Part shown: piece by piece, positions 1 through 64,000 of the stretch
How positions within the stretch are numbered: position 1 is the stretch's first letter
How the letters are laid out: every line of letters begins with the position of its first letter
Source of the DNA: an uncultured delta proteobacterium
GTDB lineage: Bacteria; Desulfobacterota; Binatia; UBA9968
Assembly (NCBI GenBank): GCA_963745035.1
Contig: CAVUVW010000019.1
Coordinates: 1-64,000 of the forward strand
Reading direction: 5' to 3'
DNA: 64,000 nt
The notes under the pieces: generated by a model
Told to the model about the DNA's origin: nothing
The model's database searches: none
The model's input: the letters and a program-made list of their open reading frames with translations, nothing else
Translations under genes and position numbers: made by a program

Positions 1-89
1 AAGCGCAGCCAACCGATTACACTGTTTGTCAATAGTGACCTTTTCCGAGCTTCAGTTACCCGGCCAGAACAGCAGACACAGATAGGTCT

Positions 90-3000
90 TCAGAGTTTCT
101 GGCTTGCGCGCCGAATTTTCCAACCCCTCCATACGTCGAAGATCGCCGGATACACCAAGAGCTCAAGCAGAAAGGAAGAAATGACGCCGCCGATCATTGG
201 CGCGGCAATTCGCTTCATCGTATCAGCGCCGGCACCGTGGCTCCACATGATCGGCAGCAATCCCATCAGGATAGCCATGATCGTCATTACCTTTGGCCGG
301 ATCCGCTTTACGGCGCCTTCGATAATCGCTTCATGGAGATGACTGATTGTCCGCATGCGCCCCTCGGTGCGCCATTTCTCATAGGCGTGTTCTAGATACA
401 AAAGCATGATTACGCCGGTTTCGGCGTCCACGCCGGCCAGCGCGATGAGCCCGACCCAGACCGCTACGCTCAGGTTGTAATCCAACAAATAGAGCAACCA
501 GACGGCTCCGATCATGGAAAACGGAACAGCGAGCAGCACGATCGCGCAGCGCGCAACCGATTTGAAGTTGATGTAGAGCAACAAAAAAATAACCAACAGG
601 GTGAGCGGGACGACATAGATCAAACGCTCTTTGGCGCGTTCCATGTATTCGTACTGACCGCTCCAGGAAAGCGTATAGCCGGTGGGGAGCTGGACCTGCT
701 CGGCGACTTTCTTCTTCGCCTCTTCGACATAACCGCCGATATCCCGGCCCGCCATATCGACATAAACGTATCCGGAGAGTTGGCCGTCTTCATCGCGGAT
801 CATAGCGGGACCCGAAGCGAGGCGTAGCTCAGCCAGTTGTCCCAGCGGCACCTGCGCGCCGTTCATGCCGGGAATGAGTATGCGCTTTAATTTTTCGGGG
901 TCGTCGCGCAGCTCTCTCGAGTAGCGAACGCTGACCGGATAACGCTCTCTTCCTTCCACCGTGGTCGTGATGCTCTCCCCGCCGATCACCGACTCGATGA
1001 GCATCTGGATTTCGTCGATCGCTAGGCCGTAGCGCGCGATCTCATCGCGCCTTAATTCGAAATCGAGGTAATAACCGCCTGTGACCCTCTCCGCATATAC
1101 CGTGCGGGTACCCGGGATCATTTGCAGTGCCGCCTCGAGGTTCTTGCCGATTTCCTCAATCTTGCCTAAGTCGGGACCGAAGATTTTGATGCCGATCGGG
1201 GTGCGAATGCCCGTAGACAGCATATCGATACGGTTCTTGATGGGCATGGTCCAGGCGTTCGCTACGCCCGGCAGCCGGAGCTTCTTGTCCATTTCCGCGA
1301 CCAACTCCTCCCACGTGATAGGACGGGTTGTGCCAAGCAGAAAATCGCCAATAGACCCTAACAGCCAGAGCCAGTGGGAGCGATCGACCGCAACCGTGCG
1401 CCACTGCGATTCGGGCTTTAGCATGACCGTTGTCTCTCCCATGCTAAAAGGAGCTGGATCGGTTGAGGTTTCCGCCCGGCCGGCCTTGCCAAATACCCAT
1501 TCGACTTCAGGAAAGCTTTTTAGAATTCTGTCTTGCATCTGGAGCAACCGGGTCGATTGGGTTACAGAAATCCCCGGGAGCGTTGTCGGCATGTAAAAGA
1601 TCATGCCTTCGTTCATGGGCGGCATAAACTCAGAACCCAGACGCATAAAGACAGGGATTGTGAGGATTAACGCCAGACCGGCGAGAGCAATCGTGGTTTT
1701 TCTAAAGCGCAACACCCAGTGGATCACCGGCATATAAAGCGCGATGAGAAGGCGGTTGACCGGATTCCTCGCTTCCGGCCGGATGCGGCCGCGAACCAGC
1801 AAGACCAATAATACCGGCGCGAGAGTGATAGACAGAAAAGCGGCAAAAAACATGGCGAAAGTCTTGGTGAAAGCCAGCGGTTTGAACAAGCGTCCTTCCT
1901 GGGCCTCCAAGGTGAAAATCGGTAGAAAGGAGACTGTAATGATGAGAAGCGAGAAGAAAAGCGGCTTTCCGACCTCCTTGGCCGCCTCGATGAGCACATC
2001 TGTCCTATTCCCGGGCCTTCCCTGCTCTTCCCAGTGTTCCAGTTTCTTATGGGCGTTTTCGACCATGATGATGGACGCGTCTACCATCGCGCCGATGGCA
2101 ATCGCAATACCGCCCAACGACATGATGTTCGCCGTCAGATTCAGGTAGTGCATCGCGATGAACGAGATGATGATGGCGATGGGAAGCGTGATAATGACGA
2201 CGAGCGCGCTCGGGATGTGAAAGAGAAAGACGATGATGACGACGCTGACAATCAAACTCTCTTCGATCAATTTTTCCTTGAGAGTCGCGATGGACCTGAG
2301 GATGAGGTCGGATCGGTCGTAAGTCGTGACGATCTTTACCCCGGAGGGGAGAGAGGGCTCGATCTCTTTGATTTTTTCCTTGACGCGCTCGATCAAAGTG
2401 AGCGCGTTCTCACCGTAACGCATGACGACGATGCCGCTCACAACCTCGCCCTTGCCGTCCAGTTCGGCGATGCCGCGCCGCATGTCGGGCCCCAGTGTGA
2501 CCGAGGCGATATCCCGCACCAGAATAGGCGTCCCGCGTTCCCCGCCTACCGCGATCCCTTCGATGTCTTTGACTGATCTGATATACCCGCGGCCGCGAAT
2601 CATGTATTCGGCGCCGCTTAACTCTATCGAACGCCCGCCTACTTCGTTGTTACTCATACGAATGGCATCGACGACCGTCTTCGGCGAAAGACGATATGCC
2701 GACAAACGATTAGGGTCGATATTAACTTGATACTGACGGACGAAGCCGCCCAGGCTCGCGACCTCGGCGACTCCTTCCACGCTGGCTATCTGATACCGGA
2801 GGTACCAGTCTTGCAGAGTTCGTAGCTGAGCCAAATCATACTTGCCCGTTTGATCGACCAAAGCATACTGAAAGACCCAACCCACACCGGATGCGTCGGG
2901 GCCCAAGGTCGGCGTCACGCCCTTGGGCAACCTGCCGCTGACCTGATTCAGATATTCGAGTACGCGGCTCCTCGCCCAATAAATGTCGGTGCCGTCTTCG

Positions 3001-3290
3001 AAAATGATGTAGACATAGGAAAAGCCGAAGTCGGAAAAGCCCCGGACGAATTTCACTTTCGGAGCTGAAATCATGGTCGTGACGATCGGATAAGTAACCT
3101 GGTCTTCCATAATGGTCGGATTTCTTCCCATCCAGGGCGTATAAACGATGACCTGGACATCGGAAAGATCCGGTATCGCGTCGAGCGGGATATTTTTCAG
3201 CGACCAGAGACCCGCGGCGCTTAAGAAAATCACCATGAGGAAAATCAAGAATCTATTCCGGGCGCTGCCTTCGATAATCTTTTCGATCAT
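90..3290 (-). CDS. cusA: CusA-type Cu(I)/Ag(I) RND efflux permease
   Basis: 1066 aa; LDAIPDLSDVQVIV, MVDASIIMVEN; Met residues matching the CusA triad contexts (IFYMPTTLPG, PAPFSMGET, AWTMPIKNRIDML). Confidence 0.95.
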   Translation of the reverse strand: MIEKIIEGSARNRFLIFLMVIFLSAAGLWSLKNIPLDAIPDLSDVQVIVYTPWMGRNPTIMEDQVTYPIVTTMISAPKVKFVRGFSDFGFSYVYIIFEDGTDIYWARSRVLEYLNQVSGRLPKGVTPTLGPDASGVGWVFQYALVDQTGKYDLAQLRTLQDWYLRYQIASVEGVAEVASLGGFVRQYQVNIDPNRLSAYRLSPKTVVDAIRMSNNEVGGRSIELSGAEYMIRGRGYIRSVKDIEGIAVGGERGTPILVRDIASVTLGPDMRRGIAELDGKGEVVSGIVVMRYGENALTLIERVKEKIKEIEPSLPSGVKIVTTYDRSDLILRSIATLKEKLIEESLIVSVVIIVFLFHIPSALVVIITLPIAIIISFIAMHYLNLTANIMSLGGIAIAIGAMVDASIIMVENAHKKLEHWEEQGRPGNRTDVLIEAAKEVGKPLFFSLLIITVSFLPIFTLEAQEGRLFKPLAFTKTFAMFFAAFLSITLAPVLLVLLVRGRIRPEARNPVNRLLIALYMPVIHWVLRFRKTTIALAGLALILTIPVFMRLGSEFMPPMNEGMIFYMPTTLPGISVTQSTRLLQMQDRILKSFPEVEWVFGKAGRAETSTDPAPFSMGETTVMLKPESQWRTVAVDRSHWLWLLGSIGDFLLGTTRPITWEELVAEMDKKLRLPGVANAWTMPIKNRIDMLSTGIRTPIGIKIFGPDLGKIEEIGKNLEAALQMIPGTRTVYAERVTGGYYLDFELRRDEIARYGLAIDEIQMLIESVIGGESITTTVEGRERYPVSVRYSRELRDDPEKLKRILIPGMNGAQVPLGQLAELRLASGPAMIRDEDGQLSGYVYVDMAGRDIGGYVEEAKKKVAEQVQLPTGYTLSWSGQYEYMERAKERLIYVVPLTLLVIFLLLYINFKSVARCAIVLLAVPFSMIGAVWLLYLLDYNLSVAVWVGLIALAGVDAETGVIMLLYLEHAYEKWRTEGRMRTISHLHEAIIEGAVKRIRPKVMTIMAILMGLLPIMWSHGAGADTMKRIAAPMIGGVISSFLLELLVYPAIFDVWRGWKIRRASQKL

Positions 3291-3303
3291 GTCGCCACTC
3301 GAC

Positions 3304-4848
3304 TTACTGGGCCACTAAACTGAACTTCTCCTGAATCTCTTTCTGTCCTGGCCGCCGCACGACGACGGTCACGTCCCATTGTCCGGCCATCGCGAGCATC
3401 GTTTTCGTCTCGTAGAAACCATCCTTTGACAGCTTGCCTTCTCCTTTGGAAGGAACCATGCCGGGCATCGCCATGTTGAAGACAAAAGAGACCTGCGCAT
3501 CCTTGATCAGCTGTCCGGCTTTGTCGGTAACTTTTAGGCGAATGACATTCTCGCCCGCCTTCGGCTTCTCAGGCTGAGTAAGCAGCGTGAGCGTCAGATC
3601 CTGAACTTTCTTTTCCTGGCGCCCGGCTTTGGCCGCGGCTTGTGTTTCCATCCCCTTCATATCGGCGTGCCCCGCCATCCCCGCCATTGAGCCCATCGCT
3701 TCCTTGAGCCGGCTTTCCGAATCGAGCAGAAAGCCTGCGCTCGCAAGGATGCGCTCTCCGGGAGAGAGTCCCGCTAGAACTTCGTAGTATCCGTCGAACT
3801 TGTTACCGATCTTTACCTCGGCCGGCTCGAACCGACCCTCTCCTTTGTCGAGAAAGACGACCTTTCTCAGGCCCGAGTCCAAAACGGCTTCATCGGGCAC
3901 AGCCAACTTGCGGCCCGCGTTGATTTCTATTTCGGCGTTGGCATACATCTCCGGTCTCAAAATGAAGTCGCGATTTGAAAATTCCAACCGAACTTTCGCT
4001 GTTCGCGTCTTTTCGTCGAGAACCGGGGAGATCCATGACACTTTGCCGATGAAATCCCGCGCTGGATAGTAGGCGAGTTTGATCGTCGCCTTCTGTCCAA
4101 CCCGTATGTGAGCCAGCTCGTACTCATAGATATCCGCGTTGACCCACACAGTTGATAAATCGGCGATCGTGTAAAGCTCCTTATCCGGCATCACTCGCAT
4201 TCCCTGAAGAGCGTCTTTCTTGAGCACAAAGCCGCCGATCGGCGAATAAAACGTAAGATTTCGTTTAGACTTCCCGGTTTTCTCCAAATCGTTGATCTGT
4301 TCTTCGGAAATATCCCAAAGACTAAGGCGGCGGTGTGCCGATTCTAAAAGCGCGTCAGATCCGGCGCTGATCTCTTTTATAGAGCTCGATCCGAGTGTTT
4401 GTTTCGCTTTCAGAGCCAGAAGATATTCTTCTTGTGTCGCGACCAAGTCCGGGCTGTAGAGTGTAAACAGAGGCTGTCCCTGGCTCACGAGAGTCCCGGT
4501 GTAATTCACCAGGAGTTTTTCGATCCACCCTTCAACTTTGCTGAAGACTTGAGCGACCCGCGTCTCGTCATATGTGACGATGCCAACCGTCCGAATTGTT
4601 TGGATCATCGGGCGAACCTCGGCGGTTGCTGTTCGTATGCCGACCAGTTGCTGCCTTTCAGGACTGACGTTGACTCCGGTCGAGCTCATGTTATGGCCTG
4701 GCATGGATTGGTTGCCGGCCGCCGCTCCCGTATCACCGTGATCGGATGACGCGCGATTCGCTTTTGGACTGCTCTGTCCCCGCCAATAGCCAATCGCAAA
4801 TACTCCCGCGAATACAATCAGAGCGCCCAGAATCTTTAGCATCTTCAT
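3304..4848 (-). CDS. cusB: CusB-type periplasmic adaptor with extra C-terminal YtkA/FixH-like domain
   Basis: GWIEKL, YSPDLVATQEEYL, PEMYA, FLLDSES; tail with MAMPGM and MAGQWDVTV. Confidence 0.9.
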   Translation of the reverse strand: MKMLKILGALIVFAGVFAIGYWRGQSSPKANRASSDHGDTGAAAGNQSMPGHNMSSTGVNVSPERQQLVGIRTATAEVRPMIQTIRTVGIVTYDETRVAQVFSKVEGWIEKLLVNYTGTLVSQGQPLFTLYSPDLVATQEEYLLALKAKQTLGSSSIKEISAGSDALLESAHRRLSLWDISEEQINDLEKTGKSKRNLTFYSPIGGFVLKKDALQGMRVMPDKELYTIADLSTVWVNADIYEYELAHIRVGQKATIKLAYYPARDFIGKVSWISPVLDEKTRTAKVRLEFSNRDFILRPEMYANAEIEINAGRKLAVPDEAVLDSGLRKVVFLDKGEGRFEPAEVKIGNKFDGYYEVLAGLSPGERILASAGFLLDSESRLKEAMGSMAGMAGHADMKGMETQAAAKAGRQEKKVQDLTLTLLTQPEKPKAGENVIRLKVTDKAGQLIKDAQVSFVFNMAMPGMVPSKGEGKLSKDGFYETKTMLAMAGQWDVTVVVRRPGQKEIQEKFSLVAQ

Positions 4849-4888
4849 AATCTATCTCCCGGGTATGATTCGTTGGTGGGGACCACCG

Positions 4889-6163
4889 TTACTGCAAGTC
4901 CCGACCCACCGCGCGCTCGAGATCCGCTAGGTTTTGCAAAACGCTCGCGGTGGCCTTGTAGTATCCCATGCGCGCCTCCCGCAGAGCTCGCTGAGCCTCG
5001 AGCAGATTCAAGAACTCCGCGCGCCCAGTCTGATAAGCCGAGAGCGCGGATCTGAAGGAAAGCTCGGCTTGGGACAAAAGGCCTTCGCGGTATAACTGAA
5101 GGGATCGCTTGGCAGCCTGAACTCTGGCTTGCGACTCGCCAACCTGTTTGACGGTCATGTTTCGCATCGCCTCCCGGTTAGCCCTGGCGGCGCGGATCTC
5201 GGCCAGACTTTCTTCGACTTCGTAGTTGCGTCTGCCGGCAGTCCAGGGGGAAAAGGGAATTGTGATATTGATCATGGCGCCATATCGGTCCTTCTTCATT
5301 TCCATTGGCATGCGCATATAATCCCAGCCGAGCATAAAGTCGGGGTATTTTCGGTTGCGGTCAGCCAACTCGTACATGCTTTCCGCCCGCTCGATCTCCC
5401 GTTCCCTCCCTTGCAGCTCCGGACGGCTGGCCAACGCCAAATCGTCGAGCGTAGGAGCATCGAGCGCACCGTCGGGCAGCGTGAGATCGGCGGCGATCTG
5501 AACCGGCGTCCGCGGCGGTCGATACATGGCGGTGTTCAGCTTCACGGTGGCGACCGTGATTTCTTCTTCCGCAACAATTAATTGATTCAAAACCTGGCTT
5601 TGCTCCAACTGCGCCTTGAAAACATCCTGCTGCGCCACTTGTCCGACCCGGTAGCGCGCCTCGGTAGCGCCGATGACAACGCGCACGATCTCCAGCTGCT
5701 CGCGGAGAATCTCAACGGAGCGTTGCGCCATGAAAAGATCGGCGTAGGACATCTTGATCATCGCTATGATTTCGCGCTCCTTGGCGCGAAGCTCCTGCTC
5801 GGCGATGTTTATTTCGCGCTGGGCGATCTTCTCCTTGAGACCAAGCTTGCCAAAAAAAGGAACCATCTGGCGAATCCCGATCGAGTTCGTATCCGCCTGA
5901 TTGAGGCTGGTCGGGTTTGAGAGTGGCACCCCGCCGAGCTGGAACGCAATCTGCGGATCCTCCAGATAAGGCACTTGCTTGGCTTTCGCTTCCATGGCGC
6001 GGAGCCTGTGCTGGAGCTGTTGAATCTCGGGGTTTTTTTTCAGCGCTTGCTTGACTGCTCCGGCGAGAGTCAGAGGTGCCTCGGAGGCGAAAGCCGCCGC
6101 GGCAAGCTGAAAGACAAGCAATGGCGCGAGCGCCACTCTGCAGCTGAATAGGACCTTACACAT
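4889..6163 (-). CDS. TolC-family outer membrane factor (CusC-like)
   Basis: 424 aa, signal peptide, NPEI, helical OEP repeats, AYQTG..FLNLLEAQR; first gene of the cus operon; SD GGAGGAG. Confidence 0.9.
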   Translation of the reverse strand: MCKVLFSCRVALAPLLVFQLAAAAFASEAPLTLAGAVKQALKKNPEIQQLQHRLRAMEAKAKQVPYLEDPQIAFQLGGVPLSNPTSLNQADTNSIGIRQMVPFFGKLGLKEKIAQREINIAEQELRAKEREIIAMIKMSYADLFMAQRSVEILREQLEIVRVVIGATEARYRVGQVAQQDVFKAQLEQSQVLNQLIVAEEEITVATVKLNTAMYRPPRTPVQIAADLTLPDGALDAPTLDDLALASRPELQGREREIERAESMYELADRNRKYPDFMLGWDYMRMPMEMKKDRYGAMINITIPFSPWTAGRRNYEVEESLAEIRAARANREAMRNMTVKQVGESQARVQAAKRSLQLYREGLLSQAELSFRSALSAYQTGRAEFLNLLEAQRALREARMGYYKATASVLQNLADLERAVGRDLQ

Positions 6164-6314
6164 CGCTCCTCCATCAGATCATCTGCGTGCCAACAATGCA
6201 GTGGGCACATCAGAGAACGGCGCTGCCAATCCGGCAGCGCGCACGAATACGAAAACGCCGTCCGCTCGGTCGAAGAGCTGCGCAGGGCGGCGCCGGCCAA
6301 AAGGAGGAAAATCT

Positions 6315-6665
6315 CTAGATGCGAAGATTAGGCTTGAACGAAGCGATTGGAGGGCCGGCCGCAGACAAGTGTATGATTCTCCGCCCGGGCAAGAGATCAA
6401 ATGCGGACGGCGACAGGTGATGAGAAGCCAAGATCCATTGTAGACTCAAGCTGTAGACGAATTCCCCCGTCGGGGGCGGCAGAGACTGGAAAAAGGCCGT
6501 GCGGCAATCGGACTCGGTCTTTGGCTTATCGCCGGTACAGTCATGTGGCTCACGCGCTTCGGCTGCTTGCGCTGCGAACACCGGCAACAAGCGCCCGGGG
6601 CATATCGCACAAAGAGCGTAGATCACAAATAGCACTATAGAAATGTACTTATATCTAGGTCTCAT
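6315..6665 (-). CDS. Putative regulatory leader protein (hydrophobic N-term, CxxC, ends GPP...LRI*)
   Basis: 116 aa; LCAICPG, PHDC..SDC, AAGPPIASFKPNLRI-TAG; lies between a sigma70 promoter and cusC. Confidence 0.7.
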   Translation of the reverse strand: MRPRYKYISIVLFVIYALCAICPGRLLPVFAAQAAEAREPHDCTGDKPKTESDCRTAFFQSLPPPTGEFVYSLSLQWILASHHLSPSAFDLLPGRRIIHLSAAGPPIASFKPNLRI

Positions 6666-6680
6666 ATTCTCTTTGCCGCA

Positions 6681-6709
6681 ACTCTAGGGCGCTGATACTT
6701 TGATGTCAA
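6681..6709 (-). promoter_or_regulatory. Sigma70-type promoter for leader-cusCBA
   Basis: Minus strand TTGACA-17 nt-TAGAGT just upstream of the ATG at 6665. Confidence 0.65.
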
Positions 6710-6780
6710 CACGAAACTCGTATGCTGTTGTCAGGCGCATTTATTGCGCCCCTTAAAACAAAAAACAAGGAGGTAGTGTT

Positions 6781-7144
6781 ATGTCTCACCAGGCCGATCC
6801 TACCGTATCGATCATGACCGATTGCCACGACATTTGCCTTCAAACCCTGTCTTACTGTTTGGACAAAGGCGGCGACCATGGGCGGACGGGCATATTACAC
6901 TATTGATTGAGTGTGCCGAGATCTGCCGGACCGCGGCAAACTTCATGCTGCGCAATTCCGAGCACCATGCCCGGGTTTGTGGAGTCTGCGCCGACGTTTG
7001 CGACCGCTGTGCCGAAGATTGCGAGCGAGTGGCAGTGGGCGACGAGATGATGCAGCAATGCGCTGAATCTGCCGGTACTGCGTAAACGTTTGCCGGGAAA
7101 TGTCTCGACAGACCGAGCGCCCGCGCCAGGGGTCCGCAGCTTGA
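6781..7144 (+). pseudogene. Four-helix-bundle Cys-rich copper storage protein (DUF326/Csp3-like), two frameshifts
   Basis: SD AAGGAGG then MSHQ..DCHDICLQTLSYC, shift to ECAEICRTAANFMLRNS..CGVCADVCDRCAEDC, shift to ICRYCVNVCREM..TGA. Confidence 0.8.
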
Positions 7145-7233
7145 AACACGTTGCTCCAAGTACGGGCACGGGTATGGGAACCGGTGCCCGACTTTGAAGA
7201 TTCGATCTTGAGTCATCGTGTCGACCGTAAAAA

Positions 7234-7887
7234 TTACGCCTCATTCAGCCGCCGGTGGCCGCCGAAGTGCGGAATGAACGCGGGCGTCGAATCCATATAA
7301 TGCCGATATTTCTCACCGAACTCTCCGAGTACCTCTCTCTCTTCCCGGTGCGCAAGCTTGATGTACATCGTCACAAGAATCGGAAACATCACCAACGTGA
7401 TCAGCGTGGGCCACTGAAAGAGAAATCCAAACATGATCAGAATAAATCCCAGGTATTGCGGATGACGCACATACGCATACGGTCCGGTTGTCGCCAATGT
7501 GTGCGTCCGCTGAGCTTCATAAAGCACTTTCCACGAAGCGGACAAAAGAATGAAACCGCCTAAAATCAAAAGGTTGCTGAGAAGATGTAACGGATCAAAG
7601 TGAGGATCGATCTTCCAGCCGAGCAGCGTGTTCCAGAGATGACCGGCATCGTGAGATAACAAATCCAGATTTGGGTAGCGCTTTATCACCCAGCCGGAAA
7701 TCAAATAGATCGTCAACGGAAAGCCGTACATCTCGACGAAAAGGGCGACGATAAAAGCGGAGAACGCGCTGAAGGAGCGCCAATCACGCTTCGTCTGGGG
7801 CTTCGAGAAGCTAAAAGCGAAAATAATAAAAATCAAAGAATTAATAATCACCAAAGACCAGAGGCCATAAGCCGGTGCGTCCGTCAT
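7234..7887 (-). CDS. Isoprenylcysteine carboxyl methyltransferase (ICMT/PEMT) family membrane protein
   Basis: MTDAPAYGLW, EMYGFPLTIY, TGPYAYVRHPQY, EERE..EFG..Y; ATGA overlap with the upstream gene. Confidence 0.88.
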   Translation of the reverse strand: MTDAPAYGLWSLVIINSLIFIIFAFSFSKPQTKRDWRSFSAFSAFIVALFVEMYGFPLTIYLISGWVIKRYPNLDLLSHDAGHLWNTLLGWKIDPHFDPLHLLSNLLILGGFILLSASWKVLYEAQRTHTLATTGPYAYVRHPQYLGFILIMFGFLFQWPTLITLVMFPILVTMYIKLAHREEREVLGEFGEKYRHYMDSTPAFIPHFGGHRRLNEA

Positions 7888-8126
7888 GTTTTTTCTCCTC
7901 TTCCGCCATGCTTGTGGTTCTCGGAGTGACCTCCATGCCCGCCATGTCCCCCATGAAACATGTGCAAAAGAGGACAAAGAAGCAGCAAAACGTAGGGCAA
8001 GGCGCCAAGCAGATGCGCCTTATGTTCTTCCCAAAGAAAAAATACAGCGATGACCGCAAATCCTATGAATGCAAGACCAGTCCGTGACTTTATCCAATTA
8101 ACGAAGCCCGTTTGTTCCGTCTCCAT
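7884..8126 (-). CDS. DUF2933 family membrane protein
   Basis: EHKAHLLGALPYVLLLLCPLLHMFHGGHGGH motif. Confidence 0.88.
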   Translation of the reverse strand: METEQTGFVNWIKSRTGLAFIGFAVIAVFFLWEEHKAHLLGALPYVLLLLCPLLHMFHGGHGGHGGHSENHKHGGRGEKT

Positions 8127-8170
8127 ATATGTTTCCCCTATTCTCCAACGAGATCCGCCCCAATTACGGG

Positions 8171-8638
8171 CTACATGTCCTGCGTCACCGCACCACTGGA
8201 ATGCTCGGCAGCTACCTGCCGTGCTGATAAGACTCTTGTGAAATCAAAGGCAAAGATCCCGGTGATCATAGCTAAGAAAAAAATCACGGCAGAGAAATTT
8301 CCTGATGCTAGGGACGTTATAGCCGGACCCGGACAATAGCCGGCGATTCCCCAACCCAGGCCGAAGATGACGGATCCTCCAAGCAGACGAGAGTCGATTT
8401 GCGTCCGGCTCGGTATCGAGGTCGCAAACGAGAAACGGGAGGAAGAACGAGCGCGGATCGCTCGATAGAAAAGCGAATGAACCCCGATGGCGCCAAGCAT
8501 TACGAAGGCGAGGCTTGGGTCCCAGTTGCCGGCGACATCGAGAAATCCGATGACCTTGGTTGGCCGGGTCATGCCACCAACGCCGAGGCCCATGGCGAAC
8601 ACAATTCCTGAGATAAACGACACCAGAGTCGACTTCAT
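8171..8638 (-). CDS. YeeE/YedE family sulfur-transport-related protein (second subunit)
   Basis: GMTRPTKVIGFLDVAGNWDPSL, FGLGWGIAGYCPGP. Confidence 0.88.
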   Translation of the reverse strand: MKSTLVSFISGIVFAMGLGVGGMTRPTKVIGFLDVAGNWDPSLAFVMLGAIGVHSLFYRAIRARSSSRFSFATSIPSRTQIDSRLLGGSVIFGLGWGIAGYCPGPAITSLASGNFSAVIFFLAMITGIFAFDFTRVLSARQVAAEHSSGAVTQDM

Positions 8639-9066
8639 ATGATGCCTCCGAGAAGATGATTGATCACATAAACCGCAGCCGCGCCCACCACTAAGAAGAT
8701 CACGGTGGCAACGATCGAGCGGACGGAAAACCGACTGATACCACAGACCCCATGGCCGCTTGTGCAGCCGTTAGCTATACGCGCCCCGAGGCCAACCATG
8801 AAGCCTGCCAAGACAAGGGCAGTTCCAGAGCGAACGATCCCCAAGTCGAATGCCTGAGGCGCAAGCAGCCGGAGTATGAACCCGCCCGTGACCAATCCGC
8901 CGATGAAGGTAGCGCGCCAGAGCGTGTCGTTCTTCTTCACATCGACAAGGCCGCCAACAATCCCGCTGATTCCTGCAATCTTACCGCTGAACAGGAGCAT
9001 CGCTGAGGCACTTAGCCCTATTAAGATTCCTCCCATGAGGGAAGCGATCGGGGTAAACTGTTCCAT
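8635..9066 (-). CDS. YeeE/YedE family protein (first subunit)
   Basis: GKIAGISGI, GCTSGHGVCGISRFS. Confidence 0.88.
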   Translation of the reverse strand: MEQFTPIASLMGGILIGLSASAMLLFSGKIAGISGIVGGLVDVKKNDTLWRATFIGGLVTGGFILRLLAPQAFDLGIVRSGTALVLAGFMVGLGARIANGCTSGHGVCGISRFSVRSIVATVIFLVVGAAAVYVINHLLGGII

Positions 9067-9225
9067 TTCTCATCCTTGTTTTTTATTTTCACTTTCATCG
9101 CCAACGTTCAGAGTTTCCTCCGACAACAAACCAATTATCCCGCCGCCACTACAATCCCCACTGCAAGACCAGAAGCGGAAGCTTTAATTTCCATAAGGCC
9201 TCCTCCTAACGGTCAGAGGTTCGAA

Positions 9226-9552
9226 TCAACTCAGATCTCTTTTCTTGACCTCGAACTCTTCTTTGTTGATCTCGCCGCGGGCGTAGCGCTGTCGCAAAAT
9301 CTCCAGCGCCGAATCGCTACGCCCACCTCGGTCCTGGCTCATGAACCAACGGACGGCGAACACGACGGCTGCAATCACCAGAATCCAGAAAAACAGCATC
9401 ATAAACATCATGCCGATTCCCCAAATGCCGCCCATCCAACCCATCGGGTGCATTCCCCAACCCCAGTCGTAGGGTCGCTCCTGGGCGAAGGCCGATATTG
9501 GAACAAACCAACTCATCGAGATCGCAAATACGATCCTGCGCCAGGTAACCAT
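9226..9552 (-). CDS. SHOCT-domain membrane protein with Gly/Met/Trp-rich linker
   Basis: GWGMHPMGWMGG, TM helix, ALEILRQRYARGEINKEEF. Confidence 0.85.
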   Translation of the reverse strand: MVTWRRIVFAISMSWFVPISAFAQERPYDWGWGMHPMGWMGGIWGIGMMFMMLFFWILVIAAVVFAVRWFMSQDRGGRSDSALEILRQRYARGEINKEEFEVKKRDLS

Positions 9553-9579
9553 GATCCGCCTCCTTTGAAGAGGGACGTG

Positions 9580-10017
9580 TTACTGAGTCTTTTTCATCCC
9601 GCGACCCATGCGTTCCGACATCTGCTTCATCATGCCGGACATATCTCCCATCATCTTGGACATCTCCGACATCTGTTCGGGTGTCATCTTGCCGCTCTCC
9701 ATCATGTGACCCATGTTGCTCATCATGCCCGACATGTCGCCCATCGTACCGCCCATACCTTTCATCTCGTCGCTCTTCATCATGCCCTGGCCCTTCATCA
9801 TCCCCCCCATGCCCTTCTTCATCTCCATCATAGTGCCGTGCATCTCCTTCATCTTGCTCATGTCCATCCCGCCGCCCTGCATCCCTTCGCCTTTCATGGG
9901 CATGCCTTCCTTCATCGGCATCTGTCCTTTCATCGGCATGTCCTTTTTTTCCTGCGCTAGTAAAGGCACAGCAGCGACTGCCGTTGACAACAAAACCGCT
10001 AGAATAATTCTCTTCAT
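9580..10017 (-). CDS. Secreted methionine-rich protein
   Basis: Start MKRIILAVLL after SD AGGAG; signal peptide; about 40 Met in 145 aa. Confidence 0.8.
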   Translation of the reverse strand: MKRIILAVLLSTAVAAVPLLAQEKKDMPMKGQMPMKEGMPMKGEGMQGGGMDMSKMKEMHGTMMEMKKGMGGMMKGQGMMKSDEMKGMGGTMGDMSGMMSNMGHMMESGKMTPEQMSEMSKMMGDMSGMMKQMSERMGRGMKKTQ

Positions 10018-10046
10018 GATATTCTCCTGTTTGATTTTTTCCGTGG

Positions 10047-10457
10047 TCACTCCAAATTCCAAGTAAACGTTCTTTCTTTGACTCCGGCAACGTCCTTAAT
10101 GATGAGCTCAATCCGTTTGGCTCCCGGCGAGAGCTTGGGAAAAGTAACGACGGACTCGCGGTGATGCCCGCCGCCTTTGTTCTCGATCGCCTTGGGGACA
10201 TAACTCTTGCCGGTGTCATCGCGCAGAACGGCGACGGTCTTGATGTCATAGGTATCGAGATTGACCGAGTGCGTGTCGAGCACGACCTGGAATCGCGGAT
10301 CATCGGCGCTCGTTGAACTCAAAAAAGTCACCTTTGCCGTGACACCGCCGCCGGCGACACTTTGCGTTGAGTTGGTTGCTGCCGCCCCGAATGTTTCGCT
10401 ATTGATCAATACGAGCGCGAAAGCGATCGTCGTTGTAAAAAGTCTGAAGACCTTCAT
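10047..10457 (-). CDS. Secreted hypothetical protein with DTHS and GGGHHR motifs
   Basis: 136 aa, SD AGGAGGG, signal peptide, beta-rich. Confidence 0.75.
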   Translation of the reverse strand: MKVFRLFTTTIAFALVLINSETFGAAATNSTQSVAGGGVTAKVTFLSSTSADDPRFQVVLDTHSVNLDTYDIKTVAVLRDDTGKSYVPKAIENKGGGHHRESVVTFPKLSPGAKRIELIIKDVAGVKERTFTWNLE

Positions 10458-10519
10458 GCTCAGTTCCCTCCTAACTAACTAGAACGATCCGAAAAAGTGA
10501 TAGCGGATAGGGGAAAGAG

Positions 10520-10957
10520 CTAAATTCTAAGTCGGGGGATTGAGAGATGTGGTGATAAACGAGGCTTCGCTGATAGCTGGATCGACGCCGGCACGCCGCG
10601 GCCGGTTAAGGCGCTCGCCGTTGCATTTAACAATGCCGCCGGCAAAAACGCGTTTACGACATCATCTTTGGGTACTTCCAGGCGAAAAATCGAAGTTACC
10701 CCTAACCAAAGCTTCAAAAGCGGACTTTCCGTGCAGTGAATTCTTGACGACGGCTTCTGGCGGAGTTCAACGGCAACGGCAGGAGATGAGTACGCGCGAT
10801 TGCTTGTCGCTAAGGCCGACGTCGTCTGAACTGGATGGATGTGGTCCGCCGACTCACTGTCGCTCAAGCAATGCTGCAATGCCCACGCGACTCCCGCGTT
10901 AGTGAGGATGATCGAAAGGCCGAGGATCGCAATGATTTTCGCTGATGAAAGGTTCAT
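10520..10957 (-). CDS. Putative regulatory leader protein (ends LRI*)
   Basis: MNLSSAKIIAILGLSIILTNAGVAWALQHC..DHIH..RIHC..SPHLSIPRLRI-TAG; start uncertain (ORF track gives 11008). Confidence 0.65.
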   Translation of the reverse strand: MNLSSAKIIAILGLSIILTNAGVAWALQHCLSDSESADHIHPVQTTSALATSNRAYSSPAVAVELRQKPSSRIHCTESPLLKLWLGVTSIFRLEVPKDDVVNAFLPAALLNATASALTGRGVPASIQLSAKPRLSPHLSIPRLRI

Positions 10958-11158
10958 TTCATGACCCCACTCTCGCGCATAAGCGCAACGTATATGCCAC
11001 GTCGTCAAAACGTAAAAAAGTCAGGTAAATACATCAGCCGAGCCGCCATAACTTCCCAAAGGTGAGAGTAACCTCGTCTTTAGTTCGCAAACGTGACAAC
11101 TGGCTATCTCATTCCTTACTCTGCCTCTCGACCAAGCTGACGCTTGAAACGGGGTTAA

Positions 11159-11365
11159 TTACAGCGTGCCTTTTCTTTCTTGCACTGGTGGACACGGTAC
11201 GTCGCCGTAGGAACAGAACACACAGCAATGCCCCTCATTGGCCTTGAGTACTTGGTGACAGCCATTGCATTCATAAAAGAACTGGCAATAGTCGGTCGGC
11301 ATCGTTAAATATTCCGTACGACCGCAGTGAGGGCAGGTAAGTGTACTTGCGACAATGATTTGCAT
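11159..11365 (-). CDS. GDCCVxC-domain small Cys-rich protein
   Basis: TCPHCG..MPTDYCQFFYECNGC..GHCCVFCSYGDVPCPP. Confidence 0.88.
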   Translation of the reverse strand: MQIIVASTLTCPHCGRTEYLTMPTDYCQFFYECNGCHQVLKANEGHCCVFCSYGDVPCPPVQERKGTL

Positions 11366-11436
11366 GGCGACTCCGTTCCTGGTGTGGTGACTGACGATTT
11401 TGTAACGTAACTCAATCCTGACTCCGGCAACCCGGA

Positions 11437-12855
11437 TCAGAGTCCGGGGTAGACCTCGATGCCATCCCGGCGGAGATCCTCATCGGTTGCTGTGAGCGCG
11501 ACGGTTCCGGGTGGGTGTTTATACCAGCCCGGGTCTTCGTCGTAGCTCTGCAATTGATCGCGTACTTTTATGATCGTGAACAGCCCGCCCATCGAGATAT
11601 AATCGCCGAACGGACCCGATGCACCTTTCATCGAAATCGTGTTGCGCGGGTAAGGCATAACCTCGGCCATCTTGCCCATATCCATGCCGGTGTGACCCAT
11701 GGTCATATACGCCGGCAGCAGAGGCCGGAGTTTTTCGTCCAGTCCCTGCGGATCGACGCCGACCATGTTGGGAAAATCATGTCCCATCTGGTTCATCACA
11801 TGGTGTGTCATGTGACAGTGAAACGCCCAGTCGCCTGGCGCATCCGAGATAAACTCGATATTGCGCGTTTGGCCGACGCCGACGAGAACCGTCGATTCCG
11901 GCCATTGCGCGGATAGCGGGATTTCCTCTCCGTCAGTTGCTGTCACCCGGAAATGATGTCCATGAATATGCATCGGGTGGTGGTCGGTCGCTCCCAAGTT
12001 GCCCAAACGAATGCGCACCTTGTCGCCCGTCTTGCAGACCAATGGCGCCGTCGAGGGAAAGACTTTGCCGTTGATCGTGAGAACGTTGAAGTCCGTCATC
12101 TCCAGTGTATTCGGACGAGACGTTCCCGCCGGAATCGCCCACTCGCTGATCATCAACGAGAAGTCCCGATCGACGTGATACTCCGGCCGCGGATTTCTCG
12201 GATGGATGATAAACATGCCGATCATCCCCATGCCCATCTGGGTCATCTCGTCATGATGCGAGTGGAACATCTGCGTGCCGTACTGGCGCAAGGTGAACTC
12301 ATATTTCGCCGTTTCGCCGGATTTGATGTGTGGCTGAGTGAGCCCCCCGACGCCGTCCATGCCATTGGGAAGATTGAAACCGTGCCAGTGAATGGATGTA
12401 GCTACCTTTAGGCGATTGGTCACATAGATGCGCACCCTCTCGCCTTCGACGGCTTCGATGTGAGTGCTGTTCACACGGCCGTTGAAGCCCCAACACTTGA
12501 CGCGCAGACCGGCGTCGAACTGGTGATCGACTTCTTCGGCAATCAGGTGAAAGACTTTGACGCCGTCCATGATCTTGAACGGGAGAGCCGCTCCATTCGG
12601 AACGACGACTGGTTTGTAACCTCTACCCGGAAGGACGGGCGCTAGCGGTTTAACATCGACAGGGCCGCCGCTATAACTCTTTTCCCAGTAGGGTCGATCG
12701 CCTCCACGTTGCGAGTTGTAGCCTCTGAACGGTCTGTAATCTGCCCCGGAGCCTCCGTGGTTTGTGGCATGTGCTTCCCTCTGGGACAACGCGACACCTG
12801 CAAGAGTGGCAGCGCCGATTCCTAGGATTTCGCGCCGGGATATTTTTTTGCTCAT
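11437..12855 (-). CDS. Tat-exported multicopper oxidase
   Basis: SRREIL Tat motif; IHWHG, FHSH, HPMHIHGH, FHCHMTHH copper motifs. Confidence 0.93.
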   Translation of the reverse strand: MSKKISRREILGIGAATLAGVALSQREAHATNHGGSGADYRPFRGYNSQRGGDRPYWEKSYSGGPVDVKPLAPVLPGRGYKPVVVPNGAALPFKIMDGVKVFHLIAEEVDHQFDAGLRVKCWGFNGRVNSTHIEAVEGERVRIYVTNRLKVATSIHWHGFNLPNGMDGVGGLTQPHIKSGETAKYEFTLRQYGTQMFHSHHDEMTQMGMGMIGMFIIHPRNPRPEYHVDRDFSLMISEWAIPAGTSRPNTLEMTDFNVLTINGKVFPSTAPLVCKTGDKVRIRLGNLGATDHHPMHIHGHHFRVTATDGEEIPLSAQWPESTVLVGVGQTRNIEFISDAPGDWAFHCHMTHHVMNQMGHDFPNMVGVDPQGLDEKLRPLLPAYMTMGHTGMDMGKMAEVMPYPRNTISMKGASGPFGDYISMGGLFTIIKVRDQLQSYDEDPGWYKHPPGTVALTATDEDLRRDGIEVYPGL

Positions 12856-12870
12856 GTTTGCTCCTTCGAA

Positions 12871-14292
12871 CTAATGCCCCGCAGTTCCGGTTGGCCGATT
12901 GGGCTCGGCCGAAGCCGCAGCCCGGATTGCGCCATTAGGGCTTGGCAATCGTCCAGCTAAAATTTGCCCGATGTCTGCTCGTGCGAGCCAGTAATCACGC
13001 AGCGCTTCGACGTAGCCGACGGCGGTTTGAATCTGCTGCTCACGGGCGCGCAAAAGCCGAAAGGGTCCGAGCTGCATGGCGTTGTAGTGGAGCTGGGTTT
13101 CATTGACGATCCGCTCATGCAGTGGCAAGAGAATGTCGCGATAATAGCTGGCGCGGTCGCTGGCTCCCTCCAACCGGTCGCGTGCTGCACGCGCTTGCCC
13201 CCTGATTCGAACTCCGAGGGAGTAATACTCCAGTTGAGAACGCCGCAGCTCAGCCGCGGTTCGTCCAAAGGCCGCTTGGCCTTGGTCGAACAGGGGAAGC
13301 ATGAAATCGATTCTCGGTCCGACTGCCCACGAACCATCGCTTCGTTCAGCTTCGGGTCCGGCGCTGAATTCCGGAATAAGGGCAGTCCATCTGGTTAATC
13401 CCAATTGCTCTCCCGAACTTACGATGCGCTGTTTCGCTTGGACGAGATCCAAGCTCCGCTCGAGAGAAACATGTTCGATGTCGGTTGTGTCGAGCGGCTG
13501 ATTAGGGAGTTCGGGCAGACGACCAGCGCTTTGCCATTGGGTTTGCGGTCCCCAAACTCCCATCAGGGCGTTCAACTCTTCGCGGCTCTGACGTACTGAA
13601 ACTTCGGCGGCCCTGAGCGCCAACTTGCCGGCTTCTAACTGAGCCCTTTCAGAGAAGTAGTCGAGATCCGAGAGATTGCCGGCTTGATAGAGTCGGTGCG
13701 CTATTTCGAACGAGGCCGCGAGAGCCTGAGCGATAGTCTGACGCAGTTCGAGTATCTGCTCGTCGGCCTCGTAGGTGTAAAAGGCTTTGCGTACCCGCCC
13801 TGCGAGATCCAGCACGGCGCCAGTCACGCGGGTCTTCGTTTCTTCAAATCGAGCCGCCGCTACACGTTTGCGCAACGGGATGTATAAGAGATTCAAGAAA
13901 TTCATCGCTGCTCCGAGCTCAAGGTCCGGTCGGCCTCCGCCGGAAACTGGAAATTTGACCGCGGCGTCGAAAATGGGATTGCTCAGAAGACCTGCCTGCA
14001 CGACGTCGGCCTGGGCGACCCCGAGATCGGAGTACACGGCTTGTAAGTCGCGATTATTGAGCAGAGCTACTTGCACGGCCGTGTCGGCTGTCAGTTTTTG
14101 CTTTAGCAAAGCACCGATTTTTTCTGCTGCTTGTTTGTCCAGCTCACTGCCGGCGTTCCACGCAATCTCCAGCGGGCGCCGCTGTTCTACCGCGGCCTTT
14201 ACATCTTGGAATCCTGCATCCAGGCTCATTGACACGCAGCCGCTCAACACCGAGCCGATAGTGCAGAACCCGACAATCTTTGCCAGAATCAT
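12871..14292 (-). CDS. TolC-family lipoprotein associated with the copper oxidase
   Basis: LSGC lipobox, AVQVALLNNRDLQ, AGLLSNP, YNAMQ, LRDYWLAR. Confidence 0.88.
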   Translation of the reverse strand: MILAKIVGFCTIGSVLSGCVSMSLDAGFQDVKAAVEQRRPLEIAWNAGSELDKQAAEKIGALLKQKLTADTAVQVALLNNRDLQAVYSDLGVAQADVVQAGLLSNPIFDAAVKFPVSGGGRPDLELGAAMNFLNLLYIPLRKRVAAARFEETKTRVTGAVLDLAGRVRKAFYTYEADEQILELRQTIAQALAASFEIAHRLYQAGNLSDLDYFSERAQLEAGKLALRAAEVSVRQSREELNALMGVWGPQTQWQSAGRLPELPNQPLDTTDIEHVSLERSLDLVQAKQRIVSSGEQLGLTRWTALIPEFSAGPEAERSDGSWAVGPRIDFMLPLFDQGQAAFGRTAAELRRSQLEYYSLGVRIRGQARAARDRLEGASDRASYYRDILLPLHERIVNETQLHYNAMQLGPFRLLRAREQQIQTAVGYVEALRDYWLARADIGQILAGRLPSPNGAIRAAASAEPNRPTGTAGH

Positions 14293-14311
14293 GTGTGGCT
14301 CTCCCGCGCGG

Positions 14312-14769
14312 TCATTTCATTCTTTCGATCTTGACGATGGTTTTTTTCGGTACGTCAATGGTGAAGCGAACCTGATCGCCGGCTTTGAGGCCTTCAAGTA
14401 AAGAGGACGGTTCGACCCGATAGCCCATCGTCATCGCATCCATGAAGCCTTTGATCTCGCCGTGTTCCACCACAAGCTGACTTGCGCTCGGAACCGTCGC
14501 GACCACTTTGCCTTCGCCCAGTCACGGTTTTCTGTCCGTTCGACTCAGCCGCCGGATGATGGCCTTCATGTCCGCTTTGGGCGGCTGAGCAGCGAGGCGG
14601 CCGGAACATCTTCCCGGCTATATGCGAGGGTTTTCGATTGCGGCAGTGGAGGTGTAGCGATAGCCTGCGCATTCGCAGGATGGTTCAAACTCAGCGGCTC
14701 AACTGATAGGGTGCGCACCCAGCGAGACCGATAAAGACCATTCCGAACAAGAATTCGTTTTATTTTCAT
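14312..14769 (-). CDS. CusF-like copper-binding lipoprotein, frameshifted in this assembly
   Basis: Fragments in different frames: MKIKRILV, GMVFIGLAGC (lipobox), LNHPANAQA, SGHEGHH, GEGKVVATVP..EHGEIKGFMDAMTMGY; SD AGGAG. Confidence 0.72.
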
Positions 14770-14802
14770 CTTCTACTCCTTTCCGGCGTTTATATCCGTG
14801 CT

Positions 14803-14828
14803 GACGCAGAAGCCGGCATACAATTACA
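14803..14828 (-). promoter_or_regulatory. Candidate ECF promoter for the cusF-like/tolC/oxidase operon
   Basis: TGTAAT-16 nt-CGTC immediately after the ECF gene. Confidence 0.45.
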
Positions 14829-14838
14829 CCGCGTCACT

Positions 14839-15384
14839 TTAGCCGGCGGTTTCGGCGTGTGCGCCGCAGTGGCAGTCCAAACAGCCATGCCTGGCGCAGA
14901 CACGACAGTTTTCCTCCAGCCGTTCTTTGAGCTGTTGACGGGCTCGGTGCAGCCGCACGTTGAGATTGTTCTTGGTGATACGGAGTTTTGCAGCAACGGC
15001 TTGCGGATCTCCTTCGTTCAGGTCGAGTTCGCGGATCAGCTCAGCATATTGCGGTGTCATGGTGGGCAGGAGCCGTTCCATGCACGCGCAGACTACGCGT
15101 TCTTCGTCGACATCGGGCGTCGAATTGACCTCCCGTCCGAAATCTTCAAGCGCACGGCCGCGCGCATCGCGCCGACGATAGAGATCGATTATCGTGCGGC
15201 GCAGGATTCTATAGAACCACGCCTTCGCGCTTTCCTGGTCGCGAAGTTGATCCGCCGCTTTGAGGGCCTTGAGTAGACTTTCTTGGACTGCATCGGCGGC
15301 GAGATCCGGATCGCCGAGACGCTTGCGAGCAAAGCGGACAAACTCATTGACGTTTTCCAATAAGAGAGATTCGATTTTTTCCAT
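14839..15384 (-). CDS. ECF sigma factor with Cys-rich C-terminus (CorE/SigZ-like)
   Basis: DAVQESLLK, AWFYRILR, CAC linker, RLHRAR, CRVCARHGCLDCHC tail; no adjacent anti-sigma. Confidence 0.9.
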   Translation of the reverse strand: MEKIESLLLENVNEFVRFARKRLGDPDLAADAVQESLLKALKAADQLRDQESAKAWFYRILRRTIIDLYRRRDARGRALEDFGREVNSTPDVDEERVVCACMERLLPTMTPQYAELIRELDLNEGDPQAVAAKLRITKNNLNVRLHRARQQLKERLEENCRVCARHGCLDCHCGAHAETAG

Positions 15385-15386
15385 TA

Positions 15387-16088
15387 TTACTTCCGCTGTG
15401 TTGTCGGTTGAGGCTTCGTGATCTTGCTGATCACACGTTTTTCTGTGTCGATAGTGAAGTGTACCGTGTCACCGGGTTTGACAGTTTTGAGCATCGCCGG
15501 GGAACTGACTTTGTAACCCATGGTCATGGCCTCCATGAATCCCTTTATCTCGCCATGTGTTAAAACGATTTCACCATTTTCCGGAACCACCGCGACGACC
15601 TGACCCTGCGCGCTGACTGTTTTAGGCACGCCTTTGGGTTTAAGCGACGCCACATATGCCGAAACATCGATCAATTCGCGCACCGTCATCTTCTCGGTAA
15701 AGTCGGTCATCGGAGATTTACCGTCCGATTCCCGGTAAGCCTTAGGAACGACGGCATTGGGATTGAGGATTGATTCCGCGAAGAACTCGACGGGGTGCAT
15801 CGGCCCCATTTGACTCAGCTCGGGCGCGCTTTCCGTTGGACCCGGAAACCCTTCGCCGCGAACCTCGTGGCAGTAGTAACATTCGAATTTTTCGAAGACC
15901 GTTTTGCCTTTGGCAGGGTCACCTTTGGGCATCATGAAGCGCCACCCATGAGGATGATGGGAGTCGATGGACCGCGGCGCCGGCGCGGAGGATACCTTGC
16001 CGGTGTGTTTAGAAGCTGAGGAGGGTGCGATCAAAAACAGAGAACTCGTTACAATGCATGCGAGCGTGAGTAAAACTCGAGCGATCAT
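15387..16088 (-). CDS. Cytochrome c / CusF-like fusion protein
   Basis: Start MIARVLL at 16088 (SD GAGAGG); GDPAKGK..CYYCH heme motif, ESILNP; C-terminal THGEIKGFMEAMTMGY. Confidence 0.82.
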   Translation of the reverse strand: MIARVLLTLACIVTSSLFLIAPSSASKHTGKVSSAPAPRSIDSHHPHGWRFMMPKGDPAKGKTVFEKFECYYCHEVRGEGFPGPTESAPELSQMGPMHPVEFFAESILNPNAVVPKAYRESDGKSPMTDFTEKMTVRELIDVSAYVASLKPKGVPKTVSAQGQVVAVVPENGEIVLTHGEIKGFMEAMTMGYKVSSPAMLKTVKPGDTVHFTIDTEKRVISKITKPQPTTQRK

Positions 16089-16195
16089 AGTAGAACCTCT
16101 CGCCGATCGACGGCCGTAACGGTCTTGGCCGGTCAAGGGTCGACACGTTGCAGAGCTGACGAACGAAAAAATACGACGAAGCAGCGCGAGCGGTT

Positions 16196-16578
16196 CTAGA
16201 TACGTAGCACCGAGAGGAAGAGATACGGAGGAGTGTTGTTGGAACGGGAGTAACCGGGCGGACCGTGGAGCGAACGATACAACTGGCATGCGCTGGAACT
16301 GATCGGGGAATTTGGGAACATCGACGAGGGTGATGCGTTCAACGCGATCGTTCTTGCTTTGCGAAAATGATCGCGCTAAGGAGAAATACATTCAGCGTCG
16401 GACAGTGAATGACTGCATTGTCCTCGTGCTTATGGTGTGATTCGGAGTGATGATCGTGGCCATGGGCGGCGCTGCCGAATTTGGCTGGAAGAAAGGACTG
16501 CTCGCAGCTTGCCCATGCCGAAGCGGCACCGGCAAGAATTACGAATAGACAGGAAGTGATGGCAATCAGGCGTTTCAT
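16196..16578 (-). CDS. Putative regulatory leader protein (His-rich, ends HGPP...LRI*), frameshifted
   Basis: MKRLIAITSCLFVILAGAASAWASC..HGHDHHSESHHKHED..IHCP; another frame reads YRSLHGPPGYSRSNNTPPYLFLSVLRI-TAG ending at 16196. Confidence 0.65.
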
Positions 16579-16673
16579 CTACGTATCGAATCCTGCCTTA
16601 AGAATATCTATGTTTTCAAGACAATAGGCATCGACGTGTGTGTCCTAGCTGCAACCGCTTCGACTGAAGAGAG

Positions 16674-16895
16674 TCAACCTCGCGCCTGCCGTCGAAAATA
16701 CTCATACAAGTGTTGAACACCGCCGCAGCGCGGATGAGGCCGGTGTCGTCGTCTTTGTGCGACAATGCGATGCCGTCGAATCAATCTGGCAATCGAGAGT
16801 TTTCGGCTGGAATTTGCGAGCTTGAGAGCTCGGCGATGAGAGTAAGATCGACATCACGCCGCCGCTTTTCAATCACCACGTTCCTGGGAATAGCA
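16674..16895 (-). pseudogene. Degraded 3' remnant of a second chrB
   Basis: Near-copy of 17966-18200 (CGTCGAAAATACTC.TACAAGT, GTCGTCGTCTTTGTGCGACA) with indels. Confidence 0.8.
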
Positions 16896-16936
16896 GCAGT
16901 ACGCGGCCGTTGTGTTCCGGGTGTGTATTGCAGGCT

Positions 16937-17854
16937 TTAATGCCGCGGCTCTTGCATCATTTCTGGAAATTTGGACACCATTGCCTCACTCGGCATTCCC
17001 TTCAGTCTGACGCCCAACTCCTGTGACAACATCACGGCATTGGCGGCGGCATTGGCCCTCGCGTGATTGTTGTAAACTCCGAATACCGCCTTCACTGAGG
17101 GGTTGCGCGCGGCCGTTTTGATCTTTTGCGCGTGTTGCTGGATCTCTTCGCGGGAGTAGAGGTAGTCATATCTCTCCCAGCTTTCCTTGGCATGCCACCA
17201 TGCCTTTGCGTTACGGCCGTGCGCGCGAAAGTAGACGACATCGCCAATGGTTTCGGTTTCCTGCCGGATGGAGGTCTTGAACTTCGGCTCGTCAATGAGA
17301 ACTTCGCTCGCCCGGTATTCCTCAAGCAGCCGAGCGGTGTCGTCGCGATTCTCGCTCCAGCTCTTGTGACGCAGCTCGACGACCTTGGGGTAGTCGTAAA
17401 ACCACTTAAGGGTTTTCTCCAGCTCTTCGAGACTCTCGGGGCTATAATGAAAACCTGTCGGATACTGCAAGAGAAGAGCGCCCAACTTGCCGGCGTCGGC
17501 TAGAGGCAGAATGCCCGCGCGGAATTCATCGAAGTCCTTCTGCTGCGGCGGCTCCCATGCCTCATCGGATTTTTTCCGGCTGATTTTTTTTGGATGCGTG
17601 AACTTTTGCCAGAGCTTGATGGCGAACTTGAAATCGTCTGGTGTTTTCGCCGCCCAGGCACTGGTGATCTTGGCGGACGGCGGCCGGTAGAACGTCTGAT
17701 TGATCTCGCAGGTGTTGAAAATCTGCGAGAAATACTCGAGCTCATCAAAGCCCTTGGTTTTGCGCTCAGGATAGAACGCGCCATACCACCCGGCGGGAGG
17801 CTTGCCGGGATACGAAAAGCCCGACGTGCCGATTCTTATTACGCTAGCCGGCAT
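16937..17854 (-). CDS. DUF72 family protein
   Basis: IRIGTSGFSY, EINQTFY, FTH, ELRHKSW, YFRAHGRN, YDYLYS, NNH. Confidence 0.9.
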   Translation of the reverse strand: MPASVIRIGTSGFSYPGKPPAGWYGAFYPERKTKGFDELEYFSQIFNTCEINQTFYRPPSAKITSAWAAKTPDDFKFAIKLWQKFTHPKKISRKKSDEAWEPPQQKDFDEFRAGILPLADAGKLGALLLQYPTGFHYSPESLEELEKTLKWFYDYPKVVELRHKSWSENRDDTARLLEEYRASEVLIDEPKFKTSIRQETETIGDVVYFRAHGRNAKAWWHAKESWERYDYLYSREEIQQHAQKIKTAARNPSVKAVFGVYNNHARANAAANAVMLSQELGVRLKGMPSEAMVSKFPEMMQEPRH

Positions 17855-17965
17855 ACGAACAACCCTGAGCTGATTATCGGGGGCGAATTTCGTGAATTCA
17901 ACCTTACACGCGGGCGACTTCGTCGGCCGCGCGCTCAGTTCGACCTGGAGCGCCGGTTAGCTGCT

Positions 17966-18949
17966 TCAACCGCGGCTTTTTCGTCGAAAATACTCGTACA
18001 AGTCATCGAAGACCGCCGCGGCGCGGGTAAGGCGGGCGTCGTCGTCTTTGTGCGACATTGCGATACCGTCGATCAACCTGGCGATTCCGGAGGTTTCGGG
18101 GCGTTGGAATTTTGCGTCCTTGAGATCGATGTCGTGGACGATCTCGGCGATGGGAGCGAGACCGGCGTCGTGCACGCCGGTTCTGCTGAGAAGCACTTCC
18201 AAGGAGCAGGAGTCTCCCTCGTGCGTAAAATCGGCCTCGAACATATCGAAGGAAATCTCATCGGCTGCGCGCTTGTATCCTTTAGCGGGAACGAACTTAA
18301 ATTTGGCATCGGCATCGATGAAGCGGCGCACGGCCCAGGCGGTGGCCATACGATCGACGTGGATGCCTTTGCGAGTAACCCAGGTTTTTCCTTTGAGGTT
18401 TGGCGTCATGACGGTGCGGCTTGCAACCGACTTCGCGCGACTCTTGGGGCCGTCGACGCGTGCCTGGAGCTCGGCAACCAATCCTTCCGCAGTCATGCGG
18501 GCGGAAGCGCCGAAGTAGTCGATATTCAGAATCTCTCCCAAACGCTTCTTGAGCTTCATGGTCTCGGCGCCAAAGCGGATCGTCTGCTCGTCGTTTAGGG
18601 CGGCCTTGCGCGGTAGACTTTTCGACACGGCTCGGGCGGCTTCGGCAATTTGTTGGTAATCGGAGTCGCGCGCGGCTTGAAAGAGCGCCTCGACCTGCTC
18701 GTTCGACAAGCCATCCACAAAATGAGCTTCGCAAACAGTGGCGTCGCCGCCGCCGTCCGTGATCTCGCGGCTGAGCCATTGGAAGTCTTCCAGCGTTTGA
18801 TCGCTTTTGGGCAAGACGTAGACGGAATTTTTGATGGCGATCGCTCCAAGCCGCTGTAGCCGGCGCCAGATCTTCACTCGCAGGTAGTTAGGTCGCGGCG
18901 GAATCTGATGAATCAGTAGGAGCCATCGCGCATCGGATAGGTTTTGCAT
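17966..18949 (-). CDS. chrB: Chromate-responsive regulator ChrB
   Basis: WLLLIHQIP..RVKIWRRL; WVTRKGIHVDRMATAW..RFID, FTHEGDSCS, IVHDID. Confidence 0.9.
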   Translation of the reverse strand: MQNLSDARWLLLIHQIPPRPNYLRVKIWRRLQRLGAIAIKNSVYVLPKSDQTLEDFQWLSREITDGGGDATVCEAHFVDGLSNEQVEALFQAARDSDYQQIAEAARAVSKSLPRKAALNDEQTIRFGAETMKLKKRLGEILNIDYFGASARMTAEGLVAELQARVDGPKSRAKSVASRTVMTPNLKGKTWVTRKGIHVDRMATAWAVRRFIDADAKFKFVPAKGYKRAADEISFDMFEADFTHEGDSCSLEVLLSRTGVHDAGLAPIAEIVHDIDLKDAKFQRPETSGIARLIDGIAMSHKDDDARLTRAAAVFDDLYEYFRRKSRG

Positions 18950-18957
18950 ATTTGCTC

Positions 18958-19004
18958 TTGACGTAAGATACAGCTGTTATATTAATGAATCAATTGTACT
19001 TTAC
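18958..19004. promoter_or_regulatory. chrB/chrA divergent promoter with imperfect inverted repeat (candidate ChrB operator)
   Basis: TTGACG plus AT-rich -10 region; GTAAGATACAGCTG ... CAATTGTACTTTAC. Confidence 0.45.
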
Positions 19005-19052
19005 CGCCGACCCAACCAGCGAGCTCTCGAGTTTCCGAAGAAGGAGTCAACC

Positions 19053-20279
19053 ATGTCGATCGATGCGAGCACAAGCCAAGGTCCCCGCGAGCAATCCAGG
19101 GAAGTCGTCAGTGGGCTATGGCCGCTCACATGGTACTTTCTAAAGCTCGGCACCATCGGTTTCGGCGGACCGGTTGCGCTGGTCGGCTTCATGCACCGGG
19201 ACCTCGTCGAGCGCCGCCGTTGGCTGTCCGAGGACACTTACAAACTATCGCTCGCGCTGGCTCAAATTATGCCGGGACCGCTGGCGGCGCAAACGGCAAT
19301 TGCCATCGGCTATTTTGAAGGAGGTGTTCTCGGCGCAACCCTCGTCGGTCTCGCTTTCATCATCCCATCTTTCCTGATGGTCGTGGCGATTTCGCTCGCC
19401 TACGTCGCCTATGGTGGGCTTTGGTGGATGCAGGCGCTCTTTTATGCGATCGGCGCTACAGTGATCGCCATCATCGCCATTGCGGCCTACAAGCTCGCGC
19501 GCAGCACCAACAAGCGCGATCCATTACTCTGGGGAATCTTCATCGCGCTCACGGGTGTGACCGTCTGGGCGCAGGCGGAGCTTGCGGAGTTCTTTATCCT
19601 TGCCGGCCTGGTGGTTTTGCTCGCGCGGGCTTGGCCGGGCTGGAAGCTCGGGACGGTGATGATAGGCGCAGCGCTGATCTTGGGAGCGGCCATTTGGCTT
19701 TTCGAAGCTTGGGTCCGGCAATCTGGAACCGCGGCGGATAGCCAAGACATACTCACCCAGATCCTGATATTTTTCACGAAGGCCGGCGCTTTTGTGTTCG
19801 GCAGCGGCTTGGCAATCATTCCGTTTCTGCAACAGGGCGTGGTGCAGCAGTTCGGCTGGCTCAACGAGCACCAGTTTCTCGACGCCGTCGCCGTCGCCAT
19901 GATCACTCCCGGTCCGGTGGTCATTACCGTGGCGTTCATCGGGTTTCTCGTCGCCGGCCTGGCGGGCGCGATCATGGCTTCGATCGGTATTTTCCTGCCC
20001 GTCTACTTTTTTACCATCGTTCCGGCGCCGTGGTTCAAACGTCATCGAGACAATCCGCAGCTCAAGGCCTTCGTGGACGGCGCCACGGCGGCGGCGACCG
20101 GCGCGATCACGGGTGCAGTCATTGTTCTCGCAATGCGCGCAATAACCGATTGGACAACGGCGATCATTGCGCTGGTTAGTTTCGCCGTTCTTTGGCGCTA
20201 CAAAATTTCGGAGCCGATTATCGTAACCATCTCCGGCGTGATCGGATTGATTCTTTGGCCACTGGTGCGCGGCGGGTGA
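19053..20279 (+). CDS. chrA: Chromate efflux transporter ChrA (long-chain)
   Basis: GTIGFGGP, MPGP, GAFVFGSG, AMITPGP. Confidence 0.93.
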   Translation: MSIDASTSQGPREQSREVVSGLWPLTWYFLKLGTIGFGGPVALVGFMHRDLVERRRWLSEDTYKLSLALAQIMPGPLAAQTAIAIGYFEGGVLGATLVGLAFIIPSFLMVVAISLAYVAYGGLWWMQALFYAIGATVIAIIAIAAYKLARSTNKRDPLLWGIFIALTGVTVWAQAELAEFFILAGLVVLLARAWPGWKLGTVMIGAALILGAAIWLFEAWVRQSGTAADSQDILTQILIFFTKAGAFVFGSGLAIIPFLQQGVVQQFGWLNEHQFLDAVAVAMITPGPVVITVAFIGFLVAGLAGAIMASIGIFLPVYFFTIVPAPWFKRHRDNPQLKAFVDGATAAATGAITGAVIVLAMRAITDWTTAIIALVSFAVLWRYKISEPIIVTISGVIGLILWPLVRGG

Positions 20280-20357
20280 TTCGCGCTCGAACGGGAGCTA
20301 TCGATTACGCCGGTCTACGCTCTTGCCGAGAGGTTATCTGGATCGAGGTACGAAACA

Positions 20358-21029
20358 GTGCAATTCCTTCGGCCGATCTTACTCTTTACCGCCGGGATTT
20401 TGGCCCTCATGGTAATGCACTCCCCACCGAGCGATGCCGCAAGTTGGAAGTGGGACTTCGAAAGCGATCCGGCCGGTAAACCGCCGTCAGGTTTTAGCTT
20501 TGCGAGAACCGGCAGCGGTCGCGTGGGTCGCTGGCTGGTGCAGGCTGAAAAGGACACCCCGAGTGGGACGAAGATTCTGGCGCAGTTAGACACGGATGCC
20601 ACGAGCTACCGTTTTCCCGTGGCTGTCGCGGATTCCGTTTCGCTTTCAAATCTTCGTTTGTCCGTACGCTGTAAAGCCGTTTCCGGAAAAGTGGATCAGG
20701 CATGTGGGCTCGTTTTCCGATACCGCGATGAGAATAACTATTACGTGGTACGGGCCAACGCTTTGGAAAACAATGTCCGTCTTTACTATGTCAAAGACGG
20801 CAAGCGCCAGCAGTTCGGCGGCTGGGATGGACCAGTGGTCGCAGGTTCCTGGCATACGCTTGCCGTCGAAGTGCGAGATGATCGCTTTCAAATTTATTGG
20901 AATAACAAAATGGTTATCGAAGCTCGTGACCGAACATTTGCTGAAAGCGGAAGGGTGGGGCTTTGGACGAAGGCGGATTCAGTCACCTACTTTGATGATC
21001 TTAGAGTTGAATCTCTTGATCCCAAGTAA
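20358..21029 (+). CDS. Secreted beta-jelly-roll protein (DUF1080/LamG-like)
   Basis: Signal peptide; GKVDQACGLVFRYRD..NYYVVRANALENN, GRVGLWTKADS..FDD. Confidence 0.7.
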   Translation: MQFLRPILLFTAGILALMVMHSPPSDAASWKWDFESDPAGKPPSGFSFARTGSGRVGRWLVQAEKDTPSGTKILAQLDTDATSYRFPVAVADSVSLSNLRLSVRCKAVSGKVDQACGLVFRYRDENNYYVVRANALENNVRLYYVKDGKRQQFGGWDGPVVAGSWHTLAVEVRDDRFQIYWNNKMVIEARDRTFAESGRVGLWTKADSVTYFDDLRVESLDPK

Positions 21030-21046
21030 TCGCTGGAGGAATCGTT

Positions 21047-21640
21047 ATGCCGTATGAAATGAAACCACTCTCCTGTATTCCCGCCAAGCTCAAAGGACTT
21101 TCGGAACAACTCATCGTCAGTCATTACGAGAACAATTATGGTGGCGCGGTGAAGCGGCTGAACGCGATCACCGCGCAGTTGGAATCGCTGGATTTCGGCG
21201 CCGCGCCGGTATTTGTAATCAACGGATTGAAGCGCGAGGAGCTGATCGCGAGCAACTCGATGATTTTGCACGAACTCTATTTCGACGGCCTTGGCAGCAG
21301 AGGCGAACCGGACAAAAATCTGCAAGGAGCATTGGTCAGAGACTTTAGTAGCCTGGAAAGATGGCACGCCCAGTTTGCCGCCATGGGCAAAGCGCTTGGG
21401 GGCGGATCGGGGTGGGTTTTGTTGACCTATTCGCGCCGCGACAAAAAGCTCGTCAATCAGTGGGCCGCCGACCATACCTGCTCTCTAGCAGGAGGCGGTC
21501 CAATTCTCGCGCTCGATATGTACGAGCATTCGTATCACATGGACTACGGCGCCAAAGCGGCCGCATATGTCGATGCGTTCATGCAAAATATCAACTGGGA
21601 AAACGCCTCTGCGCTTTACAGCCAGAATTCGCATTCATAA
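21047..21640 (+). CDS. Fe/Mn superoxide dismutase, ChrC-like
   Basis: HYENNY, LHELYF, GGSGW, LDMYEHSY. Confidence 0.88.
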   Translation: MPYEMKPLSCIPAKLKGLSEQLIVSHYENNYGGAVKRLNAITAQLESLDFGAAPVFVINGLKREELIASNSMILHELYFDGLGSRGEPDKNLQGALVRDFSSLERWHAQFAAMGKALGGGSGWVLLTYSRRDKKLVNQWAADHTCSLAGGGPILALDMYEHSYHMDYGAKAAAYVDAFMQNINWENASALYSQNSHS

Positions 21641-21764
21641 AAGACCAGTGTGCGAGCTTACGTCGTTCACTCCAGCTGACTGAAATCTCTTTAGTACTGG
21701 CAGCGTGGCAGCGTACTCGCCAAAGACGCAGACAGGAAATCGACTTCACGGAAAGAGAAATTCT

Positions 21765-22859
21765 ATGGCGCACGATGCCCGCGGACGCATCGCAATTGTC
21801 TACCCCGGTGATTACGCAGATAGGACGAAAGCAACAGCCGAAAATAACCGGTTCGCAGACTTGTTCGGAGCCTTTGCCGCCCAAGGGATACACGCGGAAC
21901 CGGCGGTTTACCGCGATGATTTTAGCGCGGAAGTTCACGATCAACTGATGCAAGTTGACGCTGTCCTGGTATGGGTCAATCCCATTCAAGACGGGCGTAA
22001 CAGGTCTGTTCTCGATGCCATGCTTCGCGAGGTGGCCGCCGCCGGAATTTTTGTCAGCGCACATCCCGACGTCATCCTGAAATTGGGAACCAAGGAAGTG
22101 CTATACCGAACGCGTGATATCGGTTGGGGGTGCGACACGCATCTCTACAGCAGCATGGAACAGATGCGTCGGGAACTGCCGGCGCGCTTGGCAAACGGGA
22201 AAGCCCGCGTACTCAAGCAATACCGTGGTAACGGCGGAATCGGCGTATGGAAAGTTCAATTCAGTGCCGAAGGCGGTAACGGCGCGCCTCCGCAGCCCGA
22301 AAGCATTGTTCGAGTTCGCCATGCAAAACGCGGCTGCACCGAAGAGGAGATTACGCTAAATGAATTTTTTGCGCATTGCGAAGAATACTTTCTCGCCGAT
22401 GGGCGGATGATTGACCAGGAGTATCAAGAGCGGCTCACCGAAGGCATGGTTCGCTGTTATCTTGTACATGAGAAGGTCGCCGGATTTGGCCATCAGGCTA
22501 TTAATGCATTGTTTCCCGCGCCTTCCGGCGCACCGCCGACGGACGCTCCCCAACCTGGACCCCGCTTATACCATCCGTCCACCAAGCCGGAATTCCAGGC
22601 TCTGAAAAACAAGTTGGAGCTTGAGTGGGTACCAGCACTCCAGCAACTACTTGAAATCGAAACCGAGAGTCTTCCCATTCTTTGGGATTGCGATTTTCTA
22701 CTCGGGCCGAAGGACGAAACCGGCGAAGACACGTATGTGCTTTGCGAAATCAACGTCAGCAGTGTTGCGCCGTATCCTGAATCCGCGGTGCGTTACATCG
22801 TTGATGCGACGGCAGCGAGGGTACAAGCGGCAAGACAGGGACGCGAATTGAATCCTTAA
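21765..22859 (+). CDS. Cj0069-like ATP-grasp protein
   Basis: VLVWVNP, HPDVILKLGTKEVL, RVLKQYRGNGGIGVWKV, LWDCDF, LCEINVS. Confidence 0.8.
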   Translation: MAHDARGRIAIVYPGDYADRTKATAENNRFADLFGAFAAQGIHAEPAVYRDDFSAEVHDQLMQVDAVLVWVNPIQDGRNRSVLDAMLREVAAAGIFVSAHPDVILKLGTKEVLYRTRDIGWGCDTHLYSSMEQMRRELPARLANGKARVLKQYRGNGGIGVWKVQFSAEGGNGAPPQPESIVRVRHAKRGCTEEEITLNEFFAHCEEYFLADGRMIDQEYQERLTEGMVRCYLVHEKVAGFGHQAINALFPAPSGAPPTDAPQPGPRLYHPSTKPEFQALKNKLELEWVPALQQLLEIETESLPILWDCDFLLGPKDETGEDTYVLCEINVSSVAPYPESAVRYIVDATAARVQAARQGRELNP

Positions 22860-22927
22860 CCCGGGGCGGGCGACGTCTCTATGCGGTGGAAGAAACTCGT
22901 TAACTGCGCTATAAGTACCCTCGTATC

Positions 22928-23365
22928 ATGCTCAAGCTGAAAGCATTTTTCCGACTGTTCATCGTCGCCCATCTGCTTGTCGCAAGTCTGATATTCCCAA
23001 CGCTTCATTTCCATTTCGTCGGTGATCATGATCATGAGTCGGACGAAATTCATCGGCATGGGATGGTCCACGCTCATTTCTTGGCGTCGCTGACTAGCGG
23101 TGAGAGCCGCACCTCAGGTATCCATCACGAGGATGGTGAATCTTCTGAACACGGCGGTGAGATCGGACTGGTTACGCTAACTTCTCACAAGCTCAAGGAT
23201 TCGGATCAGCCGTTTCACAAACAGCTCTACTTTTTAGATAATCACCAACGGCAGTTCACCGTCGCGACACTTTTCCGTGCCGTAGTCGGCAAGCCCGACT
23301 CTCCGCCTCGTCACCCAGAGTTTCAATTTCTCGGTTCTCCCCGTTCTCCGCCTAGGTTCGTCTAG
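22928..23365 (+). CDS. Putative His-rich regulatory leader protein (ends RSPP-RFV*)
   Basis: Hydrophobic N-term, LHFH..DHDHE..IHRHGMVHAH..HH, C-terminal GSPRSPPRFV-TAG; 90 nt before the RND operon. Confidence 0.72.
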   Translation: MLKLKAFFRLFIVAHLLVASLIFPTLHFHFVGDHDHESDEIHRHGMVHAHFLASLTSGESRTSGIHHEDGESSEHGGEIGLVTLTSHKLKDSDQPFHKQLYFLDNHQRQFTVATLFRAVVGKPDSPPRHPEFQFLGSPRSPPRFV

Positions 23366-23455
23366 TTCCCCGTTTTCCAGCACGTTGCGTTAGGAATTGT
23401 TATTCGAGCCCGATGCCGCGGCTGCGGCGTTGATGCTCGCCAGCGGAGGAACCCT

Positions 23456-25005
23456 ATGAAGGGTCTACTATCTGTTTCAGGTTTATTGCTCCTGATGTTT
23501 GCGTCAGCGTGCAATCATCATCACGAAGAGAAAAAGGAACCGGAGGCGATCAGCGTCACCAAGTGGACCGACAAGACCGAGTTGTTTGTCGAGTTCGCGC
23601 CGCTGCTGGTGGGGAAAGAAACTTCCTTCGCGGCTCATCTAACCGATCTCGAGACCTTCAAACCGGTTTCCGAAGGTACGCTGAGAGTCTCGTTTACTCC
23701 GCCCCAAGGAAAGGCAATCGTGGCGGAGGCCAAGAGCCCGACCGTGCCGGGAATCTATCGACCGACCGCGAAGATCGATCAGCCCGGCACCTACCGTATG
23801 GCGTTTCATCGTTATCGCCCCGGCTCGGCGGAGATCTACGACACCATCGATGCGGGCGAGGTCAAGGTTCTCGAGAAACCGGAGCCGCCAGCAAAAGCGG
23901 AAACGGCGCAAAGCGCGGGCATCACTTTCCTCAAGGAGCAGCAGTGGCGCATGGATTTCGCGACCGTTCCGGTGGGCGAGCGGGAACTGTCGGCGCTGCT
24001 GAAGATGAGCGCCGAGGTGAAGCCCGCCGCCGCCGGCCAGGTTCAGATCGTTGCGCCCGATTCCCGGGCAGAATCGTGACGTCGCCGCGCGGCGCTCCCA
24101 CTCCCGGACAGAAGGTGAAGCAAGGAGAGGAGCTGGCCGTGATTCTACCGACGCCCAGCAAAAATCGCGTGGAACTCGACGCCGAGCTGCGCAGCGCAAA
24201 ATCAGAACTGGAGGCGGCCGAGAAAGAACTGGAGCGGGTCCAGGAACTTTATAAAGACAAGATCGTCGCGCGCCGCAGGCTGGAGCAGTCCGAGCGCGAC
24301 GTGGCCGTGCAGCGCGCTCGTCTGGACGCCGCGCGCGCACAATTGGGCTTGCTCGATCCGAGCCAGGCTCCGGGCAAAGCGGAGCGTCCCAGGCCACGAG
24401 ATTTTCTCTACGCGCGCCCATCTCCGGAACAGTCGTGGCGGCGAACGCTGACTCCCGGCGCGCTGGTTGAAGCGGGCCAGAATCTGCTCTCGATCGTCGA
24501 TCTCGAGCGCGTCTGGATCGAGGGGCGGCTTTACGAGATCGACATTCCCAAGGTGCGCCAATTCGAGAAGAGCATGGTTTGCTGCCCCGGCGCTGCCCGA
24601 GCCATTCGCGCTGATTCGACCCAAAGCGCGCTTGCTGAATATCGGCAGCGTCATCGATCCGGCCACTCGCTCGGTGCCGCTTAATCCTGGAAGTTCAGAA
24701 CGATCAGTCGCAACTGCGCATCGGCCTGCACGGAAATCTTTCCATGCCCACTGGCGAAAAGTCCCGCGGTCTCGCGATTCCGGAAAGCGCCATCGTCGAC
24801 GACAAAGGAGTTCGCGGTCGCTTTCGTCCAGAAAGAAGGGGAGACGTTCGAACGCCGCGAGTTGGAGCTGGGCATCAAAAGCGAGGGCTACGCCGAGGTG
24901 AAGTCGGGATTGAAGGCTGGCGAGCGGATCGTGAGCAAAGGAGCCTACCGGGTACACCTGGGTTCATTGTCCACATCCCTGCCCGCTCACGGCCACGCTC
25001 ATTGA
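23456..25005 (+). CDS. RND periplasmic adaptor lipoprotein (CzcB-like), several frameshifts
   Basis: ASAC lipobox, TELFVEF, PGIY, FLKEQQW; later segments in other frames (PGRI, VEAGQ, VIDPATR, AIPESAIVDD); ends HGHAH-TGA. Confidence 0.82.
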
Positions 25006-25034
25006 CCGCAGATCGATCGCCTGAGGATTAACTC

Positions 25035-28000
25035 ATGATTACCAAACTTATCGGTTGGTCGCTTGAGAACCGCTTGATTGTCGTGGTGCTCGCGGCGGCG
25101 GTTCTCATCGGCGGTTTTTTTGTCGCGGTCAAGATGCCGGTGGACGTTTTTCCCGATCTGACGGCGCCTTCCGTTACGATAATCACCGAAGCTCACGGCA
25201 TGGCGCCTGAAGAAGTCGAGACCCTGGTCACGTTTCCCATCGAGACGGCGGTCAACGGCGCCTCCGGCGTGCGCCGCGTGCGCTCGTCGACGGCGACCGG
25301 CATCTCGGTGGTCTGGGTGGAATTTGAATGGGGCACGGACATCTACCAGGCCCGTCAAATCGTCAACGAGAAACTGCAGCTCGCCGCAGGGAGTCTGCCT
25401 CCCGAGACCGAGCGTCCGGTATTGGCGCCGATCTCATCGATCATGGGTGAGATCATGTTCATCAGCCTGACCAGCGACAAGCATACGCCGATGGATCTGC
25501 GCTCCGCTGCCGACTGGACGATTCGCCCGCGGCTCCTTTCCGTTCCCGGAGTATCTCAGGTCACGCCGATCGGCGGAGATGTCAAGGAGTACCAGGTGCG
25601 CGTCTCACCGGAACGGCTGGCAGCGGCGGGCGTCAGCTTGAGCCAATTGATCGCCGCCGTTAAGGGCGCCAACCAAAACACTTCCGCCGGCTTTTACGTC
25701 GAAGGCGGTCAGGAATATTTGATCCACGGCGCCGGCCGGGTGACGCGATTGGAAGACATCGCCAACACCGTGGTCGCCCTCAACAACGGCCGGCCGGTTT
25801 TAGTGGGCCATTTGGCCGATGTGCGTATTGGCCCCGCGATCAAGCGCGGCGAAGGCTCGGCGAAGGGCAAGCCCGCCGTGATCATCGCGCTGCAGAAACA
25901 ACCGGGAGCCAATACGTTGACGTTAACGGCGGAATTGGACCGAACTCTGGAAAACATTCAGAAGACGCTGCCGGCGGGCATGACGATCGACCGGCAAATC
26001 TTTCGCCAGGCGGATTTCATCCAGGTCTCCATCGATAACGTCATCGACGCGCTGCGCGACGGCGCCATCGTGGTGGTTGTCATCCTGCTTCTGTTTCTCA
26101 TGAATCTGCGCGCCACCTTCATCGCGCTGCTGGCGATCCCGCTCTCGCTGCTCGCCGCGGTGCTGACGCTCAAATTTTTCGGCGCGACGATCAACACCAT
26201 GACTCTTGGCGGCATGGCCATCGCGATCGGCGCGCTGGTCGACGACGCCATCATCGACGTCGAAAATGTTTTCCGGCGTTTGCGCGAGAACGCCAAGATC
26301 GAGCCGGCCCTGCGCGAGAACGCGCTGGCGGTAACGCTGCGCGCCTCTCTCGAGATTCGCAGCTCGATCACCTTTGCCACCTTCATCATTATGCTGGTGT
26401 TCGTGCCGCTGTTTTTCCTGAGCGGCGTCGAGGGCCGTCTACTCGCGCCGCTCGGCGTAGCCTATGTGGTTGCGCTCTTCGCTTCGCTGGTTGTCGCGGC
26501 CTCGGTAACGCCCGTGCTGTGCTCGTTCCTACTGCCGAATACGAAGGGAGTCACCGAGGGTGAAGACAGTCCGGTGGTGCGCTACCTGAAGAGCGCCTAC
26601 CTGAGAATCCTTACGGTAGTCCTGCAACGTACCAAGCTGATTATCGGGGTTGCGCTCGCGCTTTTCCTGGTGACGCTGGCAACGCTGCCGTTTATGGGCC
26701 GGGCCTTTCTCCCCGAGTTCAACGAAGGCACGTTGACGATCAATGCTGTGACCTTGCCGGGAACTTCGCTGGAGGAATCCAACCGGCTGGGTCAGTTGGT
26801 GGAGTCGGTGCTGCTCTCCTTCCCTGAAGTGAAGTCCACGGCGCGCCGGACCGGGCGCGCGGAGCTGGACGAACATGCCCAGGGCGTCGAGGCGGCGGAA
26901 ATCGATGTCGGCTTGAAAATGCAGAAACGCTCGAAGGAGGAGTTTCTCACGGAACTGCGCCGCGCTCTGACCACCGTGCCCGGGATGAACATCACCATCG
27001 GCCAGCCGATCTCCCACCGGATCGATCATATGCTGTCCGGCACGCGGGCCAATATCGCCGTCAAAATTTTCGGCGACGACCTGCGCCGGCTTCGGACCAT
27101 AGCGCAGCAAACACGCGACATCATGGCGAAGGTCCCTGGAGTCGTCGATCTCTCCATCGAGCAGCAGACCGACATTCCGGTCCTGGGCTTGCGATTCGAT
27201 CGTGAGCGCATCGCCCGGGTCGGACTCAAAGTGGAGGAGGTTGCCGAAGCCGTGGAGACAGCCTTTCTCGGCAAGGCGGTTTCGCGCGTGCTCGAAGGGC
27301 AAAGAAGCTTCGATCTCGTGGTGCGCGCCGAGGATGCCAACCGGCAGAGTCCCGAGGCCATCGGCGCCACGCTGATCGATACGCCGCTCGGCGGGAAGGT
27401 GCCCTTGGCCATGCTCGCCGAAGTCAAGAAAGTTCTGGGACCTAATACGATCAGCCGCGAAAACGTGCAGCGGAAGATCGTGGTCAGCGCCAACGTCGCC
27501 GGGCGGGATTTGCAAGGAGTCGTGCGCGAGATCCAGGACAACGTGGCCAAAGACGGTCTCGCTGCCGAGCGGTTATTACGTGAACTACGGCGGGCAATTC
27601 GAAAGCGCCGAAGAAGCGTCGCAGACGATCGCCTTTTTGAGCGTGCTGGTGATCGCAGGCATCGTCCTTTTGCTGTCGGCGGCGCTACGGTCGCTGCGCG
27701 ACGCGCTGATCATCCTGGTAAATCTGCCGCTGGCGCTGATCGGCGGCATATTCGGCATTTTCTTATCGGGCGGAGTTCTGAGCGTGGCCTCGATGATCGG
27801 CCTGATTACGCTCCTCGGCATCGCCGCGAGAAACGGCATCATGATGGTTTCGCACATCCGCCATCTGATGCAGGAGGAAGGCGAGAGTTTCGCACGCGCC
27901 GTGGAGCGCGGCGCGCTGGAGCGGCTTTCACCGATCCTGATGACGGCGCTGTGCGCGGGGTTCGCGCTGCTGCCGTTGGTGCTGCGCGCCGGCGAGCCGG

Positions 28001-28137
28001 GAAGCGAGATCCTCACGCCGATGGCGATCGTCATTCTGGCCGGGTTGTTGTCGTCCACCGCGCTCAACATGATCGTGGTGCCTGCGTTGTATTTGCGGTT
28101 CGGCCGTCCTGTGCCGGGAAAGGAAGTGACCGTATGA
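25035..28137 (+). CDS. CzcA/CusA-family heavy-metal RND permease, one frameshift near 27555
   Basis: VDVFPDL, LVDDAIIDVEN, FLPEFNEG, SHRIDHMLSG; continues in ORF 27580-28137 (YGGQFE, RNGIMM, PILMTA). Confidence 0.9.
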
Positions 28138-29378
28138 ATCCGCTTTTCTTGAGCATGGTCCTGGCGATTGTTTTCTTGACGGCGAGTATCGTGGGCGCGG
28201 CGGAGGTTTCTCTGGACCTTCCGGCCGCGCTCCAGCAGGCGCTGCGGGACAATCCCGAAATTAAAGCCAAGCGCCATTCGCTGGGGATCGCCCAAGGACG
28301 AGCCGAGCAGGCGGGATTGTTGTTTCAGAACAACCCGCGCTTCAGTGTCGAAACGGAATCGCAAACTTCCGGCAGATCCAGCACGAGCGTCGAGCTGAAT
28401 CTTCTCCAGGAACTGGAAATCGGCGGGCAGCGCGGCTATCGCTCGGCAGCCGCGCAAAAGAATCTGGTGCAGACGCGCTTGTCGATCGAGGATGCGGAAC
28501 GGTTGCTGCGTTTGGAAGTGACGCGGACCTTTTACAATCTCATGGCGCTGCAACAGAGCATCGCCGACTTGAAGGAGGTTCTCGCCGCCCAGCAAAACCT
28601 TCTGCAAGCAGGCGAGAAACGCTTCGCGCGCGAGGATATAACGATTCTGGAGCTGAACACGCTTCGGCTCGACCAAGAACAGGTCCGCAACGAGCTGGCA
28701 AGCAAGTTGCGCGAGCGCGTAGCGGTGGAAAACGAGCTGCGCCGGTTGCTCGGCTTGCAAGAGGGTGGAACATTGATTGTGAGCGGAAATCTCCAAGAGA
28801 CGTCGGCGAAGAGACCGGGCGCTTTTCCCGATCGCCAAAATCTGCAAGCTTGTGCGCTCGCGGGCCGCGCCGACCTGCAGGCCGCGCAGCTGGCGGTGGA
28901 AGTTCGTGAAGCGGAGCTCAGGCTGGCCCAGGCGCGCAGGATTCCCAACATTTCTCTCGGACCGCGCTACAAAAGGGACAACAATCAAGACGTTGTCGGC
29001 GGCGAGATTGCCATCCCGCTGCCATTTTTTAACCGAAACCAGGAGGAGATAACGACGGCGCTGGCGAATCAGAACATCAGCAAGACCGAATTGGAAGGCC
29101 GCACGCTTGCCGTGAAACAGCAGATAGATTCGACGTACGCCAGACTTCTGCTCGCAAATGAAACGCTGGGAGCGTACGGCAACGAGTATCTTGGCGATCT
29201 CGAAAAAATGCTGGGTCTCACGCGCAAGGCCTACGAAAGTGGCGAGATCACGATTTTTGAATTCAGCGTCACCCGCGATCGCTTCACCCAGGCGCGTGCT
29301 CGCTCCTTGGACGCGGCCCTGGCTTACGTTCAGACCATTGCCGACTTGGAGGCGCAGGCGCCGGGATGTTTGCAGTGA
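28134..29378 (+). CDS. TolC-family outer membrane factor (CzcC-like)
   Basis: MNPLFLSMVL signal peptide, ATGA overlap with the permease stop, NP, ELEIGGQR, IPLPFFNRNQ, AYESGE. Confidence 0.88.
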   Translation: MNPLFLSMVLAIVFLTASIVGAAEVSLDLPAALQQALRDNPEIKAKRHSLGIAQGRAEQAGLLFQNNPRFSVETESQTSGRSSTSVELNLLQELEIGGQRGYRSAAAQKNLVQTRLSIEDAERLLRLEVTRTFYNLMALQQSIADLKEVLAAQQNLLQAGEKRFAREDITILELNTLRLDQEQVRNELASKLRERVAVENELRRLLGLQEGGTLIVSGNLQETSAKRPGAFPDRQNLQACALAGRADLQAAQLAVEVREAELRLAQARRIPNISLGPRYKRDNNQDVVGGEIAIPLPFFNRNQEEITTALANQNISKTELEGRTLAVKQQIDSTYARLLLANETLGAYGNEYLGDLEKMLGLTRKAYESGEITIFEFSVTRDRFTQARARSLDAALAYVQTIADLEAQAPGCLQ

Positions 29379-29400
29379 CGGCGCATTCTTTGGCTTGTAG

Positions 29401-29484
29401 CGCTTCAAGGTTTCCGAGCCGGTGCTGGTGACGATCTCAGGATTGGTGGGCTTGATCCTTTGGCCGCTGCTGCGGTCCATGTGA
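29401..29484 (+). pseudogene. 3' remnant of a second chrA
   Basis: Translates RFKVSEPVLVTISGLVGLILWPLLRSM*, versus intact ChrA end RYKISEPIIVTISGVIGLILWPLVRGG*. Confidence 0.82.
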
Positions 29485-29528
29485 TTCGGACAAGTTCAGT
29501 AGCGGCTTTCAGCGCCAGTTTCCGGTTG

Positions 29529-29681
29529 TCACTTCCAACCTTCTTCCGAACGGTCGTCATCTTCATCATCGTCGCCGTCATCCCGCTCGTTTAGGACCGC
29601 ATAGGCGAAAATCACGATGATAAAGATCACGGCCACGATGATGAATACCGAACCGTATAGGAGCCATGTCAACATCGACAT
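29529..29681 (-). CDS. 50-aa single-pass membrane protein with acidic tail
   Basis: SD GGAGG; MSMLTWLLYGSVFIIVAVIFIIVIFAYAVLNERDDGDDDEDDDRSEEGWK (below the ORF-track cutoff). Confidence 0.65.
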   Translation of the reverse strand: MSMLTWLLYGSVFIIVAVIFIIVIFAYAVLNERDDGDDDEDDDRSEEGWK

Positions 29682-29703
29682 AGAGCCTCCGGTGAGCGGG
29701 TCT

Positions 29704-29808
29704 TTACCCCATGAATCCTGTATAAAGCGCGGCGCCCAACGCGTAGGTCAGCGTTCCGCCGACAGCCAGCCAAATCAAACCTTTCAGCCAGAGAGGGAAA
29801 TCTTCCAT
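29704..29808 (-). CDS. 34-aa membrane peptide
   Basis: SD GGAG; MEDFPLWLKGLIWLAVGGTLTYALGAALYTGFMG. Confidence 0.55.
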   Translation of the reverse strand: MEDFPLWLKGLIWLAVGGTLTYALGAALYTGFMG

Positions 29809-29929
29809 GAATCGGCTCCATTTCCGATGCTACGTGGCATGAAATGTCTGCCACGGTAGAGATAAGGCGCGCGAGCAAGTAGATGGTTCGCGCAGTTGGA
29901 AAAAGAACTGTGGAAAAGAGCCCTGGAGG

Positions 29930-30244
29930 CTAGATCAGAAACACGCGGTGGAGTTTGTGGAGCTGCGAATGTTTTCGGAACTCGAGAACCAGATCAAGAT
30001 GACAGATCGTCGCGATCAGAGTCACAAGCGCGACGTTGGGCTGTTTGGTTCGGCTGGCCGACTCGATGATATTGTTCGCGAGAGGTCCCCATCCGCCTCG
30101 TTTTGATCCGGCGCCGCCGGCATCGTCGGGCGCCGTTGAAACAGCGGCTTGGCCGGGCACTTCGTCCAGGTCTTCGACGACGTCGAACCCAGAAAGGCTG
30201 ATCCAGCCGAAAATGAGCAGAGCGGATACAAGCCTCCTGCACAT
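29930..30244 (-). CDS. Putative leader protein (ends HKLHRVFLI*)
   Basis: MCRRLVSALLIFGWISLSGFDVVEDLD..LANNIIESA..HSQLHKLHRVFLI-TAG. Confidence 0.6.
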   Translation of the reverse strand: MCRRLVSALLIFGWISLSGFDVVEDLDEVPGQAAVSTAPDDAGGAGSKRGGWGPLANNIIESASRTKQPNVALVTLIATICHLDLVLEFRKHSQLHKLHRVFLI

Positions 30245-30364
30245 GCGCGGGATCATCGGCGCAATAGGGGAGGTTGTCAAGCGCAACGAGTCGAAACCAG
30301 TCACGATCGTGACCGGCGCTCGAAGAAGAATGCCTGCACGATCCTGCGGGCATTACATCAAAAA

Positions 30365-32417
30365 TCACCAAGCGGCGACGAGGTTGTACAATCGCTCCTG
30401 CGAGCGCAGTGGGATTTGGTCCTTGGCGCCGGCTCTCCCGTAGCGACCGTCGGAGTGCATGTGCCAGCCTTTGACGTTGTCGGCGAGCTGGGTTTCTAAA
30501 ATTTCCTTCAGGTGGTTTTGCAGGGCGGGCTCGATGACGGGGAAGGCGATTTCCACCCGGCGGTCGAAATTGCGCAGCATCCAGTCGGCGGAGGCCAGCA
30601 GATAGATCGGCTCGCCGCCGTTTTGAAAATAAAAGATCCGCGCATGTTCGAGATAGCGATCGACGACGGAGATCACCCGGATGCGCTCCGAGAGGCCGGG
30701 CACGCCCGGACGCAGGCTGCACATGCCGCGCACGATCAGATCGATCTGCACGCCGGCCTCGGCGGCAAGATAGAGCTCTTCGATGATAGAAGGATCGATC
30801 AAGCTGTTTACTTTGGCGATAAGCCGCGCCGGCTTGCCGGCGCGCGCGTGCTCGGCTTCCTTGCGGATGTGGCTTAGAAAAGACTCGCGCAGGCCGAACG
30901 GCGCGAGCACGAGGTGGTTGAATCTCTGCGGCCGGGTGTAGCCGGTCAAGAGATTGAATAGCTCGGTCAGGTCCTGCCCAAAAGTCTCCCGGCAAGTGAA
31001 AAGCCCAATGTCGCTGTACACGCCCGCCGTGCGCGTATTGTAGTTTCCCGTCGCGAGATGGCAGTAGCGCCGGATGCCCTCGGCCTCCTGGCGCACGACC
31101 AGGCAGACTTTGCAGTGGGTCTTGTAGCCGACCAAACCGTAGACCACGTGGGCGCCGACTTCTTCCAGGGCGCGCGCCCAGGTGATGTTCGCCTCTTCAT
31201 CGAAGCGCGCCTGGAGCTCGACGAGGACGGAAACCTCCTTGCCCGCTTCCGCCGCCTTGGTGAGCGCGTGCGCTATCGGCGAAGTCGGGCTCACTCGGTA
31301 AAGCGTCATCTTGATCGCGAGCACTTTGGGGTCTTTCGCGGCTTCCTCGACGAAGCGGGTCACCGCTTCGAACGATTGATACGGATGAAACGCGAGCACG
31401 TCGCCGGCGCGGATCGCGCTCCAGACATCCGGCGCGCGATCGAAGGCGGGAAGAGAAAACGCGAGCTGCGGGCGATCCTTGAAACGCGGCGCGTTGACCG
31501 AGGCGTAGAGTTGATTCAAATCGGTGAAGGCCGTGAAGCCCGCGCCGGGATAGAGATCTTCCGGCGCGAGCTCCAATTCTTCGGTGAGCTTGGCGACGAT
31601 TCCCGGCGGCAGATCCGGATCGTATTGCAGGCGCACGGCGTCGCCCATGCGCCGCTCGCGCACGCCTTGCTCGATGGCGCCGAGCAGATCTTCGTCGCGC
31701 CGGCGCGGGATCAAAAAATCCGCATCGCGGGTCACGCGAATGGCATGGCAGGAAAGGATTTCAAAGCCGTGGTACAGGCGCGGCAGATACTGATGCAGCG
31801 CGTCTTCGAGCAGCACGAACGCGTATCGGCCCTCCGGCGCCGGCAGCGCGATGAAGCGCGGCGCGACGTGGCTGGGAATGTGGACCACCGAAAGATCGGT
31901 GTGCGGCAGGCGCGACGCGACCGTTGGCGCGGAGGGAAAAGATCAGGCACAGAGAGCGGTTCGCGAGATAAGGAAACGGATGGCCGGGATCGATGGCGAG
32001 GGGCGTGACGATCGGATAGAGCGTGCGGTGAAAAAACTCTTCGAGAAAACGCTCCTGCTCCCGGCCCATTTCTTCGGGCCGAAGCAGATGAATTCCCTCT
32101 TCGGTTAGGCGCGGCAGGATGGTATTCAAAAAACACAGGTGCTGCTCGGCGGCGAGCTCGTGAACCTGTTTGGAAATTGCCTTGAGCGCCTCGGGTGGCG
32201 TCAAGCCGTCGGGGCCCGCGCTCGGCTCATTGTCACGAATCAGGCGCTTCAGCCGGGCGATCCGGACCATGAAGAACTCATCGAGATTCGAGCTGAAGAT
32301 CGATAGAAACTTTACTCTTTCGAGCAGCGGAACGGTTTCGTCTTTGGCCTCTTCGAGCACCCGGCGATTGAACTCCAACCAGGACAATTCGCGATTGATA
32401 TACGTGTTGGCGTCCAT
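30365..32417 (-). CDS. ppk1: Polyphosphate kinase 1, frameshift near 31900
   Basis: INRELSWLEFNRRV, FSSNLDEFFMVR, HPFP; then HPYQSF, IKMTLYR, ELQARFDE, KTHCK, RYLEHAR, SADWM.RN. Confidence 0.93.
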
Positions 32418-32740
32418 GTGTGACCCGCGGCGATGTGCCGTCTGAGTTGAAAAAACACTCCTAGCCCACCCCGTGGCGCAATTGGTTACGGAAATGTGAA
32501 GTTAAGATGAAGAGCACTGGAGGCTTGTTTGCACGTCTGTGCTTCTTGGAAAAGCGCGTGAGATAGATGTTCTCATAGTCGAAATGACAGGCGTGTACTA
32601 TTGTTATGATTCCGAACGGATGTAGGGATCCGTTTCCAACGCGATTGTCGGCATCTGCGGGCTGAGTCGAAGCTGAGGAATCACTTTGTGGTCAATCGCG
32701 CCGTCTGCCGCGCTGGGATTTTTGAGATGACTGGGGCCTG

Positions 32741-33862
32741 CTAGACGATTTCCAGGGCGATGGAGAAGGCGATGAGCAGGATGATCACCCATTCGAGAAT
32801 CTCCATGCGCCGGGTCGAGGCCTGGTCGGAGATTTTCTCGTAGATGCTTTCCAGAGTCTCCAGCTTGCGCAGAATGCTCTGGTCCCATTCGTCGAGGTGA
32901 AACCGGCGATTGACCATGCGATAGACCCGCGCCAGATATTGATCGCCGACGAGCTTGAGGGTGTTGTTGACGCCTTCGAATAGCGTCGCGTTGTCGACTT
33001 GCAGCTCGGCCACGCTGCGCAAATCGGCGTTGTAAGATCCAAGGAACGAAGACAGCCCCCAAGATCGCCGGACGAGGGTCTCGTGCGCCTGGTCCAGCGC
33101 GAGATCGAGCTTCTGATCCACGTAGCGCATTTCCAGCAATTCGACGTTGGCGAATTCCAGCAGCGCGCGCACATCCTCGCCTTCTTTGTCGACGATCAGC
33201 GCCGCGTTCCAGTCCACCAACGTGATGTCGTTGGTGCCGTAGGAGAATTTTACCGCCAGCGCGTCCTCGATTTCCTGATCGGAGAGGGGTTGAGACTCGG
33301 CGCGCAGAATTTGCACGATGGGCCGGGCATATTCTTCACAGAATCGGTCAAGGTCGAAAAACGCGGCAAAGCTCTCGACGTGAAACACGACGTAGTCTTC
33401 CACCACCGGCGAGGGATGGGGCTTACTCGCGGCGTCGCCGATCACTGCCAAGAGCCGATCGACCCGGAGCCGCGAATCGGCGAGCAGCACTTCATTATCG
33501 TAAAGCTCTTCACTGAGCCCCAGCAGATTTTGAAACGGGCCGTCGATCGGCACGGTGTAGACGACGGACACCGCGCCAAAATCGTAGATCATGAGATCGA
33601 CGCTCGGCCGGCTCGTGAACTTGCCCAGAACAAAAGCGTCGGCATGGCTCGTGGTTCGGACCGGCGGCGGTTGATACTCGAAATAGCTCGGCGTGCGGCG
33701 CTTGTGGGCGATGGTAGGCCGCTCGGTGGCTTGTTGGATGCGGCGTTCCGCCTCGCCGAGATCGATGGCGCGCGCCGCGTCGTACGCAAAGCTCACGTAG
33801 CATGAGCCGTTTTGAACCACCGGGGGCATGATCGTTGCGGGGCGCGTATCCACGACAGTCAT
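32741..33862 (-). CDS. RMD1/DUF155-like protein
   Basis: YDFGAV, GDQYLARVY, W..SI.RKL, C-terminal MEILEWVIILLIA helix. Confidence 0.65.
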   Translation of the reverse strand: MTVVDTRPATIMPPVVQNGSCYVSFAYDAARAIDLGEAERRIQQATERPTIAHKRRTPSYFEYQPPPVRTTSHADAFVLGKFTSRPSVDLMIYDFGAVSVVYTVPIDGPFQNLLGLSEELYDNEVLLADSRLRVDRLLAVIGDAASKPHPSPVVEDYVVFHVESFAAFFDLDRFCEEYARPIVQILRAESQPLSDQEIEDALAVKFSYGTNDITLVDWNAALIVDKEGEDVRALLEFANVELLEMRYVDQKLDLALDQAHETLVRRSWGLSSFLGSYNADLRSVAELQVDNATLFEGVNNTLKLVGDQYLARVYRMVNRRFHLDEWDQSILRKLETLESIYEKISDQASTRRMEILEWVIILLIAFSIALEIV

Positions 33863-34077
33863 AATTCCAGGCTAGCATGTAAACCGCTATCGGCCCAGGC
33901 GGCGCATCGACGCGGTAATCAGATCGTGACCAGGCACGGTGTCCGGCGCGAATAAACTTTTCACGATCGCTTCACTGACGCGCAATGTCGGGATTACACG
34001 ACGGTGGCATGGTCGCGCCGACATGCAGTCAGAGCAAGATGTCGACGCCCGCCATCAGGGGCCGAAGGGAGACGCCG

Positions 34078-34470
34078 ATGGACGATCATTTTCTATTTGC
34101 CATATTCTCGCCCGACGAGACTTTGAGCTGTGACTCCACCTACAATTATGCGCAGTGGCGCCAATGCGAGCCGGAAAGAAATCTGCTCGCCGCGGTGTTG
34201 AAAGACGCACTGTTGACCTACAAGAGGCGCTTTTCTTTGGGCGATGCGCGCTTCAGGGAGGCGGAGCGCTGGCTGTTCAGCGAAGACTCGGACGGGCTTT
34301 TTGCATTCAAGTCGGTATGCTCGATGTTGAATCTGAGCGCCGACCGGATCCGCAAGGACCTGCGCGCCTTCGCCGGCGCGGTCGGCGAATCTCCGGGTTT
34401 CGGTCAACCGCGCCGCTCGCGGGCTGTCAGAAGCCGCGAAAGAGAGCGCAGCGATCTCCCGCGCTGTTAA
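34078..34470 (+). CDS. Hypothetical protein (PERxLLAAVLxDA..EAxxW..FxFxxVC type)
   Basis: SD AGGGAG before the ATG at 34078; compact helical sequence. Confidence 0.6.
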   Translation: MDDHFLFAIFSPDETLSCDSTYNYAQWRQCEPERNLLAAVLKDALLTYKRRFSLGDARFREAERWLFSEDSDGLFAFKSVCSMLNLSADRIRKDLRAFAGAVGESPGFGQPRRSRAVRSRERERSDLPRC

Positions 34471-34890
34471 GCGGCTGCGGCGCCGGGCCGTTCAGTCGGC
34501 GCGCTGTTTGGTGGTTCAGCCCCGTTCGCGCGTGACGCCGAGCGCGGTCGCGCAAAGGGCCCGGCAGCCTCTGCGCCCTTGCCAATCGCGTTGCCCGGCC
34601 GGTTTAACGGACATTGACGGCCAAACGAATTGTCGGTGAACGTGGAATTAAGCGAGCGGAGTGTTAGGCGGATGGAGAGAGTTCGTTCGGGTTTGAAAGA
34701 TTTCACTGCCGCTTTGAGAAGGATGGCGGCTTCTGCGCGGCGATCTTTGGATAAGCACGTCCGCTGAAGATTCCGTTGCGGCGCGCTCGCGCGCACGAGC
34801 TACTGTTCTAACGAGCTAGCGAACGGAAACAAAGATTCACGCTAGAAGCATGGGGAATAACGGAAGAGGTAGGCAGAAAGACTTGGCAGG

Positions 34891-36159
34891 CTACTCAGAT
34901 GCCGAGACTACCCGAATCGTTCCGCTCATGTACGGATGGATGGAACAGAAATAGTCCAAGTCGCCGGCCTGGGCGAAGCTTGCGCTGTAGCTCGATCCGG
35001 GCATCAAAGTATCCGAGCTCATGCGGCCCTTGACTTCGACGTTGTGCGGCGCGCCGTCGGCGTTGACCCAGGTCACGGTATTTCCCGCGGAGATTTGCAG
35101 GAGGGCCGGAACGAAAGCGAAATTGCTGATCGTGATGCGGCGGCTCGATGAGCTCTGCGGCGCCGGCGCGCTTTGCACGGCGATCTTGCGCGGCGCATTG
35201 CCGACGCGGACAGTTGTAACCGCGCCGCTCTCCAGATCGACGATCGACACATCGTTGGAGTCTTCGTTTGTCGTCAATGCGGTTTTTCCACCCGGGCCGC
35301 CGGCCACCCAATGCGGCCGCGAGCCCACTTGGATCGACTTCTCGAGCCGGTTCGTTTGCGGGTCGAAAACGGCGAGAAGGCTGGGGCCTTGCACCGCGGT
35401 GAGGCCGCGCTTTCCGTCGGCGGTGAAGTTGGCGTAGTGCGGTGAGACACCCACCTGTATTTCAGCGACGATGCGGTTGCTGGCAGGATCGACCGCGAGC
35501 ACGGATTCGACTCCGGCCTGAGTGATGTAAAGATGGCTCCCGTTCGGTCCGAACTCCAGGCCGCGCGGGGTTTTCTCCAAGGGCACCATGTCCTTAAGCT
35601 TGCGTTCCGGCAGATCGATAATCGCCAGCGCAAATTTCCCCGGCGTCTGAGAGCCGACGTAAGCAGTCCGGCCGTTCGGGTGGATAGCGATGTTGTGCGG
35701 CTTGCCGACCGCCACGCTGGCGATCACTTTGCGGCTGGCGGTGTCGATGAGCGCCACGGAATCGGTGTCGTAGACGCCGACGAGCACGAGCTTGCCGTCC
35801 GGCGTTGCCGCGACGCCGTGGGGGTTTTTACCGACCTCGATGTTCTCGACGACTTTATCGGTGGCGCTGTCGATGACGCTCACGGTGGACGCGCCGTCGC
35901 TGGCGACGTATACCCAGCGATTATCAGGCGTGATCGCGATACCGTGCGGGCCCGCCGGCACGGCAATCGTCGCCGTCACGCGCCTTTGTTCGAGATCGAT
36001 TACGCTGATCGTGTTGTCCTTGAAGTTGCCGACATAGGCCTTCGGACCGGCGGAAAATGCTAGGCTGCTGCTCAGGATGATTGCGGCCGCTAACAGAATC
36101 GCAACCGACGAGCGATTGCGGAAAACCCCGATTTGTTGAAGGCTGGGCGTCCGGTACAT
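34891..36159 (-). CDS. YVTN beta-propeller protein with C-terminal cupredoxin
   Basis: SD GGAGG; repeated VSVID..VGxxPH blades; PHNV and YFCSIHPYM type-1 Cu ligands. Confidence 0.88.
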   Translation of the reverse strand: MYRTPSLQQIGVFRNRSSVAILLAAAIILSSSLAFSAGPKAYVGNFKDNTISVIDLEQRRVTATIAVPAGPHGIAITPDNRWVYVASDGASTVSVIDSATDKVVENIEVGKNPHGVAATPDGKLVLVGVYDTDSVALIDTASRKVIASVAVGKPHNIAIHPNGRTAYVGSQTPGKFALAIIDLPERKLKDMVPLEKTPRGLEFGPNGSHLYITQAGVESVLAVDPASNRIVAEIQVGVSPHYANFTADGKRGLTAVQGPSLLAVFDPQTNRLEKSIQVGSRPHWVAGGPGGKTALTTNEDSNDVSIVDLESGAVTTVRVGNAPRKIAVQSAPAPQSSSSRRITISNFAFVPALLQISAGNTVTWVNADGAPHNVEVKGRMSSDTLMPGSSYSASFAQAGDLDYFCSIHPYMSGTIRVVSASE

Positions 36160-36194
36160 GGTTTCCTCCGCGAGCGAGATTTGCGATATTCGCA

Positions 36195-36221
36195 AGACCG
36201 CAGGGAAGGGAGCTTTATTCC
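36195..36221 (-). promoter_or_regulatory. ECF promoter driving the YVTN-cupredoxin gene
   Basis: GGAATAAA-13 nt-CGGTCT. Confidence 0.75.
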
Positions 36222-36236
36222 GGCGCCTGAGTATCG

Positions 36237-36263
36237 GGAATAAAATCGTCGTCGCAGCGGTCT
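36237..36263 (+). promoter_or_regulatory. Autoregulatory ECF promoter
   Basis: Same boxes and spacing, GGAATAAA-13 nt-CGGTCT, on the opposite strand. Confidence 0.75.
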
Positions 36264-36283
36264 AACACAAATGGGGCCTGGTC

Positions 36284-36826
36284 TTGGACAACAAGAGATT
36301 ACGCTTTGAAAGGAGCGTGTCGCCCCACGTGGACGCGGCCTACAATCTGGCGCGCTGGCTCACCCGCAACGAGCACGACGCCGAGGACGTGGTTCAGGAA
36401 GCGCTGCTTCGAGCGTTCACGTTTTTCGATGGCTTTCGCGGCGTAGATTCCCGCGCCTGGGTACTCAAGATCGTGCGCAATACGTGCTTTACATGGCTCC
36501 ACGCCAATCGACCCAGAGAAGTCACCGCCGTGGACTCCAGCGAGCTCAATGAAATACCGCCGGCGCTCTACAGTGGAGCGGGCGACGATCCCGAAGCTCT
36601 CGCCCTGCGCCGCACCACCGCGACGGAGCTCAATGACGCGCTTGCCGGCCTTCCCGCGCCGCTCCGCGAAGTCATGGTGCTCCGCGAGCTCGAAGGATTG
36701 TCCTACAAAGATATCGCCGCGGTGATCGACGCGCCGATCGGCACTGTCATGTCGCGGCTGGCGCGCGCTCGCGCCGATTTGCGGCGCAGCCTGCTGCAGT
36801 CTCACTGCAAAGGCGGTGGCCGATGA
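36284..36826 (+). CDS. ECF sigma factor (ECF26-like)
   Basis: AYNLARWL..DAEDVVQEA, AWVLKIVRN, GLSYKDIA..PIGTVMSRLARAR. Confidence 0.92.
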   Translation: MDNKRLRFERSVSPHVDAAYNLARWLTRNEHDAEDVVQEALLRAFTFFDGFRGVDSRAWVLKIVRNTCFTWLHANRPREVTAVDSSELNEIPPALYSGAGDDPEALALRRTTATELNDALAGLPAPLREVMVLRELEGLSYKDIAAVIDAPIGTVMSRLARARADLRRSLLQSHCKGGGR

Positions 36827-37578
36827 CGCCCGATCGCGCGCGTATCCTGCTGCACGCTTATCTCGACGGCGAGCTGGACGCAGCGTCTACGATCGAGTTG
36901 GAGGGCGAGATCGATCGCTCGCCGGTGCTGCGCCAGGAACTGGCGCGCCTATCCGCGCTGCAAAATGCGCTGCGTGAAGACGCGGCGCGATTCCAAGCGC
37001 CTCACGGTTTGGCCGAGCGCGTGTTCGCGGCTGTGGTCGCGCCGCAAGCAAGGAGCAGCGACAAGGTGCCGTCGTGGTGGCGCGCTTGGGCCATCGGGGC
37101 GAGCGCGGTTGCGGCGGCGCTGCTGGTCTGGGCCTTGGGGTCCGGCGTTTTCAATGCGCATCGGAGCGCAAGTTCAATGCAAGAAGTCGTGAGCGCGCAC
37201 ATTCGTTCGCTTATGGCCGATCACCTGACCGATCTGGCATCGGCGGAGCGCCATTCCGTCAAACCCTGGTTGTCCAACCGGCTCGATTTCGCGCCGCCGG
37301 TGCAAGACCTCGAGAGCCACGGCTTTCATCTCGTCGGAGGGAGGCTGGATTATCTCGGCGGGAAAGCGGTGGCGGCGGTCGTTTATCGGCATCGTCAACA
37401 CCTCATCAACGTTTTTGTCTGGCCGTCGGCGGAGGAAACTTCTGCAGATGTGCGCGAAGCCAACGAGCGCGGCTACAATACGGCGCGCTTCCACTCCAAA
37501 GGAATGAATTATTGGGCCGTGTCTGACGTGAATATGCAAGATCTCCGCAAGCTTGCAGAGTTATTGCTCAGCCGATAA
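36823..37578 (+). CDS. Transmembrane anti-sigma factor
   Basis: LHAYLDGEL, TM helix, HSVKPW..LDFAPPV, LVGGRLDY, YWAVSD. Confidence 0.88.
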   Translation: MTPDRARILLHAYLDGELDAASTIELEGEIDRSPVLRQELARLSALQNALREDAARFQAPHGLAERVFAAVVAPQARSSDKVPSWWRAWAIGASAVAAALLVWALGSGVFNAHRSASSMQEVVSAHIRSLMADHLTDLASAERHSVKPWLSNRLDFAPPVQDLESHGFHLVGGRLDYLGGKAVAAVVYRHRQHLINVFVWPSAEETSADVREANERGYNTARFHSKGMNYWAVSDVNMQDLRKLAELLLSR

Positions 37579-37787
37579 ATCAACTCCTCGCGCGCCGTAA
37601 ATTCCAACCTCAGTGTTTGAAGATCCTGTCTGATTGGTCGTCCTCACGGGAAGATAAAGCGAACCCCTGCGCGCGAGGTTGAGCCGCGGCGGGGATCGCT
37701 TATATTGGAAAAGTAGCAGAGCATTCCGTAAGGGATGATCGAGCCAACCGCGCGCCAAAAATTCCGCCCGGAAGTGAAGCCGCCAAA

Positions 37788-38782
<995 letters not shown>

Positions 38783-38786
<4 letters not shown>

Positions 38787-39559
38787 GCAGACTGGTATTC
38801 AATCGACATGGCGTCTGGGCGATCTACAAGTTCGAGATGGCGCGCGCATTGCGCACGCTCTGGCAGAGCCTGGTGACGCCGGTGATCACGACCTCGCTTT
38901 ACTTCATCGTCTTCGGCTCGGCCATCGGCTCGCGCATGACCGAAGTGCACGGCGTGGCGTACGGCGCCTTCATCGTGCCGGGGCTGATCATGCTCTCCTT
39001 GTTCACTCAAAGCATTTTCAACGGCTCGTTCGGCATTCACTTCCCGAAGTTCATCGGTACGATCTACGAGATCCTGTCCGCGCCGGTGTCTTACTTGGAG
39101 ATCGTCCTCGCCTACGTCGGCGCGGCGGCGACCAAGTCGATCGTGCTTGGCCTGGTGATTCTGGCTACGGCGGCGCTGTTCGTGCCGATCAAAATTTTGC
39201 ACCCGTTTTGGATGATCGTTTTTTTGGTGTTGACGGCGACGACCTTCAGCCTGTTCGGCTTTATCATCGGCATCTGGGCAAAAAATTTCGAGCAACTCCA
39301 GTTTATTCCCATGCTCATCATCACGCCGTTGACCTTTCTCGGCGGCGCTTTCTATTCCATCGACATGCTGCCGCCGGGCTGGCGCACCATCGCGCTATTC
39401 AACCCGGTGGTCTATCTGATCAGCGGTTTCCGCTGGAGCTTCTACGAGTCGTCGGACGTCAACGTGGCAGTGAGTCTGGCGATGACTTTGGGATTCTTCG
39501 CCGTTTGCCTGGCGATCGTGAGCTGGATCTTCCGCACCGGCTACCGGCTGAAAAACTGA
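38783..39559 (+). CDS. ABC-2 permease (YadH-like)
   Basis: [37 protein letters not shown]. Confidence 0.9.
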
Positions 39560-39789
39560 AACAATGTCTTTTTGGCTTAATCGGAAGCCTTTATGAAGAT
39601 CTAAGTTCTCCGCCGTAATGAGAATTTAAACGCGCGGGCATTGAACTCGGCATAGTGTTGGTTCACCTTGCAATCTAGTCGTGGGCGCTTGACGTTCGTA
39701 GTTGTTGGCAAACTGATTGGCAGAGCACGTATTCGAAACCGTGAGTAGTTCTTTGATTCAGTGAATCTGAGACGACGTATGGAGGAAAA

Positions 39790-40008
39790 ATGTTTGGTCT
39801 TGGTATTCCAGAACTGATGATCATTCTAGTTATCGGGGTAGTTTTGTTTGGCTCCAGCAAGCTGCCCCAGCTCGGCAGTGGACTTGGCAGGGCAATACGC
39901 GATTTCAGGAAAGAAGTAACCGGCAATCAGAATAGCGCTGACGAATCCAAAAAGGACGAGCCGAAAAACTTTACAGGGCAGATAGATTCGATTCGTAAGG
40001 AAGCTTAA
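39790..40008 (+). CDS. tatA: Twin-arginine translocase TatA
   Basis: MFGLGIPEL..LFG..KLPQLG..LG.AIRDF; SD GGAGG. Confidence 0.9.
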   Translation: MFGLGIPELMIILVIGVVLFGSSKLPQLGSGLGRAIRDFRKEVTGNQNSADESKKDEPKNFTGQIDSIRKEA

Positions 40009-40276
40009 TCCTGTGCTGCTAGTCGTACGAGGAAGATCACGATCAGCAGAACCTTATCACTCTACTCGGTTGCCGCGGTAAAACCCGGATAGTCTGAATC
40101 CGGACATCACCTCAGTCAACAGCTCCGCATTGCAGAGGTCGACGCTGCGTTAGAACAACGTTACCGGCGAGACCGTCTCAACTTCATCAAGATATATTCA
40201 ATCGTTAATACAGATCTCACACGACAGACCGAAAAGGCCCTCGTGCGGTCAAAAATACAGTGAGAGGGGCTTTTTT

Positions 40277-42202
40277 ATGGAAGATAGCGAATCCAAGCTT
40301 TACGAGCGGCAGGGCGTACAAACGATGGCCGAGATCATCGACCTTCGTTTCAGCCGGCGCACGGCCCTCAAAGCGCTCTTCACAGCCGGACTGCTCAGCG
40401 GTTTAGGACCGCTGGGCAAACTTGCGCCGGCAGCAACTCCCAAAGAGCAGTCCACACTCAAATTCGCGGAAATCCCCAGCGTGATCGGCGAAAGTCACGC
40501 CGTCCCGCCGGGCTACTCGGCGGATATCGTGATTCGCTGGGGAGATAAGGTGGTTGGAGACGCGCCTGAATTCGACCCGCAACGACAGAGCCAGTTCGCT
40601 CAAGAGCGGCAGTTCGGCTACAACAACGACTTCGTCGGTTATTTTCCGCTTCCCGCCGGTTCAGCGAATTCGGAGCATGGCCTGCTTTGCGTCAATCATG
40701 AATACACGAATTCACACCTGATGTTCCCGGGCTCGCCGCGCGCGGCGGCCGTGACAAGAGAGCAGGCCGACATCGAGCTTGCCGCCCACGGCCACAGCGT
40801 CATCGAGATCAGGAAGATCAAAGGCAAATGGACCAGCTTGCCGGACAGCCCCTACAATCGCCGCATTACGGCCCATCAGACCCGCATGAGAATCTCCGGG
40901 CCAGCGGCGGGTCATGCGCGGCTCAAAACCGCCGCCGATCCCACGGGAACATACGTAATCGGCACGCTCAACAACTGTACGGGCGGGCGAACGCCGTGGG
41001 GTACGGTGTTGTTTGCCGAGGAGAACTTCAATAACTATTTCGGCGGCGATCCGGCGAAGACCACCGAGGCCAGAAACTACAAGCGGTACGGTCTCACGGC
41101 AAAAGGCGGCTATTCCTGGAGCAAGTACTACGATCGCTTCGACGTGGAGAAGACGCCCAATGAACCCAATCGCTTCGGCTGGATGGTGGAGTTCGATCCC
41201 TACACTCCCAACTCTACACCGGTGAAGCGCACGGCGTTGGCCCGGATCAAGCACGAAGGCGCGACCACGATCCTCAACAAGGACGGCCGGGTCGTGGTTT
41301 ACACCGGCGATGACGAGGCGTTCGATTACTTATACAAGTTCATTACCCACGGCCGCTTCGACCCGAATAATCGCGACAGCAACCGCGATCTCTTGGACTC
41401 CGGCACGCTGTTCGTGGCCAAGTTCCACGAAAACGGCGAGCTCACCTGGCTGCCTCTTGTGTGGGGGAGCGCGCCGTTGACGCCGGAGAGCGGCTTCGAG
41501 AGCCAGGCGGACGTCTTGATCGAAACCAGGAGAGCGGCGGATCTCGTCGGCGCCACCCCGATGGATCGGCCCGAAGAGGTCGAGCCCAATCCGGTGAACG
41601 GTCGTGTGTACGCAGCCTTTACCAACAATTCACGGCGCAAGCCCGATCAGGTGGATGCTGCGAATCCACGCGCCGACAATGCTCACGGCCACATTCTCGA
41701 GCTGATTCCACCGGGCGGCCGCGGCGGCGACGCCGATCATGCCGCGCTGAAGTTTCGTTGGGAGGTCTTTTTACTCGCGGGCAATCCGAACGACTCCGCG
41801 CATCATGCTAAGTGCCATCCCGGCGTGACCAAGAATGGATGGGTCTCTTCCCCCGACAATCTCGCCGTCGATCATCGAGGACGGTTGTGGATCTCCACCG
41901 ATCAGGGGTCAAGCCAAGCGAAGAACGGCATCCCGGACGGGATGCGCGCGGCTGATGTGGAAGGACCCGGACGAGCGCTGACCAAGCTTTTCTTCGCGTG
42001 CCCGACCGGCGCGGAGATGTGCGGCCCGGAGTTCACGCCGGACGGCAAAACCTTGTTCCTCGCCATTCAGCATCCGGGTGAAGACGAAGGCTCGACCTTC
42101 GAAAAACCATCGACGCGCTGGCCCGACTTCAAGCCGGCTCTGCCGCCGCGCCCGTCGGTTGTGGCAATCACCAAAAACGACGGCGGCGAAATCGGCAGCT
42201 AG
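40277..42202 (+). CDS. phoX: PhoX family alkaline phosphatase (Tat substrate)
   Basis: SRRTAL, FGYNND, VNHEY, NNCTGG.TPWGT, EEN, KHEG, MDRPE, SPDN, GAEMCGP, QHPGE. Confidence 0.93.
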   Translation: MEDSESKLYERQGVQTMAEIIDLRFSRRTALKALFTAGLLSGLGPLGKLAPAATPKEQSTLKFAEIPSVIGESHAVPPGYSADIVIRWGDKVVGDAPEFDPQRQSQFAQERQFGYNNDFVGYFPLPAGSANSEHGLLCVNHEYTNSHLMFPGSPRAAAVTREQADIELAAHGHSVIEIRKIKGKWTSLPDSPYNRRITAHQTRMRISGPAAGHARLKTAADPTGTYVIGTLNNCTGGRTPWGTVLFAEENFNNYFGGDPAKTTEARNYKRYGLTAKGGYSWSKYYDRFDVEKTPNEPNRFGWMVEFDPYTPNSTPVKRTALARIKHEGATTILNKDGRVVVYTGDDEAFDYLYKFITHGRFDPNNRDSNRDLLDSGTLFVAKFHENGELTWLPLVWGSAPLTPESGFESQADVLIETRRAADLVGATPMDRPEEVEPNPVNGRVYAAFTNNSRRKPDQVDAANPRADNAHGHILELIPPGGRGGDADHAALKFRWEVFLLAGNPNDSAHHAKCHPGVTKNGWVSSPDNLAVDHRGRLWISTDQGSSQAKNGIPDGMRAADVEGPGRALTKLFFACPTGAEMCGPEFTPDGKTLFLAIQHPGEDEGSTFEKPSTRWPDFKPALPPRPSVVAITKNDGGEIGS

Positions 42203-42253
42203 GCGCGCTAGTCATCGCATTTGCAATTTTCTGACGGCGACGTTTTTTTAACT

Positions 42254-42400
42254 TCAAGTCTCGCGCACCGTCATGACTTCGAACAGATGCCTGTCGGGAT
42301 CTTGGAAGTAAAAGCCGCGACCGCCGCGCCTACTGTAAATCTGGCCGTAGCGCAGCACTACGCCTTCGAGTGGGGGCGACGCTACCGTCAACGTTCGGGA
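42254..42400 (-). pseudogene. Chimeric remnant: epimerase-like fragment joined to a VOC/glyoxalase C-terminus
   Basis: Reads SPPLEGVVLRYGQIY-SRRGGRGFYFQDPDRHLFEVMTVRET*; no start. Confidence 0.5.
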
Positions 42401-42451
42401 GCGATGCTTCGGAGAATCGGCTCTCGCGCACCTTGGTGAGTGACGGCGAAA

Positions 42452-43073
42452 CTACCGCTCGACGCGCGCGACGCTGCGCTCCAACGGTAAGGGTTTTTCG
42501 AGAGACAGCACCAGAATCTTGCTGACCTTGCCTTTGCCGATGTTATTGCCGTGATCATCGTACTTGCTCTCTTCGCTGTCGAAGTCGTTATCGTTGGCCA
42601 CTGCGGCTGTAATTGTATGGCGTCTCGTCGATCTCTTTCAGGTTCGGCAGCCCGGTTACCGGCTTGCCGGACTGACCGACGATCGGTATGGCGTCGACGA
42701 TTCGGATAGCGCTATTCTCCAGTTTGACTCGGACGATCGCCGGATTGAACTCGGGCACCCAGAACGTGCGGCGGTTCCGGCCATCGACGCGGATCTGACC
42801 ATTGGGACCGCGGTCGGTGATCATCCAGAACTCGCCGGGCGCGTCGCTTGCGCCGCGCCACAGGTCGCTGCCCACGGAGCCCAATAGAACTTTGCGGTCG
42901 TTGCTCACGCTGCCGGCTATTTTCCCGTTTTGAAATTCCCGGATCGGCACCGACGGGAACTGGTAAACGGCTTCGACCTTGGCTTGCGCCTCGAGATCAG
43001 TGGGCATGGAGAGCGATGCCAAGGCGAGGCTCGCTAAAAGAACCAAGCCGGTTGTTGTTTTCGCAGAAGCCAC
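42452..43073 (-). pseudogene. Esterase-like/phytase-like secreted protein with large internal deletion
   Basis: N-term GSDL..ITDRGPN..GLPN..DETPY jumps out of frame to the C-term AVANDNDF..SKIL..VER*. Confidence 0.75.
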
Positions 43074-43225
43074 TTACACCTCCAAAGCTGGTTGATGGAT
43101 TAGAGAGGTTACGCGCAAATTTTTACCGGCGGATGAAGAAAAGTTTAAGCCATGATTACAAATGCCCCGGCAAAACCGGTATTCAGACTGGAAAGTCCGG
43201 GCTTTTGCCTCTATACCAGGGCAAT

Positions 43226-44545
43226 ATGTCGAACGCTTCTAAAGAGCGCCCGCCGCCGTCGCGCAAGAAGCTTGGCGTGGTTGCACTGCTTTACTTCATT
43301 CAAGGCGCGCCGGCGGCGATTTTGTGGGAAGTATTGCCGGTTTATTTTCGCATCAACGGGGTGTCGCTGCGCGCCATCGGCGGACTGCGGTTGCTCGAGC
43401 TGCCATACTCATTGAAGGTCTTCTGGTCGCCGCTGGTGCACCGCTTCGGCGACCGGCGTCTCTGGATCACGGCGTGCATGTTCGGCATCGCCGCGGTGCT
43501 CTTCGCCTTGCCGTTCGCCGATGTCGCGAGCGTCGGCGTGATCGTGCTCGTCTTGATTCTTGCGCTGACCACGCTGTCGGCGACTCAGGACATCGCCATC
43601 GATTCCTATTCCGTCGGCTTGATCAATCGCGACGAAGAAGGCGCGGCCAACGGCGTGCGCGCCTCGGCCTATCGCGTCGCGCTGGTGCTCACCGGCGGCG
43701 GGCTGGTGTTTCTCGCCGCGGTGCTGGCTTGGAATGCCTTGTTCATGCTCGCCGGCGGCGTTTTCGCGCTGCTCGGTATCGCCGCGCTCGCGATTCCGCG
43801 GCTGAATTTGCCGGAGGAGGCGCGCACGCACTGGTGGCAGGGCTTTGCCGGCTGGGCCGGCACCTGGCAGGTCGTGCCGTTGATCGCCTTCGTGCTCACT
43901 TACAAGCTCGGCGAATTCGCCATCGGGCCGATGGTCAAACCTTTCTGGGTCGATTACGGCAAGTCGATCTGGCCGGCGCAGGACGACTTGATGTTTCAGA
44001 TCGGCCTTTTTCCGACGACCTTCGGCATCATCCTCAGCATCGCCGGCGCGCTCGCCGGCGGCGCGTTCATCTCGCGTTACGGGATTTTTCACGGCGTGTG
44101 GTTCCTGGGCTTGCTGCAAGCGGTATCGAACATCAGCTATTCGTTGGTCGAGTGGCTCGATCTCGGCCGCTACGGCCTGTACGGCGCATCGATGTTCGAA
44201 TCGCTGAGCGGCGGCCTCGGCACGGCGGCGTTTCTCGCGTTTCTCATGAACGTTTGCGACAAAGAGCACGCCACCGTCCAGTATGCGTTTCTCTCGTCGG
44301 TCTTTTCTCTCACCGGCCGCTTGATCGGCGGCATCAGCGGATTGGGCGCGGAAAAATACGGCTACGGCGATTACTTCGCGATCACGTTCTTGCTCTCGAT
44401 GCCGGCTTATTTGCTCTTGCCCTGGGTGAAGCAGTGGATTCACGAGGAAGGAGACGGTGGGGAAGAGAGAAGAGGCCGAGAAGAGGAGACAAGAGAGAGA
44501 AGGAGACAAGGAGAAGGGGAGATGAGGAGACCGGGGCGGCGGCTA
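43226..44545 (+). CDS. AmpG-like MFS permease (true 3' end uncertain)
   Basis: LYFIQG.P, LKVFWSP, SATQDIAID, YKLGE, TVQYAFLSS; frame stays open to 44845 through a purine-rich tail. Confidence 0.85.
44444..44535 (+). repeat. Purine-rich imperfect GGAGA(CAA) repeats
   Basis: GAGGAAGGAGAC..GAGGAGACAAGAGAGAAGGAGACAAGGAGAAGGGGAGATGAGGAGAC. Confidence 0.55.
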
Positions 44546-45514
44546 CTTGGCGCTGGGCTTGGTCCTAGCGAGCTGCCGCAGCAGGCGGCGCCAGCTCTTG
44601 AGCTCGCGCTCGGGGCGCACCCACTTCGCGGCGCGCGCGCAGCGGCGCTTCAGGGCACGATAGAACTTCGGATCGGTTTCGGCGCGCCGCAGCAAAGCGC
44701 AAAGTTTTTTTGTGTCGCCGACTGGAAAATAGCCGGGGAAATCTTTTCCCAACGTTCCGATCAGGCCGGCGATGCGGCTCGCGATCACCGGCACGCCGCT
44801 GGCCAACGCTTCGGACAACACGTTGGAGCTGCCTTCCATCTTTGATGTGATGCAAGCCAGTTGGCTCTGCGCCAGCAGCCGGCGGGTGCGCCGGTGCGAT
44901 AGCTGGCCGAGCGCGCGGTAGCGCGGGTTGCGCGCGGCTTCGGCTTGGATTTTGCGCGCGAGCTTTTCGTCCAAAGCGAGGCCGATATGAATGAGCTCGA
45001 TGCGTGAATCGGCCGGTAAACGGCGCGCGGCGAGCGGCGCGCGCAGCGGGTCTTTTTCCGCGCGCAGATGCGCGATCAGACATACTCGGAAAGTTTCGTG
45101 GCGCGCGGCAGGAGCGGCGCCGACGCCGTCGGCGGACTGATAAATCACTTGAGTTTTTCGATGAAACCGCCTCGGCAACTCTCGCAAAGCCATGCGTTGA
45201 AGCACGACCAGGCGGCTCGCAAGCTCAAGCGATTGTTTAGCTTGGGCGCTGCGCCGGATATCGCGGTAAAGGTCGGTTCCGGTGAGCACGACGATCAGCG
45301 GCAGGTCGGGATGCAGCTCGTGGAAGCGGCGGATCGACGCAGCGCTGCGGCGGGCGTGGAGCGCGATCAACACGTCGCAGCGCCGCTCATCGTAAGTTTG
45401 CGTAACTCGCACCCGATGACCGAGCTTTTTGAGCAGCGCGGACCAGCGCAGCGCGGTGATGCGGTTGCCGTTGTTGATGCGCAACGGCGCGGGGGTGACG
45501 AGCTGGATATTCAC
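44543..45514 (-). CDS. senB: Selenosugar synthase SenB (GT-B glycosyltransferase)
   Basis: TPA....NGNRITALRW, IALHARRS, VVLTGTDLYRD, HLRAEKDP, SKMEG..NV, YFPVGD; adjacent to a SenA-like gene. Confidence 0.88.
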   Translation of the reverse strand: MNIQLVTPAPLRINNGNRITALRWSALLKKLGHRVRVTQTYDERRCDVLIALHARRSAASIRRFHELHPDLPLIVVLTGTDLYRDIRRSAQAKQSLELASRLVVLQRMALRELPRRFHRKTQVIYQSADGVGAAPAARHETFRVCLIAHLRAEKDPLRAPLAARRLPADSRIELIHIGLALDEKLARKIQAEAARNPRYRALGQLSHRRTRRLLAQSQLACITSKMEGSSNVLSEALASGVPVIASRIAGLIGTLGKDFPGYFPVGDTKKLCALLRRAETDPKFYRALKRRCARAAKWVRPERELKSWRRLLRQLARTKPSAK

Positions 45515-45523
45515 GTTGTTCGG

Positions 45524-46942
45524 CTAGCGGGCGCAGGTGCGAAAGCCTGCCCAAACATCGCGCCGGTCCGGCGTGTAGAAGTTTCTCCAGGTGTTGCGAA
45601 TCAGCAGCGATGAAGTCGCCCAACAGCCGCCGCGTAAAACTTTATGCGTGCCGAACCACGGTTGAGAGTATTCCTTGTAAGGATCCGCGCTAAAGTCCGG
45701 ATAAGGTTGAAATTCGCTTGCCGTCCATTCCCACACATTCCCGAGCATTTGGCGGCAGCCGAAAGCGCTATCGCCGGCGGCATGAGCGCCAACCTCGACC
45801 AGACCGCCGGCGCGCCAATCCAGATTGGCGCAGTCGGGAGTCGCGTTTTGGTCGCCCCAGGGGAAGAGCCGGCGTGAATCGTTGCGGGCGCCGGCGTCGG
45901 GATCAGACGAAGCGGCAACCTCCCATTCCGCTTCGGTGGGAAGCCTGCGGCCGGACCAATTACAATATGCCTCTGCTTCATACCAGCTCACGTGAACGAT
46001 GGGCAGGTTTTCATTGAGCGGAACATACTGGTCATAAACGCGTTGAAGCCAGCGGCCGTTTGCTGCGCGCTTCCAATAAATCGGATGGTCGAGGCTTTCG
46101 GTGAATTCCTGTATTACGGGGGCTTCGTTCATCCCGCGCTTGAAGAACTTGGCGAAGGATTTTTCCAACTGCGGCGAGCCGCCGGATTCGAGCCACTGCC
46201 AACCCTCGTCGCTCCAGAAGCGGCGCTCGCGGTAGCCGCCTGCTTCGACGAATTCGAGAAACTCGCCGTTGGTTACCGGCGCGCGGGCGATGCGAAAAGG
46301 TTTGAGCATGACCTCGTGTGCCCATTTCTCGTTGTCGAAGACGAAGGGGAAAGCCTTGGTCGCGCCGATCAAGTATTTGCCGCCGGGGATCTCGGCATCA
46401 CCGGAACGGCCACCGCCGTCGACGGCGACCGCCCGCCCGCCTTGGACGACCGGCGCCGGATAGCCGAGCGTCTGGCGCGTGTAGGCCAGCGCTTCGGCAT
46501 GCATGGCCTCATGAAAAGACGTGAGCCAATAAAAATAAAACTCGTCGGCCGAGAGTCGCTCGGATCGTTCGAGACGACCAATGCACCGCTCGATGACTTC
46601 ATTCATGTAGCTGAGGGTTTGCTCACGGCTGGGCAACAAGAGCTCCCAGCGCGTATCATGGGCCACGTCGGTTGAATTATAGATTCGGTCGCCGTCTTCG
46701 AGCAGCGGCTTTTCCTTGCGCAGGTGGCGCAGGGCCCAGAACTCCTGCGTCCACGCCACATGGCCGATTTCCCAGAGCGGCGGATTGACGATCGCCAGGC
46801 GCGGTCCGATCATTTGCCGGTCATCGAGATCTTGCACCAGCGCCAGTGTGCGCGCGCGAAACTCGCGCATGGCTGCGATCAATGGACGCACGCCCATGGT
46901 AGCGAAGGGATCGAAGGTTTCACTGGAAATCATCGTCGGCAA
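45524..46942 (-). CDS. senA: Selenoneine synthase SenA (EgtB-like, DinB plus FGE domains)
   Basis: NPPLWEIGHVAWTQE, HEAMHAE metal motif, FDNEKWAH, RLPTEAEWE, GNVWEW, RNFY.PDRRD..AGFRTC. Confidence 0.86.
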   Translation of the reverse strand: MPTMISSETFDPFATMGVRPLIAAMREFRARTLALVQDLDDRQMIGPRLAIVNPPLWEIGHVAWTQEFWALRHLRKEKPLLEDGDRIYNSTDVAHDTRWELLLPSREQTLSYMNEVIERCIGRLERSERLSADEFYFYWLTSFHEAMHAEALAYTRQTLGYPAPVVQGGRAVAVDGGGRSGDAEIPGGKYLIGATKAFPFVFDNEKWAHEVMLKPFRIARAPVTNGEFLEFVEAGGYRERRFWSDEGWQWLESGGSPQLEKSFAKFFKRGMNEAPVIQEFTESLDHPIYWKRAANGRWLQRVYDQYVPLNENLPIVHVSWYEAEAYCNWSGRRLPTEAEWEVAASSDPDAGARNDSRRLFPWGDQNATPDCANLDWRAGGLVEVGAHAAGDSAFGCRQMLGNVWEWTASEFQPYPDFSADPYKEYSQPWFGTHKVLRGGCWATSSLLIRNTWRNFYTPDRRDVWAGFRTCAR

Positions 46943-46985
46943 TCTGAACCCTGCTCTCTGACCGAGCCCTCTTCTCCCAGGCTCG

Positions 46986-47828
46986 CTAGCTCTTCAAAAA
47001 CGGCACGCCCAGGCGCATCAGGTCGTCGAAGGCGTCCCAATGGACCATGTGCTTGCAGCCGTTCACGATGTGAAGATTGATCTGCGGTTGCTGTTTTTTG
47101 AGCAATTCGGCGCGTTCACCGGCGTGTGCGCGGTCTTCGCGGCCGAAGATCATCAACAGCGGCATCTTCAGTTCAGTGAGCCTATCATATAGCGGCTTGG
47201 ACGCTTTTGCGCCGCCCGCGGGGGCTTCGTGATTCTGGCGTTCCTGGTGAGCTTTGAAATTACGGCCGATCATGCGGCTGTGGCGCACGGCCACGTCCTC
47301 TTCGGAAATCAAGGAATGATTGAACGTGTCCGCCTGCAAGAGTTTTCGGGCATCCTCCAAGGTCGGCTCCTTTTGCGCCATCTCCTTGTCGACGCGCGCC
47401 TGTACCGCTTCGTACCTGCCGACTTGCTCTTCGGTCTGCAGCGGCAGCAGCGAGCCGGTGCCGAGGATCATGACGTGCGAATACCGGCCGGGGTCTTCCA
47501 ATGCGAGCTGAACCGCAAAGCCGCCGGAGCGTGAATGCGCGATCAGCGCGGTCTTGCCCAGGTCCGCGGCATCGATGAACTTCGGGATGGAATTGCGTTG
47601 CTGCGGCACGCTTTGCTTCTCGGGTATGTCGGAGAGGCCAAAACCGGGAAGGTCAAAGGCAGCCGCGCGAAATCCGGCCTTGGCAAAAGGACCGAGATTG
47701 CGCAGAAACACGTCCGCGGAACTCCCGAGAGACGCACCGTGCAGAAAAAGTACCGATGGTCCTGAGCCTGCTTCGATATACCGAAGCTTCAGTCCGTCGA
47801 CTTCGACGAATTTGTCTTGATAAGCCAT
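46986..47828 (-). CDS. Alpha/beta hydrolase
   Basis: LFLHG, DLPGFGLS, AHSRSG nucleophile elbow, GRED, KHMVHWD. Confidence 0.88.
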   Translation of the reverse strand: MAYQDKFVEVDGLKLRYIEAGSGPSVLFLHGASLGSSADVFLRNLGPFAKAGFRAAAFDLPGFGLSDIPEKQSVPQQRNSIPKFIDAADLGKTALIAHSRSGGFAVQLALEDPGRYSHVMILGTGSLLPLQTEEQVGRYEAVQARVDKEMAQKEPTLEDARKLLQADTFNHSLISEEDVAVRHSRMIGRNFKAHQERQNHEAPAGGAKASKPLYDRLTELKMPLLMIFGREDRAHAGERAELLKKQQPQINLHIVNGCKHMVHWDAFDDLMRLGVPFLKS

Positions 47829-48067
47829 TACGTCCTCCTTGTGTCCTCGTTGGGGTTAAGTTTCGTGCAGCCTTGCTGCGTCAAGCATTGCTCTTTCCGA
47901 CGGTTCGTCATTCCGCGCGCGTTTGAAGGAAGCTCATCACAAGCGCCTGGACCTCTCCCAAGAGAATTAACGTTAAGACCCGATACAATATTCGGGTTGG
48001 CGCCGATTACGTCCTCGCCGTTTTCATCATCATCTAACGCAAATCGAACGGCATCACAACGCGGCGT

Positions 48068-49207
48068 TCAGGAAACCACCCATTGGCGCAGCTTTTTCAG
48101 CCACGGCTCGAGCTCTTTTGCCCAAGCTTGGGTTCGATGGGCCTCGATGTACTCGATTGCGGCGCGCGTTTTCTGCCGCTCACGGGCCGCCGGCGCGCGC
48201 TTTTCCCGGGTTTTTTTCGCTTCGCGATCCGCTTCGCAGAAATGTCGAATCGCGCGCCAATGGGGCAAGGTCTCGGCGCCGAAACGCTCGCCGATAATCC
48301 TCGTCCAACTCTTTTCGGCACGGTAAGCGCGCGGCGTGCGCGCATAATCGAAACAAGTGGCCAAGGGAATCAGGCTCAAGCACGGCTGCAGCATCGGATT
48401 GCTCAGATAGCCGTGAACGTACTTGCACAGATTCGGATCGCGTCCTTGGAGCGGTCCGATGTGGAGCTCGTCGCGCATCGACAAATCGTTCACCGGGTAG
48501 TTGTCCCAGAGAAGCAGCGGGCGCTCGAGGATTCCCGCGATGCGCCGCGCGTGCGCGAGCGAAATGCGCTCACAGACCACCGTTGGTCCGGTCCAAAAGC
48601 ATGGGGCATCGTCGGGGAGGTGGCGCGCCAGCGTCTCCAGAAAGCGCGGCTCGAAGCGGCCGAAGACCCGTTCGAGCAGCGTATCCTCGCTGTAGCGAGA
48701 AGGGCAAATCCACCATCGAACATCTCTCCAGCTCGCCGGCTGTGCCGCGATGATGCGCGCGAGCCACAAGGCTTCCGCCGCGGCCAGGCTGTCGTTGAAA
48801 TGATTGCGGTCCATCGAGTGAATCAAACGCGAGGGGATGTCGTCGAAAAGCACGGCAAAAGTTTTTACGCCGGCATCGTAGAACGATTGCGCTTTTTGCA
48901 GCAGGATGCGAATCGGCTTCTCTTCCGAAAACCGCAGTCCTTCGCCTGGATGAAAGCCGTAGACGAATTCGATCCGCCTTTTCTGCGCGCTTTGAATGAG
49001 TTGCAGCAGTTTTTTCCATGCCGGCCGCGGGTAGGGACGGCGCCAGAGCCGGCGATGGTACGGATCGTCCTTGGGGGCGTAAAGATACGTGTTCATGCCA
49101 CGCGCGGCGCCCAGCTCGAAGAGCGCTCGGCGCTGCGCCATCGACCAGGGCGCGCCGAAGAATCCTTCGACCACGCCGCGATATTCGAATGCGCCCGGCG
49201 TTCTCAT
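48068..49207 (-). CDS. GH84 beta-N-acetylglucosaminidase (O-GlcNAcase-like)
   Basis: GVVEGFFG.PW, YLYAPKDDPYHR..WR, catalytic LFDD, FWTG, LWDNYPVND, NPM. Confidence 0.9.
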   Translation of the reverse strand: MRTPGAFEYRGVVEGFFGAPWSMAQRRALFELGAARGMNTYLYAPKDDPYHRRLWRRPYPRPAWKKLLQLIQSAQKRRIEFVYGFHPGEGLRFSEEKPIRILLQKAQSFYDAGVKTFAVLFDDIPSRLIHSMDRNHFNDSLAAAEALWLARIIAAQPASWRDVRWWICPSRYSEDTLLERVFGRFEPRFLETLARHLPDDAPCFWTGPTVVCERISLAHARRIAGILERPLLLWDNYPVNDLSMRDELHIGPLQGRDPNLCKYVHGYLSNPMLQPCLSLIPLATCFDYARTPRAYRAEKSWTRIIGERFGAETLPHWRAIRHFCEADREAKKTREKRAPAARERQKTRAAIEYIEAHRTQAWAKELEPWLKKLRQWVVS

Positions 49208-49295
49208 TGAAATTCGAATCTCGCATGCCGCGCTTGTTGGAACAAGCTTGCTTGCCAAGGCCGATGTCATTGCGTAGGATCGAGCGAACATTTTT

Positions 49296-50099
49296 ATGAT
49301 GCGAGAGACGATCGTCATGATTTCCGTGTTCGGCGTCTGGCTCATGGCGGCGCTGAGCGCCGGCGCGCAAGTCAAAGAGCCGGATGACATGGTGCGCGTT
49401 CCCGGCGGAGCATTCTCGATGGGACGCAATGACGGTCCGGCGGACGAGCGGCCGCAGCACACCGTCCGTCTCGCGGAGTTTTTCATCGATCGAACCAAAG
49501 TCAGCAACGCCGCTTTTGCGATTTTTCTCAATGTCGTTGGCGCGCGCGGCCCGCGCGGCGAAAAGTACTACGACATCGACGACAACGACGCGCGGGTGCG
49601 CCGGCGCGACGGCAAGTGGCAGGCCGATGCCGGTCACGAGCGCCACCCGGTGGTCGAGGCGTCATGGGACGGCGCGCGCGCTTATTGCGCGTGGATCGGC
49701 AAGCGCTTGCCGACGGAAGCGGAATGGGAGCAGGCGGCGCGCGGCGCTGACGGGCGGAAGTATCCATGGGGCAATGAGGCGCCCGATAAATCGCGGGCGC
49801 ACTTCGGCGCCGGTTGGAACGATTTGCGCCCGGTGGGAAGCCTTCCGAAAGGCGCGTCGCCGTACGGCGCGCTCGATATGGCCGGCAACGGTTGGGAATG
49901 GGTGAGCAGTCTTTACCGGCCCTATCCCTACGATGCGCACGACGGACGCGAGGATCCGGCGGCGGATCAGCCGCGCGGCACGAGAGGCGGCGGGCATGAT
50001 TCGCCCGCCGAGGATTTGACCGTGACGCAGCGCGGCCGGCATGTGTCGCGCAACCCGCGCGGCGGGCACCACAACATCAGCTTTCGCTGCGCCCGCTGA
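49296..50099 (+). CDS. Secreted FGE-sulfatase (SUMF1-like) domain protein
   Basis: Signal peptide; F.MG..DERP.H, HPVV..SW, RLPTEAEWE.AARG, SPYG..DMAGN.WEW, FRCA. Confidence 0.87.
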   Translation: MMRETIVMISVFGVWLMAALSAGAQVKEPDDMVRVPGGAFSMGRNDGPADERPQHTVRLAEFFIDRTKVSNAAFAIFLNVVGARGPRGEKYYDIDDNDARVRRRDGKWQADAGHERHPVVEASWDGARAYCAWIGKRLPTEAEWEQAARGADGRKYPWGNEAPDKSRAHFGAGWNDLRPVGSLPKGASPYGALDMAGNGWEWVSSLYRPYPYDAHDGREDPAADQPRGTRGGGHDSPAEDLTVTQRGRHVSRNPRGGHHNISFRCAR

Positions 50100-50115
50100 C
50101 TAGCTTTTCGGTTTC

Positions 50116-50760
50116 ATGTCGCTTTATCTTTTACTGCAAGGCGTGCTGATGGGGTTGGTCGTCGCCGTGCCGGTGGGGCCGCTCGGATTGCTCTGCATCA
50201 ATCGCGCATTGATGATGGGGCCGACCCACGGGCTGTTCTCCGGTCTCGGCGTCGCCACCGCGGATGCGCTCGCCGCCGGCATCGCCGCTCTCGGCATTAC
50301 CCTGATATCGAGCTTCCTGAGCGCGCACCAAGTGCTTCTGCGCTTGATCGGCGGCGCGTTTCTCTGCTATCTCGGCTACGCGATCTACACTGCCGAGCCG
50401 GCTGCGCAGACGGCGATCAAGAACATCAACGGCTTGCTCGGCTGTTATGTGACGACTTTATTTCTGACCTTCTCCAATCCGGTGACGATTCTCTCCTTCG
50501 TCGCCATCTACGCCGGCTGGCATGTGCCGAGCCTGGACGGGCACTATGCGGCGGCGGCGACGTTGACCGCCGGCGTATTCACGGGTTCGGCGCTGTGGTG
50601 GGTCGGCTTGTTCCTCGGCCTGACGACATTTCGCGAGCGCTTCAACCTGCGTTTTCTTTTCTGGGTCCATCGGGCCTCGGGCGTGATCATCGCCGTGTTC
50701 GGCGTCATCGTGCTCTTGAGTCTCTCGCCTTGGGGCCAGGCGTTGGGGTTGAAACTTTGA
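50116..50760 (+). CDS. LysE family exporter
   Basis: AVPVGP..LLCI, GLGVATADA, LTFSNP.TI, GVF.GSALWW. Confidence 0.88.
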   Translation: MSLYLLLQGVLMGLVVAVPVGPLGLLCINRALMMGPTHGLFSGLGVATADALAAGIAALGITLISSFLSAHQVLLRLIGGAFLCYLGYAIYTAEPAAQTAIKNINGLLGCYVTTLFLTFSNPVTILSFVAIYAGWHVPSLDGHYAAAATLTAGVFTGSALWWVGLFLGLTTFRERFNLRFLFWVHRASGVIIAVFGVIVLLSLSPWGQALGLKL

Positions 50761-51734
50761 GCGCGCGGCCCGACTCACTGGTTCACGGCGATCGCGGCAG
50801 GGGCATTCCCGCCGGTCTCAATCTCTGTCTGGCCGGTTTCTACGTCGCGCTCAATGTGTATCAATTCATTTTCCTGCCGCTGCAGCTTTTGCCGGTAAGC
50901 CTGGCCTGGGGCTGGACCTTGCTTCCGGCGGCGCTCCTGACCAACCCGTACTGGAGCCTGATTCACGAGGCGATTCACGACCTGTTCCATCCCAACCGGA
51001 ACGTCAATGGATTTTTCGGGCGGTTGTTGTCGATCCTGTTTGGCGCGCCGTTTCGGATTCTCCGCACCAGCCATCTGGTCCACCATAAGCTCAATCGCCT
51101 GCCCGTCGAGGGGACGGAATACTACGACCGCGCTACCGGCACCAAGGCGCGCGCCGCGCCGGGATATTATTCTCAGATTTTTTTCGGGCTCTATCTCGCC
51201 GAGGCGCTGAGCCCGCTCTATTTTCTTTTGCCCAGGAGCGCGCTGGTGCGGCTGCAGAAGCGGCTGCTGAAGCCGGGCAGCGTGAGCGCCATCCTGATGG
51301 AGAATTGGCTCGGCGCCGCGGCGCTGCGCGAGATTCGCTTCGACGGCTGCCTGGCGATTTTGTGGTTGGCGCTTGCGCTAGCGTGCTACGGCGAACATTG
51401 GCCGCTGCTGGCGGCGCTCTGGCTCGCGCGGGCGTTTCTGATTTCCTTTCTCGACAACGTCTATCACTACGCCACCCCGGTGGGCGATCTGTTCTACGCG
51501 CGCAATCTCTCGCTGCCCGGTGCGTGCGCGAAGCTGCTGCTCCATTTCAACCTGCACGGCGTGCACCACGTCAACCCGGCGATCCCGTGGCGCGATCTGC
51601 CGCGCGCCTTCGACGCGCAGGCGGGAAGATACGAGGGCGATTATTTTGCCGCCGCGCTGCGCCAACTGCGCGGCCCGATCGCGCTCCAGGATCTGCCCGA
51701 AGGCTCGCCTTCGGTTCGCGTGCGGCCGTTCTAG
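50757..51734 (+). CDS. Membrane fatty-acid desaturase-like diiron protein
   Basis: His boxes HEAIH, HLVHH, HGVHH and DNVYHY; TTG start overlapping the lysE stop. Confidence 0.83.
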   Translation: MSARPDSLVHGDRGRGIPAGLNLCLAGFYVALNVYQFIFLPLQLLPVSLAWGWTLLPAALLTNPYWSLIHEAIHDLFHPNRNVNGFFGRLLSILFGAPFRILRTSHLVHHKLNRLPVEGTEYYDRATGTKARAAPGYYSQIFFGLYLAEALSPLYFLLPRSALVRLQKRLLKPGSVSAILMENWLGAAALREIRFDGCLAILWLALALACYGEHWPLLAALWLARAFLISFLDNVYHYATPVGDLFYARNLSLPGACAKLLLHFNLHGVHHVNPAIPWRDLPRAFDAQAGRYEGDYFAAALRQLRGPIALQDLPEGSPSVRVRPF

Positions 51735-51750
51735 GCCAGCAGGCAGACTC

Positions 51751-51782
51751 GGTTCAAATCGTTCAAGCCGTTCAAAACGTTC
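51751..51782 (+). repeat. Short tandem GTTCAANNC 9-mers
   Basis: GGTTCAAATC GTTCAAGCC GTTCAAAAC GTTC between convergent genes. Confidence 0.55.
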
Positions 51783-51794
51783 CGCGGCAGTGAA

Positions 51795-52832
51795 TCATCC
51801 GTCAGGATTGCTTTTTTTAAAGAGCAGGACGGAAAACCACCGGTTGGCGTCGGTCAGGTGGCGCACCGGCGCGAGGCCGAAAAAACCGAGTTGCTCCTGC
51901 AAGCGCTCGGGGTCGAATTTGCGGCTGATCTCCACGAGAATTTTTTCGTCCCGCTGCCAGTGAAAGGCGCGATGCAGCTCGGCGAAGCGGACTTCGTGGG
52001 TCTCGTTGGCGACGGCGTACATTTCGATCTGCTGCCAGTCGCCGTTGTAGCGCGAGTGGTAGCGCATCTTGGCGAGATCGAAATTGCTTCCGAGCAGGCG
52101 ATTGATGTTGGCAAAGACGTTGAGAATGAATTCGGCGGTGACGCCGCGGCTGTCGTTGTAGGCGGCCTCCAGGATTTCCGCCGGCTTGATCCGGTCGACG
52201 CCGAGCAGGAGATAGTCGCGCGGTCCCATGGCCGCCGACAAGGCGCGGAAGAAGCGCGGCAAGTCGCTGTGGTTGAAGTTGCCGATGGTGCTGCCGAGAA
52301 ATACGAACAAGGTCGGCAGGTCCGGATCGATGGCTGCGATTGCTTCTTCGTAACGCGCATGCATGCCGTGAAATTCGATGCGCGGGAAGGCCGCGCGAAC
52401 CGCGTCGCGCGAGGCGAGCAGACCGGCGCGGCTCACGTCGATGGGCGTAAAAATGCTCGGACCGCGCTGGCGCTCCTGCTCGGTCAGAAGATGAACGGTC
52501 TTCTTGCTGAAGCCCGCGCCCAATTCGGCGACACAGCGCACCGGCGCGGCACCGATGATCTCGGCGGCATGCGCTTCGAGAAGCGCGTCTTCGGTGCGCG
52601 TCAGATAGTACTCCGGCAGCGCGCAGATCTGCTCGAAAAGCTCCGAGCCGCGCTGATCGTAGAGGTGGTAGGCTTCGAGCCAGCGCGGCTGGTCCCAGAG
52701 CGTGGACAGAATCGACAGGGACGGCACCGAGTCCATCTCCGCGCCGCGGCGCGCCCAGATGCCGGACTGGGGGGCGGTCCAATTGATGCGCTCGCCCGGG
52801 GCAAAGATCGATGTCGCGGCCGGTTGTGTCAT
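51795..52832 (-). CDS. egtD: Histidine N-alpha-methyltransferase, EgtD-like
   Basis: YD.RGSELFEQI..LPEYYLTRTE, ELGAG..KT, FLGSTIGN, AAYND..GVT, IEM, EISRKF. Confidence 0.85.
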   Translation of the reverse strand: MTQPAATSIFAPGERINWTAPQSGIWARRGAEMDSVPSLSILSTLWDQPRWLEAYHLYDQRGSELFEQICALPEYYLTRTEDALLEAHAAEIIGAAPVRCVAELGAGFSKKTVHLLTEQERQRGPSIFTPIDVSRAGLLASRDAVRAAFPRIEFHGMHARYEEAIAAIDPDLPTLFVFLGSTIGNFNHSDLPRFFRALSAAMGPRDYLLLGVDRIKPAEILEAAYNDSRGVTAEFILNVFANINRLLGSNFDLAKMRYHSRYNGDWQQIEMYAVANETHEVRFAELHRAFHWQRDEKILVEISRKFDPERLQEQLGFFGLAPVRHLTDANRWFSVLLFKKSNPDG

Positions 52833-52892
52833 CGGTAGAGAGACTATAAAAGAAAAGGGCCCGGCTTTCGACCCGCGCCGGAAATATTTCCC

Positions 52893-53660
52893 ATGAGCAA
52901 CGACGAGATCGCCGTCGAGTTTCGCGACGTGAGCTTCATTGTCCCCGGCGGCAAGAAGCTCCTCGCTCATCTCGATTTGACGGTACGCCGCGGCGAGACT
53001 CTGGTCTTGCTCGGGCGCAGCGGCTCGGGCAAGACCACGACGATGAAGTTGATCAACCGCCTGATCGATCCGACGGAAGGCGAAGTTCGGATCGAGGGCC
53101 GGGCCAGCGTGGAGTGGGACCCGATCCGGCTGCGCCGGCGCATCGGCTACGTGATCCAGGAAATCGGTCTGTTTCCGCACTTGACAGTGGCGGAGAATAT
53201 CGGCGTCGTGCCGCGGCTCGAAGGCTGGCCGCCGGAGCGCATCCGCGAGCGCGCGCGGGCGCTGCTCCAGATGGTCGGTCTCGATGCCGACCGCTTCGCC
53301 GAACGCATGCCGCGGGAATTGTCCGGCGGCCAGCGCCAGCGCGTCGGCGTGGCGCGCGCGCTCGCGGCGGACCCGCCGTTTATTTTGCTCGACGAGCCCT
53401 TCGGCGCCCTCGATCCGATCACGCGCCGCGAGATTCAACGCGAGTTCCAAACCCTCCAGCGCGAGCTGGGCAAGACGATGATCTTCGTCACCCATGACAT
53501 CGCCGAGGCGTTTCTGCTCGCCAACCGGATCGCGCTGCTCCAGGACGGCGCAATGGTTCTGCTCGGCCCGCCGGAAGATTTGCTGCGCTCGGCGCATCCC
53601 GAAGCGCGCGCCTTCGCCGAGGGTTTTCGCGGCGCGCAAAATTCTCCGAGCGGCGCATGA
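52893..53660 (+). CDS. Quaternary-amine ABC ATPase (OpuA/EgtV-like)
   Basis: GRSGSGKT, IGYVIQ..GLFPH, LSGGQRQRVGVARAL, DEPFGALDP. Confidence 0.92.
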   Translation: MSNDEIAVEFRDVSFIVPGGKKLLAHLDLTVRRGETLVLLGRSGSGKTTTMKLINRLIDPTEGEVRIEGRASVEWDPIRLRRRIGYVIQEIGLFPHLTVAENIGVVPRLEGWPPERIRERARALLQMVGLDADRFAERMPRELSGGQRQRVGVARALAADPPFILLDEPFGALDPITRREIQREFQTLQRELGKTMIFVTHDIAEAFLLANRIALLQDGAMVLLGPPEDLLRSAHPEARAFAEGFRGAQNSPSGA

Positions 53661-55234
53661 CGATCGGCGAATTTCTCGTGCGCCACGGTGGCGAGCTCCT
53701 GGGCCTCACTTTCGAACATTTGCTGCTCGTGCTGGTGTCGACGGGTCTGGCGATCCTCATCGGCGTTCCCCTCGGCATCGTGCTCACCCGCCGGCCTGCG
53801 CTCAGCAAGCCGGTGCTCGGCTTCGCCAACATCATGCAAACCGTGCCGAGCCTGGCGCTGTTCGGCTTTTTGATCCCGCTCAATATTTATTTGTTCAACG
53901 TAAAGATTCTCGGCGGCATCGGCGCGCGCACGGCGATCGTCGCGCTGGTGCTCTACGCGCTGCTGCCGATCATTCGCAATACGTTCATTGGCATCAGCTC
54001 GGTCGATCCGGCGATTCGCGACGCCGGACGCGGCATGGGCATGACCGATCGCCAACTGCTGTTTCAGGTGGAGCTGCCGCTCGCGCTCGGCGTGATCATC
54101 GCCGGAGTGCGCGTCGCGACGGTAATTTGCGTCGGCACGGCGACCATCGCGGCGGCGATCGACGCCGGGGGGCTGGGCCGCTACATTTTTCGCGGTCTGC
54201 GGGCCAACGACAATCTGCTCATCCTCGCCGGCGCACTGCCCGCGGCGCTGATCGCCCTGGGCGCGGACCTCGGTCTGGGCTACGTCGAGCGCACCATGCA
54301 ATTCGCCGGCGCGCGCAAGAGCCGACCAAAAACTTTTCTGTGGCCGAGCCTTGCCGGCGCCCTGGCGCTGCTCGCCGCGGGTTATTTCTTTATCGGTCAC
54401 GGCGGCAGCCGGATTGCCGTCGGCTCCAAGGATTTCAGCGAGCAGGTGATCCTCGGAGAGCTGCTCGCCCAGGCGATCGAAGCGGAGACCGGCTTGGCGG
54501 TGGAGCGGCGCTTCGACCTCGGCGGAAATTTGGCCCATGAGGCGCTCGTCGCCGGAGAAATCGATCTCTATCCGGAATACACCGGAACCGCGCTGCTGGC
54601 GATCTTGAAAAGCCGGCCGCTCAAGGATCCGCAGGAGGTTTACCGCGTGGTGGCGCAAGAGTACGCCAAACGCTTCGATCTCGTCTGGACCGAGCCGTTC
54701 GGGTTCAACAACACCTTCGCGATTTTGGTGCGCGGCGACGATGCGCGCCGGCTCAATCTAAAAACCATCAGCGACGCGGCGCGCGTCTCGGCGCAGTGGC
54801 GCGCCGGCTTCGGCCAGGATTTCATGTCGCGGGCCGACGGCTATCCGGGCTTTGCGAAGACCTACGGCTTTCACTTTCAGGAAATCCGCGAGATGGACCT
54901 TTCGCTCACCTATCGCGCGCTCGCGGAAAAGCAAGTCGATCTGATCGCGGGCAATTCCACCGACGGTTTGATCGCGCGCTACGGTCTGGTGCAGTTGGAA
55001 GACGACCGCAAGTATTTCCCGCCCTACGACGCCGTGCCGGTGGCGCGCCGGGCAACGCTGGAAAAATATCCGAAAACGCGGGCGGTGTTGCAACGGCTCG
55101 GCGGCATCCTCACGGTCGAGGAGATGCGCAAGCTCAACTACGCCGTCGACGGCGAGAAGCGCCAGCCCAAGGACGTGGCCCAGCAGTTCTTGCTGGAGAA
55201 GCGCATCCTCGACGGCTCCGGCGCGGCGCGCTGA
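53657..55234 (+). CDS. Fused ABC permease/substrate-binding protein (OpuBC/EgtU-like)
   Basis: QTVPSLAL, ELPLA, GGLG; binding domain GSKDFSEQ, YPEYTGT, NNTF, RADGY, FPPYD. Confidence 0.9.
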   Translation: MTIGEFLVRHGGELLGLTFEHLLLVLVSTGLAILIGVPLGIVLTRRPALSKPVLGFANIMQTVPSLALFGFLIPLNIYLFNVKILGGIGARTAIVALVLYALLPIIRNTFIGISSVDPAIRDAGRGMGMTDRQLLFQVELPLALGVIIAGVRVATVICVGTATIAAAIDAGGLGRYIFRGLRANDNLLILAGALPAALIALGADLGLGYVERTMQFAGARKSRPKTFLWPSLAGALALLAAGYFFIGHGGSRIAVGSKDFSEQVILGELLAQAIEAETGLAVERRFDLGGNLAHEALVAGEIDLYPEYTGTALLAILKSRPLKDPQEVYRVVAQEYAKRFDLVWTEPFGFNNTFAILVRGDDARRLNLKTISDAARVSAQWRAGFGQDFMSRADGYPGFAKTYGFHFQEIREMDLSLTYRALAEKQVDLIAGNSTDGLIARYGLVQLEDDRKYFPPYDAVPVARRATLEKYPKTRAVLQRLGGILTVEEMRKLNYAVDGEKRQPKDVAQQFLLEKRILDGSGAAR

Positions 55235-55276
55235 TTTTGCTTAGCGCTTTCGCCCGGCAGGGCGTCGTGCTAAGCG

Positions 55277-56587
55277 ATGGGTTGGCTGCACAGATTGCCG
55301 ATCACTCGCACAGGATCTTTTTTCTTGTTTCACCAACTCACCGGACTCTTTTACGGCTGGCGCATGATAGCGGCGGCGGGCGCGCTGCGCGTGCTCGGCG
55401 CGGGACTTCATAGCTTCGGCTTCACGGTGTTTTTCCTGCCGCTCAGCCAGGACCTGAACCTCAATCGAACCTCGACGTCTTTGGCTTTTTCCCTCGCGCG
55501 CGCGGAGGGCGCCATCGAGGGTCCGATCGTCGGGCATCTGCTCGATCGCTACGGCCCGAAACCGGTGATGATCGCCGCGGTGTTGCTGATGGGCGTGGGT
55601 TATTTGCTGCTCTCGCAGGTGAATAGCTACGCGGCCTTTCTGTTTGTCTACTTGGGCGTGATCTCGTTGGCGCACGCAGGCGGATTCATGCACGCGCCAA
55701 TGGTGCTGATCAACACCTGGTTCATCCGCCATCGCGCGCGCGCCATTACCATTAGCAGCGCGGCGTTCGGGATGGGCGGCGTCTTGGTCGCGCCGATTCT
55801 CAGCGTGATCGTGCAGACGTGGGGATGGCGCTGGGGTGCGGCGATCGCCGGCATGCTTTTTCTGCTGCTCGGTATCCCGCTGGCGCTGACCATTCGGCGC
55901 TCGCCTGAGAGTATGGGGTTGGTGCCCGATGGCGACGTCGTACCGGATGTCGAGACCGGCACGGAATCGCCTGCTCCCGCGAATCGTCCCGAAGTCGACG
56001 TCACGGTCGCGGAAGCGCTGCGCTCGTTTGCGTTCTGGGGATCGGTGGTCGCTGCCGGTATTCGCAACGGCTGCTATCACGCGATCTCGGTGCATTTCAT
56101 CCCGCTGATGGTCTGGAAGGGGTTGAGCCAGGCGGAGGCGGCATTTTTATTGGGCGCTTACGCATTTCTCGGCATGGCGACCACCTTGCTCATCGGCTGG
56201 TCTGCCGACCGCATGAACAAACCGCGGCTTACCGCATGGATTCTTTTTATAGCGGCGGCCGCGATGCTCCTACCGATCTTCGGCAATTCATTTCTCGCGC
56301 TGGCGCTGTTCACGATTTTTTTTGCCGCGGTGGAAACCACTTTTCCGCTCGGCTGGGCGATCGTCGGCGACTTGTTCGGGCGCAAGCACTACGCCAAAAT
56401 CCGCGGCTACATGACTCTGTTTTACACGTGGGGCGGAGTCATCGGGCCGGTGCTTGCCGGCGCGATCTTCGACCGCTGGGCAACCTACGAGCCGCTGTTA
56501 TGGTCGCTCATCGGTGTATTCATTCTCGCGGGGGGTTTCTTCGCGGGCTTGAGCCGTACCTGGAAAAGAGCGACGGGCCGGATTTGA
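55277..56587 (+). CDS. MFS transporter
   Basis: Many TM helices; G.LLDRYG, WF.RHR.RA, PESMGL.PDG, DLFGR. Confidence 0.88.
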   Translation: MGWLHRLPITRTGSFFLFHQLTGLFYGWRMIAAAGALRVLGAGLHSFGFTVFFLPLSQDLNLNRTSTSLAFSLARAEGAIEGPIVGHLLDRYGPKPVMIAAVLLMGVGYLLLSQVNSYAAFLFVYLGVISLAHAGGFMHAPMVLINTWFIRHRARAITISSAAFGMGGVLVAPILSVIVQTWGWRWGAAIAGMLFLLLGIPLALTIRRSPESMGLVPDGDVVPDVETGTESPAPANRPEVDVTVAEALRSFAFWGSVVAAGIRNGCYHAISVHFIPLMVWKGLSQAEAAFLLGAYAFLGMATTLLIGWSADRMNKPRLTAWILFIAAAAMLLPIFGNSFLALALFTIFFAAVETTFPLGWAIVGDLFGRKHYAKIRGYMTLFYTWGGVIGPVLAGAIFDRWATYEPLLWSLIGVFILAGGFFAGLSRTWKRATGRI

Positions 56588-56594
56588 GGAGTTT

Positions 56595-56676
56595 ACCGCG
56601 GAGGCGCGGAGAACGCAGAGGGGAGAATTATCGTTACGACATGCTCCGCTCTCTGTGATCTCCGCGTCTCTGCGGT
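56595..56676. repeat. REP-like long inverted repeat
   Basis: ACCGCGGAGGCGCGGAGAACGCAGAG ... CTCTGTGATCTCCGCGTCTCTGCGGT. Confidence 0.7.
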
Positions 56677-56712
56677 CAACGTCGGATTTGTGTAGCGAAG
56701 AAAGGAAAAACG

Positions 56713-57699
56713 ATGGGCAAGCTGCTCATGATGTTGATGATGGTCCTCGCGTTCGCGGCAGATTCCGCCGACGCGCAGAAATTGGATCGGGCGGTCCTCG
56801 CCTTCGGGTCGACCGGACCCAACCTCACACCGTTCTGGGTGGGACGCGATGCCGGTCTCTATCGGCGTTACGGTGTCGACGTCGATGTGGTGTTTTTTCG
56901 CGGCAGCACGATCGCGATCAATGCGCTGGCAACAAGAGACGCGCACTTCGGCGCGTTTGGCGCGAGTTCTTCGGTGCTGGCGAGACTCGGCGGCATGGAT
57001 ACGACCTTGATTGCCACCGCCACACCGGGCTTGCTGTTCTATTTGGTGACACGAAAGGAAATCAAAAACGCCGCCGATCTGAAGGGTAAGCGGATCGGCG
57101 CGAGCCGTCCGGGAACCGATTCGGATCTTGCCGCGCGAGTCGCCGTGCAGAAACTGGGCTTGGCGGAAAAAGACGTCAGCATTCTCAGTATGGGAACCGA
57201 TCAGGAACGGCTCTCGGCGATGACACAGGGCATCGCCGACGCGACGGTGGTCACCATCGGCGGCTACGTGGCGGCCCAGAAACTCGGCTTTCACTCCATC
57301 CTGGATCTTTCGCAATTGAATATTCCCTACGAGGCGGCATCGCTGATTACCACTCGGTCGCTGATCAAGGAGAATCCCGAAATGGTCGGCAAATTCGCCA
57401 GAGGCTTCGTCGCGGCGATTCAATATGCGCAGGCGAACCGCGAATTTACCCTGAAAGTGCTGAGCAAATACATGCGGACTTCCGACCAGGAAGTACTGAA
57501 CGCGAGCTACGACTACTACGTCGGCCGAATCATCCCGCGGACGCCCTACGTCAGCGAAAACGGCTTGCAGGCGGTCATCGACTTCATCCGCCAGCGAAAC
57601 CCGCAGACGCCGCCCGCCAAAGCCCAGGACTTCATGGATAACCGCTTCATCAAGGAGCTCGACGAGAGCGGTTTCATCAAGAGCTTGTACACGAAATAG
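56713..57699 (+). CDS. ABC substrate-binding protein, NMT1/THI5/SsuA-like
   Basis: Signal peptide, DLKGKRIG, ENPE.V..F.RG, DNRFIKELDESGF. Confidence 0.87.
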   Translation: MGKLLMMLMMVLAFAADSADAQKLDRAVLAFGSTGPNLTPFWVGRDAGLYRRYGVDVDVVFFRGSTIAINALATRDAHFGAFGASSSVLARLGGMDTTLIATATPGLLFYLVTRKEIKNAADLKGKRIGASRPGTDSDLAARVAVQKLGLAEKDVSILSMGTDQERLSAMTQGIADATVVTIGGYVAAQKLGFHSILDLSQLNIPYEAASLITTRSLIKENPEMVGKFARGFVAAIQYAQANREFTLKVLSKYMRTSDQEVLNASYDYYVGRIIPRTPYVSENGLQAVIDFIRQRNPQTPPAKAQDFMDNRFIKELDESGFIKSLYTK

Positions 57700-57704
57700 C
57701 TCGG

Positions 57705-59157
57705 CTATGGCTGGCTGTTGCGAATGAGCTGCGCGTAGAAGCGCACGCAGCGCTCGTAGTCGTCAAAGGAAATGCGCTCGTCGACGCCGTGATAGCGTTT
57801 CGCGTCCTCGGGTCCGAGAGCAATCGGCAGAAAGCGGAAGATGTTCGGAGTCAAGGCGGCATAATGGCGCGAATCGGTCGCGGCGACCAGAAGCCCGGGA
57901 GCCACCAGGGCAGCCGGTACGATCTGCCGGATGGTTTTCTGCACGAGTTCGAAAGCGGCGCTGCCGACATCCGACACAGCCGACGCTTCCATCTGCACGG
58001 GAAGCGCGGTCACGGCGATGCGCGGATCGTCGATTGTCCGGCGCACATGCGCGACGGCGCCGGCGATCGAATCGCCGGGCAGGAGCCGCAAATTGACGAC
58101 GGCCGAGGCTTCGGCGGGCAAGACGGTCTCCGCCAGGCCGGCATGAAACAGGATCGGCGCCGAGGTGGTGCGAATCGCGGCGTTGGTGAGCGGCGATTGC
58201 GCCAATCGGTTTCGCACTAGGGGATCGAATAGCCAGAGATTGGCGAGCGCCAGTTTGTTGCTCCAAGACATTTCGGGCCCGAGAAATTCGAGCATTTGCC
58301 GCGTCGCGCCGCTCAGGCGCGAGGGAAACGGCGCGCCGTCGAGGCGTTGCAGCGCGCGGCTCAAGATGCCGATCGACGTTCTCCGCAGGCGGGATCGAGC
58401 TGTGCCCACCGGCCGCTTGCGCCGCTAGACGAAGACTCAGGTAGCCTTTTTCGGCGATGCCGATGAGCGCGACCGGAGAATCTGTCCCAGGCACGATTTC
58501 ATTTAGAATATTCAGTCCCTCGTCGACCACGATCTCGAGGGAAACGCCGCGCGAGCGCAGCAGCTCGGCGATTTTCGCGGCGCCGCGATGGCCGCCTGTC
58601 TCTTCGTCATGGCCGAAAGCGAGATAGACTGTGCGCTTCGGCCGGAATCCCTCGCTGAGTAAATGCTCGACGGACTCGAGGATGGCCAGCATGCTCGCCT
58701 TGTCGTCCATCGCACCGCGCCCCCAGACGTGGCCGCCCGCGAGCGCACCGGAAAACGGCGGATAGCGCCAGCTTTGGTCGTCGGCGGGAACCACGTCCAT
58801 GTGCGCCAGCAGCAGCATCGGCTTGAGCGCACCGTCTGCGCCTTTCCAGGTGTAGAGCAGGCTGTGGCCGCCGACGATTTCTCTAGGGAGTTGTTTGCCG
58901 ACATGCGGGAAGGCTTGATGGAGAAAGTCATGAAGCCGCGTGAACTCGTCGAAGGAGGTCTGCGCCGGATCGTGGTTCGAAACCGTGCGAAACTGGATCG
59001 CGCGCGAGAGCCGCTCGAGGGCCGCGGCGCGATCGAAGCTCATCTGGACGGCGGGCGGCGGCGCGATTTGCCGTGAGCGGAACGCGATGGCACGGGCAGC
59101 CAAGATAACGAGAAGAATGACGAGCAATCCAAGTAGGGCAAAACCGATTCGTTTCAT
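57705..59157 (-). CDS. M20 peptidase (carboxypeptidase S/PM20D1-like), frameshift near 58380
   Basis: AHMDVVP, WGRGAMDDK, GHDEE, DEG, AEKGY, GGHSS.P; then RTT.A, ATDSRHY, HGVDER. Confidence 0.88.
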
Positions 59158-59301
59158 GGCGTTGAACTGCAAGATTCGAGAGGTAGCAAGAGGGCGCGCC
59201 GCCCGCAAGGCGAAATGCCGCGACGATACGCGAATTTGACAATAGGAAGGGCCTCCGCTAATTCTTTTAGAATTCAACGCAAACGCAACGCAGGAGGAAC
59301 G

Positions 59302-60237
59302 ATGAGCGATTTTTACAGCGATTGGCTGGAGCAGTCCAAAGCCAACGAGAAGGCGGTGGGCGAGTCGCCGCGGTTTACCCGATCCAAGGATTTGAAGTGG
59401 GTGCGCACCCCCCAGGATTTCAAAGCCGCGCTGATGATCGCCCCCGAGTTGGGGTTTACCACCGGTGGGAGTTGCATGATGCGGGCAGAGATCCCGGCCA
59501 ACTGGCACACCGGCAAGCATTTCCACGGCGAAGAGGCGATCTACGTCGAGAGCGGCGACGGGTTTATGATCCTCGACGACAAGCGCTACGATTTTCATCC
59601 CGGCACAGTGATTCACATCCCGTATCGCTCCCCGCATCAATTGTTCAATACCGGCAACACGCCCGTGGGCTATATCTCCGGTCTGGCCTGGCATCTCGAA
59701 GCCGCCGTCTACATGGGCAAGCTGGAGCAGCTGGAGGTATGCGGCGAGAACGATCCCAAGAAGATGGCGGTCTTTCCCAAGGAAGAGTCCCAGTACTGGC
59801 CCGAGGACGGCCGGCGCATCACCATGCACCAGAGCCAGCACGTGAAGTCCGACGAGTCCAAGCACGGGGCGACGTATTTTCTGATGGGACGAAGCGGCAA
59901 GGACAATGGATTCAAGGCCACCGGCGTAGCGATCAGCTCAATCTTCGTCGATCTACCCCACACCAAGAGCCACAGCCACGCCCATCCGGAAGCCTATCTC
60001 TACGCGCTCGAAGGCGACGGCTACTCGGAGATCGGCGGCAAGCGTTACGACTGGAATCAGGGGGATGCCATTCACGTACCGCCGGGGATGCTGCATCACC
60101 AGCACTTCAATCCGTTTGATCGCGACATGAAGGAGCTGCGTTTCGAGTTTGGGGTGCGCTACTGGTTCGTCGATCAGTGGAAGGGCTACACCACCATCGA
60201 TAAACACTTGAAGGCGACGACGCACATGATCGATTAG
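59302..60237 (+). CDS. Bicupin protein
   Basis: SD AGGAGG; two cupin motifs HFHGEE..PHQ and HAHPEA..HQH. Confidence 0.85.
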   Translation: MSDFYSDWLEQSKANEKAVGESPRFTRSKDLKWVRTPQDFKAALMIAPELGFTTGGSCMMRAEIPANWHTGKHFHGEEAIYVESGDGFMILDDKRYDFHPGTVIHIPYRSPHQLFNTGNTPVGYISGLAWHLEAAVYMGKLEQLEVCGENDPKKMAVFPKEESQYWPEDGRRITMHQSQHVKSDESKHGATYFLMGRSGKDNGFKATGVAISSIFVDLPHTKSHSHAHPEAYLYALEGDGYSEIGGKRYDWNQGDAIHVPPGMLHHQHFNPFDRDMKELRFEFGVRYWFVDQWKGYTTIDKHLKATTHMID

Positions 60238-60260
60238 CGATTCCTTTTTCTTTCCATGCA

Positions 60261-60294
60261 AAAGCGAGCCGGACGGAAGGTCGGCTCGCTTTTC
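60261..60294. terminator. Possible bidirectional intrinsic terminator
   Basis: AAAAGCGAGCCG-loop-CGGCTCGCTTTT after the cupin gene. Confidence 0.6.
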
Positions 60295-60360
60295 GCATTT
60301 TTGGAGCTTTTCCGCTTAACGATAGAAAAACCGGGAATAAGCTAAGTAACCGCAGGGTTT

Positions 60361-60438
60361 CGTCATACCCGCGAAAGCGGGTATCCAGGCCAATTGGGGC
60401 GAAGAACAAACCTGGATTCCCGCGTACGCGGGAATGAC
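60361..60438. repeat. REP-like palindromic element (GTCATxCCCGC..GCGGGxATCCAG pair)
   Basis: GTCATACCCGCGAAAGCGGGTATCCAGG ... CCTGGATTCCCGCGTACGCGGGAATGAC. Confidence 0.75.
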
Positions 60439-60620
60439 CACTCGCGGGAAAACGTACCGAGGAAAATCCCCGCATTTTTCATTCTCCGTGAGCGAGCGCA
60501 GCTCATGAATCACTTCGTGGTCCATCTTCTTCTTGGTCGCGCTCGATATTTCGCGGTGTCTTCTGAATTCGGCACCAATCTTCTTGCAAGGCGAAACGAT
60601 ATTTTTTATAGAAACAGGTG

Positions 60621-60890
60621 ATGCCAGAGTCGCGCAACATACGAAACGGCGATTCGAAGATGATGCTCGGCTTCATCGTGCGCCGGTGCGCGGCTGACAT
60701 CGGTCACACGCCGACGCCGGACGAATTCGCCAAGTGGGCCAACGGCTATCATCAGCACGGCAAGCGCCTCTGTCTGTTCGGCAGGGAGATTTCGGCGTCG
60801 CACGCGAAAGTCATGTTCAGCCAGCCGGGCCGGCTGGTTTCGGTCAGCGCCGAAGGCATGGCGCGGATCGCGCGCGGAAACGGCCGATAA
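60621..60890 (+). CDS. Small hypothetical protein
   Basis: About 90 aa, LGFIVRRC..GH.PTP.EFA.WAN..LFGR.IS. Confidence 0.55.
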   Translation: MPESRNIRNGDSKMMLGFIVRRCAADIGHTPTPDEFAKWANGYHQHGKRLCLFGREISASHAKVMFSQPGRLVSVSAEGMARIARGNGR

Positions 60891-61000
60891 CATTCCTCGT
60901 CCTCGATCTCATTCAGGTCACGACGACTCCGCCTTCCCGTCGTTGCCCCACATAATCGATCTTGTTATGCTCATTCACACTCTCATTATCCTGACTTCGG

Positions 61001-62029
61001 TTGGATTCATCTCGTGGAGGTTTTCGCGTGAACGCGTGGCTGCGTATCGGTTTCTCGTTATCGGTGCTGCTGGTTCTTCTCAAGTTGGATGCGGCGGCGC
61101 AGGGCAAGCCTGAAAAGGTGCGCATCGGCTATGCGGCGCGCGCCGTGGCCCATTCGGTTCCGTTCGTCGCCAAGGAAGCGGGATTTTTTGCCGAGGAGGG
61201 GATCGACGCGGAAATCGTGCGCACGGCGGGCTCGATTGCGCCGATGGCGTTGGTCGCGAACGAAGTCGATCTGGCGATCATGTCGGCGTATCTGATGCTG
61301 CCGGTGGCGGCGCAGAACAAAGACGTGGCGATGCTCGGCGGATTTTCGCGCTATGCGTCGATGGTCTTCGTCGCGCGGCCGGACGTGAAAGGCGCGCAGG
61401 ACTTGAAGGGAAAAGTCGTCGGCATTCAGCGCCCCGGCGACGCCTACGAGAAGAGCGCGCGTTTCGCGCTGCGCCATTTGGGCCTGGACGCGGACAAGGA
61501 CGTGCAGATGCTCGCGCTCGGCACCAACGACGTCATGTGGAGCGCGCTTCAGACCGGCAGGGTATCGGCGACGATCCTGTCGCCGCCGGGGACGTTGTTC
61601 GCGCGCAAGGCGGGCATGAATTTCATGGTCGATCTCACCGATCTCAAACTGGAATATCAGGGCTCGACGATCGCGACCCGGCGCTCGTTCGTGCAGAAGA
61701 ATCCGCAACTGGCGACCCGGGCGCTGCGGGCGATCGTCCGGGGGGTTCATCTGTTCAAGTCGCGCAAGGAAGACACCATGCGCATCCTGGGGAAATTTCT
61801 CGGCACCAAGGACCGCGCCGCGCTGGAGGAGTCGTGGGAATATGCCGCGAAGATGCCGGCCAAGCCCTACGCGGTCGAAAGCGCCGTGCAAGCGGTGCTG
61901 GACCACTTGGCCGAAGGCCAGCCGCGCTTTGCCCAATACAAGCCGGCGGAATTCATCGACGGCCGGCTGCTGACGGAGATCGACAAGAGCGGCTACATCG
62001 ACAAGCTCTACGGCGGGCAGGCGAAGTGA
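61001..62029 (+). CDS. ABC substrate-binding protein, NMT1/THI5-like
   Basis: AKEAGFF..EG, DLKGK.VG, IDKSGYIDKLY; start may be the GTG at 61028. Confidence 0.87.
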   Translation: MDSSRGGFRVNAWLRIGFSLSVLLVLLKLDAAAQGKPEKVRIGYAARAVAHSVPFVAKEAGFFAEEGIDAEIVRTAGSIAPMALVANEVDLAIMSAYLMLPVAAQNKDVAMLGGFSRYASMVFVARPDVKGAQDLKGKVVGIQRPGDAYEKSARFALRHLGLDADKDVQMLALGTNDVMWSALQTGRVSATILSPPGTLFARKAGMNFMVDLTDLKLEYQGSTIATRRSFVQKNPQLATRALRAIVRGVHLFKSRKEDTMRILGKFLGTKDRAALEESWEYAAKMPAKPYAVESAVQAVLDHLAEGQPRFAQYKPAEFIDGRLLTEIDKSGYIDKLYGGQAK

Positions 62030-62049
62030 CGTCCTGCGGGTGAAAACCG

Positions 62050-62105
62050 GCATCCAGGTTTGCGTCAGTGCAAAAACGCCTGGATTCCGGCTTCGCCGGA
62101 ATGAC
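62050..62105. repeat. Second, partial REP-like element
   Basis: ATCCAGG ... CCTGGATTCCGGCTTCGCCGGAATGAC. Confidence 0.6.
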
Positions 62106-62186
62106 GGAACCAGAATCGACTTTCAATGAACGAATTAAAAACCATCGGCTTGAAGCCGAGATCGTTCGTTTCGTAGATTTCTTCAC

Positions 62187-64000
<1,814 letters not shown>

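What the first reader, a model, noticed from the sequence alone, without database searches (positions are those of the whole stretch)
6163..30244. Five leader ORFs ending in UAG with an adjacent anti-Shine-Dalgarno: a candidate repeated translational attenuation system
Seen: five ORFs of about 105-145 aa (6315-6665, 10520-10957, 16196-16578, 22928-23365, 29930-30244) each sit about 60-150 nt upstream of an operon. All have an N-terminal hydrophobic segment, and four have Cys/His-rich middles. Three end in LRI*, one in FLI* and one in RSPPRFV*; two LRI members carry GPP shortly upstream. All five use TAG, and in each the bases at or just after the stop are complementary to a downstream SD. No CusRS, CueR or CsoR gene is in the window. 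Established: Bordetella CruR (DUF2946) is an exported CxxC leader with a C-terminal RAPP arrest motif that controls a copper transporter gene, and RAPP/RGPP-like arrest peptides and stop-codon stalling (TnaC) are known. Inference: these are nascent-chain sensors whose ribosome dwell at or near the terminal codon melts an SD-sequestering stem. I do not recognise the LRI-UAG class as described.
Basis: partly seen in the sequence, partly recalled or inferred. Interest (0 to 1): 0.88.

Follow-up and report, generated by a model that had tools for sequence, protein, structure and literature searches.

The report
Leader peptides heading metal-efflux operons
Small exported, His/Cys-rich proteins with strongly conserved C-terminal tails sit in front of copper/heavy-metal efflux genes in an uncultured soil bacterium; they look like new, unannotated relatives-by-design of the published CutF/CruR metal-sensing leader peptides, not a wholly new system.

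Summary
The five ORFs exist, but the description needs correcting. Copy 3 is not one ORF: it is split over two frames. Copy 5 precedes only a conserved 34-aa ORF, not an efflux operon. UAG is not conserved in homologues.

The five belong to four sequence families with no detectable mutual homology and no Pfam or NCBIfam model. The 'LRI' class (copies 2 and 3) is real: 285 cluster representatives in 1.84 billion proteins. Its last ten residues (RHLFLSVLRI) are the most conserved block, and 131 of the 150 best hits end in Ile.

Homologues lie upstream of OEP, cytochrome c-CusF and CusB genes. AlphaFold gives only an N-terminal helix. All four families share a G-poor, pyrimidine-rich stretch around the stop codon. 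The downstream SD is predicted to pair with the leader's 3' end far more often than in genomic background. Covariation was not shown, and no single window copy is significant on its own.

Best reading (about 0.55): cis-acting, exported metal-sensing leader peptides of the CutF/CruR type (published 2022-2025), here with new tails, some without prolines. This is a new variant of a known kind. Whether the tail arrests ribosomes, and whether the output is SD unmasking or Rho-dependent termination, is inferred only.

The parts
6315..6665 (-). L1 leader ORF, 116 aa. It has a signal-like N-terminus, an HDC...C motif and the tail AGPPIASFKPNLRI-TAG.
   Evidence: There are five full-length homologues (42-62% identity). 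The tail S-x-A-x-PPI...LRI is invariant at 8 of its 18 positions. Stops among the four fetched loci are TAA 3 and TAG 1.
6681..6709 (-). Promoter-like site (TTGACA-17-TAGAGT) just upstream of the L1 start.
   Evidence: This is a consensus scan only.
6285..6314 (-). Pyrimidine-rich tract after the L1 stop (70% Y).
   Evidence: It is not the predicted partner of the SD in the fold.
6270..6275 (-). Predicted partner (CUUC-type) of the SD of the OEP gene, +42 to +47 after the L1 stop.
   Evidence: pair probability 0.69-1.0. This is a single-sequence fold.
4889..6163 (-). Outer-membrane efflux protein (OEP) gene downstream of L1. Its SD is at 6168-6173.
   Evidence: PF02321, 1.6e-44.
10520..10957 (-). 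L2 leader ORF, 145 aa, a divergent member of the 'LRI' (A2) family. Features are AWALQHC, RIHC and the tail HLSIPRLRI-TAG.
   Evidence: (family HMM 7e-32).
10468..10536 (-). L2 3' end and intergenic region. The SD (10468-10473) is predicted to pair with 10533-10536 inside the tail codons (p 0.64) or with +11 after the stop (p 0.33). The post-stop 30 nt are 83% Y.
10047..10457 (-). 136-aa exported protein of unknown family downstream of L2.
   Evidence: no Pfam match. A similar gene follows the family member in L034.
16339..16578 (-). L3, N-terminal piece (79 aa, ends TGA): signal, AWASC, His-rich stretch, VIHC.
   Evidence: (family HMM positions 6-78, E 0.0025).
16196..16342 (-). L3, C-terminal piece in another frame: ..HGPPG..TPPYLFLSVLRI-TAG.
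   Evidence: HMM positions 120-140, E 0.096; tails of intact homologues align here. Contigs of relatives lack one base at 16372 and one at 16293, which restores one frame.
16095..16194 (-). L3 intergenic region. The SD (16095-16100) is predicted to pair with 16189-16194, +4 to +9 after the stop (p about 1.0).
15387..16088 (-). Cytochrome c-CusF fusion gene downstream of L3, followed by an ECF sigma gene (14839-15384).
   Evidence: The same gene type follows 4 of the 10 homologues' downstream genes tested.
22928..23365 (+). L4 leader ORF, 145 aa, 16 His and no Cys, tail GSPRSPPRFV-TAG (RSPP three residues before the end).
   Evidence: PRSPP is invariant in 3 full-length homologues and 1 partial one, and all four end in TAG.
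23345..23449 (+). L4 3' end and intergenic region. The SD (23444-23449) is predicted to pair with 23345-23350, inside the S-P codons of PRSPP (p 0.99).
23456..24830 (+). CusB-like membrane-fusion gene downstream of L4, read in three frames in this assembly. It is followed by a split RND gene (25035-28137) and an OEP gene (to 29378).
29930..30244 (-). L5 ORF, 104 aa: TM helix, DVVEDLDE, LANNIIESA, tail LHKLHRVFLI-TAG.
   Evidence: There are matches in 25 of 90 genomes of the family and two paralogues in the own genome.
29815..29929 (-). L5 intergenic region. The post-stop tract is 77% Y. The SD (29815-29820) is predicted to pair with 29904-29908 (+24 to +28, p 0.69).
29704..29808 (-). Conserved 34-aa membrane peptide (MEDFPLWLK...) downstream of L5.
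   Evidence: present in 14 of 19 loci; no Pfam match.

Best explanation
L1, L2, L3 and L4 are cis-acting, Sec-exported metal-sensing leader peptides of the CutF/CruR kind. Each heads a copper/heavy-metal efflux transcription unit: OEP, an unknown periplasmic protein, cytochrome c-CusF plus an ECF sigma, and CusB-CusA-OEP.

Proposed working, all of it inferred:
1. The signal peptide takes the nascent chain into the Sec channel.
2. The His/Cys motifs reach the periplasm while the ribosome is decoding the conserved C-terminal tail.
3. Metal binding changes how long the ribosome dwells on that tail.
4. The ribosome's presence on the G-poor, pyrimidine-rich last ~45 nt plus first ~35 nt after the stop either frees the sequestered SD of the next gene (CutF type) or hides a Rho entry site (CruR/TnaC type).

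L5 has the same architecture: a TM helix, a conserved tail, a pyrimidine tract and a sequestered SD. It controls a 34-aa membrane peptide, and its signal is unknown.

The four families are not detectably homologous to each other or to DUF2946. The resemblance is one of design.
For: Real, conserved genes.
- The LRI-class profile finds 285 representatives at E<=1e-3 (138 at <=1e-10) in 1.84 billion proteins. Nearly all alignments run to the protein's last residue.
- The word-indexed search finds 331 at E<=1e-5. Of the 120 listed, every source name is 'hypothetical protein' apart from one garbled metaclust entry, and none has a Pfam domain.
- Tail codons vary synonymously (CGT/CGC/CGG, CTA/CTT/CTC, TCC/TCT/TCA/TCG), so selection acts on the peptide.

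The tail is the most constrained part.
- The last 10 columns have 3.06 bits against a mean of 1.59, ranking 1 of 131 ten-column windows.
- 131 of the 150 best hits end in Ile.
- The spacing from the conserved HC motif to the C-terminus is 73 aa at the median, with a 10-90% range of 70-74 in 95 proteins. The first Cys to HC spacing varies from 34 to 45.

No fold. AlphaFold2 with 116 sequences gives only helix 3-34. The rest has pLDDT 51-62 and pTM is 0.26.

Synteny. 7 of 10 downstream genes tested in homologous loci are OEP, cytochrome c-CusF or CusB. In the window they are OEP, cytochrome c-CusF and CusB.

RNA.
- The post-stop 30 nt are at least 70% pyrimidine in 27 of 39 loci, against 2.6% of 4,658 background stops.
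- C exceeds G in 53 of 53 loci over -45 to +35. C-G is at least 0.15 in 62% of loci against 1.3% of background.
- The mean predicted probability that the SD pairs with the leader's last 45 nt plus stop+35 is 0.69 in 39 loci, against 0.19 in 250 background gene pairs. Mann-Whitney p is 1e-14, overstated because the loci are kin.
- In the L5 class, heads fit the tails of their own clade better than those of the other clade: -20.1 and -23.8 against -17.6 and -16.2 kcal/mol.

Tail motifs. L4's RSPP lies three residues before the end, as CruR's RAPP does (PMC9426467, passage read). The genome's one DUF2946 hit over the cut-off ends QRAPPLA.

Regulators. No two-component, MerR or CsoR gene lies on the contig. 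Rho is present in the genome.

Rarity. Only 8 of 24,616 ORFs of 70-200 aa in the genome combine an N-terminal hydrophobic segment, a pyrimidine-rich post-stop tract and a hydrophobic or PP tail. Three of the eight are L1, L2 and L5. Three of the other five, inspected, look spurious; the remaining two were not inspected.
Against: - No experiment exists. Arrest, metal sensing and cis action are all inferred.
- Covariation was not shown. RNAalifold on 10 L5-class intergenic regions gave no consensus structure.
- On 7 LRI-class regions RNAalifold gave 20 pairs, only 1 of them with a compensatory change, and an unfavourable covariation term (+0.88). The SD paired with the R-H-L codons, which are conserved for coding reasons anyway.
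- Dinucleotide shuffles of the head reached the real duplex energy in more than 10 of 200 trials for 7 of 14 L5-class loci. Much of the signal is therefore composition, not order.
- For the five window copies, 31%, 6%, 6%, 7.5% and 15% of random post-stop regions pair with the SD as well.
- The predicted partner of the SD moves among loci (tail codons, post-stop tract, or elsewhere). In A2_L061 (0.04) and L5_L011 (0.02), as in the window's L1 (0.00), the SD is not predicted to pair with the leader's end, and in L4_L040 only weakly (0.19).
- The LRI and VFLI tails have no known arrest motif.
- L5 has further conserved blocks (DVVEDLDE, NNIVESA) that suggest a function as a protein.
- L3, CusB and CusA are frame-broken in this assembly.
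Confidence: 0.55

Rival explanations
1. The output is Rho-dependent transcription attenuation (CruR/TnaC type), not SD unmasking. The G-poor, C/U-rich stretch that spans the leader's end is a rut site. A ribosome lingering on the tail hides it, and release exposes it. This rivals only the last step of the best explanation, and both mechanisms could act together.
For: There is a C>G bubble over -45 to +35 in 53 of 53 loci. Mean C-G is +0.16 against -0.03 in 4,658 background stops. Intergenic gaps are 62-151 nt in the window and up to about 240 nt in homologues, which is long for pure SD melting by a terminating ribosome. CruR uses exactly this signature, with a 162-nt gap (PMC9426467 and PMC9973294, passages read). 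A Rho gene is present.
Against: The G-poor stretch is only about 80 nt long, and much of it is predicted to be base-paired with the SD region, whereas rut sites are unstructured.
Confidence: 0.3
2. They are ordinary small periplasmic metal-binding or regulatory proteins that act in trans (CzcI-like). Their tail serves a protein-level purpose, and the pairing of the SD with the upstream gene's end is plain translational coupling within an operon.
For: There is conserved full-length synteny and there are conserved Cys/His motifs. L5 has three conserved blocks besides the tail. CzcI, which lacks a proline tail, is described as a metal-sensing regulator encoded before czcCBA (PMC9973294, discussion passage).
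Against: No fold is predicted beyond the signal helix, despite 116 aligned sequences. The most conserved block is the extreme C-terminus. The spacing to the C-terminus is tight while the sequence between is poorly conserved. A typical family member has no match in 72,556 plasmid records at E<=0.01, so no similarity to a plasmid-borne czcI was detected there. I did not check that such a record is in that collection.
Confidence: 0.25
3. The C-terminal ..Phi-x-Ile-COOH tail is a ligand for a periplasmic PDZ protease or tail-specific protease (DegS/Prc type), and metal-dependent exposure of the tail triggers an ECF sigma cascade.
For: The free C-terminal residue is almost invariant (Ile in 131 of 150). 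An ECF sigma gene lies in the L3 operon. By eye, an ECF-sigma-like ORF precedes the family member in L025 (not tested by HMM). That L/F-x-I resembles a class II PDZ ligand is my recollection, not a tool result.
Against: None of 17 PDZ_2 matches and none of 3 Peptidase_S41 matches lies on the window's contig. Most family loci seen have no sigma gene within the 1.5-3 kb fetched. This reading does not explain the pyrimidine tract or the SD pairing.
Confidence: 0.07
4. The ORFs, or their tails, are chance open frames over non-coding leader RNA.
For: L3 is broken. L1 has only 2 homologues in the 5.8-billion-protein word search.
Against: Homologues are end-to-end with synonymous variation and frame-specific conservation in all four families. 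No Rfam family matches anywhere in the window, at gathering scores or at E<=0.1.
Confidence: 0.02

Closest known systems
CutF of Rhodobacter capsulatus and the 'CutF-like' set (Ozturk et al., mBio 2023, PMC9973294; bioRxiv 10.1101/2025.02.05.636593)
   Same: Both are small proteins (<150 aa) with a Sec signal, a periplasmic Cys/His metal motif and a conserved C-terminal stalling-type tail. An anti-SD (CTTC) stem hides the next gene's SD. The position is upstream of OEP, ACR_tran, HlyD_D23 and CusF genes, and the action is cis-only.
   Different: No sequence or HMM similarity was found. The LRI class (RHLFLSVLRI-COOH) and the L5 class (HKLHRVFLI-COOH) have no PP in the last 15 residues, which was a filter of that survey. 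Intergenic gaps here are often over 100 nt. The host is Candidatus Binatia, not Pseudomonadota or Bacteroidota. I could not see the paper's supplementary lists or cluster logos.
CruR (Bp2923, DUF2946) of Bordetella pertussis (Roy et al., mBio 2022, PMC9426467)
   Same: Both are metal-sensing upstream ORFs. [quoted passage not shown] Both have a C>G bubble across the ORF end and intergenic region and are poorly structured proteins.
   Different: CruR represses a TonB-dependent importer through Rho when copper relieves arrest, and it works without its signal peptide. None of the five leaders matches PF11162 at E<=1.
CzcI of Cupriavidus metallidurans
   Same: It is a small protein encoded directly before czcCBA. 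It lacks a proline tail and is thought to be a metal-sensing regulator (as cited in PMC9973294).
   Different: A family member found nothing in the plasmid collection.
SecM, MifM, VemP (force-sensitive arrest peptides); TnaC, SpeFL (stalling at the stop codon, Rho-coupled)
   Same: The architecture is the same: an N-terminal export signal, a C-terminal arrest segment within a tunnel's length of the end, and a downstream SD in a stem or a rut site next to the stop.
   Different: The sensed quantity differs (secretion activity, tryptophan, ornithine) and the motifs are unrelated. These comparisons rest on my own knowledge, except where they are quoted in the two papers above.

Membership tests
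DUF2946 (Pfam PF11162; CruR/CutF family) | Match to the family HMM | tested here: not met
   hmmscan at E<=1 gave no family for L1, L2, L3 (both pieces), L4 and L5, nor for 8 homologues. A six-frame search of the whole genome with PF11162 hits only C14:344031-344381 (25.6 bits) and C14:539306-539659 (17.6 bits), neither in the window.
DUF2946 (Pfam PF11162; CruR/CutF family) | Conserved CXXC (CruR) or CxxxC (CutF) metal motif after the signal peptide | tested here: not met
   The LRI class has one Cys after the AWA cleavage-like site and a second about 38 residues later in I-H-C. L1 has HDC..x10..C. L4 has no Cys and 16 His. L5 has no conserved Cys or His motif.
DUF2946 (Pfam PF11162; CruR/CutF family) | C-terminal RAPP-type motif a few residues before the stop | tested here: inconclusive
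   L4 has PRSPP plus 3 residues, invariant in its homologues. hhalign of the L4 class against the genome's DUF2946 member aligns only those 13 tail columns (probability 2.7%). L1 has GPPI 12 residues from the end. L2 and L5 have none.
'CutF-like' operational set of Ozturk et al. 2023 | [quoted passage not shown] | tested here: inconclusive
   By inspection, L1 (116 aa), L4 (145 aa) and the L3 tail meet the PP rule. L2 (145 aa) and L5 (104 aa) do not. The typical LRI-class tail ..SLPIDLARHLFLSVLRI has no PP. The signal peptide was judged by hydrophobicity and AxA only, because no predictor was available.
'CutF-like' operational set of Ozturk et al. 2023 | Lies directly upstream of a metal-homeostasis gene, with an SD-sequestering stem | tested here: met
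   Synteny. Predicted SD pairing is enriched over background, but there is no covariation.
Ribosome arrest peptides (SecM/MifM/TnaC kind) | Demonstrated elongation or termination arrest that depends on the nascent peptide sequence | not testable with these tools
   Only indirect evidence exists: the tail is the most conserved block, selection acts at the peptide level, and spacing is fixed.

The most novel reading that the evidence does not exclude
The RHLFLSVLRI-COOH tail (LRI class) and the HKLHRVFLI-COOH tail (L5 class) are new, proline-free arrest peptides that act at or next to the stop codon. In the LRI class the final Ile is nearly invariant and UGA stops are avoided (3 of 26 against 45% background), which hints at an RF1-linked termination step. 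On this reading, uncultured Binatia regulate a whole metal-resistance island through several independently evolved nascent-chain sensors in place of two-component or MerR regulators, and they use the same device (L5) for a non-metal signal that controls a 34-aa membrane peptide.
Probability: 0.3. Interest if true: 0.8.

Novelty: new variant of a known kind. Interest (0 to 1): 0.55.

Why it matters
If these leaders work as proposed, co-translational, cross-membrane metal sensing by nascent chains reaches beyond the DUF2946 family and beyond proline-based stalling. It would extend into a phylum known only from metagenomes. Unrelated peptide tails would also have converged on one RNA design: a G-poor pyrimidine tract around the stop and a masked SD.

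That would give arrest-peptide research new sequences to test. It would give annotators a rule for recognising such leaders, which all sources now call 'hypothetical protein'. It would also explain how metal-efflux operons are controlled where no classical regulator is encoded nearby. If the leaders do not work this way, they are still a sizeable unannotated family of exported metal-associated proteins.

Tried and rejected
One family. MAFFT, phmmer and a family HMM found no similarity among L1, L2/L3, L4 and L5. hhalign probabilities were 0.3%, 0.2% and 1.3%.

UAG as a conserved feature. Rejected. Only the four L4-class loci all end in TAG.

Consensus RNA structure. RNAalifold on the L5-class regions gave nothing. 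On the LRI-class regions upstream of OEP genes it gave a weak structure. Only a local hairpin about 35-50 nt after the stop had a compensatory change, in one pair (2 sequences).

Intrinsic terminators after the leaders. The pattern scan found none at the five stops. By eye, the L3 subfamily has a short GC hairpin plus a T-rich run just after the stop. I did not test this further.

Known RNA families. None in the window.

Plasmid homologues or CzcI annotation. No match.

ESM Atlas. Only clusters named 'hypothetical protein'.

Literature search for the tail strings. 0 papers. A search for Binatia + copper + efflux returned 2 listings, which I did not read.

Genome-wide scan for more leaders of this design. 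Five further hits. The three I inspected were low-complexity or antisense frames; the other two I did not inspect.

Sequencing runs. The holders carry only about 0.2 of the sampled words, and their contigs are 90-95% alike, so they come from relatives and not from the source strain. They cannot show whether the L3 frameshifts are assembly errors or real mutations.

Supplementary files of PMC9973294 (the lists and logos of 29 clusters) were not available, so I cannot exclude that one of those clusters overlaps the families described here.

Unpublished genomes were used as follows.
- G019: L016 and L029. L029 is one of the 12 rows of alignment A2, which was used. The public record L055 appears to be the same sequence (same tail, stop codon, gap and downstream start).
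- G041: L008 and L065.
- G022: L017.
- Shares: 4 of 39 loci, 3 of 39, 3 of 14, 2 of 26, and 1 of 9.
- Alignments A4, A5, A6, A7 and A9 and searches do not use them.

Full report
What is there.

The region 4.9-31 kb of the window is a metal-resistance island (Pfam; tblastn). Its genes are:
- OEP (4889-6163, -);
- multicopper oxidase (11437-12855, -);
- a second OEP (12871-14292, -);
- ECF sigma (14839-15384, -);
- a cytochrome c-CusF fusion (15387-16088, -);
- ChrB and ChrA (17966-20279);
- a superoxide dismutase;
- a CusB-like gene (from 23456, +), an RND pump (25035-28137, +) and a third OEP (to 29378, +).

Titles of related genome records name the organisms Candidatus Binatia, 'Syntrophobacteraceae' or 'Deltaproteobacteria' MAGs. 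The window's genome is 7.4 Mb in 28 contigs, 92.6% complete.

The observation.

The third is not. 16196-16578 is 383 nt. A 79-aa frame from 16578 ends at a TGA (16339), and the tail ..TPPYLFLSVLRI-TAG is in another frame. Relatives in the same genus have intact ORFs of 125-134 aa, with the same N-terminal part and the same tail.

Contigs of 90-95% similar relatives from public metagenomes lack one base at 16372 and one at 16293. Together these put the two pieces into one frame. The neighbouring CusB-like gene reads in three frames and the RND gene in two. So either this assembly carries indel errors or the island is decaying. I cannot tell which.

L5 is not upstream of an efflux operon. It follows ppk, is convergent with the RND/OEP genes, and precedes a 34-aa ORF.

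The LRI ending is not chance. 21 of 60,922 ORFs of at least 40 aa in the genome end in LRI, and three of them are these.

Four families, not one.

The five share no detectable similarity across classes. Profile-profile comparison gives probabilities of 0.3%, 0.2% and 1.3%. None matches Pfam or NCBIfam.

(i) The LRI class holds L2 and L3. A family HMM built from 12 loci scores L2 at 7e-32, the L3 N-piece at 0.0025 and the L3 tail piece at 0.096, against all 60,922 ORFs of the genome. The profile finds 285 cluster representatives at E<=0.001 in 1.84 billion proteins. A second search finds 331 at E<=1e-5. Among the 120 listed there, every source name is 'hypothetical protein' apart from one garbled metaclust entry, and none has a Pfam domain. 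The consensus is a signal peptide ending AWA, then x3-C-L-x-H-D-x-H, a variable His-rich stretch, I-H-C, G-P-A, L-W-L-x-A-x-F, and the tail R-H/Y-L-F/L-L-S-V/I-L/F-R/Q/L-I at the very C-terminus. The L3 subfamily adds GPPG about 20 residues before the end.

(ii) The L1 class has five homologues of 42-62% identity, with HDC...C and the tail S-x-A-x-P-P-I-x-x-L-x-x-x-L-R-I.

(iii) The L4 class is His-rich without Cys, and its tail is PRSPP plus three residues.

(iv) The L5 class matches in 25 of 90 genomes of the taxonomic family, with two paralogues in the own genome. It has a TM helix, D-x-x-E-D-L, N-N-I-V-E-S-A and the tail L-H-K-L-H-R-V-F-L-I.

Why they look like leader peptides and not ordinary proteins.

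- The last ten columns of a 116-sequence alignment of the LRI class are the most conserved ten-column window: 3.06 bits against a mean of 1.59, rank 1 of 131.
- 131 of the 150 best hits end in Ile.
- The tail codons vary at synonymous positions, so the peptide is what is selected.
- The distance from the conserved H-C to the C-terminus is 73 residues, with a 10-90% range of 70-74 in the 95 of 115 full-length proteins that have the motif. The sequence between is poorly conserved, and the spacing on the N-terminal side varies more, 34-45.
- AlphaFold2 with 116 sequences predicts only the N-terminal helix (residues 3-34, pLDDT 82-93). The remaining 110 residues are coil at pLDDT 51-62, and pTM is 0.26.
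- Downstream genes in homologous loci are OEP (2), cytochrome c-CusF (4) and CusB (1) among 10 tested. The other three are an NfeD protein, an enoyl-CoA hydratase (possibly a wrong pick of mine) and an unknown protein like the one after L2.

The RNA around the stop.

All four families share a feature that the proteins do not explain.
- The 30 nt after the stop are 60-87% pyrimidine, and at least 70% in 27 of 39 loci. Among 4,658 stops of long ORFs in this genome, 2.6% reach 70% (mean 48%, sd 11%).
- Over -45 to +35, C exceeds G in 53 of 53 loci. C-G is at least 0.15 in 62% of loci, against 1.3% of background.
- I folded each locus from 45 nt before the stop to 15 nt into the next gene. The SD is predicted paired with mean probability 0.80 (background 0.60). 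It pairs specifically with the leader's last 45 nt or the stop plus 35 nt with mean probability 0.69, against 0.19 in 250 background gene pairs. The Mann-Whitney p of 1e-14 overstates the case, because the loci are kin.

In the window the predicted partners of the SD are as follows:

| Leader | Position relative to the stop | Probability | Note |
|---|---|---|---|
| L1 | +42 to +47 | 0.69-1.0 | the CCUCC at +10 is left unpaired |
| L2 | -14 to -11 | 0.64 | alternative at +11, 0.33 |
| L3 | +4 to +9 | 1.0 | |
| L4 | -18 to -13 | 0.99 | inside the S-P codons |
| L5 | +24 to +28 | 0.69 | |

Limits of that evidence.

- Taken singly, 31%, 6%, 6%, 7.5% and 15% of random post-stop regions pair with the five window SDs at least as well.
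- Dinucleotide shuffles of the head reach the real energy in at most 10 of 200 trials for only 7 of 14 L5-class loci. The signal is therefore largely one of composition.
- RNAalifold found no consensus for the L5 class on a MAFFT alignment.
- For the LRI class it found a weak consensus without supporting covariation.
- The one comparative hint is that L5-class heads fit the tails of their own clade better than those of the other clade: -20.1 and -23.8 against -17.6 and -16.2 kcal/mol. That is a single evolutionary contrast.

Stop codon.

UAG is not conserved. The LRI class has TAG 12, TAA 11, TGA 3 of 26 unique loci. The L5 class has 7, 5 and 7 of 19. The L1 class, window copy included, has TAG 2 and TAA 3. 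L4 has TAG in 4 of 4. The scarcity of TGA in the LRI class (3 of 26 against 45% of long ORFs; binomial p 3e-4, kin not independent) is unexplained.

Comparison with what is known.

The principle is published.
- CruR of Bordetella (DUF2946) is an upstream ORF with CXXC and an RAPP motif three residues before its end. It controls Rho-dependent termination through a C>G-rich unstructured stretch (PMC9426467; abstract and passages read).
- CutF of Rhodobacter capsulatus is exported co-translationally and binds Cu through CxxxC. It stalls on a C-terminal proline motif and thereby opens a stem with a CTTC anti-SD that hides the cutO SD.
- A survey listed 5,334 'CutF-like' proteins in 29 clusters, most often upstream of OEP, ACR_tran, HlyD_D23 and CusF genes. 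Its filters included length <150 aa and PP within the last 15 residues. CzcI was noted as a member without a proline tail (PMC9973294, abstract and passages read; bioRxiv 10.1101/2025.02.05.636593, abstract and outline only).

The present leaders match that design point for point. They are not members by sequence. PF11162 hits nothing in the window, and only one ORF elsewhere in the genome passes its cut-off. That ORF ends ..QRAPPLA.

By tail motif and tail position, L4 (RSPP plus 3 residues) is the closest of the five to CruR. L1 and the L3 subfamily carry PP or GPPG further upstream. The core LRI tail and the L5 tail have no proline at all. The tail strings occur in none of the 8.4 million papers searched.

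Mechanism.

I commit to the CutF/CruR-type reading for L1-L4 at about 0.55. I leave open whether the ribosome's dwell on the tail frees the SD or hides a Rho entry site. The G-poor tract fits both, Rho is encoded, and the gaps of 62-240 nt are long for a terminating ribosome alone. The steps from metal binding to ribosome dwell are inference by analogy.

The absence of Response_reg, MerR_1 and CsoR genes from the whole 295-kb contig is consistent with local post-transcriptional control. An ECF sigma and ChrB are present, however.

L5 shares the architecture and has the strongest SD-pairing signal. Its neighbours vary: CNNM/CBS in 2 of 5 tested, otherwise a PMT-type glycosyltransferase, TctA and an unknown. 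What it senses is open.

Verdict.

This is a new variant of a known kind. Interest is moderate: new, unannotated leader families with proline-free conserved tails, several in one island, in an uncultured phylum.

Noticed in passing
window 23456-28137 (+): The CusB-like gene aligns to an intact homologue in three successive frames, switching near 24055 and near 24550-24570. The RND gene is split near 27570: ACR_tran positions 3-839 are in one frame and 848-1020 in the 27580-28137 frame. The first frame then runs on, by chance, into the OEP gene as a 1447-aa ORF. With the two shifts in L3, that makes at least five frame breaks in 12 kb. The cause is either assembly indels or a decaying island.
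   Followed up: partly
window 29704-29808 (-), and loci L005-L022: A conserved 32-40-aa membrane peptide (MEDFPxWLK..VG..Y) follows the L5-class gene in 14 of 19 loci at a gap of 106-211 nt. It has no Pfam match. A second small hydrophobic-acidic ORF (29529-29681, -) follows it in the window.
   Followed up: partly
G000:C14:344031-344381 (+), locus L062: This is the genome's only ORF over the DUF2946 cut-off (25.6 bits). It is His-rich (..HDHHDHDHHGRDHG..) and ends ..APRSQRAPPLA, a canonical RAPP tail. I did not examine its neighbourhood.
   Followed up: no
loci L066-L072 and window 16166-16195 (-): In the L3 subfamily the stop is followed at once by a short GC-rich palindrome (for example ACCGCGCTCGCGGT) and then a T-rich run. 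It looks like a weak intrinsic terminator that a ribosome at the stop would cover. This was seen by eye only. The pattern scan did not call it in the window.
   Followed up: no
LRI-class loci: TGA stops are rare (3 of 26 unique loci, against 45% of long ORFs in the genome). TAG and TAA are about equal. The L5 class shows no such bias (7 TGA of 19).
   Followed up: partly
locus L032: Two leader-plus-cytochrome c-CusF modules stand in tandem (leader 134 aa, then a 224-aa gene, then leader 135 aa, then a 239-aa gene). The module therefore duplicates as a unit.
   Followed up: no
LRI-class loci upstream of OEP genes (alignment A8, columns 67-82 and about 93-114): Two hairpins recur in the intergenic region. 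One is CCCAG..TTGGG-type, about 35-50 nt after the stop, with a compensatory change in 2 of 7 sequences at one pair. The other is GCGC-loop-GCGC-type. A CYTTAGCTT word is also conserved at +8 to +16. Their role is unknown.
   Followed up: partly
window 17966-20279: A ChrB regulator and a ChrA chromate transporter pair, with an Fe/Mn superoxide dismutase gene (21047-21640), lies between the L3 and L4 units. No leader ORF of the kinds described precedes them.
   Followed up: no

Follow-up and report, generated by a model that had tools for sequence, protein, structure and literature searches.

What does the window (the whole stretch of 64,000 nucleotides analyzed here) encode directly upstream of its cytochrome c-CusF gene: a short regulatory leader, or a protein that the available sequence conceals? 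A minus-strand stop-to-stop frame (16196-16375) ends in ...HGPPGYSRSNNTPPYLFLSVLRI, followed by TAG at 16198-16196. A sequence-only reading had described this frame and its stop as the end of a third LRI leader, hidden by a frameshift and joined by a stem from its stop codon to the SD of the next gene. The frame, the stop, and a third LRI-tailed gene concealed in this stretch are all present; homologs, however, point to a conserved exported protein of ~126 aa instead of a short leader. We have little doubt about the identity of this gene (copy C) and about its family. The explanation as a whole, in which copy C truly encodes an exported protein, rich in His/Cys and largely unstructured, is held at about even confidence. 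The features discussed are listed in Table 1.

Table 1. Coordinates of copy C, its stem, its frame breaks, and related genes in the window.
Feature	Position	Strand	Details
LRI-tail gene copy C	16196..16578	-	~126 codons if intact; three frames here; TAG 16198-16196
Compensating indel pair	16470..16489	-	~6 codons altered; window reads ...FLPAKFGSAAH...
First +1 frame break	16370..16376	-	extra base vs relatives; frame -1 to -2 switch between 16385 and 16372
Second +1 frame break	16293..16300	-	extra base vs relatives; frame -2 to -3 switch between 16306 and 16296
Stem 5' arm	16186..16198	-	stop codon + 10 nt; 13 nt
Stem 3' arm	16091..16103	-	contains SD GAGAGG (16101-16096); 13 nt
Downstream gene, exported cytochrome c + CusF-domain fusion (predicted)	15387..16088	-	233 aa; Cytochrom_C 2.6e-8, CusF_Ec 1.4e-17 (Pfam)
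ECF sigma factor, CorE-like features	14839..15384	-	Sigma70_r2 + r4_2; CAC in linker; Cys-rich C-terminal extension
LRI-tail gene copy B	10520..10957	-	145 aa; 8 homologs, 64-94% identity, keep ...LSPHLLIPRLRI
LRI-tail gene copy A	6315..6665	-	116 aa; from ORFs; upstream of efflux trio
OMF/adaptor/RND-type efflux gene trio	4889-6163, 3304-4848, 90-3290		copy A upstream; named by eye from sequence

A tblastn search with the intact homolog P0009 returned three pieces that tile its residues 1-125, in frame -1 (16578-16372), frame -2 (16385-16296), and frame -3 (16306-16199). Indels aside, the pieces are 73-89% identical to P0009, and no in-frame stop occurs within them. A frame break does hide the gene, as had been proposed, but a single shift is not sufficient: two +1 shifts are needed, and these join the His-rich N-terminus to the LRI tail. 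The broken gene is covered by 23 intact homologs of 125-139 aa, the closest 78% identical. In metagenomes P0009 matched one locus (L032, 58% identity), and a scan of the genome contigs with P0010, which together with P0009 makes up the two closest intact relatives, gave no match.

An exhaustive profile search recovered 107 cluster representatives, nearly all of ~125-135 aa and ending at the last profile position. The proteins of the family (125-130 aa) have a predicted signal peptide, an invariant Cys, a His-rich stretch, an HC motif, GPPG, and the tail [YH]LxLSVLRI. Most full-length members are shorter than 150 aa (96 of 109); all 109 contain at least six His, and 104 contain HC. C25 does not vary across 101 sequences, in which H57 and C58 are each conserved to at least 90%. 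Judged from sequence and AlphaFold only, the N-terminus consists of MKR, a hydrophobic helix at 2-28 (AlphaFold), and a conserved ...AWA ahead of the invariant Cys. No fold beyond the signal helix was predicted by AlphaFold from the 101-sequence alignment (mean pLDDT 61.9).

The strongest conservation in the family is found in the last 9-12 residues up to the stop. The tail consensus, [YH]L-x-[LF]-S-V-[LF]-R-I, is near-invariant and is followed immediately by the stop codon; among 128 family proteins the tail ends in LRI in 76, FRI in 16, and IRI in 7. Tail codons vary at the third position, which indicates that selection acts on the peptide. The choice of stop codon is also biased. In 28 loci, which are mutually related rather than independent and include three from unpublished genomes (L005, L006, and L028), the LRI genes end in TAG (20), TAA (7), or TGA (1), compared with TGA 36, TAA 24, and TAG 17 for the 77 other ORFs of at least 150 aa at the same loci. 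TGA avoidance at the LRI-gene stop is a new lead.

No Pfam or NCBIfam model scored above threshold on any window piece of copy C, and none of four window pieces matched DUF2946 (PF11162) at E up to 1. Among Pfam families, DUF2946 draws matches from the largest number of members: 10 of 101 at E up to 1 (best 0.0012), all sub-threshold. A genome-wide PF11162 scan gave two matches, both on another contig and none in the window; the canonical DUF2946 gene of this genome ends in ...RAPPLA. The string LSVLRI was found in none of the searched papers, and the tail family is undescribed in the searched literature on copper operons, CorE, arrest peptides, CzcI, and CutF/DUF2946, which covered main texts and few subscription journals.

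The closest parallel is CutF of Rhodobacter capsulatus (cutFOG). CutF has been reported to be an upstream ORF that, when translated, exposes the next SD in cis; its action is described as confined to cis, dependent on translation and export, responsive to Cu, and involving stalling at a C-terminal motif (PMC9973294; bioRxiv 10.1101/2025.02.05.636593). Like CutF, the LRI proteins have fewer than 150 aa, a candidate Sec-type N-terminus, a putative Cys/His metal motif, and a proline-containing conserved C-terminal motif, and they are encoded on the same strand directly upstream of metal-homeostasis genes (CusF, OEP, MCO) (PMC9973294). In the window, too, an RNA helix hides the next SD and the product is predicted to be unstructured; the lack of a predicted fold beyond the signal helix fits CutF, which is described as degraded upon export and undetectable in cells (PMC9973294). 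Copy C shares with the CutF-like definition its length, a Cys/His motif (metal binding itself being predicted), PP near the end, and a metal-gene neighbor. The differences lie in the tail, PPYLxLSVLRI-stop as against the proline-rich end of CutF, and in the metal motif, C...H-rich...HC as against the CxxxC reported for CutF-like proteins (PMC9973294); moreover, DUF2946 is matched only below threshold, and the helix that shields the SD lacks conservation. The definition of CutF-like proteins filters for PP among the last 15 residues (PMC9973294). PP is present there in copy C (NTPPYLFLSVLRI) and in 26 of 109 full-length members; if the last 30 residues are counted, 92 of 109 have it. The reported CutF-like set is mostly from Pseudomonadota and Bacteroidota (PMC9973294), unlike the window host, whose PPK1 has nearest relatives labeled Candidatus Binatia, delta proteobacterium, or Thermodesulfobacteriota MAGs. 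The reading that best suits the sequence features of the family is that of a divergent branch within the CutF-like/DUF2946-like proteins.

The neighborhood of the gene is well kept. In the window the copy C stop lies 107 nt from the cytochrome c-CusF gene on the same strand, and across the 28 loci a cytochrome c-CusF gene comes next in 23, an OEP gene in 3, and another gene in 2; 26 are thus followed by a CusF-domain or OEP gene. The ECF sigma factor has CAC in ...ERVVCACMERL... and the C-terminus ...CRVCARHGCLDCHC...; it thus has both sequence features given for CorE-like ECF factors, CXC in the sigma2-sigma4 linker and a Cys-rich C-terminal extension (PMC8999054). Judged by such features, copy C is the head of a putative copper-resistance set. 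Besides the cytochrome c-CusF gene and the CorE-like ECF sigma factor, this set contains a CusF-like ORF and two genes identified by eye from sequence, one for an outer-membrane factor and one for a multicopper oxidase. At no fewer than 7 of the 28 loci lgt ends ~17-46 nt upstream on the same strand, and at 8 of 28 the stop is adjoined by a terminator-like hairpin. Taken together, these two arrangements suggest that the small gene could end an lgt transcript rather than lead the copper genes. A lipoprotein reading of the invariant Cys, prompted by the upstream lgt and by an Atlas cluster named 'Lipoprotein', was not adopted. The lipobox does not fit D, N, or E beside the Cys; by eye, one of these residues adjoins the Cys in many members, and ...WA is conserved.

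Of the other two LRI-tail genes of the window, copy B has a weak profile link to the copy C family, and none of its eight homologs has PP within the last 15 residues. Copy A has no similarity to B or C detectable by profile, and only the architecture and the ...NLRI end are common to them; its one full-length homolog (62% identity) keeps ...AGPPIAxxKPNLRI. By its place before an RND efflux set, copy A recalls CzcI of Cupriavidus metallidurans, a small protein encoded upstream of czcCBA that has been counted as CutF-like without a C-terminal proline motif (PMC9973294); the likeness is one of position.

Position and composition together allow a different function, in which the product would act in trans as a periplasmic accessory protein (a metal buffer, a chaperone, or a CzcI-like modulator) and the tail would be a partner-binding or degradation signal, with no role in cis. 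The conservation peak in the last 9-12 residues and the stop bias would be unusual for a folded binder, and no fold was predicted despite the 101-sequence alignment. The place directly upstream of CusF-domain/OEP genes in 26 of 28 loci also argues against a protein without a cis role. On the other hand, the predicted signal peptide, the invariant Cys, the HC pair, and the His-rich stretch would suit a periplasmic metal binder, CzcI-type proteins occupy the same place before czcCBA (PMC9973294), and many loci have lgt close upstream and a terminator-like hairpin after the gene. We consider a purely trans-acting protein possible but somewhat doubtful.

The frame breaks of copy C could have arisen in the assembly or in the organism. 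Both shift sites fall within 16280-16400, the interval over which a check of the frame against read data had been proposed, and contigs of public sequencing runs are without the extra bases. At the first break one base (16370 or 16372) is omitted in the contigs of runs X1, X5, and X6, which are three of three that cover it, X8 giving no cover there; at the second, one base (16293 or 16295) is omitted in four of four public runs. One contig of X6 (record 13) equals the window over 16272-16367 apart from a single-base gap. At the indel pair the contigs of X5, X6, and X8 have a G inserted behind 16470 and one base omitted at 16489, and homologs read SF.Q.NSAA.AH. The indels given here are among the differences listed; beyond them are a further 59 substitutions and 12 indels relative to the window, so that the stem arms may be changed in near relatives at other positions as well. 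The contigs come from other public runs, not from the reads of the source assembly, and no run held more than 0.22 of the sampled words of the window; the indels could be real in this strain. Two further genes in the window, ppk1 (31761-32417 and 30365-31888) and an M20 peptidase gene (57763-59865 and 57705-58409), are also split between frames, which makes assembly indels the likely cause of the breaks in copy C. The same small gene is split or interrupted in two other few-contig genomes. Sequence comparison therefore points to frame breaks that are probably assembly artifacts rather than biology. Programmed +1 frameshifting was rejected because relatives are simply without the extra bases and other window genes are split too. 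For annotation the lesson is that this assembly carries frame-breaking indels in several genes.

If the indels were real, copy C would be a genuine pseudogene that decayed in this strain after acquisition of the island, and its stem would be a relic or due to chance. Decay would agree with the four or more indels that set the 383 nt of copy C apart from its relatives, and the two other LRI-tail genes of the window could make copy C redundant. A ChrB fragment sits a short way upstream (16616-16765), and at 16607 and 16649 the contigs of relatives part from the window; together these indicate a rearranged junction. Decay is, however, difficult to reconcile with pieces that are 73-89% identical to P0009 and free of in-frame stops, with the X6 contig that is identical but for one missing base, and with the frame-split unrelated genes that point to the assembly. 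We regard a pseudogene as unlikely.

The stem itself exists as it had been described. The strand 16198-16186 pairs with 16103-16091 with one mismatch (12/13 complementary, arms 82 nt apart), the helix buries GAGAGG, and its 3' arm ends two bases ahead of the ATG at 16088-16086. In the minimum-free-energy fold of the intergenic RNA (-39.1 kcal/mol), this helix is the closing one. Of control windows taken from its own locus, 0.3% reach the energy of the duplex (-20.3 kcal/mol); across 64 kb the share is 0.47% among 2782 control windows and 1.1% among 3763 in another control set. Inverted repeats of 12/13 with loops of 3-120 nt form 13 clusters in the window, compared with 5-15 in 10 first-order Markov simulations, and of ten other junctions between neighboring long ORFs in the window, two form stronger pairings (-27.5 and -22.3). 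In the contigs of X1, X5, and X6 (three of four runs) base 16194 in the 5' arm is absent, and the duplex without it has -15.6 kcal/mol. The window stem is thus only moderately beyond chance. The size of the ribosome's footprint on mRNA is known, and from it we infer that the entire 5' arm would lie under a ribosome positioned at the stop codon; by its geometry, the stem would let such a ribosome free the SD. No terminator-like site was found on the strand of the gene between 15900 and 17000, and no Rfam family was matched between 5900 and 17000 at E up to 1. Just past the stop, in the window only, an ECF-type promoter (GAAC-N17-CGTA) was noted by eye; this candidate was dropped, its spacing not being kept in the nearest loci.

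Absence of the stem from homologs had been named in advance as evidence against the attenuator. With 20-nt segments, none of 18 homologous loci paired its post-stop region with the next SD better than controls did (fractions 0.17-0.99). With 48-nt segments two of 19 loci passed, the window and L029 (fraction 0.010), and 17 of 18 homologous loci were no better than controls. The metagenomic locus L032 was negative. All told, 18 of 19 homologous loci, L032 included, are without SD shielding above controls, and only L029 beats 95% of controls. Stop-SD pairing of copy B is modest (fraction 0.017 to 0.048), and that of copy A is not above background (0.25 to 0.58). With only the window and L029 above their controls among the 20 loci compared, conservation of the stop-to-SD stem is lacking, and the stem is peculiar to the window copy, or due to chance.

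The sequence-only reading had seen in the stem the clearest structural evidence for an attenuator. The stem stands, but the attenuator does not follow from it, since the stem is not kept in relatives and, with no terminator-like site past the stop, the evidence fails to support an attenuator in the transcriptional sense. Nor does copy C look like a classical attenuation leader, being an ORF of ~126 codons conserved as a protein, with no terminator-like site and no Rfam family. That a leader peptide and a conserved stem from its stop to the next SD form the regulatory element is therefore very unlikely: a real stem that closes the predicted fold, a 5' arm that a ribosome on the stop would cover, and the pairing above controls at copy B (0.017 and 0.048) and L029 are outweighed by near-uniform failure in homologs, background pairing at copy A, stronger pairing at two other junctions, and a 5' arm that is indel-polymorphic among near relatives.

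What does agree with a published mechanism, that of CutF, is the broader idea of an upstream ORF that exposes the SD of the next gene as it is translated (PMC9973294; bioRxiv 10.1101/2025.02.05.636593). Our tentative preference, by analogy and held at somewhat less than even confidence, is for a CutF-like cis mechanism of the LRI family. The nascent chain would be exported co-translationally, metal bound to its Cys/His segment in the periplasm would slow the release of the C-terminal tail from the ribosome, and the ribosome lingering at the end of the ORF would change the fate of the downstream RNA, so that an SD is unmasked or a terminator is overridden. Several observations count against this CutF-like mechanism: the CorE-like sigma factor already offers metal control of the operon, the PP filter selects few members, SD shielding is unconserved, and the context of some loci is that of lgt and a hairpin. 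For termination there is a precedent in CruR of Bordetella pertussis, a copper-responsive DUF2946 upstream ORF with a 162 nt spacer, which is reported to act by transcription termination and not SD masking, to be independent of its signal sequence, and to control a TonB-dependent transporter (PMC9973294). The termination mode of CruR bears on two observations in the LRI family, the terminator-like hairpin at the stop of 8 of 28 loci and the pyrimidine-rich tract past the stop. In SecM, MifM, and VemP, an exported or membrane-targeted chain carries a C-terminal arrest motif, and the SD lies in a stem-loop opened by the stalled ribosome (PMC7897499, PMC10987492). These proteins are described as sensing export and regulating Sec/YidC components, whereas the genes downstream of LRI genes are for copper resistance, and arrest in the LRI family would be hypothetical.

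The tail suggests a more specific form of arrest. TnaC and SpeFL are short cytoplasmic leaders that arrest at the termination stage and sense small molecules in the ribosomal tunnel. The LRI family resembles them in its conservation to the last residue before the stop and in its biased stop choice (TGA avoided), a resemblance that serves as a lead. In this form, which we consider quite unlikely, the tail ...[YH]LxLSVLRI with UAG/UAA would be a release-factor-1-dependent termination arrest module on a co-translationally exported His/Cys metal sensor. With metal bound outside the membrane, the ribosome would stay on the stop codon and keep the first 12-15 nt downstream single-stranded. A masked SD would then be freed in the window, copy B, and L029, and the stop-abutting terminator hairpin would be prevented in 8 of 28 loci.

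Regulation of the CutF type is a recent and little-explored coupling of periplasmic metal to translation. The proteins described here form a compact family of ~107 clusters without a curated model, with CutF-like architecture and position and a different, almost invariant C-terminal tail. If the reading of the tail as a termination arrest module holds, they would represent a second, sequence-unrelated solution to CutF-type transmembrane metal sensing, in Binatia-like soil bacteria. Through its different stalling candidate, such a branch would reveal whether the CutF principle is general, and it would provide a short motif that can be tested.

Copy C, the small gene under study, lies on the minus strand, as do the stem at its end and copies A and B, the other genes in the window ending in LRI. 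Its 79-codon ORF opens with ATG at 16578 (N-terminus MKRLIAITSCLFVILAGAASAWASC), continues across a segment rich in His as far as ...VIHCPTLNVFLL, and is closed by TGA at 16341-16339. A second frame, stop-to-stop 16196-16375, ends in ...HGPPGYSRSNNTPPYLFLSVLRI with TAG at 16198-16196, as described in the sequence-only reading, which proposed that a frameshift hides a leader joining the two. With the 79-aa piece as search query, we found 23 proteins, 125-139 aa long, each of them intact and ending with the tail that the window holds in another frame. The nearest homologue, P0009 (78% identical over the query), has the sequence ...IHCPTLNVFLLTATFSPTKNDRVERITLVDVFKCPDQFSACQLFRSLHGPPGYSRSNNTPPYLFLSVLRI, and the middle part of it, SFSQSKNDRVERITLVDVPKFPDQF, sits in the window's third frame. 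By tblastn copy C falls into three pieces (frame -1, 16578-16372; frame -2, 16385-16296; frame -3, 16306-16199), so that two +1 shifts are required. The frame-broken gene is thus real but needs one shift more than had been supposed; both sites fall within 16280-16400, the region named for the shift.

These breaks are probably artefacts of assembly. Logan contigs from four public sequencing runs (X1, X5, X6, X8), belonging to four studies, were compared with the window over 15900-16800. One base is absent at 16293 or 16295 in contigs from all four runs, and one at 16370 or 16372 in contigs from all three runs that cover the site; one X6 contig (16272-16367) equals the window but for that missing base. 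In relatives there is, in addition, a pair of indels that offset each other, with a G inserted behind 16470 and one base missing at 16489, which converts the odd ...FLPAKFGSAAH... of the window to the usual family pattern. The compared contigs come from other runs and not from the assembly's own reads, and real decay of copy C in this strain is a possible, less likely alternative. The source genome consists of 28 contigs (7.4 Mb, 92.6% completeness). Among few-contig genomes, the copy C homologue is split in two frames in G087 (C18:15209-15594; L009, L031) and has an internal TAG in G045 (C32:504643-505038; L017).

Two unrelated genes of the window, for polyphosphate kinase 1 (30365-32417) and an M20-family peptidase (57705-59865), are divided between frames in like manner, which favours assembly error as the cause. 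The CusF-like ORF (64 aa, GTG start) is without a signal peptide, and no ORF with a family match was seen in the approximately 330 nt upstream of it (within 14312-14838); this gene may also be frame-broken. Upstream of copy C, 16616-16765 (minus strand) contains a 24-residue stretch that shares 63% identity with the C-terminus of the ChrB-family protein encoded at 17966-18949, and has the appearance of a gene fragment. Contigs from related strains part from the window's sequence at positions 16607 and 16649; a rearrangement immediately upstream of copy C is therefore suspected.

Features of the window, with strand and basis of assignment
Feature	Coordinates	Strand	Basis or remark
LRI-ending copy A, 116 aa	6315-6665	-	ORF
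LRI-ending copy B, 145 aa	10520-10957	-	ORF
Exported cytochrome c and CusF-domain fusion	15387-16088	-	family match; next gene after copy C
ECF sigma factor	14839-15384	-	after cytochrome c-CusF gene
CusF-like ORF	14312-14506	-	family match; after ECF sigma factor
Outer-membrane factor and multicopper oxidase		-	named by eye from sequence; after CusF-like ORF
Polyphosphate kinase 1, frame-split	31761-32417 (model 2-160) and 30365-31888 (model 170-671)	-	family model match
M20-family peptidase, split between overlapping frames	57763-59865 (model 13-276) and 57705-58409 (model 280-505)	-	family model match

The 23 homologues have a mean column identity of 59%. When 1.84 billion representatives were searched exhaustively with the profile, 107 matched at E up to 0.001; nearly all of these are 125-135 aa long and end where the profile ends. 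Across an alignment of 101 sequences, Cys25 never varies, while H57, C58, R124 and I125 each reach 90% conservation or more. Endings among 128 family proteins include LRI (76), FRI (16) and IRI (7), and the tail [YH]LxLSVLRI is kept even where members have lost GPPG. The tail codons vary at third positions, showing that the peptide is under selection. AlphaFold2 with the same alignment was confident only for an N-terminal helix (residues 2-28) and left the remainder unstructured (mean pLDDT 61.9, pTM 0.28). No Pfam or NCBIfam model matches the copy C pieces, copy A or copy B. DUF2946 is the Pfam family matched by the most aligned members, with hits in 10 of the 101, every one below threshold (lowest E 0.0012); an Atlas search gave a cluster titled 'DUF2946 domain-containing protein' (score 0.94), which we take as a lead. 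The window's own genome also holds, on another contig, a canonical DUF2946 gene whose match passes the Pfam cut-off (L047, C14:344031-344381), encoding a His-rich protein ending in ...RAPPLA, so both tail types occur in one genome.

The copy C protein was matched in 29 of 90 genomes of the same family-level group. At 28 loci (27 plus the window; window, L002-L029), the downstream same-strand gene encodes the cytochrome c-CusF fusion in 23 cases, an OEP-family outer-membrane factor in three and another product in two. Three loci (L005, L006, L028) are from unpublished genomes, and counts of 28 or of 19 rest partly on them; all three have TAG stops and the cytochrome c-CusF neighbour and failed the stem test, and dropping them alters no conclusion. 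The linker of the ECF sigma factor contains CAC, and its C-terminal extension is rich in Cys; both are described as features of CorE-like metal-sensing sigma factors (PMC8999054). No anti-sigma gene is evident beside it. It is a candidate metal-sensing regulator of this operon. The small gene is not always first in its row, because lgt (prolipoprotein diacylglyceryl transferase) ends about 17-46 nt upstream on the same strand in at least 7 of the 28 loci (L005, from an unpublished genome, L013, L015, L016, L018, L019, L021); these calls were read from sequence, with two cases confirmed by Pfam.

TGA is rare as the stop codon of the small genes. At the 28 loci they end with TAG (20), TAA (7) or TGA (1), against 36 TGA, 24 TAA and 17 TAG for 77 other ORFs of at least 150 aa at the same loci (Fisher p 1.6e-5, for loci related to one another). 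Pyrimidines are enriched in the 42 nt that follow the stop (mean 0.66 versus 0.50 for the loci). At eight of the 28 loci (L007, L011, L015-L019, L021; the window is not among them) a G+C hairpin with a T-run behind it begins no more than 8 nt from the small-gene stop, as against 1 of 74 long ORFs used as control. This hairpin could be a terminator, regulated or plain; since the loci having it are mainly those with lgt upstream, it may just end an lgt-small-gene transcript.

The stem was confirmed in the sequence: the 13 nt from the stop codon (16198-16186) are complementary at 12 positions to 16103-16091, with GAGAGG inside the 3' arm, which ends two bases short of the ATG at 16088. The duplex (-20.3 kcal/mol) is better than most random pairings: across the tests, 0.3% to 1.1% of the control windows equalled it. 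Comparable inverted repeats abound, however, with 13 clusters counted in the window versus 5-15 in simulations, and stronger stop-to-SD pairing occurs at 2 of 10 other adjacent-gene junctions. With 20 nt taken at the stop, the 18 homologous loci all lay within their own controls (fractions 0.17-0.99); with 48 nt, only the window and L029 of 19 loci passed 0.05 (median fraction 0.58). The metagenome locus L032 was negative (0.26-0.34). In three of the four runs, contigs lack base 16194 of the 5' arm, and the duplex without it is weakened to -15.6. Neither a terminator-like site after the copy C stop in the window nor, over 5900-17000, an Rfam match was found. The stem is real in the window, but it is neither conserved nor exceptional; it therefore cannot carry the attenuator model for which it had been offered as evidence.

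Pairing between the stop region and the next SD is modest for copy B (fractions 0.017 and 0.048) and lacking for copy A (0.25 and 0.58). The copy B family has eight homologues, with the tail LSPHLLIPRLRI, and is weakly linked to that of copy C (hhalign probability 16%, E 0.0016; HMM E 9e-4 in a single comparison); some loci match both profiles (e.g., G072:C1:1444xx, E 4.7e-11 and 1.3e-5). Copy A shows no profile similarity to either; its one full-length homologue keeps ...AGPPIAxxKPNLRI. Two genes downstream of copy B, 9580-10062 (minus strand) encodes a protein of 160 aa without a family match. Its N-terminus is signal-like, a long repeat region of MxxM type is rich in Met, Gly and Lys, and the protein may bind Cu(I) through its methionines.

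Among described systems, CutF of Rhodobacter capsulatus comes closest. This DUF2946-like protein has a Sec signal peptide, carries a CxxxC motif and ends in a proline-rich region; it acts only in cis, requires translation and is undetectable in cells (PMC9973294). It is reported that Cu-bound CutF delays its own co-translational export, which opens a stem-loop over the cutO SD (PMC9973294), and that Cu-induced stalling at the proline motif overrides EF-P (2025 preprint, bioRxiv 10.1101/2025.02.05.636593). CutF-like proteins were delimited by a length below 150 aa, a signal peptide, PP among the final 15 residues and a gene downstream on the same strand; their genes occur upstream of OEP, CusA, CusB and CusF genes, and modes of action vary, CruR working via Rho-dependent termination and CzcI without a proline motif (PMC9973294). 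Copy C fits each of these operational criteria that could be checked, yet PP is so placed in only 26 of 109 family members, and none reaches the Pfam DUF2946 threshold; we therefore regard the family as CutF-like in a new form rather than as an established member of DUF2946. No paper in the library searched contains the string LSVLRI. By analogy, CutF-like cis-sensing would be the best available mechanism for copy C, and we hold it tentatively. The original observation was largely right, its interpretation only partly. The hidden gene encodes a small, conserved and probably exported protein, and assembly indels are the likeliest reason why it is interrupted here; its near-invariant tail and avoidance of TGA are the parts that deserve experiment.
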